A stretch of 61,352 nt of DNA, filler included. It is 4 parts of 4 records of this genome, joined end to end, with 100 filler letters (N's around TTAATTAATTAA, not from the genome) between each part and the next. Parts side by side here need not be neighbours in the genome. Positions count along the whole stretch, not along the records: positions 1 to 20,132 come from SRR31156797_12269; positions 20,233 to 46,766 come from SRR31156797_12290; 2 more parts are not named here. The stretch is one strand, 5' to 3'. Below, piece after piece: positions 1 through 61,352 of the stretch. A model generated the notes under the pieces. It was not told where the DNA came from and searched no databases. It was given only the letters and a program-made list of their open reading frames with translations. How positions within the stretch are numbered: the stretch's first letter is position 1; each line of letters opens with the position of its first letter. Both the position numbers and the translations under genes were made by a program.

Positions 1-54
1 AAACCCTTTTGCAAAAGGGTTTAAGAATCCTAAAACTTTTTAATAGGCTTCGCG
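1..54 (+). repeat. Dispersed hairpin repeat, partial copy (5' part cut by window/contig start)
   Basis: Perfect 22-bp palindrome AAACCCTTTTG/CAAAAGGGTTT at 1-22, then AAGAATCCTAAAACTTTTTAATAGGCTTCGC. Aligns by eye with copies at 20055, 39791 and 46691. Confidence 0.85.
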
Positions 55-113
55 TCTGTTGTCTGGTTAAACCGTTGGATGATTATACGGCACTCTTCTC
101 TGGTTTTCGGAGA

Positions 114-138
114 ATCCCCGAAGGGCAGCCGAAGGCAA
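114..138 (-). repeat. Inverted partial copy of the same repeat (5' module)
   Basis: Reverse complement TTGCCTTCGGCTGCCCTTCGGGGAT matches TTGCCTTCGGCGGCCCTGCCGGGGA (20055) and TTGCCTTCGGCGACCCTCCGGGGG (39791). Confidence 0.75.
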
Positions 139-162
139 TCTTCCATGTTTTTTAAAACAAGT

Positions 163-1044
163 CTAGTTGCGGTTAGTCAGCCAAACTCCGAAGATGGTCA
201 ATGCACCTCCGGTTACGAGAAAAAGATCCACGGGTTCACCCAGTATGATAGCACCGAGAGCTACAGCCGTGATCGGTACCAGATTGATGAAAATCCCGGT
301 TTTGGACGGTCCGATTTCCTGCATTGCTTCGAAATACCAGCTGAATCCGAGGCTTGTTCCGAGCAGGGCCAGATAGATTATGCAGCTGTAATCCACAAAA
401 GATGCATTGATCATTTCAGACAGTAGCCCGTGATATAGGGCTGGGCCTAATAGCATAGCTGTTCCGAACAGGCAGCACCAGTAGACCATTTCAATGGGAT
501 GGATCTTTTTCATTACCGGTTTTCCGGCCAGAGAGTAAGCCGCCCAACTGATTACGCAGCCTATTATGCATAAATCTCCGTAACTCGTCCCCTCTGTAAG
601 TATAGATATGGGGTTGCCGTGTCCGATAATGGTGCTGACCCCGGTCAGGGCCAGAATGAATCCGGCAATCTTCCAAAGCGTAAATTTTTCCTTGAAAATT
701 AGTGCTGAACCAAGGGCGATAAACGTAGGAGTGGCGGCAATTATGAGTGCTGCCCTGCCAGCGGTAACGGTCTGCAATCCACTGAAAAACAGAATATTGT
801 ACAGGAAAACTCCGGTCAGCCCGAGGAATGCCAGCGGTAATATATCTGCTTTGGTGCAGCTGGGCTTTTTGCCTGTGGCGCGGCAGGTTAGGAAAAACAT
901 GAAGATGCTCGCAAAGAAAAAGCGCAGGAATGCTGCAGAGTAGGGGGTCAGGTCGCCAGCAAGGATTCTTCCGGCAATCCAGGTTCCGCCCCAAAAAACA
1001 ACAGAGCCGATAAGTTTAAAGTAGAGCAGTGCGGGTGATGACAT
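163..1044 (-). CDS. DMT/EamA family transporter
   Basis: 293 aa, about 10 hydrophobic segments, two EamA-like halves (FWGGTW...AAFLRF; GVFLYNILFFSGL; NLVPITAVALGAIILGE). Confidence 0.93.
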   Translation of the reverse strand: MSSPALLYFKLIGSVVFWGGTWIAGRILAGDLTPYSAAFLRFFFASIFMFFLTCRATGKKPSCTKADILPLAFLGLTGVFLYNILFFSGLQTVTAGRAALIIAATPTFIALGSALIFKEKFTLWKIAGFILALTGVSTIIGHGNPISILTEGTSYGDLCIIGCVISWAAYSLAGKPVMKKIHPIEMVYWCCLFGTAMLLGPALYHGLLSEMINASFVDYSCIIYLALLGTSLGFSWYFEAMQEIGPSKTGIFINLVPITAVALGAIILGEPVDLFLVTGGALTIFGVWLTNRN

Positions 1045-1090
1045 GATGTTTCCTGTTGTGGCAGCGGATTGATGGAAATGTGGACGGGAA

Positions 1091-1120
1091 ATTATTACGA
1101 TTAATGGAATACACCGTCAA
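1091..1120 (-). promoter_or_regulatory. Putative sigma70 promoter of the EamA gene
   Basis: Minus strand TTGACG-N18-AATAAT, about 45 nt upstream of the ATG. Confidence 0.45.
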
Positions 1121-1136
1121 TTCATGAATGGAATTT

Positions 1137-1690
1137 AGAACAATGTTCTTTGTGTAGATGAGCGGAAGTTTTTCTTATATTGCGGATTCTGGTTTTTCAG
1201 TGCTTTCTCATTGGTGTTTGCTGTGAAAAATTAGTGCATAATTTTGGATTCCGAAGAATGTTCGGGGAGCTTGCTTTGTTCTGCTTTATTACATAATATA
1301 CGAACTTAATTCGTCAAGTTACATTTGGCCTTAAAATACTCCTGATTCTTGTATAACCGTTTTCTGTTCTTCCGAAATCATACTTTTGTACTAATTGTTT
1401 TTTCAGCTTTGCAGCAATGATTCGTGTTGCTCATTATATATTGTTATGGCTGTTTCCTACAAAAATGTATGTTGCTTGATGGATGTCTACGTTCTTGATT
1501 GATCAATTAATCAGTGGGCAAATGATGTATGATGCATGTTTTGATGTGCAGTAGTCGAAAATTCAGGTATAAAAACTAATATGCAGAAAATGATTCGGTT
1601 AGATTGCTGTTTTGCTTAACTTTTGATGTTTTGGTGCGCGTTGTAAGGTTATTTTTTCTTGACAAAACCTTTAAAATTGAATTTTATTCT
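1137..1690. promoter_or_regulatory. Five Lrp/AsnC-type 13-bp operator-like palindromes
   Basis: AGAACAATGTTCT 1137-1149, CGAAGAATGTTCG 1252-1264, CGAACTTAATTCG 1301-1313, AGAAAATGATTCG 1585-1597, TGAATTTTATTCT 1678-1690. They resemble the E. coli Lrp consensus AGAATTTTATTCT and lie next to an Lrp-family gene. Confidence 0.55.
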
Positions 1691-1699
1691 AAAAGACAA

Positions 1700-2179
1700 A
1701 TGAATAAGAGAAAGATTGACGAAACTGACCGTAGAATTCTGACAATACTTCAGAATAGTGGCCGAGTCTCCAATGCTGACATCGCAAGAAAGGTCGGCAT
1801 GGCTCCTTCAGCAGTACTTGAGCGTGTCCGTAAATTGGAACGTAAAGGTGTGCTTACCGGATATGAGGCTATTGTTGACCCCAAGGCCGTTGGGCGCTCC
1901 CTTACTGCCTTTATCTTTGTGAATGTAAATGAAGGCGTGGGCGCTACCTCCACTGGTGAGGAACTTACCCGTGTTCCGGGTGTGCTGGAAGTGCATTATT
2001 GCGCAGGTCGGGACAGCTACCTCATCAAGGTTCGTTGTGAAGATACCGACGGACTGGCTATTATGCTGGGGCAGATCGGAAGGATCGAAACCGTCAGGGA
2101 CACCAATTCAACCATTGTATTAAACACCATCAAGGAGTCTCGGGCAATTCCTCTGGAAGAGGAAGATTACGAATCATAG
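1700..2179 (+). CDS. Lrp/AsnC family regulator, probable PutR-like regulator of putA
   Basis: IDETDRRILTILQ..SNADIARKVGMAPSAVLERVRKLE HTH plus C-terminal RAM domain. Start moved to ATG 1700. Directly upstream of putA. Confidence 0.92.
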   Translation: MNKRKIDETDRRILTILQNSGRVSNADIARKVGMAPSAVLERVRKLERKGVLTGYEAIVDPKAVGRSLTAFIFVNVNEGVGATSTGEELTRVPGVLEVHYCAGRDSYLIKVRCEDTDGLAIMLGQIGRIETVRDTNSTIVLNTIKESRAIPLEEEDYES

Positions 2180-2319
2180 CAGACTGTGAAATATCCCGTG
2201 TGCAGGCTCGGCAGTGTGAGCCTGTTACTTCCTGTTTATTCAGGTTCGGAGTGATTTTTGATCGGTCTGCAAAATTTATGATTTTGAAGAACTATTAAAA
2301 ATCTCAAGGAGAGTCAGGT

Positions 2320-5300
2320 ATGAACGCAGAAGTCTCCACTCTGGACAACAAAGTAATAGAACGCGGGAAACAGTTTTTTGATTCCATATCCGGTGAAGCG
2401 CCTTCAGTCTTTAATAAAGGCTGGTGGACAGGTAAGGTTATGGACTGGTCCATGAAAAACGAAGATTTCAAGGTCCAGATGTTTCGCTTTGTTGACGTCC
2501 TGCCATACCTGAATACTTCCGAGTCCCTTTCAAGGCATATTGAAGAGTATTTTGCCGGTGAAGACAGCAATATCCCCGATGTCCTCAAATGGGGTGCAAC
2601 CAAGACCGGTTTTGGTGGCGGACTTGTGGCCAAGGTGCTGAACAAGACCATCCGGTCTAATATTGAGGGGATGGCCCGTCAGTTTATTATCGGCCAGAAA
2701 TCCAAGGAAGCTGTTAAAGGTATCCGCAAGCTGCGTAAGGACGGATTCGCATTCGTACTTGATCTGCTCGGTGAAGCAACCGTTTCCCACGAAGAAGCCG
2801 CAGCTTACCGTGATGGTTATCTGGAAGTCCTTGATGCCATTGAAAAAGAATACAAGAAATGGGATGCCCTTGATGCTTCCGGAGATCTTGACTGGGGACA
2901 TGCTCCCAAGATTAACGTTGCTGTTAAGCCTTCCGCTTTTTATTCCCAGTCCAAGCCTGTAGATCTTGAAGGAACTGTGCAGGGCATGATGGATGCCATC
3001 GAGCCTGTGTACAAGAAGATCATGGACATGGGCGGCTTCATGTGTATCGATATGGAAGCCCTCAAGTACAAAGAGCCTACTGTTGAGATGTATAAACGGT
3101 TCAGGAAAAAATATCCTGACTACCCGCATCTCGGAATTGTTTTTCAGGCCTACCTGCGCAGTGTGGATGATGATGTTTCCGGTTTGCTCGACTGGTCACG
3201 CGAAGAAAAACTGCCCATCTCTATACGTCTGGTAAAGGGTGCCTATTGGGATTACGAAACCGTACTTGCCAAGCAGAATGACTGGCCCGTCCCCGTATGG
3301 ACTCATAAACCTGAATCAGACATGGCCTTTGAGCGTGTTTCCAAGATGATTCTTGAGAATCACGATATCTGCCATTATGCCTGCGCATCTCATAACATCC
3401 GTTCCATTTCCTCAGTAATGGAAGTCGCTAATGAATTGAATGTTCCTGAAGAAAGATACGAATTTCAGGTTCTTTACGGAATGGCTGAGCCTGTGCGTAA
3501 GGGGTTGAGGAATGTTGCAAAGCGCGTTCGCCTTTATTGCCCCTACGGTGATCTTATTCCCGGTATGGCTTACCTTGTTCGCCGTCTGCTGGAAAACACC
3601 GCCAACGAATCTTTCCTTAAGCAGACCTTTGCAGATGAAGCTGACGTAAGCCGTCTGCTTGAGAATCCTGAACTTACCCTTGAGCGGGAACTTGCCGCTA
3701 AGCCCAAAAACAACCCGGGCAACAAAACCCCTGAAGGTGAGTTGCCGAGGTTTAACAACTATCCGCCTGCGGATTTCACTGTTAAAGAAGAGCGTGACGG
3801 TTTCCCGGCATCCATGGCGAAAATTCGTCAGGACTTCGGCAAGCGTTATCCGCTTTACATCGGTGGACAGGACATTGTTACCGATGACACCCTCGATTCC
3901 TATAACCCGGCTGACACTTCCGAGATTATCGGCTCTGTTTGTCAGGCCGGAACAGCGGAAGTCGATAAGGCTGTAGCTACTGCCAAACAGGCTTATCTTG
4001 ATTGGCGAGATGTAGAGCCGAAAGAACGCGCCCAGTACTTGCTTAAGGCTTCTCAGTATCTCAAAGACAATATGTATGAGCTTTGCGCAATGCAGGTCCT
4101 TGAAGTAGGCAAACAGTGGGATCAGGCTCAGGGGGATGTTGCCGAGGCCATCGACTTCCTCGAATATTATGCTCGCGAAATGATCCGCCTCGGCAATCCC
4201 AGACGTATGGGTAACGCTCCGGGTGAATATTCTCAGTATTTTTATCAGGGCAAAGGTGTTGCCGCAGTTATCGCACCATGGAACTTCCCGCTGGCTATCA
4301 GTGTGGGGATGGTTTCCGCAGCTATTGTTTCCGGTTGCCCGGTTGTTTACAAACCTGCCGGAATTGCTTCCGCAGTTGGTTATGGCATCGTGGAAATGTT
4401 TAAGGCCGCAGGACTGCCGGATGGCGTTTTCAACTATTGCCCTGGTCGCGGTTCGGTAATGGGTGACCATCTGGTTGACCATCCCGATGTCTCAGTCATC
4501 GCTTTCACCGGATCAATGGAAGTCGGCCTGCGCATTCAGGAGCGTGCTGCCAAGGTTCATTCCGGTCAGGAACAGTGCAAAAAAGTTATCGCTGAAATGG
4601 GTGGTAAGAACGGTATCATCATTGATGATGATGCTGATCTTGATGAAGCCGTACTCGGTGTGCTTTATGCGGCTTTCGGTTTTCAGGGGCAGAAATGCTC
4701 GGCTTGTTCCCGCGTTATTGTTCTTGATTCCATCTATGACCGTTTTATCCACCGCCTCAAGGAAGCTGCAGCATCCATCAAGCTTGGACCCGCTGAAGAT
4801 CCAACTAATTACATGGGGCCGGTTGTCGATAAGGCAGCTCAGAAAAACGTGCTCGAGTACTGCAAAATTGCCGAAGAAGAAGGTAGTGTGGTTATTAAGC
4901 ATGAAGCTCCCGCCGAATACCGTGATAAGGGCTGTTATGCTCCGCTGCTGGTTGTGGACGGCATCACTAAGGAAGACCGTATTGCTCAGGAAGAAGTCTT
5001 TGGACCTGTCCTTTCCATCATGCGGGCCAAGGATTTTGACGAAGCTCTCGACATCGCCAATTCTACCAGATTTGCGCTCACCGGTGCGGTTTACTCCAGA
5101 AGTCCCAAACATCTTGAAAAGGCTTCCCGTGAATTCCGGGTTGGTAATCTCTACTTGAACAAACCCAGCGTTGGTGCTTTGGTTGAACGCCACGCATTTG
5201 GCGGATTCAAGATGTCCGGTGTTGGCTCCAAGGCCGGCGGTCCCGATTACCTGCTCCAGTTCATGGACCCGCGCCTTGTTTGCGAAAACACCATGCGTCG

Positions 5301-5343
5301 CGGTTTTGCGCCTATCTCCGAGGATGATGACTGGGTGGCATAG
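2320..5343 (+). CDS. putA: Bifunctional proline dehydrogenase / P5C dehydrogenase (short ~1000-aa PutA)
   Basis: DLLGEA, RLVKGAYWD, SHNIRS, YEFQVLYGM, YLVRRLLEN (PRODH); AEMGGKN, GQKCSACS, EEVFGP, GGPDYL (P5CDH). SD AAGGAG upstream. Confidence 0.97.
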   Translation: MNAEVSTLDNKVIERGKQFFDSISGEAPSVFNKGWWTGKVMDWSMKNEDFKVQMFRFVDVLPYLNTSESLSRHIEEYFAGEDSNIPDVLKWGATKTGFGGGLVAKVLNKTIRSNIEGMARQFIIGQKSKEAVKGIRKLRKDGFAFVLDLLGEATVSHEEAAAYRDGYLEVLDAIEKEYKKWDALDASGDLDWGHAPKINVAVKPSAFYSQSKPVDLEGTVQGMMDAIEPVYKKIMDMGGFMCIDMEALKYKEPTVEMYKRFRKKYPDYPHLGIVFQAYLRSVDDDVSGLLDWSREEKLPISIRLVKGAYWDYETVLAKQNDWPVPVWTHKPESDMAFERVSKMILENHDICHYACASHNIRSISSVMEVANELNVPEERYEFQVLYGMAEPVRKGLRNVAKRVRLYCPYGDLIPGMAYLVRRLLENTANESFLKQTFADEADVSRLLENPELTLERELAAKPKNNPGNKTPEGELPRFNNYPPADFTVKEERDGFPASMAKIRQDFGKRYPLYIGGQDIVTDDTLDSYNPADTSEIIGSVCQAGTAEVDKAVATAKQAYLDWRDVEPKERAQYLLKASQYLKDNMYELCAMQVLEVGKQWDQAQGDVAEAIDFLEYYAREMIRLGNPRRMGNAPGEYSQYFYQGKGVAAVIAPWNFPLAISVGMVSAAIVSGCPVVYKPAGIASAVGYGIVEMFKAAGLPDGVFNYCPGRGSVMGDHLVDHPDVSVIAFTGSMEVGLRIQERAAKVHSGQEQCKKVIAEMGGKNGIIIDDDADLDEAVLGVLYAAFGFQGQKCSACSRVIVLDSIYDRFIHRLKEAAASIKLGPAEDPTNYMGPVVDKAAQKNVLEYCKIAEEEGSVVIKHEAPAEYRDKGCYAPLLVVDGITKEDRIAQEEVFGPVLSIMRAKDFDEALDIANSTRFALTGAVYSRSPKHLEKASREFRVGNLYLNKPSVGALVERHAFGGFKMSGVGSKAGGPDYLLQFMDPRLVCENTMRRGFAPISEDDDWVA

Positions 5344-5365
5344 TTCTAATTGAAGAATAGAAAAT

Positions 5366-5411
5366 AAACGGGCCGTCATATCTATTCCGATATGGCGGCC
5401 CATTTGTTTTT
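5366..5411. terminator. Intrinsic terminator between convergent putA and MCP
   Basis: GGGCCGTCATATC-N6-GATATGGCGGCCC stem with A-rich and T-rich flanks. Confidence 0.8.
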
Positions 5412-5429
5412 ATCTGTAGTAGTTAAAGG

Positions 5430-7397
5430 TTAGCGATTGTCCTTAGCTTCATGCATCTTCTTAATCAGTGCCTGAAGTTCAGATGCGAGCTGGCTGACAT
5501 TGTCTGCAGCATCTGCGGACTGGGCTACATTATCTGATATCTCAGCAGAAATGGTGTTTATTTCCATGGTGGATGAATTGATCTGTTCGGCTGCAGCTGA
5601 TTGCTCTTCAGTTGCGGTGGCGATCGATTCAACCTGATTTGCTGATTCGTTAACGATTTCAACAATGGTTTTCAGTGAATTCCCGGCATCTTCTGCTAAT
5701 TCAGCGCATTTTGTAACCGCTTCTTCGGTTGTTTGCATGATTTCCAGACTGGTTGAGGTGCCGTTCTGAATTGCTGAAATGGCATTGCCTACTTCCTGTG
5801 TGGCGGTCATGGTCTTTTCCGCAAGTTTGCGGACTTCATCCGCTACAACTGCGAACCCGCGGCCTGCTTCTCCTGCCCGCGCTGCTTCAATAGCGGCATT
5901 CAGGGCCAGAAGGTTGGTTTGATCGGCAATATCGGAAATGACATTCATGATCTGTCCGATAGATTCGGCTTGCTGGTCCTGTTTGGCAAGGGCGGTTTTT
6001 AGTTCTCCAGCATTTTCCTGAACCTGATTGGTCGCCCCGACTACCTGTTCAACAATTGAGAACCCTTCGTGTGCTTTTCCGGCGGCATCCCGGGTGCCTT
6101 CAGATGCATTGGAAGAATTGCTGGCTACCTCAAGGATGGTTGCACTCATTTGGTCAACTGCTGTGGCGGTTTCTTGAACCCGGTTTTTTTGATTGTCGGC
6201 ACCGTGCATGATTTCTGAGGACTGGCGTGCAAGTTGTTCTGCTGCTGAATTCAGACTTAAGGTGATATCTCCGGCATCATCAGCAATGGCGGAAAGAGTT
6301 TTCAGCAGTGAGGTTGCATATTCTTTTTCAGAGTGCGCATCCTCCATCGCTTGATGTGCTTTTTGGGCTTGGTTGTCTGCTTCGATTGATTTTTCTTCAG
6401 CTTCGTCCATGCTTTTCTTCAATTGGACGACCATCTCAGCAATGGTCACGCGCAGGGCTTCAAGTTCGCCATGAAAGCGGATTCGGTTACAGGATTCATA
6501 GTCTCCGTCACTAACCTCCTGGGCGCATGTCTGTAATGCCGAGAGTGGGCCGAGAATAGACCGGATAATGAGGACTATTGAAGTGATGAGTAATATAGCA
6601 GCAATCACTTCTGCAGCAACTGTAGAGTTGTTGATAAGTGTTTGTTGCTGGCGTAGATGCTCTTCTGATTTTTTGGCGAGCTCTTCAAGGAGCGGCTCCA
6701 TTTTATGGATTACAGCCCTGAAGTTGTCTTGCTCAGATTTTATTCGAAGAGTCATCTGTGCATATTTGTCCATGCCTTCGCTGTATATCTTTAATTTTTC
6801 AAGTACGTATTGCTTTCGTTCTGGAGTAAAGTAGGATTGCTCAATGTTTGAAACTAGCACGTCCATGTTGTTGTTGAATTTGACCAAATATTTGGGATCA
6901 ATTCTCATCATGAAATCTTTTTCGTTTCTGCGCAGTCTGAGAATTCCAGCTTCATAAAGTTTGTCACTACCCATGATTGATTCTTCCGCATCGCGTACTG
7001 CTTTGCGTAATTCCCCGAGTAAGCCGGAGTCCTTGGTGAGGCCGAGTTTTATAAAATCATTGGCAACGACCATGAATTGTTTTTCATAATTGGAAGCATA
7101 CGATTTACCTTGCTCTGCAAGGTCTTTAAAAGGACCATGCGCCAGTTCACTAAGGTATACTTGCATTTTGTCGGTTCTTTCACTTAGCTTATCTATATAT
7201 TTTGAATCCTTGCGCAGGAGAAAGTCTTTTTCTGCCCGTCTGGCCTGCAACATTTCAATTTCAAGCTGAAAGGAATGCTGCTCCATGAGCAGGCTCTCTT
7301 CAATTAGCCGTGAGCCGAAGAAATTGATGGCAAAAACAGCCATAAGCCCAGCAATGGCTAGTGCTCCGATGGACCAGAGTTTCATTTTTATAGTCAT
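5430..7397 (-). CDS. Methyl-accepting chemotaxis protein
   Basis: Two TM segments, periplasmic helical sensor with RRxEKDF repeats, [42 protein letters not shown]. Confidence 0.96.
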
Positions 7398-7604
7398 TGA
7401 TTTGCCTCCAGATAGCGTATTTATTATGGTCGTTGATGATCTGTACGGTTATTATCAATTAATAATATACCACTGCAGAGCTGTAATGGATACAGATGGA
7501 AATAGAAAATATGGCAGCATTGACATACTGCATACTTCCCGCTTCCCTTTCGGGTTACCACCTGCTAAAAAGCATGATATATAATTGAAAAAGAGTGTAT
7601 TATT

Positions 7605-8720
7605 ATGACTTCAGGTCCTGTTGTATTTAAAAAATCAAGCTCGGTTATGACCGTGTCCGGTCATTTGGATGCCGAAGGGGCCGGGAAGGTCTGGGAGCAG
7701 GCCCGCGCTGCTGTGGCGGCGGGGTGTTCTATAGTGGAATGTTCCGGGCTTGAATATCTTGATGGCGGCGGGGCTTCATTATTTATGATGATGAAGGCCG
7801 GATGTCGTGACAGGGGCAAAGCTCTTGTTATTAAAGGTCTACGTCCTGAATTTGCATCTTTTCTTGATTTATTTGACCTTGAGAAAGCAGCCCCTCCGCA
7901 GGAGCAGGAAAAAGGCAAAGGCGGCATACGGGGTTGGATTACATCTATTGGATTGTCCGGTCAGGCTGTAGCCGCAGATATGCGCGAGCAGATTGAATTT
8001 ACCGGAAATTGTGTCCTTGCTTCACTTTCTACTGCTACCTTCAAACACAGATTGCGCTGGCCTGATTTTTGGTTGACTTGTGAAAAAGTAGGGGCTGATG
8101 GACTTCCTATCATCCTGTTGATCGGGTTTCTGATGGGCTTGATCATGTCCTTTCAGTCAGCAGTATCCTTGATGCGTTTCGGGGCTGAAATCTTTGTACC
8201 CAATATGCTCGGGTTGGTCATGTTTCGCGAGCTGGGTCCCATGGTTACCGCCATTCTGCTCGCTGGGCGGACCGGATCGGCCTTTGCTGCCGAAATCGGG
8301 ACCATGAAGGTCAACGAGGAGTTGGATGCCCTGAATACAATGGGGCTTAATCCGGTAAGTTTTCTGGTCCTGCCGAGGGTGCTGGCGACGGTCTGCATGA
8401 CTCCGCTGCTGACCCTCTTTTTCAACTTCATGAGTCTTGTGGGCGGGGCATTGGTTATGCTTTCTATGGGCTATCCCTTGGCCACCTATTGCGGGCGTGT
8501 TTTTCAAAATGTGCAGTGGATCGATTTTTCCGGTGGTATGATTAAGGCCGTGGTTTTCAGCTTTCTTGTGGCCGGGATCGGTTGCCAGCGCGGGCTGGTT
8601 ACAAAGTCCGGGGCCAGTGCGGTGGGTGATTCCACCACAAGCGCGGTGGTCAGCGGAATTATCCTTATTGCCGTGTTCGACGGACTTTTCGCAGTAATCT
8701 TTTTTCTTACAGGGATTTAA
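7605..8720 (+). CDS. mlaE: STAS-fused MlaE-family ABC permease (MCE system)
   Basis: N-terminal STAS-like region (LEYLDGGG); RELGPMVTAILLAGRTGSAFAAEIGTMKVNEELDAL signature. Confidence 0.92.
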   Translation: MTSGPVVFKKSSSVMTVSGHLDAEGAGKVWEQARAAVAAGCSIVECSGLEYLDGGGASLFMMMKAGCRDRGKALVIKGLRPEFASFLDLFDLEKAAPPQEQEKGKGGIRGWITSIGLSGQAVAADMREQIEFTGNCVLASLSTATFKHRLRWPDFWLTCEKVGADGLPIILLIGFLMGLIMSFQSAVSLMRFGAEIFVPNMLGLVMFRELGPMVTAILLAGRTGSAFAAEIGTMKVNEELDALNTMGLNPVSFLVLPRVLATVCMTPLLTLFFNFMSLVGGALVMLSMGYPLATYCGRVFQNVQWIDFSGGMIKAVVFSFLVAGIGCQRGLVTKSGASAVGDSTTSAVVSGIILIAVFDGLFAVIFFLTGI

Positions 8721-8721
8721 A

Positions 8722-9519
8722 TTGGTTCGCACAAATGAAGATATAATTAATGTGCAGAACCTTACCTGCGCTTACGGTGATGCGGTCATCATCGATGATA
8801 TTTCTTTTGATGTCCGGCAGGGGGAAATTTTCGTTATTCTCGGTGGGTCCGGCTGCGGAAAGAGTACTGTGCTTAAGCATATGATCGGACTTTATCCTCC
8901 TGCAGCCGGTGAAATTTTAATTGATGGGGATGACATCGGTTCTGCCTACGGTCAGCAGAGGCTGGATATATTGCAGCGTATCGGGGTTATGTATCAGATG
9001 GGAGCCTTGTTCGGTTCTATGACCCTGCTGGAAAATGTACGCTTGCCGTTGGAGGAGTTTACTTCCATGCCGCGTGAGGCCATGGATTATACTGCACGCA
9101 TGAAGCTTTCTCTGGTCGGGCTTGAATCTTCCGCCGACAAGATGCCCTCTGAGCTTTCGGGCGGAATGCTCAAGCGCGGGGCCATTGCAAGGGCTATGGC
9201 TCTCGACCCAAAAATCCTATTTCTTGATGAGCCTTCTGCCGGACTTGATCCTATTACCTCGGCTGAGCTTGATGAGTTGATTCGCAGCTTATCCCGCTCT
9301 CTGGGGGTGACATTTGTAATTGTAACCCATGAGTTACAATCAATTTTTTCCATTGCGGACCGGGTTATTATGCTCGACAAGGGCACCCGTGGAATTATTG
9401 CCGAGGGTGATCCCCGTTTACTCCGTGAGGAGTCGGAGCATCCGCAGGTGCGTAGATTTTTTCATCGTGAAGTTGAAGATAAGGCCATGGAACAGACTTT
9501 GGCTACGGAGAATATATGA
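8722..9519 (+). CDS. mlaF: MlaF-family ABC ATPase
   Basis: GGSGCGKST, ELSGGMLKR, LDEPSAGLDP; TTG start. Confidence 0.92.
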   Translation: MVRTNEDIINVQNLTCAYGDAVIIDDISFDVRQGEIFVILGGSGCGKSTVLKHMIGLYPPAAGEILIDGDDIGSAYGQQRLDILQRIGVMYQMGALFGSMTLLENVRLPLEEFTSMPREAMDYTARMKLSLVGLESSADKMPSELSGGMLKRGAIARAMALDPKILFLDEPSAGLDPITSAELDELIRSLSRSLGVTFVIVTHELQSIFSIADRVIMLDKGTRGIIAEGDPRLLREESEHPQVRRFFHREVEDKAMEQTLATENI

Positions 9520-10673
9520 GTCGGAAAACCAATCCTTTCAGGCTGGGACTTTTTATAATTATCGGCACCATACTCTTTGTTTCGGTGCTGGCGATACTTG
9601 GCGCAGGCAAGATTTTTGAGCACAGCGTTAAAATGGAAACCTATCTCAATGAATCCGTAAATGGTCTTGAGGTTGGTTCACCCATTAAATTCCGTGGTGT
9701 GAAAATCGGTACAGTCAGCCAGATTGGTTTTGTAACCGATCACTATGTGGATTTAAAGCAGAGTGCTCTGCGTTATGTTTATCTTCTTGGTGATCTCAAT
9801 CATAAAATGTTTAAAACCAAGGAGGGGCAAGAGCTTGTTCATGCCTTGAAGCGTGAAGTTGATCGTGGCTTACGCGCTCGTCCTGTTTCTCTCGGTCTGA
9901 CCGGGCAGCTTTTTCTTGAAATTGATTATGTTGATCCGGACAAAAACCCTCCTCTTGAAATTGCATGGAAGCCGAAGCATATATATGTGCCTTCTGCTCC
10001 GTCCATGATGAGTAAGGTGGAGAGTGCGGTAGCTTCCATCAGTGATACACTGGAGGATATCAACAAGGCTAATGTCGCCGAAGCAATTGAGGATGTGCGT
10101 TCCGTAGCTCAGAGTATGAGCACCTTTCTCAAGAATTCTGATACAGGTGAGATTAGCAAGCGGTTGACCGGAACCCTCACCGAGGCTGAAAAATTTATCG
10201 CCCGTGTGAATCAGCTGCTGGCTGATCCGGAAGTTGATAATCTTATGCCTGATGTGGCTGCCGCGGCCCGAAATATGCGGACGGTCATGGAAAGTTCTTC
10301 CGGGGATATTGTGGCCGCCATGAAGGATATCCGTAAAGCTTCCGAAAGTGCGAAAAATGTGACCGGAGGCATGGAAGAATATCTTTCAGGTCCCCAAGGC
10401 AAGCAGACTCTAGCTAATCTTTCCACTACTCTTAATAACATTAGTGAAGCATCTAATAAGATTAAGGGAGCCGCTACGCGATTTGAATCAACTCTTTCAA
10501 GGGTGAATATGACTGTGGCCGGACAGCAGGGTAATATTGAAGCTATTTTGGATAATGTACGCAGGTTGATGGAAAATCTTCGTGAACTGAGTAATGAGGC
10601 CAGACAATATCCTTCCGGTGTCCTTTTCGGTGATCCGCCGAAAAAGGCTCCGCTTAAGCAGGGGAGTGAGTAA
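9516..10673 (+). CDS. mlaD: MlaD/MCE domain protein with long helical extension
   Basis: N-terminal TM, SVNGLEVGSPIKFRGVKIGTV, C-terminal coiled region ending YPSGVLFG. Confidence 0.9.
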   Translation: MSRKTNPFRLGLFIIIGTILFVSVLAILGAGKIFEHSVKMETYLNESVNGLEVGSPIKFRGVKIGTVSQIGFVTDHYVDLKQSALRYVYLLGDLNHKMFKTKEGQELVHALKREVDRGLRARPVSLGLTGQLFLEIDYVDPDKNPPLEIAWKPKHIYVPSAPSMMSKVESAVASISDTLEDINKANVAEAIEDVRSVAQSMSTFLKNSDTGEISKRLTGTLTEAEKFIARVNQLLADPEVDNLMPDVAAAARNMRTVMESSSGDIVAAMKDIRKASESAKNVTGGMEEYLSGPQGKQTLANLSTTLNNISEASNKIKGAATRFESTLSRVNMTVAGQQGNIEAILDNVRRLMENLRELSNEARQYPSGVLFGDPPKKAPLKQGSE

Positions 10674-11356
10674 TGAATAAATATAAATTTAATAAATCCT
10701 GTTTGTGTAGAATAACAGTTTTATTGGTGTTTGTTTCAGTCTGCGTAGTGGCGGGGTGCGTAAAGTTTGAGCGCCCCAGTCTTGACCGCAAATACTACAC
10801 TCTTGATGTGGTCCGGCCAGAAAAGCAGAAAAATAAAGTCCAAGCAGTGAAGAATCTGATTGTTCGCCGGGTCAAGATTTCACCCCGTTATGAGGATCGT
10901 GACCTAGTCTATAAGGTGGGCGATAACGCTTTCGAAGGCGACTACTACAATTCTTTTTTTGTGCCGCCCGCAGCACTTATAACTCAGGAATTACGGGTCT
11001 GGATTGGGGATTCAGGGATTTTTGCCAATGTGTTGGGACCGGAAAGTCTTGGCACCGGAGAATTGCTTCTGGAGGGTGTGGTTAATTCAATTTACGGAGA
11101 TTATTCCGGGGCGGAACCAAAAGCGGTTGTCAGGATGCAGTTTATTCTGCTTAATAACAGCGATCCTGATTTGCCTATTGTTTATTCTCGCAATTTCAGC
11201 CGCGAGATAGTGATAGGAGCTACCGGGCCTGCTGCTCTGGTAAAAGCCATGAACGCAGGACTTAAGGATGTTTTTATTGAGTTGGAAAAAGACTTGGCTG
11301 AAACAGTTCGTGCAAACCATTTTGACAGTACAGAGGGTTATTCGCAGGAAAAATAA
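10673..11356 (+). CDS. ABC transport auxiliary lipoprotein (PqiC-like)
   Basis: Lipobox VAGC, YYTL motif; last gene of the mlaEFD operon. Confidence 0.8.
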   Translation: MNKYKFNKSCLCRITVLLVFVSVCVVAGCVKFERPSLDRKYYTLDVVRPEKQKNKVQAVKNLIVRRVKISPRYEDRDLVYKVGDNAFEGDYYNSFFVPPAALITQELRVWIGDSGIFANVLGPESLGTGELLLEGVVNSIYGDYSGAEPKAVVRMQFILLNNSDPDLPIVYSRNFSREIVIGATGPAALVKAMNAGLKDVFIELEKDLAETVRANHFDSTEGYSQEK

Positions 11357-12489
11357 ACTCTGTTTTTCCCTTTTATCTTGCAGCGGTACATGTTGTCATC
11401 TGCACGTTTGATTACTTTTTCCAGTGACTCGTCATTAGAGAATTCAGCAACACCGATGCTGATTGTTTTATGGATGGGAGAGCCTTCTTTGGGTTTGTAT
11501 TCATATTCTGCCAGGGCAATGCGAATGTTTTCTGCCACTTTGATGGCTTCCAGACCATTTGTCTCGGGCAGGATGACCATGAATTCTTCACCGCCATAAC
11601 GGAAGGCTTTGTCTTTGCCACGGATATTGTCTCTGATAATTTTACCGATGGCTGCGAGGATATCATCTCCTGCAGCATGACCGTAAGTGTCGTTAAACAT
11701 TTTAAAGTCGTCGACATCCATGAGCATTATGCTTAACGGGCGTCCGGTGTGTCGGCTTTTGAAGATCTCTTTTTCTGCAACATCAAGCATGTGGCGACGG
11801 TTGAAAAGTCCGGTCAGCTGGTCGGTGATACTCAGGTTTTTGAATCGCTCTTCACTTTCTTTAAGCTTTTGTTCCGCTTTTTTTCTTTCAGCAATTTCCA
11901 ATTCCAAGGCATAATTTTTTTCATCAAGTTCATGGAGCAGGGTAGCTAATTGCGCAGCGTTATCTTCTTGAAGTTCTTTTACTTCCATTAGTTCTTCGAT
12001 TAATTCCTCACGACGTTGTTCGGCTTCTTTTTCAGAGGTCACATCCTGTATAATACAAATACAGTTTTCAGGGGTGTCACAAGTCGCTGCAATGTTAGCC
12101 ACTGACATGTCAATAAAATGGGGCGTGTCCTTTTTGTCAGTAATAGCCATGCTCAGGTTTGCTTGGCCCGCAGGGCCGCAAAAAAGATTGCGCAGATACT
12201 CTCTTCCCTCGCTATCCTCTTTTGATACGAGTATTTCATTTAAGAGCTTACCGATAATTTCTTCTTTGTCATAAGCTGTTATTGTAACGAAAGCAGAGTT
12301 GACGAAGAGAATTTCGCCTTCTTTGTTCAGAATTACAATGGCGGAGGCGGCATTGGAAAAAAGGTCGCGGAACCGGAACTGTCCACAGTCCGGACATTTG
12401 GAAAGCAGGGAATTTCTCAGGGTTTTATTTTTATCCCTAAGTTCCGCCAGTTCAGAATAGATCGATCTTGAACAGCTTAAATTTTTCAT
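11338..12489 (-). CDS. PAS-coiled coil-GGDEF diguanylate cyclase
   Basis: PAS (ILFVNSAF..Y..EEIIG), TDQLTGLFNRR, DVDDFK.FNDTYGH, RGKD I-site, RYGGEEF. Confidence 0.95.
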   Translation of the reverse strand: MKNLSCSRSIYSELAELRDKNKTLRNSLLSKCPDCGQFRFRDLFSNAASAIVILNKEGEILFVNSAFVTITAYDKEEIIGKLLNEILVSKEDSEGREYLRNLFCGPAGQANLSMAITDKKDTPHFIDMSVANIAATCDTPENCICIIQDVTSEKEAEQRREELIEELMEVKELQEDNAAQLATLLHELDEKNYALELEIAERKKAEQKLKESEERFKNLSITDQLTGLFNRRHMLDVAEKEIFKSRHTGRPLSIMLMDVDDFKMFNDTYGHAAGDDILAAIGKIIRDNIRGKDKAFRYGGEEFMVILPETNGLEAIKVAENIRIALAEYEYKPKEGSPIHKTISIGVAEFSNDESLEKVIKRADDNMYRCKIKGKNRVYFSCE

Positions 12490-12681
12490 ATCATAATACC
12501 CCTCAACTTTACTCCACCCTATTAGGGTGAGTACTTTACCTTGATTTGAAAACTAAGCAAGTGATTTTTTATTTAAGGCGCTTCTTTGTCTTAATTTGCT
12601 TGCACTTTGCCAGAATTTAGACAAATATTACCGCGCACTTCTTTTGAGAGTAACCAGAAAAAATAATTCAGGAAAAATATA

Positions 12682-13284
12682 ATGATTACAATGAAACTTC
12701 TTCTTTCACCCGTAATTTGTGCCTTGATCGGTTGGTTTACGAATTTTCTTGCGGTAAAGATGCTTTTTCATCCGCACAAGCCCATAAAGGTCGGGCCATT
12801 TACTATTCAAGGTATTTTTCCCAAGCGCCAAAAGGAACTTGCTCTGCGTCTCGGTGAGATGATCGAACGGGAGTTGATTTCTCATACTGATATTAAAAAC
12901 GTTATTCACGATCCGGCGTTTATCGATAAGCATAAAGATGTTGTGCTTGAGTATCTGGATGTTTTTTTTCGTGAAAAATTAACTTCCCTGCATCCCATGG
13001 TTGGCATGTTTCTTAACGATGAAACAATGAAGACAGTAAAGGGCATGCTTTCTCAGGAACTCGATTCCATGCTGCCTAAGCTTATCGAAACTACATCATC
13101 TCAGCTTGAGTGTTCTCTTGATTTCAAATGCATTGTTCAGGATAAAGTTGAATGCTTTTCCATGGAGCAGCTTGAGTCGATCCTTTTTTCCATCATGAAG
13201 AAAGAATTTAAATTTATTGAAGTTATTGGTGGTATTCTCGGTTTCATTATTGGTTTGATTCAGGTGGTAATTTTCCTGTTATAA
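12682..13284 (+). CDS. DUF445 family membrane protein
   Basis: IGWFTNFLAVKMLFHP, QGIFPKRQ, ELxFIExxGGILGFIIG-like C-terminus. Confidence 0.88.
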   Translation: MITMKLLLSPVICALIGWFTNFLAVKMLFHPHKPIKVGPFTIQGIFPKRQKELALRLGEMIERELISHTDIKNVIHDPAFIDKHKDVVLEYLDVFFREKLTSLHPMVGMFLNDETMKTVKGMLSQELDSMLPKLIETTSSQLECSLDFKCIVQDKVECFSMEQLESILFSIMKKEFKFIEVIGGILGFIIGLIQVVIFLL

Positions 13285-13308
13285 AATTAATTAATCTAAA
13301 GAATTGTT

Positions 13309-13358
13309 AATCCCGTCTGCAGGTCTTATATTATTACTGTAGACGGGATTTGTTTTTT
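13309..13358 (+). terminator. Intrinsic terminator after the DUF445 gene
   Basis: AATCCCGTCTGCAG...CTGTAGACGGGATT followed by TGTTTTTT. Confidence 0.75.
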
Positions 13359-13399
13359 AGAGGGGTCGTGAACACAAACTCCAGCGCGCGGAGGATGAT

Positions 13400-14353
13400 G
13401 TGAAGCGATTTATTGTTCTGTTGGCAATTCTTTCATTATTTGCAACAGGATGTACTACATTTTCAGGTCCTTATTATCTGAAGAATCAGAAATATAAGGA
13501 AGGAATCAAAGCTTTCAGCGAGAAGTTGCAGGAAAATCCGGGTGATGCCGATTCTGCATACTATGTGGGCCGTTATTACATGGCCATGAAAAAGCCGAAG
13601 GAGGCTTTGCCATATATCTCGCAAGCCGTTCGTCTTGATCCTGACAATATTGATTATCTCTTTTGGTCCGGTGTAAACTATTGGGCCTTGAAGAATTATA
13701 GCAAGGAAAGGGCTGCCTATCGCCGAGTCCTTGAACTTGATCCTGACCATATCTCAGCCAATCTCTACCTCGCCCACAGTTACCTTGAAGAAGGAAAGTT
13801 AGTCGAAGCTCTTGTTCTTTATGACAAGGTAATCACACTCGATAGTTATAATCCTGAAGCCTTATATAACCGGGCAGATATACTGGGAAGGCAGGGCAAG
13901 AAAGATGAAGCCGTTAAAGCGTGGAAGAAGTTCCTTGAGTATTACCCTGATGGAACTTTGGCTATGAACGGCACTGAAAAACTCAATTTGCTTGGTGATT
14001 TTAGCTATCGCAATTTCATTTTTGGAACCCGGAATGTAACTTTGCGTAGTCTCACATTTAAGTCCGGTCGAAGTGATTCAGATTTTGAGAGTAAAAATTC
14101 CTTGCATGTGATTGCTGCTATGATGGAAACGAACAAAAATCTTCGTTTTCACATTGTAGCTTATGTGGCTGGAAACGCAGGACTGGCAAAAGCCCGTGCG
14201 AAGGGAGTGCGGGATTATATATTGAGCGGGCATCCTGATTTTGATCCCGCAAGAATGCCTTTAAGCTGGTTCGGTTCAGCTGAAGAGGTCGAAAGAAATG
14301 GCAGGACTTTCAAGCTGGACGAATCCATACAGTTTATTACTGTAGTTAACTAG
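13400..14353 (+). CDS. TPR-repeat lipoprotein with a possible degenerate OmpA-like C-terminal domain
   Basis: Lipobox ATGC; about five TPR-like repeats; C-terminal F.SG.S...LAKARAKGVRDYI..SWFGS resembles OmpA-C. Confidence 0.75.
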   Translation: MKRFIVLLAILSLFATGCTTFSGPYYLKNQKYKEGIKAFSEKLQENPGDADSAYYVGRYYMAMKKPKEALPYISQAVRLDPDNIDYLFWSGVNYWALKNYSKERAAYRRVLELDPDHISANLYLAHSYLEEGKLVEALVLYDKVITLDSYNPEALYNRADILGRQGKKDEAVKAWKKFLEYYPDGTLAMNGTEKLNLLGDFSYRNFIFGTRNVTLRSLTFKSGRSDSDFESKNSLHVIAAMMETNKNLRFHIVAYVAGNAGLAKARAKGVRDYILSGHPDFDPARMPLSWFGSAEEVERNGRTFKLDESIQFITVVN

Positions 14354-14368
14354 GGGAGGGAGGAGTCT

Positions 14369-15529
14369 ATGAAAAACATGTTTAGAAAGATCTTATGGCT
14401 GGTTGCGATTCTGATCCTGAGTGTAATGTTTACGGCTCAACCATTACTCGCTCAGGATACCGAGACCGGAGAAACTGCCGGGGTGACTGAGACCGCCGAT
14501 CCTACCGATCCTGGTGAAACTACTGATCCTGGAACAACTGAAGAGGAAACCGAGGCTCCGGCGTTTGCCAATCCTGCTCAGGCGGCAAAGGCTGAGACTC
14601 TAGCTGCAGCTGATGCTGAAGCCAAGGCTGAGGAATTCGGCGAGGCTATTGCTGAGGCGGAAGCTGAAGTTGCCTCTGCTCAGGAAAATGTGGATACCGC
14701 AACAACCTCAGTCGAAACAGCCCAGACCTCAGTGGACGGTTACAATTCTGATCTTGAAACTGCTGAAGCGGATATAGCTGCAGCTAATGATGCAATTACC
14801 GCAGCCAATGATGCAATTGCCGCAGCTGCTGAAGCTGAAGACGCTGAAGCTCTGGCAGCAGCTGAGACTGATCTTGCTACCGCACAGGCTGATTTGGACG
14901 CAGCAGAAACTGCCAAGGCTGAAGTTGAGTCCGGTTTGACTGCCGCCGAAGCTGACCTTGATGCAGCTTCCGCCGAACTTGCTGCCGCGCAAAGTAGTCT
15001 CGAGACCGCTAAGGCTGCAGCTGATGAAACTCTCTCAGCAGCCGCAGCAGTTGATACTGATGCCATTGCTTCCATGCGCGAACAAGGTATGGGCTGGGGC
15101 GAAATTGCCCATGAACTCGGCGTGCATCCCGGTACTCTTGGGTTGGGTCACCAGAAGAAGGCTCAGGAGCGTACTAATGCAGCAGGAGTCTCATCGACCG
15201 CTAAGAATTACGGTCAAAGTAAGAAGGCCGCAGCTGCTACTTCGCGTAATACGAAGACCGGTGTGTCCTCGACTCCCGGTGTTTCGGGCGGCAAGGGTGA
15301 TAAGTCTGTCGGCCTGAGCCGTGCTTCCAGTAAGGCCCAGAGCGGTGCCAAGGGCTCTGAATCTGCATCAAATGGTAAGTCCTCCGGTGGACGAGGCAAT
15401 TCCGGCGGAGGAGTTAGTGGTGGAGCTGGAGCGAGCACTTCTAATGCCAATGCTGCTTCAAGTGGATCTCAGGGCAAGGGCTCCGGCAGGGGTAACAAGG
15501 GTGGAAATGGTAAGGGCAACAACAAGTAA
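14369..15529 (+). CDS. Secreted Ala-rich coiled-coil, low-complexity hypothetical protein
   Basis: Signal peptide, acidic T/E/P linker, Ala/Glu/Asp heptads, IASMREQGMGWGEIAHELGVHPG motif, basic G/S/K tail. Strong SD GGAGGAG. Confidence 0.85.
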   Translation: MKNMFRKILWLVAILILSVMFTAQPLLAQDTETGETAGVTETADPTDPGETTDPGTTEEETEAPAFANPAQAAKAETLAAADAEAKAEEFGEAIAEAEAEVASAQENVDTATTSVETAQTSVDGYNSDLETAEADIAAANDAITAANDAIAAAAEAEDAEALAAAETDLATAQADLDAAETAKAEVESGLTAAEADLDAASAELAAAQSSLETAKAAADETLSAAAAVDTDAIASMREQGMGWGEIAHELGVHPGTLGLGHQKKAQERTNAAGVSSTAKNYGQSKKAAAATSRNTKTGVSSTPGVSGGKGDKSVGLSRASSKAQSGAKGSESASNGKSSGGRGNSGGGVSGGAGASTSNANAASSGSQGKGSGRGNKGGNGKGNNK

Positions 15530-15746
15530 ATAAGATGTGATTTAAAATGTAGCTCCGGTAATTAAAAAGTTGCCGGAGCTATCGGCGGTAAAGGCGATGA
15601 TGCGCTCACGGCACGTGAATTGGCATCCATGAATGCGGCTCGTATAAAGGCAAGGGCCAAGTTGGCAAAAATGAAGGGCAGCAGGGCTGCAACCCTGAAT
15701 GAAAGATTGAAACAAGACCGAAGTAATAGACAATAATTTGAGATGT

Positions 15747-15787
15747 AAAAACACCCGTAACATCAAGATATATTGCGGGTGTTTTTT
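15747..15787. terminator. Bidirectional intrinsic terminator
   Basis: AAAAACACCCGTAA...TTGCGGGTGTTTTTT between convergent genes. Confidence 0.8.
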
Positions 15788-15804
15788 GCTGTGCAGATGC
15801 AGAT

Positions 15805-16497
15805 TTAGTTTTTTTCTTGAGCAAGGGCCTTGGTCAGTATTTCCAGTACGCGATCGCTGTATTTTGATTTTTTGATCGCCAGCACCAGTGGAGTACGGAA
15901 AAGTTGCTTTAGCACAACAATGTTCTCTATCCCATTTTTGGCAGCATAATATTTCATCACTGAAGGGTCAGTAATTGCAACCTCGCATCTTCCACGGGCA
16001 AGTTTTCGGACAAGAGAATTTTCGTCAGGTGCTTCGTCAACGTTATCTTTATAGCGCTCGGCTGCTTCGGCGATTTCTGCTGGGTATTGATAGGTTTTAA
16101 CAAGGCCGACAATATGTTTTGCGAATAATGAATCGAGATTATCGGGGATGCAAATTTGCCTGCGGGCCATTATGGCTATTTTCGACCAGTCAATAGCTGG
16201 GGATGCAATAAAGCCTTCATTGACTTCTTCCGGCCATGCCGGAAAGTAGCCAACGTATCCCGGCTGATCCGCCATAGCTTTAGCTCTGGCCCAAGGTAAG
16301 AATTCCACTTCCAGTTTAATTCCACTTGATTGCAAAGCCTTTCTCAATTTTACAATTGATTTTCCATGATCGGGTAATTCTTTTCCCGAATAAGGCTCCC
16401 AATCCAATGAGGTTATCTTCCATTTTTCAGCAGCAAAAGCGGGCAAGGCTATAGTGATAGCCAAGATGAGGGTAAGGAATGTTTTTATGAAAAACAT
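15805..16497 (-). CDS. Periplasmic substrate-binding protein (SBP_bac_3-like), orphan
   Basis: Signal peptide AFA, DWEPY, FLPWARA, KLARGRCE motifs. Confidence 0.85.
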   Translation of the reverse strand: MFFIKTFLTLILAITIALPAFAAEKWKITSLDWEPYSGKELPDHGKSIVKLRKALQSSGIKLEVEFLPWARAKAMADQPGYVGYFPAWPEEVNEGFIASPAIDWSKIAIMARRQICIPDNLDSLFAKHIVGLVKTYQYPAEIAEAAERYKDNVDEAPDENSLVRKLARGRCEVAITDPSVMKYYAAKNGIENIVVLKQLFRTPLVLAIKKSKYSDRVLEILTKALAQEKN

Positions 16498-16630
16498 GCT
16501 GCTGTTGCTCCCATATAAATTGTAATTCTTAATGGAGATTCAACTTCACTATAACATCAGAATCGGTAGGATAGAAGATTTATTGAAAATTTGAGAAGGA
16601 GAGTGGAGTGGATTCAGTCAAATCGCTTAC

Positions 16631-16675
16631 AAAAATAGCCCGCAATATCAAGAGATATCGCGGGCTATAGTTTTT
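16631..16675 (-). terminator. Terminator after rpe
   Basis: ATAGCCCGC...GCGGGCTAT stem with A/T tracts on both sides. Confidence 0.75.
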
Positions 16676-16720
16676 AAAAGTGATTAAAACTTATGTAGAG
16701 GTGAAGTCCCGTCGGAAGCT

Positions 16721-17389
16721 TTACCCTGCGCAGGTCTCTAGAAATAGTTTATGTCGCTCAGCGTAGGGCGGATATTTGAAGAATGCAGAACCGGAAACAA
16801 GCACGTCTGCTCCTGCTTCAACCAGTTCACGACAATTTTTCATAGTTACGCCGCCGTCGAGCTGTATGAGAGTGTCAGCACCCATTTCATCGATCATGGC
16901 CCGCAGGTCACGCACCTTCTGGGTACAGAATGGGATATATTTCTGTCCACCGAAACCGGGGTTAACGGACATGATCAAAACCATATGTAACTGCGGAAGC
17001 AGGTATTTGATGGATTCCAGCGGGGTGGCCGGGTTAAGTGCCACAGCAGGCTTTACGCCTTTTTCGGCAATGGCGGCAACAGCACGTTCCAGATGCACAG
17101 TAGATTCAGCGTGGATGCAGAGCAGGTCGGCTCCGGCATCGCAGAATTCATCGATGTAACGTTCGGGCTGCTCGATCATGAGATGACAGTCGAAGAACAG
17201 GTTACATTCCTTGCGCATGGATTTAATGACCGGAGGCCCGAAAGTAATGTTGGGCACGAACTTGCCGTCCATTACATCGAGGTGCGCCCACTTGAGTCCC
17301 GCTTCTTCCAGTGCTTTCAGTTCATCTGCAAGACGGCTGAAATCACAGGAAAGCAGGGATGGGGAAATTATTGTTTCCTTGGTTGCCAT
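16721..17389 (-). CDS. rpe: Ribulose-phosphate 3-epimerase
   Basis: SPSLLS, HLDVMDGKFVPNITFG, DCHLMI, MSVNPGFGGQ, DGG, VSGS. Confidence 0.97.
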   Translation of the reverse strand: MATKETIISPSLLSCDFSRLADELKALEEAGLKWAHLDVMDGKFVPNITFGPPVIKSMRKECNLFFDCHLMIEQPERYIDEFCDAGADLLCIHAESTVHLERAVAAIAEKGVKPAVALNPATPLESIKYLLPQLHMVLIMSVNPGFGGQKYIPFCTQKVRDLRAMIDEMGADTLIQLDGGVTMKNCRELVEAGADVLVSGSAFFKYPPYAERHKLFLETCAG

Positions 17390-17854
17390 TTATTTTTTCT
17401 CCTTATCTTCCTTCATGTCAAAATCAACCTTGATTTTGAACATCTTGGTCGCGGGCAGGTAAAGCACGCGGATTCCGGTTTTTTCAGTGATGGCGGCAAG
17501 GGTTGCCTTTACAGTTTCCTTGTCCGGCCCGATGAAGGTAAACCAGATATTGAAATTGTTTTCACGCAGATAGTTGTGGGTTACACCGCTGTGGCGGTTA
17601 ACCTCGGCTACGAATTCATCCATTTTTTCTTCAGGCACGCTGGCTGCACAAAGTGTGGAATGCCAGCCCAGTTCGCGGGAACCGAAGTTTGCGCCTACAC
17701 GGCGGATGACACCGTCTTCACGCATGGCGTTGACCCTTGAGAGGGCTTCGTCTTCGGATACACCCACCAGCTTTCCGATTTCCTCGTAAGGACGGGAAAC
17801 AATGGGAAAGTGGGACTGGATAATGCCGAGAATATCTTTATCTACTGCGTCCAT
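17390..17854 (-). CDS. ahbA: Siroheme decarboxylase subunit (NirD/AhbA, Lrp-like fold)
   Basis: IQSHFPIVSRPY, GVIRRVG, VTHNYLR..FNIWFT; adjacent to ahbD and hemB. Confidence 0.88.
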   Translation of the reverse strand: MDAVDKDILGIIQSHFPIVSRPYEEIGKLVGVSEDEALSRVNAMREDGVIRRVGANFGSRELGWHSTLCAASVPEEKMDEFVAEVNRHSGVTHNYLRENNFNIWFTFIGPDKETVKATLAAITEKTGIRVLYLPATKMFKIKVDFDMKEDKEKK

Positions 17855-17869
17855 ATTGTATTCCTATTA

Positions 17870-19054
17870 TTAGGCCTTTTTGGGCTTTTTCTTGGGCTCG
17901 TAAGAGCAGAGTGGCTCAGGGCCGAGGTAGCTGCCTTCCATGGTCTGGGCACGGGCACGGCAACCGCCGCAAACTTTTTCATATTCACAGTGACCGCACT
18001 TGCCGTCGTAAGTCTCGGGGTTGCGCAGGTTCAGGAACTGTGGAGATTTTGCCCAGATTTCCGGGAAAGGAATCTCACGCACGTTACCGCAGTCAAGATC
18101 TAGGTAGCCGCAAGGCTGGACCTGTCCGCGATGAGAAATGAAGCAGAAGCCCACACCGCCGAGGCAGCCGCGGCTGACCGCATCAAGACCGAAGTTCTCA
18201 AAGTTGACCGGAATGCCTTCTTCTTTGGCCCGCTGGCGCAGGATACGGTGGTAGTGCGGGGCACAGGTGGCCTTAAGCTGCATGTCGGTAGTCTTCTGGA
18301 AATCATAGAACCAGTTGAGGACCTCTTCATACTCGTCTGCGGAAATTACTTCAGCGCCAAGTTCAGAAGCGCGTCCGGTGGGAACCAGCAGGAAGATGTG
18401 CCATGCGGATGCTCCAAGGTCTTTTGCCAGATGGAAGATATCCTTGAACATGTGCAGGTTATTGCGAGTTACAGTGGTATTGATCTGGAACTCGATTCCG
18501 GCATCCTTCAGATACTGGATGCCCTGCATGGACATATCAAATGCACCTTTTTCGCCGCGAAATTCATCGTGATATTTAGCTTCCTTGGCATCAATGGAGA
18601 TGGAGCAACGCTGGATGCCCACTTCCTTGAGTTGAACGGAATTTTCTGCGGTGAGCAGGGTTCCATTGGGAGCCATTACGCAGCGCAGACCTTTGCCATT
18701 GGCGTAGGATACCAGCTCGAAAACATCGTGGCGCAGCAGCGGTTCACCGCCGGTGAAGATGATAATCGGGTCCCCGGTTTCGGGAAAGGTATCGATAAGC
18801 GCTTTTGCTTCCTCGGTGGAAAGTTCGCCCGGATACGGTTCGGGGTGAGCTTCGGCTCTGCAATGCTTGCAAGCAAGGTTGCAGGAACGGGTGATTTCCC
18901 ATGCAATGAGTCTGAGCGGCGGAGAGCCGTCAGCATTTTTCTGAGGGATGGGATGTACGCCCGGATGACCACCGGGATGGCCCGGTTTACCGCCCGGATG
19001 TCCGCCACCCGGATGTCCTACGGGGTGTCCGCCTGTCATTTTTTTATCGCTCAT
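17870..19054 (-). CDS. ahbD: Radical SAM Fe-coproporphyrin III decarboxylase (heme b synthase)
   Basis: WEITRSCNLACKHCRA, SPASM cysteines (GCLGG..QPCGY..KCGHCEY..CGGCRAR..PLC); hemB-ahbD-ahbA order. Confidence 0.9.
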   Translation of the reverse strand: MSDKKMTGGHPVGHPGGGHPGGKPGHPGGHPGVHPIPQKNADGSPPLRLIAWEITRSCNLACKHCRAEAHPEPYPGELSTEEAKALIDTFPETGDPIIIFTGGEPLLRHDVFELVSYANGKGLRCVMAPNGTLLTAENSVQLKEVGIQRCSISIDAKEAKYHDEFRGEKGAFDMSMQGIQYLKDAGIEFQINTTVTRNNLHMFKDIFHLAKDLGASAWHIFLLVPTGRASELGAEVISADEYEEVLNWFYDFQKTTDMQLKATCAPHYHRILRQRAKEEGIPVNFENFGLDAVSRGCLGGVGFCFISHRGQVQPCGYLDLDCGNVREIPFPEIWAKSPQFLNLRNPETYDGKCGHCEYEKVCGGCRARAQTMEGSYLGPEPLCSYEPKKKPKKA

Positions 19055-19055
19055 A

Positions 19056-20039
19056 TTATTTCTCGCTCATGCGTTTGAGTACGTCTTCAGTAAAGTAGGT
19101 CAGGATCAGATCTGCGCCGGCGCGTTTGAGACCGATGAGGGATTCCCAGACCGCAGCTTCTTCATCCACCCAGCCGTTCAAGCCAGCAGCTTTGATCATG
19201 GAATATTCACCACTGACCTGATAAGCAGCCACGGGCAGGTCGAAGTTATCACGGGTCTGGCGGATGATATCCATGTAGGGTCCGGCAGGTTTAACCATGA
19301 GGATGTCCGCACCTTCAATAACGTCCGCAGCTGATTCACGCAGACCTTCGCGGGCATTAGCCGGGTCCATCTGGTAGGTTTTGCGGTCGCCGAACTGGGG
19401 GGCGCCTTCAGCAGCTTCACGGAAAGGACCGTAGTAGCAGGATGCGTATTTTACAGAATAGGACATTAGTGGCAGGTCTTCGTAGCCGTTTTCATCCAGA
19501 ATTTCACGGATGGCGGCTACGCGTCCGTCCATCATATCCGAAGGTGCAACCATGTCTGCTCCTGCTTTGGCGTGAGAAAGGGCTGTCTTGGCCAGCAGGT
19601 CGAGGGTTGCATCGTTGAGGACGATCTCATCTTTAACCAGACCGCAATGTCCGTGAGAAGTGAATTCGCACAGGCACACGTCGGTGCAGACCAGCAGTTC
19701 GGGCCAGCGTTTTTTCAGCAAACGTACAGCCTGCTGAACAATGCCGTTTTCTGCGTATGCCTGAGTGCCTGCGGGGTCTTTTTCAGCTGGAATGCCGAAG
19801 AGAAGCAGGCTCTTGAGGCCGTTTGCAACTGCTTCCTCAACCTTGATTTCCAGTTGTTTCAGGCTGAGCTGAAACTGACCGGGCATGGAGGAAACTTCCT
19901 TTTTGTAGTTATCATCGTCTGTTTCGTAAACGAAGTAGGGCATCATGAGATCATTGGCGGAAAGGGTGGTTTCCCTTACCATATCACGAATAACGGGAGA
20001 GCGTCTGAGTCTGCGTCCCCGATGGAAGTCGAATGTCAT
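19056..20039 (-). CDS. hemB: Porphobilinogen synthase
   Basis: DVCLCEFTSHGHCG, APSDMMDGRV, GDRKTYQMD, MVKPA, YQVSGEY. Confidence 0.97.
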   Translation of the reverse strand: MTFDFHRGRRLRRSPVIRDMVRETTLSANDLMMPYFVYETDDDNYKKEVSSMPGQFQLSLKQLEIKVEEAVANGLKSLLLFGIPAEKDPAGTQAYAENGIVQQAVRLLKKRWPELLVCTDVCLCEFTSHGHCGLVKDEIVLNDATLDLLAKTALSHAKAGADMVAPSDMMDGRVAAIREILDENGYEDLPLMSYSVKYASCYYGPFREAAEGAPQFGDRKTYQMDPANAREGLRESAADVIEGADILMVKPAGPYMDIIRQTRDNFDLPVAAYQVSGEYSMIKAAGLNGWVDEEAAVWESLIGLKRAGADLILTYFTEDVLKRMSEK

Positions 20040-20054
20040 GTTGGATCTTCCTTT

Positions 20055-20132
20055 TTGCCTTCGGCGGCCCTGCCGGGGACCTTAAACCCTTTTTACAAAA
20101 ATGGTTTAAGAATCCCAAAAACTTTTATTAGG
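20055..20132 (+). repeat. Dispersed hairpin repeat, runs into the assembly gap
   Basis: TTGCCTTCGGCGGCCCTGCCGGGGAC-CTTAAACC..GGTTTAAG-AATCCCAAAAACTTTTATTAGG, abutting the hemB RBS. Confidence 0.88.
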
Positions 20133-20232
20133 NNNNNNNNNNNNNNNNNNNNNNNNNNNNNNNNNNNNNNNNNNNNTTAATTAATTAANNNNNNNNNNNN
20201 NNNNNNNNNNNNNNNNNNNNNNNNNNNNNNNN
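20133..20232. other. Artificial contig linker
   Basis: 44 N + TTAATTAATTAA (stops in all six frames) + 44 N. Confidence 0.99.
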
Positions 20233-20276
20233 GGGTTCTCTGGACTCTCCCAAAACCTTTTAGTATGGCTTCGCCG
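20233..20276 (+). repeat. 3' part of the dispersed hairpin repeat at contig start
   Basis: GACTCTCCCAAAACCTTTTAGTATGGCTTCGCCG matches the 3' end of the 46691 and 39791 copies. Confidence 0.75.
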
Positions 20277-20306
20277 ATTTCAGTTTATAAATTTGACTTT
20301 ACTATC

Positions 20307-20375
20307 AGGGATTCCAAAGGGGATTATCCCCTTTGACTGCCAGAGGCGAAATCACCTGACAAAAGCGCGTAGCGC
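20307..20375 (-). repeat. Inverted copy of the repeat plus GCGC-GTA-GCGC mini-hairpin
   Basis: Reverse complement of 20307-20352 is ATTTCGCCTCTGGCAGT-CAAAGGGGAT-A-ATCCCCTTTG-GAATCCCT, compared with ATTTCGCCTCCGGCGGCT at 46691. GCGCGTAGCGC lies at 20365-20375. Confidence 0.78.
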
Positions 20376-20403
20376 ATCAAAATAATGCTATCAGGAGAAA
20401 TTC

Positions 20404-20697
20404 ATGAGTGATGAAAAACTCAATTTAGAGGAAGTTGCCCGCGTGGCCAACCTTGCAAGACTTGATTTATCAGAAGAAAAAACTGAACTTTTTGCAGGAC
20501 AGCTCAATAACATCCTCACATACATGGACAAGTTGAACGAAATTGACACCAGCGAAGTGGAACCGATGTTCAGCCCGGTGGAACACACCACCAGACTGCG
20601 CAAGGATGAGATCAAGAAAGAACATACCAGAGATGAAGTTCTTTCCAATGCTCCTGATTCTGACGGTAAGTACTTTGTAGTTCCCCGCATCGTATAA
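20404..20697 (+). CDS. gatC: Asp/Glu-tRNA amidotransferase subunit C
   Basis: VANLARL, ILTYMDKLNEIDT, NAP...YFVVPRIV. Confidence 0.96.
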   Translation: MSDEKLNLEEVARVANLARLDLSEEKTELFAGQLNNILTYMDKLNEIDTSEVEPMFSPVEHTTRLRKDEIKKEHTRDEVLSNAPDSDGKYFVVPRIV

Positions 20698-20721
20698 CTT
20701 CAAGCTAATACGGATTAAAAA

Positions 20722-22185
20722 ATGTCCTCACTCATAGAAAAATCACTCACTGAAATCCACGCCATGCTCATGGCGAAAGAAGTGACCGCCACTGAAGCTG
20801 TCAAAGCCTGCCTTGAGCAGATCGCCAAAAGCGAACCTAAAACCAAGGCCCTGCTACACACCTGCAATGAGGAAGCCCTCAAACAGGCCGAAGAAATGGA
20901 CGCCACTGGCCCTGACGCATCCAAACCGCTCTGGGGTGTTCCGGTTGTCATCAAAGACGCACTAGCAACCAACGGTATCCCCACTACCGCAGGTTCCAAA
21001 ATCCTCGAAGGCTTCACCCCCTTCTACGATTCCACCGCCGTTGCCAAGCTCAAGGAAGCAGGAGCAATCATCGTAGGTAAGGCCAACATGGACGAATTTG
21101 CCATGGGTTCCACCACTGAAAACTCGGCCTACCAAACCACCACCAACCCTTGGGATTCCAGCCGCGTACCCGGCGGTTCTTCCGGTGGTTCCGGCGCAAC
21201 TGTCGCAGCCGGTCAGTGCTACGCCGCACTTGGTACCGATACCGGTGGTTCCATCCGTCTTCCCGCATCTTTCTGCGGCTGTGTCGGCGTTAAGCCTACC
21301 TACGGCCGCGTATCCCGTTACGGCATGATCGCTTACGGTTCTTCCCTCGACCAAATCGGTCCCATGACCAGAACAGTCGAAGACGCCGCCCGAGTACTGA
21401 ACGTAATCGGCGGTCATGACCAGCGCGATTCCACTTCCGCTGATCAGCCCATGGAAGATTTCGTAGCCACCCTTGAAGAACGCAAGGACCTTTCCGGCCT
21501 GACCATCGGCCTGCCTGAAGAATACTGGGGTGAAGGCCTTTCCGAAGAAGTTTCCGAAGCCTGCCGCGCAGCAATCGCTAAGGCCGAAGAACTTGGGGCC
21601 AAGACCGTTCCGGTTAAGCTTTCCATGACCGAATACGCCATTGCCACCTACTACATCATCGCAATGGCTGAAGCCAGCTCCAACCTCTCCCGTTTCGATG
21701 GCGTACGCTACGGTCACCGTACCGAAGACCCCAAAGAACTGGCAGAACTTTACACCAAATCCCGCACCGAAGCTTTCGGTGATGAGGTCCAGCGCAGAAT
21801 CATCATCGGTACCTACGTACTCTCCGCAGGTTACTACGATGCATATTACCGCAAGGCAGCTCAAATCCGCCGCCTGCTGCGCGAAGACTTCAACAAGGCC
21901 TTCGAGTCCTGCGATTTAATCGCAAGCCCCGCATGCCCCACCACAGCCTTCCCCGTAGGTGAACTGACCTCTGATCCCTTGCAGATGTACCTGCAGGATA
22001 TCTTCACCATTTCCCTCAACTTAGTGGGAATGCCCGGTATGTCCCTGCCTGTAGCATTCGGCAAGGAAACCAACATGCCCGTAGGTCTCCAGTTCATGGC
22101 TCCCGCATTTGACGAAAAAACTATGCTACAAACTGCGCACGTCCTTGAGAAGAACCTCCCGGAACTGCCCAAAGTCAAGCTCTAG
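20722..22185 (+). CDS. gatA: Asp/Glu-tRNA amidotransferase subunit A
   Basis: [47 protein letters not shown]. Confidence 0.97.
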
Positions 22186-22207
22186 CAAGTCATAAATTGA
22201 ATTAATT

Positions 22208-22242
22208 AAGCCCCGCGCTCTTATGAGTGCGGGGCCTTTTTT
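22208..22242 (+). terminator. Terminator after gatA; member of a repeated terminator family
   Basis: GCCCCGCGCTC-TTAT-GAGTGCGGGGC followed by CTTTTTT. Reverse complement is near-identical to 24735-24767. Confidence 0.85.
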
Positions 22243-22437
22243 ATGCTCAATACACATAGTTATCACGAGCATCGCTAGTATTTTTAATTAGAAAGCAGTA
22301 TTTAATTATTTTTCCTCTAAAAACTTTTCATGTCTTTTCAGTGTGTTATACAAAAAATCAAAACAAATATCAATTTAATGCAAATTTCCTTCATAGTATT
22401 GCTTGACTTTATCCAAAGAATAGTGGAGTTTCTCTTC

Positions 22438-22552
22438 ATCAAACACCAGCCGTACCCGTGAAGGCACGGTCAGACTGTGACTAGCGCTGGTTTAAATTGA
22501 ACATGTCTATCGAGGAGCCGAGTACGCATCTTGTACGCGGCCCTTTTTTTTT
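22438..22552 (+). ncRNA. Candidate structured leader or sRNA with intrinsic terminator upstream of the RRM gene
   Basis: ACCAGC (22445) / GCTGGT (22486) closing stem enclosing two hairpins; GCCG-A-GTAC..GTAC-G-CGGC hairpin followed by T9; TTGACT upstream at 22403. Confidence 0.5.
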
Positions 22553-22600
22553 GGTGCACGGGCACTAATATACTTTTTTACTTTTTTTGGAGAATTTAGA

Positions 22601-22864
22601 ATGTCTAAGAATATCTATGTTGGTAACCTGCCTTGGTCCGCTACTGAAGAAGATGTACGTGCTTCCTTTGAAGCTTACGGTGAAGTTGTTTCCGTTAAAC
22701 TCATCGAAGATCGTGAAACCGGTCGCCCCCGTGGTTTCGGTTTCGTAGAAATGGACGACAACGGCGCTATGGATGCTATCGAAGCTCTCGACGGTAAAGA
22801 TTTCGGCGGTCGTAACCTCAAGGTTAACGAAGCCAAGCCCAGAGCAGAACGCCCCCGTTGGTAG
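22601..22864 (+). CDS. Single-domain RRM RNA-binding protein
   Basis: RNP2 IYVGNL, RNP1 RGFGFVEM. Confidence 0.96.
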   Translation: MSKNIYVGNLPWSATEEDVRASFEAYGEVVSVKLIEDRETGRPRGFGFVEMDDNGAMDAIEALDGKDFGGRNLKVNEAKPRAERPRW

Positions 22865-22894
22865 TCTGTTTCTGTAAGTCTTAAAAGACTTTTT

Positions 22895-22931
22895 AACGCC
22901 CGGTTCTCTTATGAGAATCGGGCGTTTTTTA
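22895..22931 (+). terminator. Terminator after the RRM gene
   Basis: AACGCCCGGTTCTC-TTAT-GAGAATCGGGCGTT followed by a T tract. Confidence 0.85.
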
Positions 22932-23004
22932 TGGTGGATTAAACGTAACCTTATAAGATATAAGAACACCACTTGCTGAAATTCGTCATTTAAAAGAGGT
23001 ACAC

Positions 23005-24726
23005 ATGGGCTGCTGCGTTGGGGCTGAGCATAATAATTGGTGTGAAGATTACGACATCGTTTATATTGATGCTGAGGGGAAAGAGTATTGTATTTTTCAT
23101 GCTCCTGCGGATTGTAAGTTTAATGGTAAATACAATGAAAGGCTAGGTGGAGCCAAACCAGCTTTGATGGATGCTGAGCAGTTTAATAGGTTGGTTTTTG
23201 ATCGGATTGATGGGGTTATTGAGGCTGGGGAAGATGAGGAGCGGGATGAATTTGACATTGCTCGTGCCATAGAAGGAGGCTGGAACCCTAGATGCAATTT
23301 CACAGGCACTATTTTCCCTCATGCCATTTCATTTTCAAAATACAATGAACAGAACGATAAATATTTACCCCCAATTAATTTTAAAAGTTCACTGTTCCGC
23401 GAAGGCGCTTCTTTCAAAAACATACAGTTCCTCAGGAATGCTAATTTCGAGGAAATGACGTTTGAAAAGCAATCTGATTTTAACAATGCTCTATTTAAAA
23501 TAAATACATGCTTCAGAGGAAGCATTTTCAAAGAAGCCACTTTTTTCATTGAAACCAAATTTTATGGTAATGCAGACTTTAGAAACACACATTATGCTGA
23601 ATCAAATTTTTCAAATTGCACTTTCTTTAAAGGTGTCGAGTTCAATTATTCGGAATTCAAGAAAACAATCCATTTCAAAAACGTTACAATAAATCACCAA
23701 GCAATATTTAATTATGCAGTTTTTTTGGGAAACGCAATTTTCATCGACACAAACTTTAACTGCAAAACCTATTTTATCGGAACCACATTTTCAAATAGCA
23801 AAAATAAGCCAGCTTTCATACGAAGCTCGTTCAATGACTATGCGAACTTCGAACAAACAAAATTTAGTGGTGGCGTTAATTTCAAATTAGCATTTTTCAA
23901 TGAATGGTCATACTTTCGCAATGCTGAATTATCTAAAGAAACAACCTTCGCCGGAACAATATCAAAAGAGACCATCTTAATGGAATCCACGGACTTATCA
24001 AACCTTAGATTCGCAGAGACCAATATAGAATCTTTCAAATTCATCAACTGTAAATGGGGTGAAGAAAGATTCGCTCCTATCTATGATGAAGAATATCAAG
24101 AAAATACGAATTGTACCGACACCACCCTAGCCGAAATATACCGCCGCCTAAAGAGAATTGCCCGCGAAAGTGCAGACGAAGAACAGACTTCACATTGGCA
24201 CTATCGAGAAAAAGAGATGACTCGCAAAAGCCTTTCGTGCATTCCCCTCGCACCAGTCTTGCGCATGCTCATTCTAGCTATTAGCGCTCTTTGTCTAACC
24301 GGCTGGATTCTAAAAAACACGCACCCGTCTTTGCTAAATGTAGGAATATATTTCTCTGTACTCATCATAACTGTATTTATCATTTTTTATTATAAAAAAA
24401 AAATATCAGACATCAACAAAGTCGCTTCAAAACTTTACCTGAACACCTACAAACTCATAAGCGGCTACGGCGAAGACCCAATCCAGGCTGGTACAATTCT
24501 ATTCAGCCTCGTTTCTCTCCCTATTATTATTCAATTCATATTAAGTTTAACACCATTGGGTAACAAAGAATGGCTCACAATTGCCCTCTGGTACATGCCC
24601 CTAATCAAAATCGAAATCTACAACTCCCAAGGCTACCACTACCTCCTAAAAGGCATCTCAGTAACCTTGATAACCCTCCAAGCAGCCCTCTTCGGTTTCG
24701 CCCTGCGAAACAAGCTACGCCGCTAA
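23005..24726 (+). CDS. Pentapeptide-repeat membrane protein
   Basis: N-terminal CC..C..CIFH motif, many AxFxxxxF repeats, YRRLK..HYRE segment, C-terminal TM helices with SGYGEDP. AT-rich core. Confidence 0.85.
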   Translation: MGCCVGAEHNNWCEDYDIVYIDAEGKEYCIFHAPADCKFNGKYNERLGGAKPALMDAEQFNRLVFDRIDGVIEAGEDEERDEFDIARAIEGGWNPRCNFTGTIFPHAISFSKYNEQNDKYLPPINFKSSLFREGASFKNIQFLRNANFEEMTFEKQSDFNNALFKINTCFRGSIFKEATFFIETKFYGNADFRNTHYAESNFSNCTFFKGVEFNYSEFKKTIHFKNVTINHQAIFNYAVFLGNAIFIDTNFNCKTYFIGTTFSNSKNKPAFIRSSFNDYANFEQTKFSGGVNFKLAFFNEWSYFRNAELSKETTFAGTISKETILMESTDLSNLRFAETNIESFKFINCKWGEERFAPIYDEEYQENTNCTDTTLAEIYRRLKRIARESADEEQTSHWHYREKEMTRKSLSCIPLAPVLRMLILAISALCLTGWILKNTHPSLLNVGIYFSVLIITVFIIFYYKKKISDINKVASKLYLNTYKLISGYGEDPIQAGTILFSLVSLPIIIQFILSLTPLGNKEWLTIALWYMPLIKIEIYNSQGYHYLLKGISVTLITLQAALFGFALRNKLRR

Positions 24727-24780
24727 CAGAACGCAAAAAGCCCCGCACTCATCAGAGCGCGGGGCTTTTCACTATCTCAT
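24723..24780 (+). repeat. Terminator-like direct repeat, copy 1
   Basis: CTAACAGAACGCAAAAAGCCCCGCACTCATCAGAGCGCGGGGCTTTTCACTATCTCAT. Confidence 0.85.
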
Positions 24781-24798
24781 AAATCCATTCTACATCCA

Positions 24799-25992
24799 TC
24801 AACCCAACTCAATCTCCATGCCCCCCATGACCTCCTCTAGCACGGCAATAAAGTTGTAAATATTTTCCACACCGATAGTTAGCGCAGGATGCATCCGTAA
24901 AGCATTGGAACCAAGACGATGATCGACGATAAATCCCCGCAAAAGCAATCGTCTGTGCAGTTCAGCCACTTTTGAAGCATCTATGTGGTCTGCCATAACC
25001 AAAATAGCCATGAGTCCCCTGCCGCGTGCACATTCTATCAATTGTGAACCGGCGGCGACTCTCAGCAAACCATCCATAAGAACATCAGAAAGCACTTCTG
25101 CATGCTGAATCAGGTTATTCTCAAAAATCTCACCGATCACAGCTTCCACTACGGCAGCACCCAAGGGATCATTAAGATGAGATTGCCCATAGGCAATAGC
25201 ATCAGGGCCAAGCAAATCAACAACGCGGCTGTTAAGGGATACAGCACTTACGGGATAGCCATTACCGATACCTTTGCCCATGGCAACAATGTCCGGCTGT
25301 ATCTCATAATGCTGGAAACCGAACCATTTTCCTGTTCTGCCTACGCCGGTGGTGACTTCATTAACCATCACCAATCCATCAGCAGCAACGACATCTTCAA
25401 CTATGCTGTTGATCAATTTAGAAGGCGGAAAACGCACCATCCCGGACGAACTTCCGGGTTCGAAAAGAAAAGCACCAACTTCATCAAAGGGAATTCCGGA
25501 ATACACAGGACATTCCTTCGAACACTTATCCTGATCACAATTTCCACAACTATCCCAATCGAAGAGAAACCATTTATCAGAGTCTTTTACAGACGCATCA
25601 CCATAAGCACCGAAATATGAATCTGACATGGTCATAATCCGCTTCGACTTCAGCAACGAGCGCAGCGCACGGACCCCATACTCGACAGATTCGCTCCCGG
25701 AGCAAAGAAATGAACACCTTCCTCCAGTATGATCAAGGAGATCAAGGACTGTCCCGGCAGCACGCTCAACAACGTCTGAACTGTAGCAAAATCCAACATG
25801 AGAGATACAATCCATCTGTGCCATAACAGCAGCTCTCACTGCTGCATTTGCATGCCCAATGCTTGTGCACCAAACACCTGCTTCCAAATCAATGTACTGG
25901 TTGCCATCAACATCAATAAGAGTGCAGTTTTGTGATTTTACAATATCTGGCACCAACAACTCACGGCCGGGAAAGGCGAAAGTATTATTCAT
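24799..25992 (-). CDS. Class III PLP aminotransferase
   Basis: YIDLEAGVW..GH, CSGSESVE, FEPG, NEVTTGVGRTG, PDIVAMGKGIGNGYP, RGRGLM. Confidence 0.92.
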   Translation of the reverse strand: MNNTFAFPGRELLVPDIVKSQNCTLIDVDGNQYIDLEAGVWCTSIGHANAAVRAAVMAQMDCISHVGFCYSSDVVERAAGTVLDLLDHTGGRCSFLCSGSESVEYGVRALRSLLKSKRIMTMSDSYFGAYGDASVKDSDKWFLFDWDSCGNCDQDKCSKECPVYSGIPFDEVGAFLFEPGSSSGMVRFPPSKLINSIVEDVVAADGLVMVNEVTTGVGRTGKWFGFQHYEIQPDIVAMGKGIGNGYPVSAVSLNSRVVDLLGPDAIAYGQSHLNDPLGAAVVEAVIGEIFENNLIQHAEVLSDVLMDGLLRVAAGSQLIECARGRGLMAILVMADHIDASKVAELHRRLLLRGFIVDHRLGSNALRMHPALTIGVENIYNFIAVLEEVMGGMEIELG

Positions 25993-26098
25993 CCAAAGGC
26001 CTCTCTTATTTTATATCTAACCAACAAACCATTAGCTTGATTTAAATTTACTATCAACAACTATTCGCATGATTCATTTTTGAGACTCCAACCAGCTA

Positions 26099-26154
26099 CT
26101 AACAGAACGCAAAAAAACCCGCACTCATTCGAGCACGGGGCTTTCAACTTTCAT
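26099..26154 (+). repeat. Terminator-like direct repeat, copy 2
   Basis: CTAACAGAACGCAAAAAAACCCGCACTCATTCGAGCACGGGGCTTTCAACTTTCAT. Confidence 0.85.
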
Positions 26155-26166
26155 ATCAAACAGAAA

Positions 26167-26373
26167 CTACTTAACTTCACCAGCCTCAAAACCGATCTTG
26201 GTGATGGTTTCCTTGACCTTGGTTTCATCTACCGGGGTAGTTTCTTCATAAGTTGCCCATGAATCTTCAAGGCTGACTGATAAATCAGTAACGCCTTCAA
26301 TACTGCTGAGAGCCTTCTCAACGGATCTCACGCAGTGCATGCAACTCATACCTTTTACTTCTACTTTTTTCAT
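26167..26373 (-). CDS. CopZ-like heavy-metal chaperone (HMA)
   Basis: GMSCMHC motif, 68 aa; start set at ATG 26373. Confidence 0.9.
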   Translation of the reverse strand: MKKVEVKGMSCMHCVRSVEKALSSIEGVTDLSVSLEDSWATYEETTPVDETKVKETITKIGFEAGEVK

Positions 26374-26479
26374 GATCAATCTCCTTTATTCATTGTGAAT
26401 ATTAGAATTCTTAGAATGGCAAACTCCCGCCTACCAATTGAAAATGAATATCATGTCGATATAGACGCAGCAAGTCTTG

Positions 26480-27208
26480 TTAGTTATTATCAATCCACTC
26501 GATGGCTTCAGCAAAATTAAGAGTTCCGGTATAGATTGCCTGACCGGAAACAGCACCTTCAAGGCCTTTGGATACCAGCGGCTGGAGGTTGATAACATCC
26601 TCAAGGGTTGCAACACCGCCTGCTGCGATAACCGGCAGCTTGGTCTTGGCGCAAAGATCAGCCATGGCATTCACGTTTACACCAGTCTGCATGCCATCGC
26701 GGCTGATATCGGTGTAGATGATGAATGCGGCCCCGGCAGCTTCGATGCGTGGGATTATGTCAAAGATGGAGATGCCTGCATCTTCAACCCAACCGCGTGA
26801 CTTAAGCTGTCCGTTAACGGCATCAAGGGATACCCCGATCTGGCCGGGGAACTTAGCGCAGAGCTTAGCGAAAGTTTCCTCGTCCTCAAGGGCCATGGTA
26901 CCGATGATCAGACGTCTTACGCCTGCTTCAATGTACTTGGATGCAGTTTCGATATCACGAATACCGCCACCGAGCTGAACCGGGATGCTAAGCTGACTGC
27001 AAATATCCTTGATAAGGTCAAAGTTTTTGGGCATTCCACTGAATGCGCCGTCAAGATCAACTACGTGTAGATATCTTGCGCCCTGGTTTTCCCAGTACTT
27101 TGCCTGGGCAACGGGATCACTGGAAAATACGGTAACAGCGTCAGCCTGTCCCTGTGAGAGGCGTACGCATACGCCGTCCTTGATATCTACAGCGGGGAAA
27201 ACGATCAT
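26480..27208 (-). CDS. hisA: ProFAR isomerase
   Basis: [35 protein letters not shown]. Confidence 0.96.
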
Positions 27209-27861
27209 AAACCAAGCTCCATAAGTCCTGTCTCAAGAGCTTCATCAGCGAGTTGCATTGCGGTAACCCATTTGCCGCCGCGTTTGAAGAAAGTACCGGC
27301 TTCCAGCACGTTCTCAGTCAGAGGCTGCTGGGTTTCGTCGTAATGAAATCTTCTGATGATGCGCCTGTTGTTAACATCAATAAGATACAGATCAATAATT
27401 ACAGATGCGGGCTGGATGTTGAAATCAGCCTTCTGCATACCGCGCAGGTCCTGCCAGAAAAGAATCTGGGGAACCAGAATGTAGTCGGCACTCATACACT
27501 GACCGACCTTCACCCAATAAGCAAAAGCGGCTTCGCGGCGGCCGCCCAAATTTTCAAAAACTTCGATTTCCTGACACTGGCGGGTAATTGCCGGACGAGC
27601 AAAAGCAGTTACACCATGCTTGGAAAGCACTCCAACCATCTTGGCATCAAGCTGCTGCAGGATGTCTTTATTGATGGGCTTACCTTCCTGCGGCAAATAG
27701 CCAGCCAGCAATTCCCAATTGAACACAGGGTTGGTAAACCCGGCTACGGCAATTTTTCCGCTTGGGCGCGGGAGTTTGACTAAATCGCTCTTGGAGGCAC
27801 ACCCACTGAGGGCGCCAAGGGCAAAAACACAGAGAATAAGTAGAGGGAAAAGCCGTTTCAT
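27205..27861 (-). CDS. Conserved hypothetical lipoprotein
   Basis: Lipobox LSGC; overlaps hisB and hisA at its ends. Confidence 0.8.
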
Positions 27862-28454
27862 TAATCGAGACTCCCTTTTGTACTGGAAACACCTTGTCTT
27901 TCAACGGACAGGGCATTGCGGAAAGCAAGGCCCAAAGCCTTGAACGCACCTTCGAGCAGGTGGTGACCGTTGCGTCCGTATTCAAACTTGATGTGCAGGT
28001 TCATACCGGCCTTGAAAGCCAGCGACTTGAAAAATTCACGCCAGACATCCCTTTCATCCCCGGCAATAATCGGGGGCAGGATGTCATCATCATACACAAG
28101 ATAGGCCCGTCCTGAAAGGTCAATTACAACCTCTACGAGCGCTTCATCCATGGGCACCTTGGCAAAACCGATGCGATTGATGCCCTTCTTGTCGCCCATG
28201 GCTTCGGACAGAGCCTGCCCGAGAACGAGCGCGATGTCTTCAAGAGTATGGTGCGAATCAATTTCGAGGTCGCCTTTACATTTGAGATCAAGATCAAACC
28301 CGGCCCAAAAGCTCATCAGGGTCAGCATGTGGTCTGCAAACCCAACTCCGGTATCGATATTTGTACTACCCTCACCATCGATATTAAGCTTGAGGGAAAT
28401 ATCGGTTTCCTTAGTGGTACGAGTAATTGATGCGGATCTCTGTGACAAAACCAA
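27861..28454 (-). CDS. hisB: Imidazoleglycerol-phosphate dehydratase
   Basis: RTTKET, DHML, HHTLED, PMDEAL, NGHHLLE. Confidence 0.96.
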
Positions 28455-28484
28455 CCTCTCTTATAGTGCGGCCTATTGCGGCCA

Positions 28485-29648
28485 TTACATTTCAATTAAA
28501 TCTTCATCGTAGCCTGAATCATTCGCTTTGGATTTCTTTTTCTTTTCAGCGTCAGATTCTTCTGCTGCGGGCTTTTCTTCTGCCGGGGATTCAGCTTCTG
28601 CTTCAGGGGAACTGTCTTCAGCAGCTTCAGCAGAGCTTCCACCTTCAGGACCGGAATCATCCGGGCCGTCATTTTCCGGCTGAGCATTCTTCAACTTCCT
28701 GCCACCACGCTTACCGAAAAAGTAAGCCACCCAAATACCGATCTCGTAAAGAATAATCAGCGGTCCGGCCATCAGAGTCTGAGTCATAACGTCCGGCGGA
28801 GTCAGAATTGCAGAGCAAATAAAACAGACCAGAATGGCGTACTTGCGCTTACTGCGCAGACCTTCGGCAGTGACCACCCCCAGTCTGGCAAGAAAAAAGA
28901 TAAATAGCGGCAGCTCAAAAATAATACCGAATGCAAACAGCAGTTTAAGCGAAAACCCCAAGTATTCCCGTAAAGTGGGCATAGGTTTGATAAATTCATC
29001 GGCAAAGCCCATGAAGAATTCACAACCGAAGGGGAAGACCACGTAATACCCGAACAAAGCTCCACCCACAAAGAAAAATGCGGAAAGGAAGGCCAACGGG
29101 ATCATCCACTTGCGCTCATGCTCATAGAGTCCGGGCGCAATAAAGCCCCAGACCTGGGCAAAAATATAGGGAGATACAGCAAAAATCCCCGCCACAAAAG
29201 CGACCTTAAGATAAGTGACGAAACCTTCGGGCAGGGAAGTAAAAATAAGAGTAGAATCAGGCGGTAAAACCGCAACCAGCGGCGCCATGAGCATTGAAAA
29301 AAGCGGCTTGGCAAAAGAATAGCAAGCCAGAAAACCGACACCGCAGGCAATGAAAATCCTGACAAACCGACGACGCAGTTCTTCCAGATGCTCAAGAAAA
29401 GTCATGGGAGCTTCTTCTTCATCCAGCTCCTCGTCTTCCTCTTCCGCATCATCATCTACGTCTGAATCGTCTCCAGACACTGCAAGTTCGTCCGCATCCT
29501 TTTCAGCAGGCAGCCCGGATTCGGATTCTGTGCTTTCGACGGTTTCCTCTTCGGGATTCGGAGATTCCGCGGCAGTCTCTTCAGACTGCTTTTCTTCTTC
29601 AGGACTCTCCTGCCCTACTTCACGCGAATCTTTCTCCGCTGAACTCAT
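28485..29648 (-). CDS. tatC: TatC with acidic N- and C-terminal extensions
   Basis: FLEHLEELRRR, WGFIAPGLY, FELP, ILTPPD, LYE. Confidence 0.96.
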   Translation of the reverse strand: MSSAEKDSREVGQESPEEEKQSEETAAESPNPEEETVESTESESGLPAEKDADELAVSGDDSDVDDDAEEEDEELDEEEAPMTFLEHLEELRRRFVRIFIACGVGFLACYSFAKPLFSMLMAPLVAVLPPDSTLIFTSLPEGFVTYLKVAFVAGIFAVSPYIFAQVWGFIAPGLYEHERKWMIPLAFLSAFFFVGGALFGYYVVFPFGCEFFMGFADEFIKPMPTLREYLGFSLKLLFAFGIIFELPLFIFFLARLGVVTAEGLRSKRKYAILVCFICSAILTPPDVMTQTLMAGPLIILYEIGIWVAYFFGKRGGRKLKNAQPENDGPDDSGPEGGSSAEAAEDSSPEAEAESPAEEKPAAEESDAEKKKKSKANDSGYDEDLIEM

Positions 29649-29983
29649 GCTTTCTCGCTCTCGGTCTTAGGTGCTTCAGCAACTTTTTCAGTCTCATCAG
29701 CGGTTTGCTGTTTTTCAGCTTCAGCCTGACGTGCTTTTTCCATGGCTTCTGCTTCAGCTTTTTTGCGTGCAGCCTCGCGTTCAACCTCTTCCTTCTGCGT
29801 CCTTTCTTCGTCAGCAGCAGAAATTTCAGCATCCAGAGTGTTTTTTACATCATTGGACATTTTCTTCACTTCGGAAAGGCCTTTACCAAGATTCTTGATA
29901 AGTTCCGGGAGCTTCTGGGGTCCGATGAGAATAAGGGCTACAACCAAAATTACGATAAGTTCTGTAGAACCGATACCGAACAT
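29645..29983 (-). CDS. tatB: TatA/B family subunit (TatB-like)
   Basis: MFGIGSTELIVILVVALILIGPQKLPE; start set at ATG 29983 after GAAGGA. Confidence 0.88.
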   Translation of the reverse strand: MFGIGSTELIVILVVALILIGPQKLPELIKNLGKGLSEVKKMSNDVKNTLDAEISAADEERTQKEEVEREAARKKAEAEAMEKARQAEAEKQQTADETEKVAEAPKTESEKA

Positions 29984-30300
29984 ATTAATTCCTTCTTCGT
30001 TGCGACAGTAAAAACACGCCAATGCGCGGAAAGCCGACACTGACCAAATCTAAACCCAGTACAGACTTTTTCAAAATTTGCTGACGTCTTGTAACTGATT
30101 TCTAAAACTTTATCTACGTCTTATCTCCACAGAAATTCAGTGTAATCGGTTACCTTTTAACTATTTACAAATTAATGCCCAGAGACACATAGCGCACAAT
30201 CTTCCTAATTTAATAGAACTTCCTTCTTATCTTGCGTTCTGCATCGCACAGTCATGGACACTTCTGTGCTGTAAAACCAACACGTCTTCGGCAAAAATTC

Positions 30301-30336
30301 AAAAAAAATGCCTCCGACATATTGTCGGAGGCATTT
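30301..30336 (-). terminator. Terminator after guaA
   Basis: AAATGCCTCCGACA-TAT-TGTCGGAGGCATTT with A-tract on + (T-tract on -). Confidence 0.85.
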
Positions 30337-30361
30337 AATTGATTCAATTCCGGGAAAAAAA

Positions 30362-31909
30362 TTATTCCCATTCGATGGTTGCCGGCGGCTTGGAGGAGAT
30401 ATCCAGAACCACGCGGTTAACACCTTTTACCTCGTTAATAATCCGATTGGACATACGTGCGAGGATATCATTGGGGATGCGGGACCAGTCAGCGGTCATG
30501 GCATCGATGCTATCTACAATGCGCAGCGCAATGACGTGTTCGTAGGTACGGTCATCGCCCATAACGCCGACAGTCTTGAGCGGCAGCAAAACAGCGAAGC
30601 CCTGCCAGACCTTGCGGTACCAGCCGGAAGCATGCATTTCGTTCTGTACGATCTTGTCAGCCTGACGCAGGATTTCAAGGCGATCTTCAGTAATTTCACC
30701 CAGAACACGGATAGCAAGACCCGGACCGGGGAAAGGCTGGCGCCAGATGATGAACTCCGGCAGACCCAGTTCATAGGCAACCTTGCGGACTTCATCTTTG
30801 AAAAGTTCACGCAGGGGTTCAACCAGATCGAGATCCATATCTTCGGGCAGTCCGCCAACGTTGTGGTGGGACTTAATGACTGCGGAGGGGCCTTTGAAGG
30901 ATTCGGACTCAATTACATCAGGGTACAGAGTTCCCTGTGCGAGGAATTTAACATCCTTGAGGGAGGTCGCTTCTTCGTTGAAAACATCAATGAAGGTGTA
31001 ACCGATGAGCTTGCGCTTCTTCTCAGGATCTTCAACGCCCTTGAGCTTATCAAGAAAGAGGTCTGCGGAATCAACGCATTTAACGTTAAGTTCAAAGTGC
31101 TCTTCAAGAAAGCCGATGACTTCTTCACGCTCGTGCATACGCAGCAGGCCGTTATCTACGAAGATGCAGTGCAGACGCTTACCGATGGCCTTGTGCAGAA
31201 GAACAGCAACAACAGTAGAGTCAATACCACCTGAAAGACCGAGAACAACCTGATTGTCGCCAATCTGTTCACGCATTTCCTTGATGCAATTCTCTACGAA
31301 AGAGGACATGGTCCAGTCAGCTTTCAGACCTGCAACTTTGAAAACAAAGTTGTTGATGATGGTAGTACCGCTCTCGGTGTGTGCCACTTCGGGGTGGAAC
31401 TGGAGAGCATACATTCTCTTTTCATCGTTAGCCATAGCTGCGAAAGGAATAGACTCGGTAGTACCGCAAACTTTGAATCCCTCGGGAATAGCTTCAACGC
31501 GGTCACCGTGGCTCATCCAGACAGTGAGTTTTTCAACGTCTTCGATTCCTTCGAAAAGAACACAGCTGGAATCGCCTTTGAATTCCGCACGACCGTATTC
31601 ACGGTCTTCGGAAGAAACAACGCGACCACCGAGATCGTTAGTCATGAGCTGCATGCCGTAGCAGATGCCGAGCACGGGTACGCCCAGCTCCAGCAGAGAG
31701 CTGTCCAACTGCGGGGACTCTTCTTCCAAAACGGAAGAAGGACCACCGGAGAGGATCAGCGCACCGGGGTTAAGATCTTTGATCTTCTGAGGATCAACAT
31801 TACAGGGGTGAATTTCAGAATACACACCCGCTTCACGGATTCTACGGGCGATCAGCTGAGTAAACTGAGACCCAAAATCCAGAATAATTACTTTATTATC
31901 GTGCTGCAT
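30362..31909 (-). CDS. guaA: GMP synthase
   Basis: [45 protein letters not shown]. Confidence 0.98.
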
Positions 31910-31921
31910 GACGACTCCTGA

Positions 31922-33379
31922 TTAGTAGGAATCAACCCGGTAGTTGGGTGCTTCCTTGGTAATAATAACATCATGTACGTGGCTTTCCTTGAAACCGGCG
32001 GGAGACATGCGGGTGAACTGTGCTTTTTCTGCCATTTCAGCAATATTAGCACAACCAACATAACCCATACCGGAACGGAGTCCGCCGATTATCTGGTAGA
32101 CACTGTCGGAAACGGGTCCTTTGTAGGGGACGCGTCCAACAATTCCTTCGGGAACCAATTTGTTGGTATCCTTCTGGAAGTAACGGTCGGAGCTACCTTT
32201 CTTCATTGCATCAATGGAACCCATTCCGCGATAAAGCTTATAGCTGCGACCTTGATAAAGAACTTTTTCACCGGGGCTTTCATCGGTACCAGCAAACATG
32301 GAACCCATCATTACGGTATTTGCACCCGCAACCAGAGCTTTAACAACGTCACCGGAGAATTTGATACCACCATCGCCGATTACACATACACCGCGTTCCT
32401 GACAGGCACGGGCAGCTTCCATAATCGCGGTAATCTGCGGAACACCAACACCGGCAACAACACGGGTGGTGCAGATGGAACCGGGACCGATGCCAACTTT
32501 AACAGCATTTACACCGGCATCAATCAGAGCCATGGCACCGTCGTAAGTAGCAATGTTACCACCGATGATCTGAACACCTGGGTAGCAAGAACGGAGTTCC
32601 TTGATAGCCTCAAGGATGCCTTTGGAATGACCGTGTGCGGAATCAAGAGTCAGGAAGTCAACACCTGCGGAAATAAGCGCAGAGCTGCGTTCCATAAGAT
32701 CGCGGCCAACACCAACAGCAGCACCTACACGCAGGCGGCCTGCTGAATCCTTAGCTGCATTGGGGTACTTCTTGACCTTATCAATATCCTTAATGGTGAT
32801 CAGGCCGGTAAGCTTGTTTTCCTCGTCCACAACCAGCAGTTTTTCAATGCGGTTGGTGTGCAGGTGGCGTTTTGCCTCTTCAGTAGAGGTGCCTTTCTGT
32901 ACGGTAACGAGGTTACGGCTGGTCATCACTTCGGAAACAGGTGCATTACGGTCAGTGATGAAGCGTACGTCACGGTTGGTGATGATACCAACAAGGTGCT
33001 CACCTTTAACAACCGGGAAACCGGAAATTTTGAATTCAGCCATGAGGTCGAGAGCCTTACCCACGGTGTCATCAGGATGAACCACAATGGGATCGGTAAC
33101 CATACCGGACTCGGATTTTTTAACCCTTTCAACTTCACGTACCTGATCGCGTACGCTCATATTCTTATGAACTACGCCGACACCGCCGTGACGGGCCATC
33201 TGGATCGCCATCTTGGACTCGGTGACAGTATCCATTGCGGCACTGACCAGTGGGATTCCAAGAGTGATCTCTTCGGTAAGTTTGGCGGATACGTCCACGC
33301 TATCGGGAAGAACTTCCGAATAGGCGGGCAAAAGCAGAACATCGTCAAAAGTCAGAGCCTGACCTACTACCTTTTCCAT
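31922..33379 (-). CDS. guaB: IMP dehydrogenase
   Basis: [19 protein letters not shown] pair, [20 protein letters not shown]. Confidence 0.98.
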
Positions 33380-33412
33380 ATTGCCCTCGCAAAATGATTT
33401 GAAATATTAGCT

Positions 33413-33552
33413 AAAAGAAAAGAGAAATCATTACATATGATTCCTCTCAAGGGACCGCTCCGGTCGTTTTTGGCGATCTGCCGGGCAGCGGCACCATCAG
33501 TTTATCAGGGGTTTTGGCAGGTTCTTCCCTGCCGGAAATTTCAAATTTTTAT
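33413..33552 (-). promoter_or_regulatory. Structured 5' leader of guaBA with terminator-like hairpin (candidate attenuator/riboswitch)
   Basis: Minus-strand hairpins GGCAGG/CCTGCC and GACCG/CGGTC, then AGAGGAATCAT/ATGATTTCTCT followed by TTTCTTTT, before the ATG. Confidence 0.5.
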
Positions 33553-33558
33553 GAACTG

Positions 33559-33586
33559 ATTATATACTTTTTTGTCGCGGACTCAA
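33559..33586 (-). promoter_or_regulatory. sigma70 promoter for guaBA
   Basis: Minus strand TTGAGT-N16-TATAAT. Confidence 0.65.
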
Positions 33587-33665
33587 GGCCGGAACAGAAA
33601 AGTTATTTAAAGTGTTCGGCCCCGCATATTTGCAGGGCCGATTTTTGTCAACAATTATGTTTACC

Positions 33666-34373
33666 TTATAAGCCCAAATAGGCTTTTTTGATGTCCTCGT
33701 TAGCGAGTAGTTTGTCACTGGTATCCGAGAGTATTATTTCCCCGTTTTCCATGACATAACCCCGATGAGCTGTCTTCAATGCGAGGTTTGCATTCTGCTC
33801 GACCAGAAAAACGGTAGTGCCACTTTCCTCGTTAATTTTCTTAACAATATCAAAGATCTGCCGAATAATAAGTGGTGCAAGCCCCAAAGAAGGTTCATCA
33901 AGCAGCAAAAGTTTAGGTCGAGCCATGAGTGCACGGGAAATAGCAAGCATCTGCTGTTCACCACCTGAGAGGTTACCTCCAAGCTGCTTGCGGCGCTCAA
34001 AAAGAATGGGAAAAAGCTCGAAGACATGATCCATGTCAGCCTTGACCCCGTCCTTATCATCACGCAGGAACGCACCCATGTCGAGATTCTCGGTGATGGT
34101 CAGGTCCGGAAAGATCAAACGTCCTTCAGGAACCTGAGAGATACCCATCTTTACGATTTTGTCCGGCTTGGCCTTATGGATCGGCTCACCGTTGTAGAGC
34201 ACTTCACCTGTCCGGGGCGGTACAACTCCACTGACAGTCATCAGCGTTGTGGTTTTCCCCGCACCGTTGGCCCCGATAAGGGTGATAATTTCACCCTGCC
34301 CTACTTCGATATTAATATTTCGCAGGGCCTGAATATTTCCATAAAAAGTATTTACATTTTTAAGTTTAAGCAT
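33666..34373 (-). CDS. livF: Branched-chain amino acid ABC ATPase
   Basis: GANGAGKTT, VPEGR, LSGGEQQML, DEPSLGLAP, VEQNA. Confidence 0.95.
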   Translation of the reverse strand: MLKLKNVNTFYGNIQALRNINIEVGQGEIITLIGANGAGKTTTLMTVSGVVPPRTGEVLYNGEPIHKAKPDKIVKMGISQVPEGRLIFPDLTITENLDMGAFLRDDKDGVKADMDHVFELFPILFERRKQLGGNLSGGEQQMLAISRALMARPKLLLLDEPSLGLAPLIIRQIFDIVKKINEESGTTVFLVEQNANLALKTAHRGYVMENGEIILSDTSDKLLANEDIKKAYLGL

Positions 34374-35169
34374 CGACGAGTTCCTCCCCGAGATAAGCCT
34401 TGATTACAGCGGGGTTCTCGCTGACTTCTTGCGGTGTACCGTGGGCAATTTCACGCCCGTATTCAAGCACGAACAAACGGTCCGACAAAGACATTACCAT
34501 TTTCATATCATGCTCAATGAGCAGGACCGAAATCTTATGTTTGTCCTTGATGGAAACGATAAGTTCTTCAAGTTCCGACGTTTCCTGCGGATTCATACCC
34601 GCTGCAGGTTCGTCAAGAAGCAGAATAAACGGATCAGTTGCCAATGCACGGGCTATTTCCAGCCTGCGCTGTGCACCATAAGGCAGGTTACGGGCCAGCT
34701 CGTCCGCAAACTGATCAAGCCCGAGTTCCTGCAGAAGTTCGTAACTCTTAAGGATAGTTTCCTGTTCTTCCCTGCGGGTCCGCGGATCGCGGAAAACCGC
34801 GCCGAGGAAAGTTGCTTTGGTCCGGCAGTGACAACCGATCATGACGTTCTCAATAACCGACATGGACGGAAAAAGCCTGATGTTCTGAAAAGTACGGGCC
34901 ATTCCAAGTTCGGTTACCTTATTAGGCTTCATACCGTTAATGCGTTTGAAGCCTTCGCCATAAGGATCGATATTAACGTCACCCTCAGTGGGATTGTATA
35001 TTCCGGTGATGCAGTTGAAGAAGGTAGTTTTGCCTGCTCCGTTGGGTCCGATAAGAGCGACAATTTCCCCTTCCTTCACATCAAGATCAACATCATCCAG
35101 GGCACGCAGACCGCCAAAATCCTTACTAACGCCCTTAACTTGCAGAACAGTTCTTCTTTCATTACTCAT
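34366..35169 (-). CDS. livG: Branched-chain amino acid ABC ATPase
   Basis: GPNGAGKTT, RTFQNIRLF, LPYGAQRRLEIARAL, DEPAAGMN. Confidence 0.95.
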   Translation of the reverse strand: MSNERRTVLQVKGVSKDFGGLRALDDVDLDVKEGEIVALIGPNGAGKTTFFNCITGIYNPTEGDVNIDPYGEGFKRINGMKPNKVTELGMARTFQNIRLFPSMSVIENVMIGCHCRTKATFLGAVFRDPRTRREEQETILKSYELLQELGLDQFADELARNLPYGAQRRLEIARALATDPFILLLDEPAAGMNPQETSELEELIVSIKDKHKISVLLIEHDMKMVMSLSDRLFVLEYGREIAHGTPQEVSENPAVIKAYLGEELVDA

Positions 35170-36385
35170 GGGCGCCACCTAAAGCCTTTTTCACAGCACT
35201 TATATCAATTTTCCTGCGGACATCCCGAACCAGTCCCTGCGGCCTGAAAACCATAACCAGAACCATGGTCGCACCGAAGATGAGCATACGGTATTCTGAG
35301 AAATCCCTCATATATTCCGGCAGTAAGATAAGCACCAGTGCACCAAGAATAACCCCGAGAATAGAGCCCATACCACCGAGAACAACAATGGACAGAATAA
35401 TTGCAGATTCAAGGAATGTGAATGATGCAGGGTTGATGAAGGTGGTCTTAGCAGCGAAAACAACTCCGACCATACCAGCCCATGTAGCACCAAGCGAGAA
35501 AGCCATGAGCTTGGTCTTCATCTTGTCGATCCCCATGGCCTGACAAGCTATCTCATCCTCACGCAGGGCCTGCCATGCACGGCCGATGCGGGAATTCTTT
35601 AACCTATTAACTACAAAGATAGTAAAAACCACCAGCACCAGCATCAGGTAATACATGAAGTTGATCTGAGCCAGAAATCCTTTGGCAAGGCCGAAGAATT
35701 CTGGACGGGCGATGTTGGAGATACCGGAAGGACCATGGGTAAATGAACCCCAGTTTTCCAGCACAAGACGGATAATCTCACCAAAACCAAGGGTTACGAT
35801 AGCAAGATAGTCACCGCGCAGACGCAAAACCGGAAAACCGAGCAGAATACCGCAAAGGGCACCAAGCAAAGCACCGAGCGGCAAGGCCACCCAGAAACTG
35901 ATTCCCCAATACATGTTCATAAGCGCGTAGGAATATGCTCCCACCGCGTAAAAGGCCACAAAACCAAGGTCGAGCAACCCGGCCAGACCGACAACAATAT
36001 TCAACCCCAGCCCCAGCACCACATAAATAAGCGCCGAAGTCATGACGTTGACCTGATACATTGAAAACAATTTAGGAAATGCAACGGCAAAACCAGCCAC
36101 AGCGATAAGCGCAGGCCAGTATACTTTGGGATTGGCCATCAGTTTACTGAAAAGGGTAACCTTCTCAGCGCTGGCCTGTTCTTCCGCCTTCTGCCCTTTC
36201 TCCTTACGCTCAAGCATAAAACGCCAGAGAAAGGAAAGGACAAAGGCCGCCGCCCCCACATATAAAACCCGGTCCAAATGCCAGGTAACAGACTTATCAA
36301 TGGTATTCACGAAGACCCCCATAATGGGTAGGGTCAAGAACATGAACCACAATGAAGCCAGTATAGATTTTTTCAAGCCTTCCAT
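35162..36385 (-). CDS. livM: Branched-chain amino acid ABC permease
   Basis: GLNIVVGLAGLLDLG, LRLRGDYLAIVTLGFGE, REDEIA. Confidence 0.95.
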   Translation of the reverse strand: MEGLKKSILASLWFMFLTLPIMGVFVNTIDKSVTWHLDRVLYVGAAAFVLSFLWRFMLERKEKGQKAEEQASAEKVTLFSKLMANPKVYWPALIAVAGFAVAFPKLFSMYQVNVMTSALIYVVLGLGLNIVVGLAGLLDLGFVAFYAVGAYSYALMNMYWGISFWVALPLGALLGALCGILLGFPVLRLRGDYLAIVTLGFGEIIRLVLENWGSFTHGPSGISNIARPEFFGLAKGFLAQINFMYYLMLVLVVFTIFVVNRLKNSRIGRAWQALREDEIACQAMGIDKMKTKLMAFSLGATWAGMVGVVFAAKTTFINPASFTFLESAIILSIVVLGGMGSILGVILGALVLILLPEYMRDFSEYRMLIFGATMVLVMVFRPQGLVRDVRRKIDISAVKKALGGAHE

Positions 36386-36453
36386 ATTAAGAAAATTCCA
36401 TTTTTATCATTTTCACTCAGCGGGAAGCTGTTCCCGCACCATCAGCCGCGCTG

Positions 36454-37356
36454 TTACACCTTCTGGATCGGAGCCTTGCCAAGAAGTCCTGAGGGCCTAA
36501 AGATAAGGATAAGAACCAGCAGTGCGAAAGCGAAGACGTCTTCGTAGTCACTGGAAACATATCCGGTGCAGAAACTTTCGGTCCAGCCAAGAATAAGACC
36601 ACCCAGCATAGCACCGGGAACGGAACCGATTCCGCCGAGAACAGCGGCTGTGAAAGCCTTGATACCAGCGATAAATCCAATAAAAAAGTTGATCTGCCCG
36701 ATATGCGAGGCAATAAGCACACCACCGACTGCCGCAAGAGCGGAACCAATAACGAATGTGGCGGAAATAACCTGATCAACATTAATACCTACAAGCATGG
36801 CCATTTTACGGTTCTGAGCCGTGGCGCGCATGGCCTTACCCATCCTGGTAAACTTGATAAAAAGGTTGAGGGCAACCATGACCACAGCTGCTACGACAAT
36901 GATAACAAAGTCTGACGAGCCGACCATGGATTCAAATTTCCCGAGAAAATGAAATTCGGGAATCAGGTTAGGGAAGGAAAGAAAATCGGATGTCTGGGAG
37001 AGCATCACATAGTTCTGGAGAAAAATGGACATACCGATAGCGGAAATGAGCGGAGAAAGTCTCGGCGCACCACGCAACGGACGGTAGGCGATTTTCTCAA
37101 TGGTATAACCATATGCTGCAGCATAAATAATCGCCGCAATGGAAGCCAGAACAATGATGGAAGCCGCTGGAAAACCAAAGCTGGTCAGGATTCCAGCGAC
37201 AACGAGTCCCACAAATGCCCCGATCATATAAATTTCACCGTGGGCAAAGTTGATCAATTCGATAATACCATAAACCATGGTGTAACCAAGGGCGATAAGC
37301 GCATAAATGCTTCCCCTGGTCAGACCACTGAAAAATAATTCCAGAAAATATTCCAT
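36454..37356 (-). CDS. livH: Branched-chain amino acid ABC permease
   Basis: YALIALGYTMVYG..INFAHGE, KAFTAAVLGGIG. Confidence 0.95.
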   Translation of the reverse strand: MEYFLELFFSGLTRGSIYALIALGYTMVYGIIELINFAHGEIYMIGAFVGLVVAGILTSFGFPAASIIVLASIAAIIYAAAYGYTIEKIAYRPLRGAPRLSPLISAIGMSIFLQNYVMLSQTSDFLSFPNLIPEFHFLGKFESMVGSSDFVIIVVAAVVMVALNLFIKFTRMGKAMRATAQNRKMAMLVGINVDQVISATFVIGSALAAVGGVLIASHIGQINFFIGFIAGIKAFTAAVLGGIGSVPGAMLGGLILGWTESFCTGYVSSDYEDVFAFALLVLILIFRPSGLLGKAPIQKV

Positions 37357-37378
37357 TTGGTCCCTGCTGAATCAAGAC

Positions 37379-37409
37379 TCAGGGGACAGGAGTGCACCTG
37401 TCCCCTGAA
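37379..37409. promoter_or_regulatory. Intercistronic stem-loop after the binding-protein gene
   Basis: TCAGGGGACAGG-N7-CCTGTCCCCTGA perfect stem with no U-tract; typical of an mRNA-stabilising hairpin. Confidence 0.6.
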
Positions 37410-37431
37410 CCGGAATTGCTAAAAAAGAAGC

Positions 37432-38550
37432 TTAGTCAACTTCTACGTACTCACCGTTTTTCACCTGATAAACAGAGAAACCTACACCGATAGCATCACC
37501 CTTGGCATCGAACTTAATCTTACCAACGGGAGTTTCAACTTCGTTGGTGCGCAGAGCTTCAACGATTTTGTCGTAATCAGTGGACTTGGCATTTTCAATA
37601 GCCTTGAGCAGAGCCAAAGCTGCGGAATATGCTTCAAAGTAGAAAGCACCGGGCTCAGCACCGTAGTGAGAATCTTTGTACTGCTTGAGAGCAACCTTAT
37701 ACATGGGATTACCGGTAATGTCCTGAGGGCCGGTAGCGTAAACGCCTTCAGCAGCATCGCCGGCGATGTCGATAAAAGTCTGAGCCTTAACACCGTCGTC
37801 GGAAAGGAAGGGGATGGTCATTTTCTTTTTGCGCATCTGGGAAACAACCTTGGATGCTTCAGGATGGTAACCACCGAAAATAACACCGTCAGCGCCGGAA
37901 GCTTTTACCTTCTGTACTACAGCGGAATAATCCACAGCACCGGGGGTAACGCCTTCGAACAGAACAGGCTCAACACCTTTTTCCTTGATGTACTTCATAG
38001 TGTACTCAGCGAAACCTTTACCGTAGTCACCTTTATCATGGATGATAGCGGGCTTTTTGAGGCCGAGCTTTTCAATAGCAAACATGGCTGCCAATGCACC
38101 CTGAGCGTCATCGGAAGCGATGGTTCTGAAAAAGTTGGGATAGTCGCCGCTTAAGGTCAGCGAGGGGCTGGTTGCGGAAGGAGACATGCAGACCAGATTG
38201 GAATCTTTATAGATAGGAAGGGCTGCTTTGGTCGGACCGGAACAAATGTGGCCGAGAACAACATTTACCTGATCGGAAAGAAGTTTCATGGCCGCGTTGG
38301 TGGCGAATTCAGGTTTGCACTGGTCATCCTGAAGAGAAAGGACAACCTGATCACCGTTCACACCGCCAGATTCGTTGATAGCATTAACAACAAGCTTAGC
38401 AGCTTCAACTGTAGGAAGACCGTAGGAAGCGAGGTCGCCACTGTGGGCGCCAGGGACACCGAGAACAATTTTGCCTGCTGATGCAGAACCGAAACTACCG
38501 ATGGTCATCATAGCTGCGACCAGCAGAACCAGCAATGAACGTTTCATCAT
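37432..38550 (-). CDS. livK: Branched-chain amino acid ABC substrate-binding protein (LivJ/K family)
   Basis: Signal peptide; DDQCKP, GHICSG, FFRT..DDAQG, HDK..YGKG. Start set at ATG 38550 after AAGGAG. Confidence 0.9.
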   Translation of the reverse strand: MMKRSLLVLLVAAMMTIGSFGSASAGKIVLGVPGAHSGDLASYGLPTVEAAKLVVNAINESGGVNGDQVVLSLQDDQCKPEFATNAAMKLLSDQVNVVLGHICSGPTKAALPIYKDSNLVCMSPSATSPSLTLSGDYPNFFRTIASDDAQGALAAMFAIEKLGLKKPAIIHDKGDYGKGFAEYTMKYIKEKGVEPVLFEGVTPGAVDYSAVVQKVKASGADGVIFGGYHPEASKVVSQMRKKKMTIPFLSDDGVKAQTFIDIAGDAAEGVYATGPQDITGNPMYKVALKQYKDSHYGAEPGAFYFEAYSAALALLKAIENAKSTDYDKIVEALRTNEVETPVGKIKFDAKGDAIGVGFSVYQVKNGEYVEVD

Positions 38551-39024
38551 AACACTCCTTGACTGCGTTGATTTGGGCCGTTCGAGCCCGGTTACCGTAT
38601 TCACCTGCGTAACAACTCGTGATTCGCCACAAGAAGAAAACGTGAATAACCCTATCATGTTATTGTAGCTGTTGAAAACAACTGACTACGACAATTCATT
38701 GATTTCTCGCTGCTAATGTCCTGATCCGGCAAGACGGACATAATAAAATTGCGAGATAATCAATCTGTCTTAAGTATTAATTACCCAGCATTGAGCAAAC
38801 TTGTCAATGTTTGGCTGAAAATCACGAATAAAGTAAGCCAAATCAACCGACTCGTAAATAAATAGTCTGTTTTACCCCTTTTTAACCCCGCTAAAAAATA
38901 GATAATTCGAAGTAACCGCTCACTATTTCTTTTTTCATCAATATTACACCTCAAGACTCAGCATATACAAAAAAAGGGAACCCGTTTTTTGCGGATTCCC
39001 TTCTTCAGTGTATGTATTTCAAAA

Positions 39025-39648
39025 CTATTGATCAGCGTGAGCATCCCGTTTCAGTTCATCTTCAGCACGCTTTTTCATTTCAGCCGAAGATTTGGGGTTA
39101 TCAATAATCTGCTTCAGCTGAACATCAGCTTCTTCATGCTTATGCAGGTAGTATTTTTTCACGATGGCAGCATTAAACAGTGCCATGGAATCATCCGGGG
39201 TAATAGCTATAATCTTATCAAAAGCTTCAGCAGCCTTATCGAACTGTTCAGCCTGATAAAAACACATACCCAGTCCCATCAGAGCCTGCACATTTTTCGG
39301 CTCAACGCTGACCACTTTTTCAAAGAAGGTCTGCGCGCGGCCATAGGCCCTGATCATCATGAAGGAATTAGCGAGCTCGAGCTGGATTTCCAAATTGTCC
39401 GGTTCCTTGCCCATACGCTCCATGAGTTCACGAACATGCTTCATAGCATCTTCACTCATTCCCTCACCCATGCCACCGGGCATTCCACCACCGCTGCTGC
39501 GCTGCTGGAATTCAACCTTATTGCCGGGGTGGCTCATACGGTAAGTGAGCGATGAAACAAACAACGCTACGAGAGCCAAACCCAACAGCCAGACGACAGC
39601 TTTCTGTCCTCCGCTGAGGGTAAAGTCTTTGAGAGATTTACTTGTCAT
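39025..39648 (-). CDS. Membrane-anchored TPR protein (CcmI/CycH-like partner of the ccm operon)
   Basis: One TM, Gly/Met linker, TPR repeats; last gene of the ccm cluster. Start set at ATG 39648, overlapping the ccmD end. Confidence 0.8.
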   Translation of the reverse strand: MTSKSLKDFTLSGGQKAVVWLLGLALVALFVSSLTYRMSHPGNKVEFQQRSSGGGMPGGMGEGMSEDAMKHVRELMERMGKEPDNLEIQLELANSFMMIRAYGRAQTFFEKVVSVEPKNVQALMGLGMCFYQAEQFDKAAEAFDKIIAITPDDSMALFNAAIVKKYYLHKHEEADVQLKQIIDNPKSSAEMKKRAEDELKRDAHADQ

Positions 39649-39778
39649 TATCGAGCATCTCCATCTGCCTGATACGGCGGTCCATGGATGCACCCTTGGC
39701 CGCGATAAATGCCAGATAACCGGCAAGAACGGCCCAAACAGCAATATTCGCAATCAGAAGATAATTTTCACTGTTCAT
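39638..39778 (-). CDS. ccmD: CcmD-like heme exporter small protein (46 aa, not in the ORF track)
   Basis: MNSENYLLIANIAVWAVLAGYLAFIAAKGASMDRRIRQMEMLDNDK: one TM plus charged tail; SD AAGGAG; follows ccmC. Confidence 0.82.
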   Translation of the reverse strand: MNSENYLLIANIAVWAVLAGYLAFIAAKGASMDRRIRQMEMLDNDK

Positions 39779-39790
39779 TATATATACTCC

Positions 39791-39870
39791 TTGCCTTCGG
39801 CGACCCTCCGGGGGCTTAACCCCTTTGAGAAGGGTTTAAAAATCCCAACCTTTTCAGTAGGACTTCGCCG
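39791..39870 (+). repeat. Complete dispersed hairpin repeat inside the ccm operon
   Basis: TTGCCTTCGGCGACCCTCCGGGGGC-TTAACCCCTT..AAGGGTTTAA-AAATCCCAACCTTTTCAGTAGGACTTCGCCG between ccmC and ccmD. Confidence 0.88.
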
Positions 39871-39891
39871 TTTTGTATGGCAATTTGTCAG

Positions 39892-40557
39892 TTAATCTTG
39901 ATCCCAAACCATGCGGGCATCTAATTTGCCCGAAAGCCTTACCTGACGGTAACGTACCAGCAGCAAGACCAGCCAGAACAAACCAAATGCAGCCAGATTA
40001 ACCAGCAAAGTGGTCAACATTTCAGGCTCCATCCCGCCGCCCTTTGCACCGATTACGTTGGGATGTACACTTCTCCAGAGTCGCGCAGAGTAAAAAACGA
40101 GAGGGACATCTACAAATGCGACAACTCCGAGAACCGCACAGACAAGGGAGCGGCGTTCAGCCGACATGGGTGAAGTCCTGAGCACGAGATAAGCGGCATA
40201 GACAAACCACATAATTAATGTAGTGGTCAGCCGCGGGTCCCATGTCCACCAGACATTCCATGCTGCCCTGCCCCAAATAGAACCGGTAACAAGAGCCAGA
40301 CCGCTGAAAACAACTCCGATCTCAGCAGCTGATCCGGCAATGTAATCAAACTTGATATCACGTTTCAGCAAATACGCCGCACTGGCGAGGAAGACCACGA
40401 AAAAACTGATCATGGCCCACGCCGCCATTGGCATGTGGACATAGAAAATCTTCTGAACAAGCCCCATGGTCATTTCAATGGGTGCATACATCCAGATGAG
40501 ATACTGTCCGGCACAGAGCGCTGCACCAGCCAGCAGTGCTGCGATTGCAAGGTTCAT
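39892..40557 (-). CDS. ccmC: Cytochrome c biogenesis protein CcmC
   Basis: [29 protein letters not shown] (WWD domain), W.SVHP. Confidence 0.95.
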
Positions 40558-40591
40558 TTATAAACTCCGTAAACTATATTAAACGACCAGC

Positions 40592-41269
40592 CTACTGCTC
40601 GCCGCTGTATACAAAAGGAAAAAGGATCAGGCCCGCACCACTGAACAGAGCCGAGGCGGAGACAATGATGCCCATCCACGAACTCTCGTCCATAAGGTTA
40701 ACTCCGGAAAACACCGAAGTCATCAATTGTATAGCTCCCAGCAGAATGGGCAGGAGCAAGGGAAAAAGGATCACTGAAAGCAATGATTCCCGTGCAGCCT
40801 GTCCTTGGGAAATTGCACCGAGCAATGCCCCAAGAGAAACCAGTCCCCAGTCCGCAGCCAGCAGGGTTGCAGCAAAAACCGCAAATGACCCCTTCATATC
40901 CTGACCGAGAAATACAATAGTAGCCGGGAGAAATACAAGCTGAGAGCAAAGCAACAGCCCGAACCCGGCAAGGCCTTTTCCGAACCAGACAGCGTGTAAT
41001 GGAACGGGCGATGAAAGCAGCCCCAAACGCGCTTCGTTTGATTCTTCCATTGAAAACAAAGTGTTGAAAACCAAAACCAGACCGAAGGAAGAGGCCAGCC
41101 AGAAGATAGCCGAAGCTGCCTGCGGTTCAACCAGCTGCCCTGCCGGACGTGACAAGCTGAAAACAAAGATCAGCAACAGTCCGAGAAGAACAGCCTGAGT
41201 CAGCCCTTGTCCTCCGCCAATAGAAAGGCGCAGGTCCTTAGCTGCAATAGTCAATCCTCGCTTAAGCAT
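40592..41269 (-). CDS. ccmB: Heme exporter permease CcmB
   Basis: KDLR, RESLLSVILFPLLLP; between ccmA and ccmC. Start set at ATG 41269. Confidence 0.9.
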   Translation of the reverse strand: MLKRGLTIAAKDLRLSIGGGQGLTQAVLLGLLLIFVFSLSRPAGQLVEPQAASAIFWLASSFGLVLVFNTLFSMEESNEARLGLLSSPVPLHAVWFGKGLAGFGLLLCSQLVFLPATIVFLGQDMKGSFAVFAATLLAADWGLVSLGALLGAISQGQAARESLLSVILFPLLLPILLGAIQLMTSVFSGVNLMDESSWMGIIVSASALFSGAGLILFPFVYSGEQ

Positions 41270-41942
41270 TCTCCCCTCCCAGTACGGTTTCAGGGTCGAA
41301 TTCAGAAGCAGCACCAAGATAGGCCATCTTGCGTCCGGCCAGTCCGAGGACCCGGTCGGCTAATGCTGTATCATGGTTCACATCATGACTGATCCAGACA
41401 ATCGCGGTTCCACGGTCACGCATGGCAACAACCTCATCACGCAATAAGGTGAGTGAAGCCTGATCAAGTCCTGTCCCCGGCTCATCCAAAAAAAGGAGAT
41501 CCGGACTTACGAGGAAGACACGGGCCAGATTCAAACGCTGGGCCATACCTCTTGAATAGGAACCGGCTTGTTCTTCGGCTGCACGCTCCAACCCAACCCG
41601 TTTCAACAGAGCCATCAGCTCTTCACGAGATGGATAAAGGCCGTACATGGAAGCCCAGAATGAAAGGTTCGCCACCCCACTAAGACGTGGATAAATAAAA
41701 GTGGAATGCCCAAGATAGGCGGTCTTTTCCGGCTCAGTCAAAATCTCCGCAGCCCCGGCCGAAGGCCTTGAAAGCCCAGACATGATCTTGAGCAAGGTTG
41801 TTTTGCCCGCACCGTTGCGCCCTACTACTAGGAGAATTTCCCCACGCAGCACATCGCAACTGACATCCTTGAAAATCAGCCTTGTTCCAAAGAACTTAGC
41901 CGCCTTTCTCACCTTTAGAGCTATACTTTCATTCTCAGCCAC
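41262..41942 (-). CDS. ccmA: Heme exporter ATPase CcmA
   Basis: GRNGAGKTT, YLGH, YSRGMAQRL, LDEP.TGLD. Confidence 0.92.
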   Translation of the reverse strand: MAENESIALKVRKAAKFFGTRLIFKDVSCDVLRGEILLVVGRNGAGKTTLLKIMSGLSRPSAGAAEILTEPEKTAYLGHSTFIYPRLSGVANLSFWASMYGLYPSREELMALLKRVGLERAAEEQAGSYSRGMAQRLNLARVFLVSPDLLFLDEPGTGLDQASLTLLRDEVVAMRDRGTAIVWISHDVNHDTALADRVLGLAGRKMAYLGAASEFDPETVLGGENA

Positions 41943-41952
41943 TTTAATCCGC

Positions 41953-43830
41953 CTAAGTCAGTTTCGGTTTTCTAAAAGCCATGAATCCAAACAGACACAT
42001 CAAAGTGCCGCCGATCCAGAGCCAGTTAATAAGCGGATTAAGGCTCATCTTGAATGTGGCATTGCCTTCAGCATCCACGCTCAACAATGTCGCATATATT
42101 TCGCTGCCGAGGCTGGGAATAACTGAAACTTCAGCAAAAGGCTGCTCAAAGTTACGGTAGAGCCTGCGCTCAGGAGCAAGCAGACCGACAGTCTTCCCGT
42201 TCTCGGAGACTTCCACAAGAGCAGAAATCTTCGCCATTTCGGGAGTCTGGCTTTCGGTCAGTTTTTTATAAGTCATAGTGTATGTTCCGAGCTGGACACT
42301 TTCACCCTGCTTTATCACATACTGATGCTCAATTTTGTTAGGTCCAGACCAAGCCACACCAAGAAATACAAGCGCAACACCGAAGTGCAGGCCGTAAACA
42401 CCGATCATGGAGCGGACTTTACGCAGTTGGGGGATAAAAGCGAAAACGCCGACAATTCCCACCAGAGACGCAATAGCCGCCGCACTGGTAATCAGGCCGA
42501 GGGGGTTATGCAGACCACATGCGTAACTGATGGCACCGCCGCCGATGAAGGCTCCGCCAACCAGATACAGACCGCGCTTATCAAAAATACCTTCTTTCCA
42601 GTTATACCAAGGGCAAACCGTAAAGATGAGGATGATTAAGCTGAACAAGGGCAGACAGACCCGGTTATAAAACCGTGCATCAAGACCGATGGGATTAGCG
42701 CTCCACATCTTGCTGATTACCGGCCACATGGTTCCGAGTCCGACCACAAGGCCGAGTCCGAGAAATGCCCATGCTGCAATAACCAGCATACCCTGCCTGC
42801 TGTTCAAACCGGAAAGGGTCCTGAATTCAGGACGAGGTCCAGCAAAAAGCACAACAAGAATGGTAGCAAGAAAAGAAAGCTGAAACAGCAGCAGCGGCAG
42901 AGCAACTTCGTTCTCACCGTAGGCATGCAGAGACTGCACAACACCGGAACGCACCAGATAGGTGGCAAAGATACAGAGCAGCAGAGTCAAACTCATGAGA
43001 AAAACGTTAGTCCGCTGAAGAGCCTTACGCTTGATCTGAATAATGGCTGTATGCATAAAAGCAGAAGCGCTGAGCCACGGGATGAGGGATGCGTTTTCAA
43101 CGGGGTCCCATGCCCAGTAGCCGCCCCAGCCGAGTTCCATATAGGACCACCAACAACCAAGAACAATTCCGGCAGTCAGGAAAATCCAAGCCAGAATATT
43201 CCAGTTACGGCAGAAGGAAACCCAGGACTTAAGCTCGCCTGCAAGGTATGCCGCTAGAGCCAGAGCCGCAGGACTTGTAAAACCTGCATAGCCGAGGAAC
43301 AGCAGCGGCGGATGGAAAATCATTCCGGGATTACGGAGTAGAGGATTCAAGCCGCGTCCGTCCGCAGGGGTGGGAACAAGTTCCATAAAAGGATTGGACC
43401 AGCTGGTCAGCAGAAGCAGGAAGAAAGCCTGCACCACCATAAAAAACAGCCAGTAATAAAGTCTTGTTTTTTCGGAAAATTCCTTAAACAAAGGAAGTTT
43501 CGCAAAAATGACTCCCATAATCGCGATGGAAAGCATCCAGAACAACAGGGAACCGTCGGCTCCGGCCCAGAATGCTGTAAGCGTATAAAAAATGGGAAGT
43601 GTATTATCTACGTATTCGTAAATGTACTTAAATGAATAATCCCTGTTAACAAGGGCAATAGTCATTATAAAACTGGCACCAGTAACCAGACCGGCAATGG
43701 CCATATTAGCCTTGTCGATCAGGTTCAGCACGCTGCGCTTGCCCGTAAGCAGGGCTAAGCATGCATAAGCACCCGCCCCCAACGCCGCAAGTAGGGCGAT
43801 GAGGAGCAAAAGGTTAGCAAATAGCTGCAT
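41953..43830 (-). CDS. ccmF: Heme lyase CcmF
   Basis: GLNPLL, HPPLL..GY, WSYMELGWGGYWAWDPVENAS, VRSG..SLH. Confidence 0.96.
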   Translation of the reverse strand: MQLFANLLLLIALLAALGAGAYACLALLTGKRSVLNLIDKANMAIAGLVTGASFIMTIALVNRDYSFKYIYEYVDNTLPIFYTLTAFWAGADGSLLFWMLSIAIMGVIFAKLPLFKEFSEKTRLYYWLFFMVVQAFFLLLLTSWSNPFMELVPTPADGRGLNPLLRNPGMIFHPPLLFLGYAGFTSPAALALAAYLAGELKSWVSFCRNWNILAWIFLTAGIVLGCWWSYMELGWGGYWAWDPVENASLIPWLSASAFMHTAIIQIKRKALQRTNVFLMSLTLLLCIFATYLVRSGVVQSLHAYGENEVALPLLLFQLSFLATILVVLFAGPRPEFRTLSGLNSRQGMLVIAAWAFLGLGLVVGLGTMWPVISKMWSANPIGLDARFYNRVCLPLFSLIILIFTVCPWYNWKEGIFDKRGLYLVGGAFIGGGAISYACGLHNPLGLITSAAAIASLVGIVGVFAFIPQLRKVRSMIGVYGLHFGVALVFLGVAWSGPNKIEHQYVIKQGESVQLGTYTMTYKKLTESQTPEMAKISALVEVSENGKTVGLLAPERRLYRNFEQPFAEVSVIPSLGSEIYATLLSVDAEGNATFKMSLNPLINWLWIGGTLMCLFGFMAFRKPKLT

Positions 43831-43911
43831 ATTATATTTACTCCATTACGGATAAAATCTTTATAAAAACGGGAACTTCAACACAAAAGCATTGAAGCAT
43901 GACCGCAGGAA

Positions 43912-44328
43912 TCACCCTTCGCGGTTTTCCTTTTCGTACTTAGACGGACACTTGGTAATCAGGGAGGTGGCTTTGAACAGCTTATTGCCGCCGACAAAAG
44001 TACCCTCCACAATAACCTCAACCCCCTCTTTAAAGGTATCGGGGACTGCTCCGCTGTAATCAACGCGGATGGTCTGGGTGTTTTCCTTCTGATCGGTAAG
44101 ATCAAAAGCAACGCCGAGTCCTCCAGCCTTAGACTCAATATTCTGAGGTGCAACCTTACCGAACAGCCTTGCCTGTCCAAGCTCAGCTTCATTCATGGTA
44201 AGAGCCTCTGAAACATTAAGAAAATACACGCTGTCCTGAGAAATACCCGAGTAAATCAGGTAGCCCAGTCCACCGAGAAAAAGGATCAAGGCGGCTACAT
44301 AAACGCCTTTTCCACCTTTCTTGGCCAT
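43912..44328 (-). CDS. ccmE: Heme chaperone CcmE, Cys variant
   Basis: YSGAVPDTF.EG, TKCPSKY (CxxxY). Start set at ATG 44328. Confidence 0.93.
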   Translation of the reverse strand: MAKKGGKGVYVAALILFLGGLGYLIYSGISQDSVYFLNVSEALTMNEAELGQARLFGKVAPQNIESKAGGLGVAFDLTDQKENTQTIRVDYSGAVPDTFKEGVEVIVEGTFVGGNKLFKATSLITKCPSKYEKENREG

Positions 44329-44341
44329 CTCGTACTCCGTT

Positions 44342-45403
44342 TTATTTCGAAACGTCAGCGGAAGCATCTTCCTTGCTGACGACCAGTTCTTTTCTTCTCC
44401 TGCGAGCAAGTTCGCGCATATCCACGACCTGATCGGTCTCGTCCACGATCTCGCTACCTAGGATCTCTTCCATAACATCTTCAAGGGTTACAACCCCTGA
44501 CATTCCACCGTATTCATCAAGCACCACAAAAAGATGCATGCGACTTTCAAGGAATTTCACCAAAAGCTTATCCAGCGTGATGTTCTCCAGTGCAAAACGG
44601 ACCGGTTTCATCAGTTCTGAAAGCTTCACATCGTCATGGTCATCCGCAAGCGCTTCAAAAACTGAACGCCTGTAAATAACTCCGACAATATCTTCGGGAT
44701 CATCCCCTTCATACACAGGAATACGGCTGTGAGGCCATGCGCTGTATTTGGCATGAGCCTCGGCTACGGTCATCTCAGCAGGAAGAGAGAACACAACAGT
44801 CCGGGGGGTCATAATTTGCTCAACAATCTTGTCGTCCAACGACAAAATGTTAGCAATTGAGAGGGCTTCATAAGGTTTAATCGCCCCGGATCTCCTGGTC
44901 AGGCTGACCATAGCTCTTATATCCTCTTCCGTGGCCTGCGGGCCTTCACTCTTCCTATTTACAAGGCGGGAGAAAATACCGCAGATCCAAATAACCGGAA
45001 GAAATATCCAGATTAAAATTTCCATAGGCCGGGCTAAAACCCGTCCCAGAGGTTCACAGTAAACCACGCCTATCGTCTTAGGCAGAATTTCAGAAAGGAC
45101 GAGAATAATAATTGTGAAACCAAGCGTGAACCAAGGCAGGGTTTCGGCACCATAAACAGAAGCCCACGCGGCCCCGGCAAAAGCGGCTCCGGCGGTATGG
45201 GCAACAGTATTGAGGGTCAGGATTGCAGTGATGGGCCGGTCCACATTAGAACGCAGCTTATGCAGGATCGCCCCGGACTTATGTCCTTCCTTACGCAGAG
45301 TTTCAATCCTGCTCCACGGAAAAGAATAAAAAACAGCTTCACTGACGGAACAGTAAGCGGAGATAAGTGTAGCTACACTGACGGAAAGTATTAATTCCAG
45401 CAT
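44342..45403 (-). CDS. CNNM/DUF21-CBS (hemolysin/CorC-like) membrane protein
   Basis: SEILPK, IMTPR, HSRIPVY, VLDEYGG..GVVTLEDVMEEILG.EIVDETD. Confidence 0.92.
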   Translation of the reverse strand: MLELILSVSVATLISAYCSVSEAVFYSFPWSRIETLRKEGHKSGAILHKLRSNVDRPITAILTLNTVAHTAGAAFAGAAWASVYGAETLPWFTLGFTIIILVLSEILPKTIGVVYCEPLGRVLARPMEILIWIFLPVIWICGIFSRLVNRKSEGPQATEEDIRAMVSLTRRSGAIKPYEALSIANILSLDDKIVEQIMTPRTVVFSLPAEMTVAEAHAKYSAWPHSRIPVYEGDDPEDIVGVIYRRSVFEALADDHDDVKLSELMKPVRFALENITLDKLLVKFLESRMHLFVVLDEYGGMSGVVTLEDVMEEILGSEIVDETDQVVDMRELARRRRKELVVSKEDASADVSK

Positions 45404-45665
45404 TAATTTTTGAGTTAAAATTGTTAAATAATGCCATCCGGCATCAATTTGATACTGGCATCAGTATCAGAAGGCAGATAGTGGCGCAATAAAAATAGGA
45501 CGGGCTAAACCCTTAATCCCTACGGTTTTGCTACAAAATAAATTTATAAGATAAAATTAGCAAGAGTTCAAACAGTTAGAGTGAAAAAATAATCATTACT
45601 TCCCCATCCAATGCACGACAAAAAGACATTGACCTTTTGAGTTTCGCCATTAAAATATGCGCGCG

Positions 45666-46670
45666 ATGACAAACACAAATCACAAAGTAGTATTCAGACT
45701 CAGCGCCCTTGGGGACGTAGTACTAACCACTGGAATAATTGAGTACTGGGCAAAAAAGTATAACTGTACCTTCACAGTTATTACCAAAAGCTCCAGCAGT
45801 CCTATATTAAAAAATAACCCTCATATAAAAAATGTCATCAGTCTTGAAAAGAAAGACCTCGGTGATCTGGCATGGGTTAAAAAAGCCGGAGAAATTGCAT
45901 CTCGGTACGAAGGTTGCGAACTCATAGATCTGCACTCCACCCTGCGCTCCAGAATCCTTGCCACTCGCTGGAAAGGCAAAGTCTCACGATACAACAAATT
46001 TTCCCTTGAACGCCGTATGTTCAAGCTGACCCGCTCAGCCAAGCTGAATAGCAAACTTTCCGAGCTTCGGGTTACCCAGCGTTACGCTTCTGCTCTTGAA
46101 GAAAGCATCCCGGCAGCTTCTGAACTTCTGCCACATATCTATCTTGCTGAAGATGAAAGAAGTATCGCCCGCACGCTGATAGAAGAACATGACTTGGGTC
46201 AGAATTTCATTACCCTGCATCCCTACGCCACTCATCCGGACAAAGCATGGCCTAAAGAAAACTGGGATATACTTATTAATAAGCTGGATGAGGCAAATAT
46301 AAAGTGGACCATCATCGGACGTGACGACAATGTTTTCGAACCACAATCTGCCGGGTCTAATTTTACCAGCCAGTTGCAACTGCGCGAAACGTGCGCTCTG
46401 CTGGAGAAATCAGTACTGCTGATCTCTGGAGATTCAGGCCCTATGCATCTTTCCGCCGCGGTGGGAACTCCGGTTATCGCCATGTTCGGTCCCACTTCAA
46501 AAGCATGGGGATTCTATCCCGCCGGACCACACGATGTTGTTATGGAATCTGAAATGGATTGCCGCCCCTGCTCCCTGCATGGGAAAAGCAATTGCAAAAA
46601 AGACCGGGAATGCCTTAGAAAAATCACCCCGGAAGAGGTGTTTGAAAAAATACAGAATTTGATACGCTAA
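45666..46670 (+). CDS. Glycosyltransferase family 9 (heptosyltransferase-like)
   Basis: RLSALGDVV, DLH, KAWP, GDSGPMHLSAAVG.P..AMFGPT, CRPC. Start is 45657 or 45666. Confidence 0.92.
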   Translation: MTNTNHKVVFRLSALGDVVLTTGIIEYWAKKYNCTFTVITKSSSSPILKNNPHIKNVISLEKKDLGDLAWVKKAGEIASRYEGCELIDLHSTLRSRILATRWKGKVSRYNKFSLERRMFKLTRSAKLNSKLSELRVTQRYASALEESIPAASELLPHIYLAEDERSIARTLIEEHDLGQNFITLHPYATHPDKAWPKENWDILINKLDEANIKWTIIGRDDNVFEPQSAGSNFTSQLQLRETCALLEKSVLLISGDSGPMHLSAAVGTPVIAMFGPTSKAWGFYPAGPHDVVMESEMDCRPCSLHGKSNCKKDRECLRKITPEEVFEKIQNLIR

Positions 46671-46690
46671 CTGGCTTTAGGAATAAATAG

Positions 46691-46766
46691 ATTTCGCCTC
46701 CGGCGGCTCGAACCCTTTTGAAAAAGGGTTCAAGACTCCCAAAAACTTTTATTAGGGCTTCGCCGC
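46691..46766 (+). repeat. Dispersed hairpin repeat at contig end
   Basis: ATTTCGCCTCCGGCGGCTC-GAACCCTTTT-GA-AAAAGGGTTC-AAGACTCCCAAAAACTTTTATTAGGGCTTCGCCGC. Confidence 0.88.
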
Positions 46767-46866
46767 NNNNNNNNNNNNNNNNNNNNNNNNNNNNNNNNNN
46801 NNNNNNNNNNTTAATTAATTAANNNNNNNNNNNNNNNNNNNNNNNNNNNNNNNNNNNNNNNNNNNN
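46767..46866. other. Artificial contig linker
   Basis: 44 N + TTAATTAATTAA + 44 N. Confidence 0.99.
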
Positions 46867-46898
46867 ACTGCAACCAATCTTGTTTTGCTTTTATTCAT
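46867..46898 (-). CDS. N-terminal fragment of a gene truncated by the gap (MNKSKTRLVA...)
   Basis: GAGGAGATGAAATT-ATG, basic n-region resembling a signal peptide, TATA-like sequence upstream. Confidence 0.5.
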
Positions 46899-47312
46899 AA
46901 TTTCATCTCCTCTGCTCTACTTTTATTGGCTTTTAGATATATACGTATATTTAGCTTTACACAATTTTGGGCTCTGTAGAAATAATTATTTGAATGACTC
47001 ATACGATCGTGTATGCCTGTCATAGTTACAGACTATCAATCTTATGGGAATCATTCTGCTATTAATTATCGGCATGCAGGTTCCTTGCAACTTTGTGTTT
47101 CTGATAACTATATTAAAAACATTGATAAGCAAAGAACAGTACAACCACTCGCTGAAGGCGGCATATTCCTTTACTACTATTCTAAAGACTACTTAAATAA
47201 TGCTGTTATTGAAAATTGCTGAGGTTAAACTTGTAATTAACAGGACTTCTTCTGAACCGATATTTCAAACCTCTGTCACAAAGTAAATAAGATTCTCTGC
47301 CAAGTTACCTGT

Positions 47313-47897
47313 ATGCAAAGAATCATCCTTGCTTCTGCATCAGAAAGAAGAAAAGAATTGCTTGATCAGTTAATAGGGAATACTTTTGAAATACGGATAA
47401 GTTCTTACTCAGAGGATGATGTAGCCGGATTGTCCCCGGCTGAACTGGCAATGCATCATTCCAGGGAAAAAGCACATGATGTTGCAGGGAAAATAGGCAA
47501 ATGTATTGTCTTGTCAGCAGATACTTTTGTCGTTTTGGGAGATGAAGTACTTGGTAAACCTGATGATGCAGATCATGCAAAAAAAATGCTGCAAAAGATA
47601 AGTGGATGCAAGGTCCAGGTAATTACGGGCATCACTTTAATGAATACTGCAAGTGGCGAAGAGATCACTGAATTTGAGCTTACCGATCTGTGGATGAGGG
47701 AAATGGCCGATGGGCTGATCGATGATTATGTAAACACAGGCGAACCCATGGGTAAAGCCGGTGCCTTTGCTATACAGGGAAAAGGTGCAATTCTTGTTGA
47801 GAGGATAGAGGGTGACTTTTTTAATGTGGTAGGTCTGCCACTTTTTAAACTGTCAGGGATGTTTAGCGAATTTGGTATCAACATACTTTCATTTTGA
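47313..47897 (+). CDS. maf: Maf family nucleotide pyrophosphatase
   Basis: ILASAS.RR.ELL, ADT.V...LGKP, GEP.GKAGAFAIQG, NVVGLP. Confidence 0.95.
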   Translation: MQRIILASASERRKELLDQLIGNTFEIRISSYSEDDVAGLSPAELAMHHSREKAHDVAGKIGKCIVLSADTFVVLGDEVLGKPDDADHAKKMLQKISGCKVQVITGITLMNTASGEEITEFELTDLWMREMADGLIDDYVNTGEPMGKAGAFAIQGKGAILVERIEGDFFNVVGLPLFKLSGMFSEFGINILSF

Positions 47898-47944
47898 TGA
47901 GGATCCACTAAAAAAGAAAAGAAAAAAAGAAAAAAGAACGGTTA

Positions 47945-48883
47945 CTATTGTCTGTTCTTTCTTCTTATAGCTCCGATGGCGAAGAGTATTGCGACCACAA
48001 GTACTGGTAATTCGAATCCAGGGGATTCCGCTTCGTCTTCAGTCTCTCCCTCTTCTTCAGGCATTTCATCTGCTACAGGAACCTCTGATTCAAGAAGTGA
48101 ATATGTAACTGGTGTCTCAAGTTTCATGTCATGGAGCTTTACCGACAGGCTCGTAGCTGCACTGGAACTTACTTCCCCGTCTACAATTACGTCAACATCA
48201 AAGGAGTATGACTCATCTGCCGGGACTGTCATTCTCACAGTACCTCTCTTCTTCTGGTTTGTTTCTATATTTGAAACGATAGCACTACCAGTGTACCTTG
48301 TATACTCATCAACGCTGGCTGTAACGACCACGGTAGCTTTATTGACCTCTTCTCCCTGATTATAGAGGCCGGGAGATGCCTCGAAAATGATATCCTCGCC
48401 GTAGTTGGTTGCCTGTATTGTCTCTATCGTAAGGTCGGTAAGGATCACGTTTGAGTCCAGGTCATCAGTTCCCTGAACAAGCTCTATCTGAGTTGTATGG
48501 TCATCTACAAGGTTTGTATCCTCGAAAAGCTCTACCTGCACTAGCTGTTCACCGCTATTTGGCACATTAAAAGTAAAAGCCTTATAGGTCTGTGAGGTCG
48601 CTTTCAGGTATCCTACACTCTCACTATATTCTGCTGTTATCAGGTTTGTATATGGGTCCTTTGTCTTCACCCTGACAGAAAGTGAACCTGTATCACTGTT
48701 TGCAGGGTTCTGGATATAAGCAGTTACCCTGAGTTGGAACTCTTCATCAGCTGGTATTGACATAACATCCACGTTAGTTATAACCGGATGTTGTTCCTCA
48801 GTCCTCAGATCCTCATTCAGGCATCCACTGACAAAACAAAAAAAGAGAACGGAGAGAAAGATCAGGAAATTCCTAACTTTCAT
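47945..48883 (-). CDS. Archaeal surface protein with lipobox and PGF-CTERM sorting signal
   Basis: FVSGC lipobox; acidic linker; SPGF + TM + RRK C-terminus. Confidence 0.85.
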   Translation of the reverse strand: MKVRNFLIFLSVLFFCFVSGCLNEDLRTEEQHPVITNVDVMSIPADEEFQLRVTAYIQNPANSDTGSLSVRVKTKDPYTNLITAEYSESVGYLKATSQTYKAFTFNVPNSGEQLVQVELFEDTNLVDDHTTQIELVQGTDDLDSNVILTDLTIETIQATNYGEDIIFEASPGLYNQGEEVNKATVVVTASVDEYTRYTGSAIVSNIETNQKKRGTVRMTVPADESYSFDVDVIVDGEVSSSAATSLSVKLHDMKLETPVTYSLLESEVPVADEMPEEEGETEDEAESPGFELPVLVVAILFAIGAIRRKNRQ

Positions 48884-48891
48884 GCTACCGC

Positions 48892-49695
48892 CTACAATTT
48901 GACAGTTAGTGTAAGTGTCTGTTCATCTACGATATGGTCACCGTACATCAATTTAACATACACATCGGTCTCGCCGTTTGGTGCATCATTGTTGATGGGT
49001 ATCTGCATTCCCTTTGTATATGATGTTCCGCTCTTAGCCATTGCCTCGGTGATGTTCATGGATGCCTGGTCTGCTATAAGCTTGTTGTCAACATCAGCTA
49101 CAACCGTCAGCATTCCTGCAGGTATTGTACTTTGACCGTGGTTCTTTACAGAAAAAGTAATGGTTGCATTGTCACCTGCATCAAGTTCCCATGATTCGGC
49201 GGATGTTGTACGCAGTGAGTCCATATCCTTGACAAAGCCCAGGAACTGGAGTTTTACATCAGGAAGTATTGTGATGTCAACAGGTATGGAACTTGTCTTT
49301 GTTATCTGCATTCCTTCCTCATCCATGCCTGAAAGATAGCTTACTGTTACTGCAGAGTCATTAACCTCTGTGTCATATGCAGGTGCTGTGACCTGGACAT
49401 AGAGGGCAGATGATTCAGCACTACCTATTTTCCCGGGTATGTTAATTGAGTTTGTTCCTGCTACTGTAAGTGGTGTAAAACTTACAAGCTGAACAGAATC
49501 GATTGCCTGTGTGTCATTGTTGGTGACTGTCAGGCTCACATCCTGTGAATTAAATTCCTTTATAACAACAGGTGTCGTGGAAAGGAAAACATTCTCAGAG
49601 CTTACCGGATCAGCAGTCTGTTCCGCACACCCTGACATCAATACCAGAGCCAATAGTGATGTTATCACTATAATCTTTTGGAATATTTTAGCCAT
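48892..49695 (-). CDS. Archaeal lipoprotein, Ig-like beta-rich, hypothetical
   Basis: LMSGC lipobox; LTVTN and FSVKN.G strands; SD GTGAGGT. Start set at ATG 49695. Confidence 0.8.
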   Translation of the reverse strand: MAKIFQKIIVITSLLALVLMSGCAEQTADPVSSENVFLSTTPVVIKEFNSQDVSLTVTNNDTQAIDSVQLVSFTPLTVAGTNSINIPGKIGSAESSALYVQVTAPAYDTEVNDSAVTVSYLSGMDEEGMQITKTSSIPVDITILPDVKLQFLGFVKDMDSLRTTSAESWELDAGDNATITFSVKNHGQSTIPAGMLTVVADVDNKLIADQASMNITEAMAKSGTSYTKGMQIPINNDAPNGETDVYVKLMYGDHIVDEQTLTLTVKL

Positions 49696-49955
49696 GATTA
49701 GTACCTCACTCACTGAAATAACTCATGAGCTTATAAAACTTTTGACATTTATTTCGCCAATTGTCGTTTTTTACTTTGTCTTTTCATTAAAGAATATTGT
49801 GTGAGGTACTTTTCTCTAGACTGTTAATAACTTAAATAAATAAAACTCTGATGTGTAGGTACTAAACCAAAAAAGTATCCTTTATATGACTAAAGCACAC
49901 ATATCTTCATAATCACTATCTTAATGACAATTCTTGTTTCCGGAGGAATGCTAAC

Positions 49956-50987
49956 CTGACAGAGCTGACATTAAAAGAACGCTTCATTTATTCACTAGAA
50001 AGGAAAGAGATCGATAAGGTTCCTGTATGCTCGGTGACCCAGACAGGAACTGTGGAGCTTATGGAGATTACGGGTGCAAAATGGCCTGAAGCACATTATG
50101 ATCCGGAGAAGATGGCATCATTGGCAATTGCAGGACATGAGGTAATGGGTCTTGAGGCTGTGAGGTACCCTTTTTGTAATTCAATTATAGCTGAGACACT
50201 TGGGTGTGTCTTTGATGAAGGTTCTCTGGATACACAACCTTACCAGCTCGATCATCCATGCAAGAAGAAAGAAGATGTTGCAGGCATCTCTATTCCTGAT
50301 GATCTGCTTGAGAGCAGAAGGATAAAGGCGATGCTTGAAGCCACTGACATCATAAAAAGCAGAGTGTCGGATGATGTTCCTGTGATAGCAGGTATGGTTG
50401 GTCCTGCTGCTACTGCATTCTATCTGTGTGGTGCTAAGAATTACCTTACATGGTGTATAACGAATCCTGAGCTCCTTGAAGAGCTTATTGTTCTCAGTAC
50501 CAGAGTGTGTATAGAGTACTCAAACGCCCTTTTTGACAGAGGTGTTGATGCTGTGGTAATTATAGACTCTGAGGCGGGTCCTGACATCTTACCACCACCG
50601 CTTTTCGAGTCACTTGTACTTCCATATTACAAAGAACTTACCAGAGAAATGAAAGGACACAGCATCGTTCACATCTGCGGTGATGCCACTGCGATCCTTG
50701 AGATGGTGACCGAATCGGGATTTGAAGGATTCAGCATCGAGGAGAAGGTCGATATCGCATATGCATCTCGAATTGTCGGGGAGAATATATGTATCATTGG
50801 CAATGTCTCACCTGCAGCAACGCTGCTTGGCAAGGGAACTGAGCAGATTAAGAAAGAGGCAAAACAATGCATCGAGGATGGTGTTGGTATACTGTCACCT
50901 GGTTGTGGTATAGCTCCACGTACTCCAGTTGGGAACATAAAGGCTTTTGTGGCTGCAAGAGATGAGTTTTACGAAGTTAGCAGGTAA
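49956..50987 (+). CDS. mtaA: Methylcobamide:CoM methyltransferase (MtaA/CmuA, URO-D fold); probable CTG start
   Basis: DKVPVCSVTQTG, WPEAH, HICG, GNVSP, PGCGIAP.TP. Frame is open 26 codons upstream of GTG 50034 to a CTG 8 nt after GGAGGA. Confidence 0.9.
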   Translation: MTELTLKERFIYSLERKEIDKVPVCSVTQTGTVELMEITGAKWPEAHYDPEKMASLAIAGHEVMGLEAVRYPFCNSIIAETLGCVFDEGSLDTQPYQLDHPCKKKEDVAGISIPDDLLESRRIKAMLEATDIIKSRVSDDVPVIAGMVGPAATAFYLCGAKNYLTWCITNPELLEELIVLSTRVCIEYSNALFDRGVDAVVIIDSEAGPDILPPPLFESLVLPYYKELTREMKGHSIVHICGDATAILEMVTESGFEGFSIEEKVDIAYASRIVGENICIIGNVSPAATLLGKGTEQIKKEAKQCIEDGVGILSPGCGIAPRTPVGNIKAFVAARDEFYEVSR

Positions 50988-51432
50988 TTTCTGATTCATT
51001 ACCTGCTATTTTTTCCAGTTCTTCTATGGTCCTTTATTCTGGATAGGTGTATTGATTTGGGAGCATAGATCACCCATTGTTTATTCCTTAATCTGAATAA
51101 TTTGTATACAAAAAATTATCATTGTATGTACAAGACTAATTGGTTTTAGTTAAGGTCAAAATGATAATATCATAATTTCATTGTTATTGTGATATTGATA
51201 CACTTTTAATAATTAGGTTAATACTTATGAAATATTCTAGTGTCCAAAACACACTGCTTTGTATGCCATCAATTTATGTTCGAATGTTTTCGAGTTAATC
51301 AACAAATATATATATTTCTACACTATATATAATCGCCAATCATGTGTAATTACTACACACATGTATGTGAAATACTATTCACAATTGTTAATAATCAAAA
51401 ATAGTGTATATTCAATATGAGGATGTGGACAC

Positions 51433-53487
51433 TTGAAATTGAACTTAAAAAACATTACTATCAGTCGTAAGATAATTGCTCTTGCATTGATACTTACTAT
51501 TTTGCCAGTAACCGCGGTCGGACTTTTTGCTTACGATCAAACTTCGACTGCTATTAGAGAACAACTCCATGAAAGGCTCGATGAACAGGTCTTCATGGAA
51601 GAACAGTATGTGCACACTGTATTTTCGGTTGCAAGAGAAAACCTTGAAGTGAGCCAATCAGTTACAAATGTTGAACTACATGATTACGGGACCCCTTCGA
51701 TATCAGACAATAATCTTGTATTTGGTGACCATGTCATCAATGGCGATTATGAGATTGTTGACCATATCAAGGAAGAAACTGGAACAGATATAACAATTTT
51801 CCAGGTGAAGGATAATTCTGCAGTTCGTGTTTCTACTACTATAGTTGATGACAGTGGAAGCCGTATAGTTGGTACTACCGTTTCTCAGGAAGTTTATCAA
51901 ACTGTTGTACAGAGTGGGCAGACTTATGCAGCAGAAGCAGATGTACTCGGTGAGATTTATTTGAGCATCTATAAACCTATAAAAGATGTAACAGGGGAGA
52001 CTATTGGTATTCTTTTTGTTGGTATGCCTGAAGAACACTACCGTCAGATAATCAAGGAGCAGATGGAAACCATCACCTTTGGTGAGACAGGCTATATGTA
52101 TGTGATGGATACTGCTGGTAATGTTATCATTCACCCAAGTATAGAGGGAGACAACCTCCTTTCAAACGATTTTGCTAAGACAATGGTTGCAAACAAAGAA
52201 GGAAGACTTGTTTATGAATGGCAGGGTCGTGACAAAGCAATCAGTTACACCTACTATCCAGAGAATGAATGGATCATTGCATCCGGTACTTATATAGATG
52301 AGTTCGAGGCTCCTGTAAAAGCTATCAGGAATGGTCTTGTTGCAGCTATACTGATATTTGTAATACTTGGCTCAGCAGCAGGTGTTCTGATAAGCAGGTC
52401 TATTTCCAAAAGTGTTGAAGGGATTGTTGCAGATTTCAAGAAGATATCTGACGATGCCATGGAAGGTAAGATTAATTCCAGAGCAGAAACCGATGTTGAT
52501 GTCGACTTCACATCTATCCCTGTTGGTCTTAATGACATTCTGGGAACCCTTACAAGCGTCATCGATGTAGTGAGTAAAAGTGCAAATGGTGTTGCTTCAA
52601 CTGCAGAAGAGATGTCTGCTTCCGTTGAAGAGATGACTGCAGCGTCTACACAGGTGTCTAATACTGTTAATGAAATTGCAAAAGGTTCACAGGAACAGTC
52701 TTCCAGATCAGAGGATGTTGCCAGGACAATGAACGATATGACCATGGGTGTGCAGGATATTGCTACCAATGCTCAGCAGGCAGCTGAAGCAGCAAATGCG
52801 GCAAGGGACTTCATCTCTGAAGTTGGTGATCAGTCCAGAGATATGCTCGTACAGATGGATGCCATCCAGAGTGCAACAAATGGGTCTGCAGATGTTATCA
52901 AAGAGCTTGAGGCTAAGTCGAATCAGATAGGTGAGATTGTCATGCTTATCACCAACATAGCTGATCAGACCAACCTGCTTGCGCTCAATGCAGCTATAGA
53001 GGCAGCAAGAGCAGGTGAACATGGCCGTGGCTTTGCTGTAGTGGCAGATGAGGTAAGAAAACTTGCTGAGGATTCAGGTAACGCAGCGTCACAGATCTCC
53101 GGGCTGATAGCAGAGATCCAGGACGGAACCCATGCAGCAGTCTCTTCAATGGAGTCAGGAACACAGACTGTCACAGAAGGTGTCGATGCACTGACCAACA
53201 CTGTGGAAGCTGTACAGAGGATTGTCGAGGAGAGTAACAGAGTTGCTCTTATGGCAGAAAATATTGCAGCAGCGGCTGAACAGCAGTCTGCTTCAATACA
53301 GGAGGTCACTGCAACTGTGGATGAGGTCGCATCGATCTCAGAGGAGGCAGCAGCAGGCACACAGGAAACTTCTGCAGCAGTGGAGGAGCAGAATGCATCC
53401 ATGCAGGAGCTTGCCAAGAGTTCACAGGAACTTGCTCAGATGTCTGCTGAGATGCAGGAATTCGTTGCAAAATATATGACAGAATAA
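51433..53487 (+). CDS. Cache-domain methyl-accepting chemotaxis protein
   Basis: TM, Cache ([19 protein letters not shown]), [32 protein letters not shown]. Confidence 0.95.
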
Positions 53488-53714
53488 GGAAAAGAAGGGA
53501 ATTTCCCTTCTATTACTTTTTTTAGTTTATTTTCAGTTTCATCATTTTTCTGTATTTTTTAGTATGATTATCTCTTTTAATTCGTCAGCTATAAGTATCG
53601 GAAATGAAAAAACAGGATATTGGGTTTAAGATAAAATTGTTTGAGGATACCGGTGAGCAGCCTTACCGGAAAGTTGGAAAATGATATTGATAAGTTAAGT
53701 ACCAAAGTGATAAT

Positions 53715-54257
53715 ATGGCAGGATCAGATCTTAGCAGCAAAAAAGTTTTGATGGTTATCGCACAGGAAGGGTTTAGGGATGAGGAGTTCTTTGAACCGAG
53801 GGATATATTTGAAGATGAGGGACTCTCTATAACTATTGCAAGCAATTCCACTGATGAGGCTACAGGTGTTCTGGGAGGAACTGCAAAACCTGATATACCG
53901 ATCAAGAATGTGAATATAGATGAGTACGACGCGATTGTTATTTCAGGAGGACCTGGTGCCAGGAAGTTGCTATGGCCTGACAAGAAACTCCAGACCCTGG
54001 TTGCAGAAGCTTTTGATCTGGAGAAGATCGTTGCTGCTATCTGCGTATCCCCTGTTGTACTTGCAAGGGCAGGTGTACTTGAGGGTAAAAGGGCTACTGT
54101 GTTTAATGATCCTGCATCCATAAAAGAACTCCTGGACGGCGGGGCAGACTATGAGAATGAGGATGTTATCATAACTGATAATGTGGTTACCGGACGTGAC
54201 CCCACTGCAGCCGAGATGTTCGGTGAGGCTGTCCTTGAGGCTTTGGAGAATAAGTAA
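53715..54257 (+). CDS. DJ-1/PfpI family protein
   Basis: FRDEE..EP, YDAIVISGG.G, AAIC.SP..LA.AG.L.G..AT. Confidence 0.94.
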   Translation: MAGSDLSSKKVLMVIAQEGFRDEEFFEPRDIFEDEGLSITIASNSTDEATGVLGGTAKPDIPIKNVNIDEYDAIVISGGPGARKLLWPDKKLQTLVAEAFDLEKIVAAICVSPVVLARAGVLEGKRATVFNDPASIKELLDGGADYENEDVIITDNVVTGRDPTAAEMFGEAVLEALENK

Positions 54258-54291
54258 GGCCGGGTTCAACTGGCTGAATCTTTTTTTTCTG

Positions 54292-54570
54292 TAGAACTTG
54301 TTCAAAATTCCTCTTGAACCTTTTTCCGATACAGTATAAAGCATGCTATATCCAGTAGTCCTTTGAAAACAACATTAAACCTTTCATACATGTTTACAAT
54401 TTTCCTGAATCACATCTTCAACCATGCAAAGAAACGTTCTAGTGTCCCTTTTTTTCTATATGAGTCATATTCAAATCCTGTAGGTATTTCTCTTTTAGGT
54501 TTTTTCCTATTTCCAACATTAATAGGAATGTTACTTTTTATTGCTCTATGTCTTACTATTCCTGATGGAT
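54292..54570 (-). pseudogene. IS5-family transposase C-terminal remnant with probable terminal inverted repeat
   Basis: IKSNIPIN..RKKPKR..YRKKGTLERFFAWLKM*FRKIVNMYERFNVVFKGLLDIAC..EEF*. Internal stop at 54410, final stop at 54302, inside TAGAACTTGTTCAAAA. Confidence 0.8.
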
Positions 54571-54690
54571 ACGTCACCATAAGCAGACTCAGCAAGCACC
54601 CCCTAAAATGGAAATCATTAATATGTAGTCCAAAACAATTTTACTAAAGATCCACAAACAGAATTAATGTAGTATCAGGAATGTTACTGC

Positions 54691-55205
54691 TCACTCTTTT
54701 ATTTTATTCATCAGGACCATGATTGACAATAGTATCGTAATGATCATTGCCACAGCTGTCAAAACCATTTTTCCTATATCTGATTGATCAGGATCATCCA
54801 TGTCCGATTCAAAATCCAAATTATTTTGCTCTCCGGAAACAAGTTCTCCTTTTATGGTTGGAGCATCTAATCCTTTGCTGGATTCTTCATAGGGTTGTGC
54901 ACTCTCTTTATTCTTAGCTTGCAGCCATTCTTTTTTCAGATATGCCGGCATCCCCTCATCTATAGTTTTTGTCTCTGATGGATGATCATACGTAGCAGTA
55001 ATTGTAAAAGGTGAGAAGCCTGAAACATTATTGACAAGGTAATATGAATATTTTTCATCGTCTCTGAGATGTTCAACTGTATAGGTTTCCCATCCAAAGC
55101 TGTCTCTGTGTTGTAATTGAATAGATGTAACATTAAGTACATCTCCATTAAGCCTGTTCAGCACCCTGAACTCAATGAATCTGTTACTACTCTCATTGAC
55201 AAGGG
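54691..55205 (-). CDS. PGF-pre-PGF domain surface protein, 5'-truncated by the gap
   Basis: IEFRV...W...YSYY...SGFSPFTITA then linker and C-terminal TM with basic tail; frame appears open toward the gap. Confidence 0.75.
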
Positions 55206-55305
55206 NNNNNNNNNNNNNNNNNNNNNNNNNNNNNNNNNNNNNNNNNNNNTTAATTAATTAANNNNNNNNNNNNNNNNNNNNNNNNNNNNNNNNNNNNNNN
55301 NNNNN
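55206..55305. other. Artificial contig linker
   Basis: 44 N + TTAATTAATTAA + 44 N. Confidence 0.99.
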
Positions 55306-55394
55306 CGACACCTCATGTCTTCTGTATCAGAGAAGCAGGGAATCGGCGCCTGGAAAAACGGCGCCGGATTGCAAAAATATAGATAGGGCTGAGT

Positions 55395-56918
55395 CTATTC
55401 GCCGTACCAGCCGGAAGGATCTTCTGTCAGGCTGACAAAGATGTTCTTGGTCTGGCTGTAGCTATCCATGGCCATTTTGTGAGCATCTCGTCCGTAGCCT
55501 GATTTTTTATATCCGCCGAAGGGGCTATGAGAGGGAACAAGGTTATACTCGTTGATCCACATGGTTCCCGTTCTCACCGATTTTGCGACGCGCATGGCCC
55601 TGTTTATCTCTTTCGTCCATACGGCGCCAGCCAGGCCGAAGTCCGAGTCATTGGCTATTCCTATGGCCTCTTCTTCCGTCGAGAAGGGGATAACCACCAG
55701 AACCGGTCCGAAGATCTCCTCTCTGGCAATCTGCATGTCGTTACGTACATCGGCAAACAGAGCCGGTGTCAGAAATGCCCCGTTCTCGTAGACCTTCCCG
55801 GAAAGGGGAGTGCCTCCGGTCACCAGACGGGCTCCTTCCTGTTTTCCCCGTTCTATATGGTTCAGAACCGAATCAGCCTGTTTTTTATCAATCATGGGGC
55901 CCATTCGGCTTTCTTCGCTCAAGGGATCGCCAATAGATACCCTTTCGAAGCGAGATTTAAGATCTTCCACAACCTTTTCATAAATGTCTGTATGCACCAG
56001 AAGTCGGGAGCCAGCATTGCATACCTGTCCCTGCCCGTAAAGAATGGCCATGACGGCCGCTTCCATCGCCTTCTCCATGGGAGCGTCGGGGAAGATAATG
56101 TTTGCGGATTTCCCTCCGAGTTCAAGGGTGGCGGGAATCACGTTTTCCGCAGCGGCGGTCGCAATGGTTCTGCCGACCTCGGTAGAGCCTGTAAAAGCGA
56201 TCTTGTCTACTCCACAATGTTCTATCAGGCGCTGCCCCACGGTAGAGCCTCTGCCGACAATGACATTCAAGACTCCGGGAGGGAGCAGGTCGGCGGTGAT
56301 TTCCGCAAACATCAGGAGGGTTAGGGGGGTAGCCGAAGCGGGTTTGGCGATTATCGTATTTCCCGCAGCCAGAGCCGGTCCGAGCTTCCATCCTGCCGTG
56401 AGAAGAGGGAAATTCCATGGAATAACGGCGGCCACGACGCCGATGGGCTCCCGGATAATCATGCTGTAGGAGGAGGCGTCATGCCATACGGTGGCGTCCT
56501 CATGGGACCTGATGACTCCTGCGTAGTAGCGGAACTGATCGATAAAGGCGCTGACGTCTTCCCTGGTTTCCACAATAACCCGTCCGGTATCCATGGATTC
56601 GACACGGGCAAACAGTTCCAGGTGGCTTTCCATCCTGTCGGCGATCTGCAGCATTAGTTTAGATCTCTCCATGCTGCTTATATCAGCCCATGCGGAGAAT
56701 GCGTTCCGTGCGGCATCGACTGCTCTGTCTACGGTTGAGGGGTTTGCCAGGTAGACCTGGGCGACCGTACTTCCATCGGCAGGATTGCGAGAGGGTTCGA
56801 CATCGGCACTTTTGTCGGCATACGCACCGTTTACGAAGGAGGAGTATTCATCCTTTAAAGCAATATCGGAAGACCGGCTGGACAGCCGGTCTTTCCCTTT
56901 CAAGGTCTCCTTACTCAT
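55395..56918 (-). CDS. NAD-dependent aldehyde dehydrogenase
   Basis: IPWNFP, FTGSTEVG, LELGGKS, GQVCNAGSR, EEIFGP, PFGGYKKSG. Confidence 0.96.
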   Translation of the reverse strand: MSKETLKGKDRLSSRSSDIALKDEYSSFVNGAYADKSADVEPSRNPADGSTVAQVYLANPSTVDRAVDAARNAFSAWADISSMERSKLMLQIADRMESHLELFARVESMDTGRVIVETREDVSAFIDQFRYYAGVIRSHEDATVWHDASSYSMIIREPIGVVAAVIPWNFPLLTAGWKLGPALAAGNTIIAKPASATPLTLLMFAEITADLLPPGVLNVIVGRGSTVGQRLIEHCGVDKIAFTGSTEVGRTIATAAAENVIPATLELGGKSANIIFPDAPMEKAMEAAVMAILYGQGQVCNAGSRLLVHTDIYEKVVEDLKSRFERVSIGDPLSEESRMGPMIDKKQADSVLNHIERGKQEGARLVTGGTPLSGKVYENGAFLTPALFADVRNDMQIAREEIFGPVLVVIPFSTEEEAIGIANDSDFGLAGAVWTKEINRAMRVAKSVRTGTMWINEYNLVPSHSPFGGYKKSGYGRDAHKMAMDSYSQTKNIFVSLTEDPSGWYGE

Positions 56919-57807
56919 TCGGGGTTATCCCAAGCTGTTCGCTGAGGAACTCTTGTGCAATGACCGCGGGGTCTTCACCATCGTCATAACGACTGTTGAG
57001 GGCGCTCATCTGTGTATCGTTAAGCTGTCCGCCCAGGGAGTTTATCGCTTCCAGAACTTCCGGGTGGGATTCGAGGATCTCCTGGCGAATCACGAAGGCC
57101 CCGGAGTAAGCGGGGAAAAAGGAGAGATCGTCCTCAAGAGTTACAAGGTCAAGTTTGTCGATCCGTGAGTCGGTGGCATAGGCTACAGCGGAATCAACCT
57201 CTCCGTTATCAATGGCTCTGTAGATCAGGCTGTACTGCATGGGGAGTACTCTCTTGAATTCGATGTCATAGTGAGCGGACCAGCCCGGATAGGCGTCGGA
57301 ACGGGTGTCGAAGTTTTCATCTCCCGCCAGTAGCCATTCGGCGGCATAGGGGGCTAGGTCGGATGCCTTATTCAGATTGTATTTCTCTGCAGTTTCCCGG
57401 CGGACAACATATATATAGGTGTTATTGAAACCTATGGGCTCAGACCAGGTGAAGTTAAACTGCTCTTCAAAACCGGTTTTAACCTTTTCATAGGCTTCCC
57501 GGGAAGTGAGGTTTTCTCCTTCATAGCGAAGGACTCCGGTGAGCTGAGTTCCGGTCCATGTGGGGTAGACGTCGATCTCTTTCTGTACCATGGCTTGGTG
57601 TAGAACCGCTGAGCCGGCAAACTCTGTGTTTATTTTGACTTTGAAGTCTGTCTTGGCTTCGATGAGCTGCTTGGCCATATGGGCAAGGATGACAGTCTCA
57701 TTCACGTTCTGGGCTGCGACGTTCAAAACCCCCTCCTGGCTTCCGTTTGCGAAAGCGGCCGTGAGGCCCAGGGTCAGCAGCAGTGCGCTAAGCAGTACTT
57801 TTCTCAT
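56911..57807 (-). CDS. Glycine betaine/choline (OpuBC/OpuCC-like) ABC substrate-binding protein
   Basis: AFANGSQE spirochaete-style N-terminus; IDVYPTWTGT, GFNNTY, YATD, LEDD..FFP.Y. Confidence 0.9.
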   Translation of the reverse strand: MRKVLLSALLLTLGLTAAFANGSQEGVLNVAAQNVNETVILAHMAKQLIEAKTDFKVKINTEFAGSAVLHQAMVQKEIDVYPTWTGTQLTGVLRYEGENLTSREAYEKVKTGFEEQFNFTWSEPIGFNNTYIYVVRRETAEKYNLNKASDLAPYAAEWLLAGDENFDTRSDAYPGWSAHYDIEFKRVLPMQYSLIYRAIDNGEVDSAVAYATDSRIDKLDLVTLEDDLSFFPAYSGAFVIRQEILESHPEVLEAINSLGGQLNDTQMSALNSRYDDGEDPAVIAQEFLSEQLGITPNE

Positions 57808-57836
57808 TAAATATCTCCTAAAAAATTGAATTCAAT

Positions 57837-58538
57837 CTATGCTTCAGCAAGCAGGGGCTCAACCCCTGTTTTCCTGGCAATACGTTTTGCCCTGGACTGT
57901 GGTTCCAGGTAGTGGGCCAGCTTTTTCAGGCCCATGTCGGCAGTCAGTGCAAGAACTGTGGCCGGGAAGGCTCCGGCAAAGATCACCTCGTTTCGAATCG
58001 ACGAGAGGCCGGAAAAAATTAACCGCCCCAGTCCTCCGCCTCCGATCGCCGAGGCGAGGGCCGCGGTTCCGATGATCCATACCGAAGCGACTCGGATCCC
58101 TCCGATAATCACCGGCATTGCCAATGGCAGTTCGGTACGGAACAGGACCTGGGTTTCGGTCATGCCCATGCCACGGGCCGCCTGAACCAGAGACTTGGGT
58201 ACGCTTTTGATGCCGATGTAGGTGTTTTGGAGTACGGGGAGAAGGGCATACAGGATCAGCGCAGCCACTGCATTGTCGTTGCCGATTCCCAGCAGGAAGA
58301 TCAGGAATCCCAGAAGCGCAAGGCTTGGTATGGTCTGAAATATATTGGCCGTGGCGATAACATAGGGGGCAATCTTCTCATTTCTGGTGAGATAGATGCC
58401 CAGGGGGACGCAAATGGCCACTGTAATGCTCAGGGCTATGGCGGATATTGCCAGGTGCTCCGCTGTCAGCAGCAGGATCCGGTCCCACTGGTTCAGGACA
58501 AAGTCGTACAGATAGTAGAAAAACCCCTTCCCCTTCAT
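57837..58538 (-). CDS. Opu/ProW-like ABC permease
   Basis: QTIPSLALLG, LYALLP..NTY.G, AARGMGM, ELPLA.P, IGGGGLG. Confidence 0.93.
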   Translation of the reverse strand: MKGKGFFYYLYDFVLNQWDRILLLTAEHLAISAIALSITVAICVPLGIYLTRNEKIAPYVIATANIFQTIPSLALLGFLIFLLGIGNDNAVAALILYALLPVLQNTYIGIKSVPKSLVQAARGMGMTETQVLFRTELPLAMPVIIGGIRVASVWIIGTAALASAIGGGGLGRLIFSGLSSIRNEVIFAGAFPATVLALTADMGLKKLAHYLEPQSRAKRIARKTGVEPLLAEA

Positions 58539-59668
58539 GCTTCGCCTCCTTTGCTGCCTCTGGTGAGTCGAGAAATGGTGAGCCGGGCTATTCCGCTTTC
58601 GGTGATTTGCCCGAGGAGCTTATGATCTTCATCGAGAACCGGCACAGGGCTTTCCTCATCCGCCAGCATTTCTGCAGCGTCACGGATAGTAGCGTCGGAT
58701 GCATAGAGTTTTCGATCGCTTTGGATTGCCTCTCTGACGGTATCGGAGGCCTTTGCCGCACTTTTTACTGTCTTGAGATGAGCCATGCCCAGCCATAGGC
58801 CTTTTTTTGTAAGGATCTGGGCGGTGTCGATGCCTGTGTCCTCCATCCTTTCGAGGATGGTGGACGCGGTGTCGAACTCATTTAAGATTAGGGGGGCGTC
58901 TTCCAGAAGCGTCTGAACCGATGCTTCCGGCGAGATCTGGGACAGCCTGTCGCTGCCGATAAAATTTCTGACAAAATCGTTTTTTGGATTGTTCTGCAAC
59001 TCTTCGGGGCTTGCCAGCTGCTCAATCCGTCCTTTGCGCATCAGGACGATTCGGTCTGCCAGTTTAAAGGCCTCATCAATGTCGTGTGTCACAAAGAGTA
59101 TCGTCTTTCTCATCTTAGACTGGAGCTCGAGAAGCTCTCCCTGAAGCTTGTCCTTCGTGATGGGGTCCAGGGCTCCGAAGGGTTCGTCCATCAGGACAAG
59201 ATCCGGTTCGGCGGCCAGCCCCCGGAGAACGCCGATTCTTTGTTGCTGTCCGCCGGACATCTGGGACGGCAGCCTGTTGCGGTAAGCCGCCGGATCAAGA
59301 CCGGCAAGTTCCAGCAGCTCATCCACCCGGCGGTGGATATCCTGGGTTTTCCATTTTAAAAGACGGGGAACCGTGGCGATATTCTCCGCCGCAGTCAGAT
59401 GGGGCATGAGTCCGTTCTCCTGAATGACATACCCGATGCCTCGCCGCAGTTTTACCGGGTCATAACTTGTAATATCCCTTCCGTTTAGAAGGATGTTTCC
59501 GCTGCTGATCTTTTCAAGGTGGTTTGTCATTTTTAGCAGGGTCGTCTTTCCGCATCCCGAAGGACCTATAAGAACAATGATCTCACCCTTCGCTATTTTC
59601 AGGTCGAGGCTGTCTACGGCGCGGGTTCCGTCGGGATAGACTTTACTGAGCGCACGATATTCAAGCAT
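58535..59668 (-). CDS. Opu/ProV-like ABC ATPase with CBS domains
   Basis: GPSGCGKTT, LRRGIGYVIQ, SGGQQQR, MDEPFGALDP. Start set at ATG 59668 after GGAGG. Confidence 0.94.
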   Translation of the reverse strand: MLEYRALSKVYPDGTRAVDSLDLKIAKGEIIVLIGPSGCGKTTLLKMTNHLEKISSGNILLNGRDITSYDPVKLRRGIGYVIQENGLMPHLTAAENIATVPRLLKWKTQDIHRRVDELLELAGLDPAAYRNRLPSQMSGGQQQRIGVLRGLAAEPDLVLMDEPFGALDPITKDKLQGELLELQSKMRKTILFVTHDIDEAFKLADRIVLMRKGRIEQLASPEELQNNPKNDFVRNFIGSDRLSQISPEASVQTLLEDAPLILNEFDTASTILERMEDTGIDTAQILTKKGLWLGMAHLKTVKSAAKASDTVREAIQSDRKLYASDATIRDAAEMLADEESPVPVLDEDHKLLGQITESGIARLTISRLTRGSKGGEA

Positions 59669-60770
59669 GCTTGCCTCCATTCAGAAGGGTTTCGAGCGCT
59701 TCGATAAGGCTGTCCATCTCTTCTTCGGTACCCACTGTGATGCGAAGGTGATTCGGGTAGCCCCAGGCTGCGGCGCTACGCACGATCATGCCCATATTCA
59801 GAAGGGCGGCAGCTATGCGGTTGGCATCGTCATGGGTGTCTACAAATACAAAATTGCCGTGACCTTGCACAGGGCTCCAGCCCAGACGGGTCAGTCTGCG
59901 GTTTACAGATTCCCGGGTCTTTCTTATCTTCTCGATCACGTTCCAGGCGTAGTCGTATTCATCCCTGAGAACTGTAATGGCTCCGGCAATGGCTATGCGG
60001 TTGGCGTTGAAGGGTTCGGCGACGGTGTCTATGATTCGAATCATTTCAGGCTTAGCCATAGCGTAGCCGAAACGGGCTCCGGCCAGGCCGTAGGCTTTGG
60101 AGAAGGTCCGTACTCCGATCATATTGTATTTCTGTATGAGAGAAGGGGTATCAGGCAGAAGCCGCTGATCAGCCATTTCGGCATAGGCTTCATCCAGCAC
60201 TACCCAGCATTCTTCGGGAAGATTGTCTAGGAATCCGGGAAGGGTTCGGGCGTCAAAAAGCGTTCCGGTAGGATTGTTGGGGTTGCACAACCATATAAGT
60301 TTGGTCCTGGAATTGATCTTTTCTGCCACCGAATCCAAGTCGATGCGGTACGCTTCATTCAGGGATACTTCAACCGGTCGTCCTCCCATGAGTTTACTTA
60401 TCTCCCGGTAAAGACCGTAGCTCTGGCTGGGGATGATGACCTCGTCTCCCTCCTCTATAAAGGTTTTTGCCAGGGTTTCCAGCATGCCTCCGGCTCCATG
60501 GGATACAGCGATGTTCTGTTTCTTAAGTCCGTAGACATCGGCAATATGGTCTTTGATCTCTTCAAAACTGGCATCGGGATACATGTGCAGGTGTTCCAGT
60601 TCCTCTTTCATGGCGGCCAGAGCCTTGGGATAGGGGGCATAGGAATTTTCGTTTGAACCCAGTTTGATGACTGTGTCAATTCCCAGCTCCTGCTGGACTT
60701 CCTCTATCGTTTTCCCCGGTACATAGGGGACGACCCCCTGTACTGACTTTCTTATTCCTTTTATTGCCAT
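59661..60770 (-). CDS. HisC-like class I/II PLP aminotransferase
   Basis: Y.PGK, KLGSNEN, YPD, CNPNNPTG, DEAY, RTFSKAYGLAG.R.GY, RITVG. Not in a his operon here. Confidence 0.9.
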   Translation of the reverse strand: MAIKGIRKSVQGVVPYVPGKTIEEVQQELGIDTVIKLGSNENSYAPYPKALAAMKEELEHLHMYPDASFEEIKDHIADVYGLKKQNIAVSHGAGGMLETLAKTFIEEGDEVIIPSQSYGLYREISKLMGGRPVEVSLNEAYRIDLDSVAEKINSRTKLIWLCNPNNPTGTLFDARTLPGFLDNLPEECWVVLDEAYAEMADQRLLPDTPSLIQKYNMIGVRTFSKAYGLAGARFGYAMAKPEMIRIIDTVAEPFNANRIAIAGAITVLRDEYDYAWNVIEKIRKTRESVNRRLTRLGWSPVQGHGNFVFVDTHDDANRIAAALLNMGMIVRSAAAWGYPNHLRITVGTEEEMDSLIEALETLLNGGKHA

Positions 60771-61352
60771 CAGCGTTTCACCTCGATTATGGTCGGACCT
60801 GTTTTTTTAAGAGCCCTTCTGAGCGCTTCTGCAATATCTTCTTTTCCCCGGGCACGGACCGAGGGAATGCCATAGGAAGCCGAAAGAGCCTGGAAGTCGG
60901 GATTTTCCAGGTCTACAGCGATTCGCTTGCCCGGATGCCGGGCGTCTTCGGTCCGCCTGATCTCGCCATAGCCGTCGTTGTTGAAAACTATGACAGGGAG
61001 ACAGAGGTTCTGTTCCATAGCAACGGCCAGCTCCTGTATGGTGAACTGCAGGCCCCCGTCTCCGGACAGGACACAGATATCCCGGTCGGGAGCAGATATC
61101 TTCGCTCCGATCCCCGCAGGCAGGGCATAGCCCAGGGTTCCGTAGCCCACCGGGTGGTGAAAGGTTCTTGGGGCGTAGGAGGGATACTCGCTGAGGCCCA
61201 GATAGGCCGGGGTGGTCATATCCGTCACCAGAACGCCTTCCCGGGAGAGTTCGTTCCGGGCGGCCTCGAATATTTCCCGGAAGAAGGCTATGTCTTCATC
61301 CGTCATGCCGAGGATCTGCGGAAGCTCGGACTCACAGGTTTCGATGATGTCT
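60770..61352 (-). CDS. ThDP-dependent 2-oxoacid decarboxylase (AruI-like), 5'-truncated by the window end
   Basis: DMT..AY, HPVGYGTLGYALPAGIGAK, GDGG..FT.QEL...NN..YGEI. Frame is open to the window edge. Confidence 0.85.
   Translation of the reverse strand, partial: DIIETCESELPQILGMTDEDIAFFREIFEAARNELSREGVLVTDMTTPAYLGLSEYPSYAPRTFHHPVGYGTLGYALPAGIGAKISAPDRDICVLSGDGGLQFTIQELAVAMEQNLCLPVIVFNNDGYGEIRRTEDARHPGKRIAVDLENPDFQALSASYGIPSVRARGKEDIAEALRRALKKTGPTIIEVKR

Follow-up and report, generated by a model that had tools for sequence, protein, structure and literature searches.

What are the hairpin-rich sequences that recur along this DNA, and what keeps their stems paired while their letters change? 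The window, by which we mean the whole stretch of 61,352 nt analysed here, is a pseudomolecule whose parts are joined by 100-nt N/TTAATTAATTAA linkers (20133-20232, 46767-46866, 55206-55305), and its synteny with seven relatives is limited to 20233-46766. The window copies are arms of a repeat family present in Maridesulfovibrio and other Desulfovibrionaceae. A first-pass annotation had listed seven copies; related sequences do lie at these positions, beyond chance, but some of the boundaries, parts and loops assigned to them were wrong, and it overlooked the mirror-repeat/triplex layout, the pairing of arms as inverted doublets and the joins between contigs. Four copies are located at assembly breaks: contig breaks end 20055-20132, 20233-20276 and 46691-46766, and the window start truncates 1-54. 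Because a contig join lies between them, 20055-20132 (5' of hemB) is not adjacent to 20233-20276 (5' of gatC), and the latter forms a single inverted doublet with 20307-20378. The features are given here with folding z-scores (z) and triad counts.

1-54, minus strand: long arm truncated by the window start; inner GCGAAGC mini-hairpin 46-53, third strand 26-35, CTT linker, stem 1-22, outer mini-hairpins absent; 8/9 triads.
108-136, plus strand: opposite-arm remnant with only CCC-GAA-GGG (117-125) and terminal GCC-GAA-GGC (128-136); z -0.16; 26 nt from the stop codon of an EamA gene (163-1044, minus strand).
20055-20132, minus strand: long arm truncated at a contig end, 17 nt from the start codon of hemB and immediately 5' of it; third strand 20111-20120, stem 20081-20110, CCC-GGCA-GGG 20068-20078, terminal GCC-GAA-GGC 20057-20065; 8/9 triads.
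20133-20232, no strand: artificial 100-nt linker between two unrelated contigs.
20233-20275, minus strand: left arm of the gatC doublet, with the contig end inside its stem; inner GGC-GAA-GCC 20267-20275, third strand 20244-20255; 8/8 triads.
20307-20378, plus strand: right (short-type) arm of the gatC doublet, 25 nt 5' of gatC (20404-20697); third strand GGGATT 20308-20313, CC linker, stem 20314-20336, degenerate terminal hairpin 20339-20347, outer GCGC-GTA-GCGC module 20365-20378; z -5.1; 6/7 triads.
39791-39870, minus strand: single long arm in the gap separating ccmC (39892-40557) from ccmD (39638-39778); third strand 39841-39848, stem 39815-39840, CCC-GGA-GGG 39804-39812, terminal GCC-GAA-GGC 39793-39801, which abuts a ribosome-binding site; 7/7 triads.
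46659-46766, minus strand: long arm 3' of a heptosyltransferase-like gene (45657-46670); inner hairpin 46756-46764, third strand 46735-46744, stem 46707-46734, terminal CGCC-GGA-GGCG 46695-46705, and a decayed outer module (46659-46675) that overlaps the gene's stop codon; 9/9 triads.

The supposed inverted copy at 114-138 thus amounts to two terminal mini-hairpins, and 1-54 together with 108-136 would represent a decayed inverted doublet. The GCGC-GTA-GCGC hairpin at 20365 is present as described, as an ordinary outer module of the family.

Several counts show that the copies belong to a family. A 19-nt core pattern matches the window three times against 0.01 expected, a number that 0/100 shuffles reach; a looser pattern of third strand plus stem start is weaker (4 observed, 0.84 expected, maximum 4 in 100 shuffles). 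DNA folding z-scores of five window copies are -5.1, -3.2, -2.4, -2.4 and -1.4, and only -0.2 for 108-140. One variant occurs at 0-202 copies per genome across 26 Maridesulfovibrio genomes, while its reversed control occurs at 0 in all 26, in support of the high copy number proposed earlier. Copy number differs 100-fold inside the genus, some congeners having 0-3 copies of the main variant. Counts of the terminal motif were 131 versus 3 in G001 and 445 versus 63 in G198. No Rfam family, a match to which would have removed novelty, was hit at gathering score by the window or 16 loci, and the literature searched contained no paper on this Desulfovibrionaceae repeat family or on a natural strand-switching triplex. 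The same short core is present in rolling-circle replicons, namely one Rep_1 contig and two CRESS-type contigs, in the latter on the strand of their CAGTATTAC.

Arms are modular, 45-150 nt long, and occur singly or as inverted doublets. An arm is built from a GNA mini-hairpin on the inner side, then a third strand of G/A/T, a linker of 2-4 nt, the stem and 1-3 outer GNA mini-hairpins. The bias toward GNA loops noted earlier holds in the family (terminal 65/73, inner 49/53, optional 10/12, outer 11/21), with exceptions in the window at GCC-AGA-GGC (20339) and in the broken inner hairpin at 39861; nearly all terminal loops are one triplet (GGA, 64/73), and their conservation may reflect descent. 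The paired but variable stem is borne out by covariation, 432/522 positions being paired compared to 304±13 with swapped halves. Inward-facing pairs within 500 nt, among the matches listed, number 8 versus 0 in G001 (first 100 of 144) and 10 versus 0 in G134 (58 of 210). Since arms form inverted doublets, each of the two DNA strands has one arm able to fold, located at its 3' side.

The AATCCC/ACTCCC-AAAA-CTTTT part is not a spacer; its opposite strand reads as a mirror-image third strand. The tract 5' of the stem mirrors the stem by triple-helix rules, G standing opposite G and A or T opposite A. Across 162 distinct core types, which are not phylogenetically independent, we counted 945 triads, compared to 425±25 after partner swap (maximum 499 of 1000) and 419±23 after letter shuffling; 6 or more triads are present in 102 types and 5 or more in 126. 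T is found opposite A at 76/267 positions and opposite G at 8/649. Exceptions to the rule are frequent, with G opposite A at 51/267 and A opposite G at 63/649. Among tracts of 8 or more purines (n = 52), the mirror outscores the direct repeat in 37, ties in 11 and loses in 4. The excess is seen in G001 alone (116 versus 55±9), within Maridesulfovibrio (222 versus 92±14) and among metagenome hits (559 versus 299±20). The rule was first spotted by eye in the same data, and 25 new types retrieved after it was fixed gave 148 triads versus 66±11 (maximum 106).

Read as sequence, tract and stem together have the layout of a class I intrastrand DNA triplex: the ITxF class I order of third strand, purine tract and pyrimidine tract on one strand is present, with G*G-C, A*A-T and T*A-T triads. 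Set against the ITxF stem definition (6-15 triads, loops of 1-6 nt), 20307-20352 has 6 antiparallel triads and 20233-20276 has 5; the other four window copies have 2-3, plus 5-7 beyond a strand switch. The commonest Maridesulfovibrio variant, to which four window copies belong, has only 2-3 antiparallel triads, and its GGGATT could pair with AAACCC by Watson-Crick rules instead. Purine-motif triplexes cannot form in RNA (PMC4666352), and the layout supports the earlier proposal of selection on single-stranded DNA (ssDNA) rather than RNA. The mirror could also be kept by a triplex-requiring mutational process rather than by selection.

In long arms the mirror runs on past the purine-pyrimidine junction, with G opposite C, T opposite T and one pair skipped. 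With this skip, 177/192 positions follow the rule, compared to 143/191 with no skip, 116/192 with a two-pair skip and 87±8 after swapping. The G-run equals the C-run in 29/37 types (permutation mean 12.4). A small hold-out of 7 types gave 33/37 positions (swap mean 20.4, maximum 33). The continuation past the junction apparently matches the prediction for an alternate-strand triplex; third strands of G and T can bind in both orientations (PMC2532714).

Arms are gained, lost and exchanged for other variants at orthologous sites. The hemB site is filled in 10, decayed in 1 and empty in 15 of 26 relatives, and the ccmC-ccmD site is filled in 7, decayed in 3 and empty in 15 of 25. Between the sister genomes G209 and G207 (100/100), occupancy is reversed at both of these sites, and at gatC different arm variants are present in 7/7 relatives. 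Comparing empty with filled sites, as the first-pass annotation suggested, established presence and absence, but no target duplication is evident at hemB, ccmC-ccmD or window 33379-33666, where insertions are old enough for flank drift. Arms are intergenic in 70/73 cases, and the terminal hairpin faces coding sequence at a median of 35 nt. Arms face stop codons in 43 cases and start codons in 27, so transcripts contain them in either orientation. At hemB, the GGAGG of the arm replaces the native ribosome-binding site in G205, G207, G210 and G219. Arms supply a ribosome-binding site or stop codon and reshape gene boundaries, and enter NRPS and PKS genes in frame. They also attract an IS481-like element and break short-read assemblies.

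In the genomes searched, we found no nuclease or transposase bracketed by arms, and no RAYT, Y2, Ssn-type, DUF559, GxxExxY or PDDEXK_2 gene so placed. The HUH (Y1) mover invoked earlier finds no support: arms flank 0/30 loci in a sample of RAYT/Y1-like family loci, with at least 76 further matches outside that sample. The only Y1 genes of five high-copy genomes are five IS200 copies with their own ends, and no Y1 gene was found in G194, G009, G077 or G101. A GIY-YIG gene of 90-100 aa is present in 25/26 genus genomes; among the matches listed, arms flank it on both sides in two genomes (G209, G219) and lie only downstream of it in about six. GIY-YIG loci elsewhere in the family have arms on both sides in 0/24, and the five highest-copy genomes yielded only long, UvrC-sized GIY-YIG frames and not the short gene. 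In a non-exhaustive sample, 36 regions around widely spaced or paired arms contain host genes or the inserted IS481-like element, which sits within the arm as a guest.

Overall, we lean toward the view that these are small non-autonomous mobile repeats whose unit is a folded ssDNA arm. That a mobile repeat is kept for a triplex-type ssDNA fold is quite probable; once a nuclease step is included, the chances are about even. The third strand would fold back into the major groove of the stem and bind its lower purine tract through antiparallel G*G-C, A*A-T and T*A-T triads (a class I intrastrand triplex). In long arms it would then skip one A-T pair and bind the purines of the other stem strand, now through parallel G*G-C and T*A-T triads. 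The triplex would form in transient ssDNA, such as replication gaps or transcribed DNA. A trans-acting ssDNA nuclease, perhaps lost from or only visiting these genomes, might then cut at the fold, and repair from another copy would insert or replace arms. Such cutting and repair would account for the absence of target duplications, for small deletions in the flanks and for the mosaic make-up of arms.

The arms might also spread with no dedicated mover, triplex arms stalling forks or being cut by host repair, and recombination or gene conversion spreading, deleting and reshuffling them. We regard this as rather unlikely, though it fits the highest-copy genomes, where no cognate enzyme was found, the mosaic variants at single sites, the ragged ends without duplication, and the ties of TM_ECO loci to local instability (PMC4666352). 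Conversion requires a pre-existing copy, whereas arms fill 20-nt gaps that are empty in most relatives; strictly inward-facing doublets and a family-wide terminal motif suggest protein recognition, and the 100-fold copy-number difference within the genus also argues against it. A host-serving cis element, either an ssDNA priming/SSB-exclusion signal or an mRNA element tuning translation or stability at gene boundaries, is improbable. Intergenic arms with terminal hairpins toward coding sequence and the replaced hemB ribosome-binding site would suit such a role, and mini-hairpins at the G4 and ssiA priming sites exclude SSB (PMC13037366), but most relatives have no arm at these sites, transcripts contain arms in either orientation, some congeners nearly lack the main variant, and RNA does not adopt purine-motif triplexes (PMC4666352).

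Inverted doublets with variable spacers, and singlets as their remnants, resemble REPINs (PMC3116915), and RAYT-like genes are present in 38/201 family genomes. We nevertheless consider it very unlikely that the arms are REPIN-type elements mobilised by a RAYT (HUH Y1), itself rare or lost in the family, given 0/30 flanked loci in the RAYT/Y1-like sample, the four genomes in which no Y1 was found and arm ends without GTAG or CGTC. Least credible of all is a classical MITE of a DDE insertion sequence or a G-quadruplex element: doublets do have terminal inverted repeats, and 16/162 core types carry a canonical G4 pattern, but three sites show no clear target duplication, the ends are modular, the IS481-like element is a guest inside the arm, and 146/162 types lack a G4 pattern while 126 carry 5 or more triads.

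Among known systems, BoxC/PIT/TM_ECO (Holder et al. 2015, PMC4666352) is likewise intergenic, high-copy and variable among close relatives, and likewise combines a hairpin with a purine-motif mirror-repeat third strand, sometimes in inverted pairs, with function unknown. TM_ECO is class II, with the third strand 3' of the hairpin and a fixed 9-nt G/C pattern (PMC4666352), whereas the Desulfovibrionaceae arms are class I (third strand 5'), with 3 to 17 triads, junction crossing and GNA mini-hairpin caps. We rejected membership because the third strand is 5' of the hairpin in all parsed cores and, by inspection, the 9-nt C-rich/G-rich/G-rich pattern is not matched. 'Desulf' does not appear in the main text of PMC4666352; its intrastrand triplex database, in which class I motifs make up 41.6%, may hold some Desulfovibrionaceae copies, uncharacterised.

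REP/BIME/REPIN elements with RAYT, and TIRtrons (PMC3116915, PMC3733652), share inverted doublets with variable spacers, singlets, extragenic location and in-frame copies inside some genes. The Desulfovibrionaceae arms, in which inverted doublets are likewise over-represented, differ in their modular build of 45-150 nt, a usual core (GGGGTCCA) without the GGGGWSAS motif, and no flanked Y1 or RAYT/TIRYT gene among the loci sampled (0/30 loci and the five IS200 copies). They end in no GTAG/CGTC tag, as the annotation had claimed for GTAG; they contain no 20-40 nt palindrome ending in it, these words occurring only in loops or flanks of window copies. NTS/SRM repeats with Ssn GIY-YIG nucleases (Chenal et al. 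2025, PMC11893778) are also high-copy ssDNA hairpin repeats around genes, and provide a model for a trans-acting ssDNA nuclease. GNA mini-hairpins at the G4 origin, ssiA and N4 promoters (PMC13037366) are likewise C-GNA-G triloops on one strand; unlike those priming and promoter sites, ours are chromosome-dispersed in mobile repeats. The degenerate SRM pattern was found in 0/101 arms and 0 times in the window. Synthetic alternate-strand triplexes with (T,G) third strands were reportedly made from designed oligonucleotides by de Bizemont and colleagues in 1996 and 1998; there too, one third strand reads the purines of one and then the other duplex strand over a junction. The strand switch predicted here from covariation would be natural and intramolecular.

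In conclusion, it is still debated whether bacteria form DNA triplexes and whether these matter. BoxC/TM_ECO, the only repeat studied in depth, gave no signal in vivo, footprinting having detected no stable triplex (PMC4666352). The mirror tract of class I type and its predicted continuation onto the other stem strand are new here; a strand-switching triplex was previously described, in the literature searched, only for designed oligonucleotides. Tentatively, a natural alternate-strand triplex could be the selected recognition structure of widespread ssDNA-phase mobile repeats, which have their core in common with rolling-circle replicons and would owe their spread to an undescribed enzyme that reads the triplex. 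Within the family there are hundreds of natural variants whose three strands change in concert, among them T-for-A swaps explained only by triad geometry, and the triplex question thereby becomes testable with natural compensatory pairs.

We demonstrate here a family of hairpin repeats whose unit, the arm, also occurs in doublets (two inverted, inward-facing arms), turns over among relatives and covaries across two as well as three strands. The copies in the window are arms of this one family. All seven copies proposed in the first-pass annotation were present (1-54, a remnant at 108-136, 20055-20132, 20233-20275, 20307-20378, 39791-39870 and 46659-46766), with three pattern matches versus 0.01 expected. 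Three of the seven end at contig breaks and the window start cuts a fourth; the contigs are joined by three 100-nt N linkers. The window carries the core genes hemB, gatCA, his, guaAB and ccm, its nearest named genome is that of Maridesulfovibrio sp. FT414 (G001; HemB 91%), and synteny with seven relatives is confined to 20233-46766. Copy numbers for the family are counts in relatives' genomes. Among the joints listed from public contigs, which cannot prove absence, none bypassed the 39791 copy. The window also contains an unrelated second repeat, consisting of four similar terminator-like hairpins (AAGCCCCGC...GCGGGGC) at 22193-22253, 22887-22933, 24723-24783 and 26099-26159; all four surround a pentapeptide-repeat gene within 4 kb, and the region differs from one relative to another. 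A 386-aa ORF at 14369-15529 has internal Ala/Glu-rich repeats and no Pfam match.

Read on the strand bearing the GNA loops, the arm is laid out as follows.

Modules of the arm
Module 1: inner hairpin GGC-GAA-GCC, then a few bases
Module 2: AAAAG(G/T)TTTT
Module 3: G/A/T tract (the third strand)
Module 4: linker, TCC, TCT or CTT
Module 5: hairpin stem of 8-28 pairs
Module 6: CCC-GNA-GGG, optional
Module 7: terminal hairpin GCC-GGA-GGC
Module 8: outer hairpin GCGC-GNA-GCGC, often present

The inner part is missing from short arms. A spacer motif that occurs close to the inner hairpin in only 5 of 65 flanks was left out of the unit. The previously noted bias toward GNA triloops was borne out: loops were GNA in 65/73 terminal, 49/53 inner, 10/12 optional and 11/21 outer hairpins, and the background for such stems was 327/1838. 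The central stem had likewise been described as variable yet paired. When anchors beyond the stem were used, pairing held at 432 of 522 positions across 58 types, compared with 304±13 when halves were swapped, and the pairs alternated among C-G, T-A, A-T and G-C. In several genomes (L106, L109, L186/L176, L240, L467, L520 and L181, including the ccm copy of G194), a hairpin module of 55-60 nt is inserted precisely at the linker that separates the third strand from the stem; it may be an optional domain of the arm or a repeat nested in it.

Upstream (5') of the stem, the third-strand tract is a backward reading of the stem's purine strand in which T may replace A. Across 162 distinct core types (231 sightings, from every locus in the initial collection), we counted 945 mirror triads; swapping the partners gave 425±25, and shuffling the letters 419±23. 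The 25 types retrieved later gave 148 versus 66±11. When the register was set by the stem alone, the bases opposite A were A 128, T 76, G 51 and C 12, and those opposite G were G 547, A 63, C 31 and T 8. The effect persists within one genome, within the genus and among metagenome matches, and the longest mirror comprises 17/17 triads. In long tracts, a direct-repeat model with alternative Watson-Crick pairing did worse than the mirror: of 52 such tracts, 37 favoured the mirror, 11 were ties and 4 favoured the direct repeat. A G-quadruplex pattern fitted only 16/162 core types. Judged by its sequence, the arm has the layout of a predicted class I purine-motif intrastrand triplex as defined in PMC4666352, which describes the purine-motif fold as impossible for RNA.

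In long arms, the 5' strand of the stem changes from purines to a C-run plus a T-run, and the mirror carries on. Of 37 types, 29 have a third-strand G-run exactly as long as the C-run (permutation mean 12.4, maximum 23). With no letter demanded in the third strand, G stood opposite C or T opposite T, one pair being skipped, at 177/192 positions (swaps 87±8); other registers gave 143/191 without a skip and 116/192 with two pairs skipped. A small hold-out of seven types agrees (33/37 positions; swap maximum 33). Under this rule, the window copies scored 8/9, 8/9, 8/8, 6/7, 7/7 and 9/9 triads. Beyond the junction, the opposite stem strand supplies the purines and the third strand runs parallel to it, as in an alternate-strand triplex. 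G,T third strands can bind in either orientation according to PMC2532714, and parallel triplexes tolerate one T-G step in simulations and cited experiments (PMC4807104). In the main variant of the window, the G-opposite-C part could represent ordinary pairing in an alternative hairpin. Such pairing cannot account for the G/G, A/A or T/T facing in other variants.

The suggested high copy number was confirmed in relatives, where one variant occurs 0-202 times per genome among 26 genomes of the genus, with a control of 0. Matches to the terminal motif numbered 131 versus 3 for the reversed control in G001 and 393-445 versus 34-63 in G182, G134 and G198; of the 201 family genomes, 185 had matches, and in many of these the count was close to that of the reversed control. 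A stricter motif matched in 7/301 phylum genomes, more than once in 3. Metagenome matches include low-GC relatives, and prophage contigs carry doublets. Unrelated phage contigs bear one similar arm each (L117:4001, L122:4001) or GC-rich inverted doublets (L323, L326). No strand bias was evident along the G001 chromosome (70 versus 74, counted without a mapped origin), and plasmid matches of only 26-39 nt (E 0.02-0.9) were set aside.

Neighbouring arm pairs point inward, 8 versus 0 and 10 versus 0 in two genomes among the matches listed. At hemB, where the arm follows a conserved terminator-like hairpin and precedes the start codon, 10 of 26 relatives have an arm (6 single, 4 doublet), 1 a decayed one and 15 none. 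The gap of about 20 nt between ccmC and ccmD is empty in 15/25, with 5 single arms, 2 doublets and 3 decayed; the sister genomes G209 and G207 show opposite occupancy at these two sites. Arms of different variants occupy the gatC site in 7/7 relatives. Comparison of empty and filled sites upheld variable occupancy; no clear target duplication was seen, and flanking bases are frequently missing.

Arms are intergenic in 70/73 cases. By rough ORF calls, the terminal hairpin is turned toward a coding sequence, facing 43 stops and 27 starts, and gaps between divergent genes are nearly without arms (2/70, one a linker artefact). In four genomes (L507, L512, L513 and L516), GGAGG of the terminal hairpin replaces the native hemB ribosome-binding site, and in a heptosyltransferase-like gene the arm supplies the stop codon. 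These consequences for the host appear to be incidental ones that render insertion tolerable. Some low-GC metagenome contigs have arms in frame within PKS, NRPS and other long ORFs (L354:3-3020, L395:1-3021, L357, L359), which we take to be comparable to Rickettsia palindromic elements. At two loci (L460:508-2001; L179:86-2926 in G134), an IS481-like element (208 bits, under the cut-off of 224) sits inside the arm's hairpin loop.

We propose that the arm would fold in transient single-stranded DNA, that a trans-acting nuclease may recognise and cut the folded arm, and that repair from another copy would follow. The short core also occurs in a Rep_1 contig and in two CRESS-type contigs, in the latter on the origin-nonamer strand. 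This is consistent with a single-stranded DNA role but names no enzyme. In these contigs (L322:989-1202, L324, L325, L537), the short mirror-plus-hairpin core lies in intergenic regions, which also hold GNA mini-hairpin arrays. The main rival is that host recombination alone spreads the arms, and no mover was found among the families and loci searched. The search covered Y1_Tnp in 5 genomes, the RAYT model in 201, and GIY-YIG in 26, 201 and 5. DUF559, PDDEXK_3/GxxExxY and PDDEXK_2 were each found in 0/5 genomes, and Y2_Tnp in 2/201, neither flanked by arms. No nuclease family recurred beside arms in the output listed from all-against-all BLAST of ORFs at 80/128 metagenome loci, and 24 ORFs adjoining arms were host genes or unmatched. 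The single ambiguous candidate is a GIY-YIG gene of 90-100 aa, which has inward-facing arms on both sides in G209 and G219. Because it is single-copy in low-copy genomes also, unbracketed at 24 further loci and undetected in the five genomes with most copies, the arms were probably inserted beside a host gene. Two genomes (L139 and L140, in G050 and G105) each have 12-13 divergent Y1-type genes of 300-370 aa, whose short GGGACAG-type inverted ends are unrelated to the arm family.

The family behaves like REPIN and BoxC repeats but belongs to neither. It lacks a flanked RAYT among the loci examined and, as the first-pass annotation had anticipated, the classical REP tag; BoxC is class II and the arm class I. 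No Rfam family reached gathering score in the window or at 16 loci, and no description of the family was found in Rfam or the searchable literature, subscription papers and ITxF tables being outside reach; the supplement of PMC4666352, outside the literature search, may list Desulfovibrio counts. The arm family belongs to a known, unexplained kind of repeat, and the variant itself is new. If the arm folds as its sequence predicts, the strand switch would be a feature new in nature.
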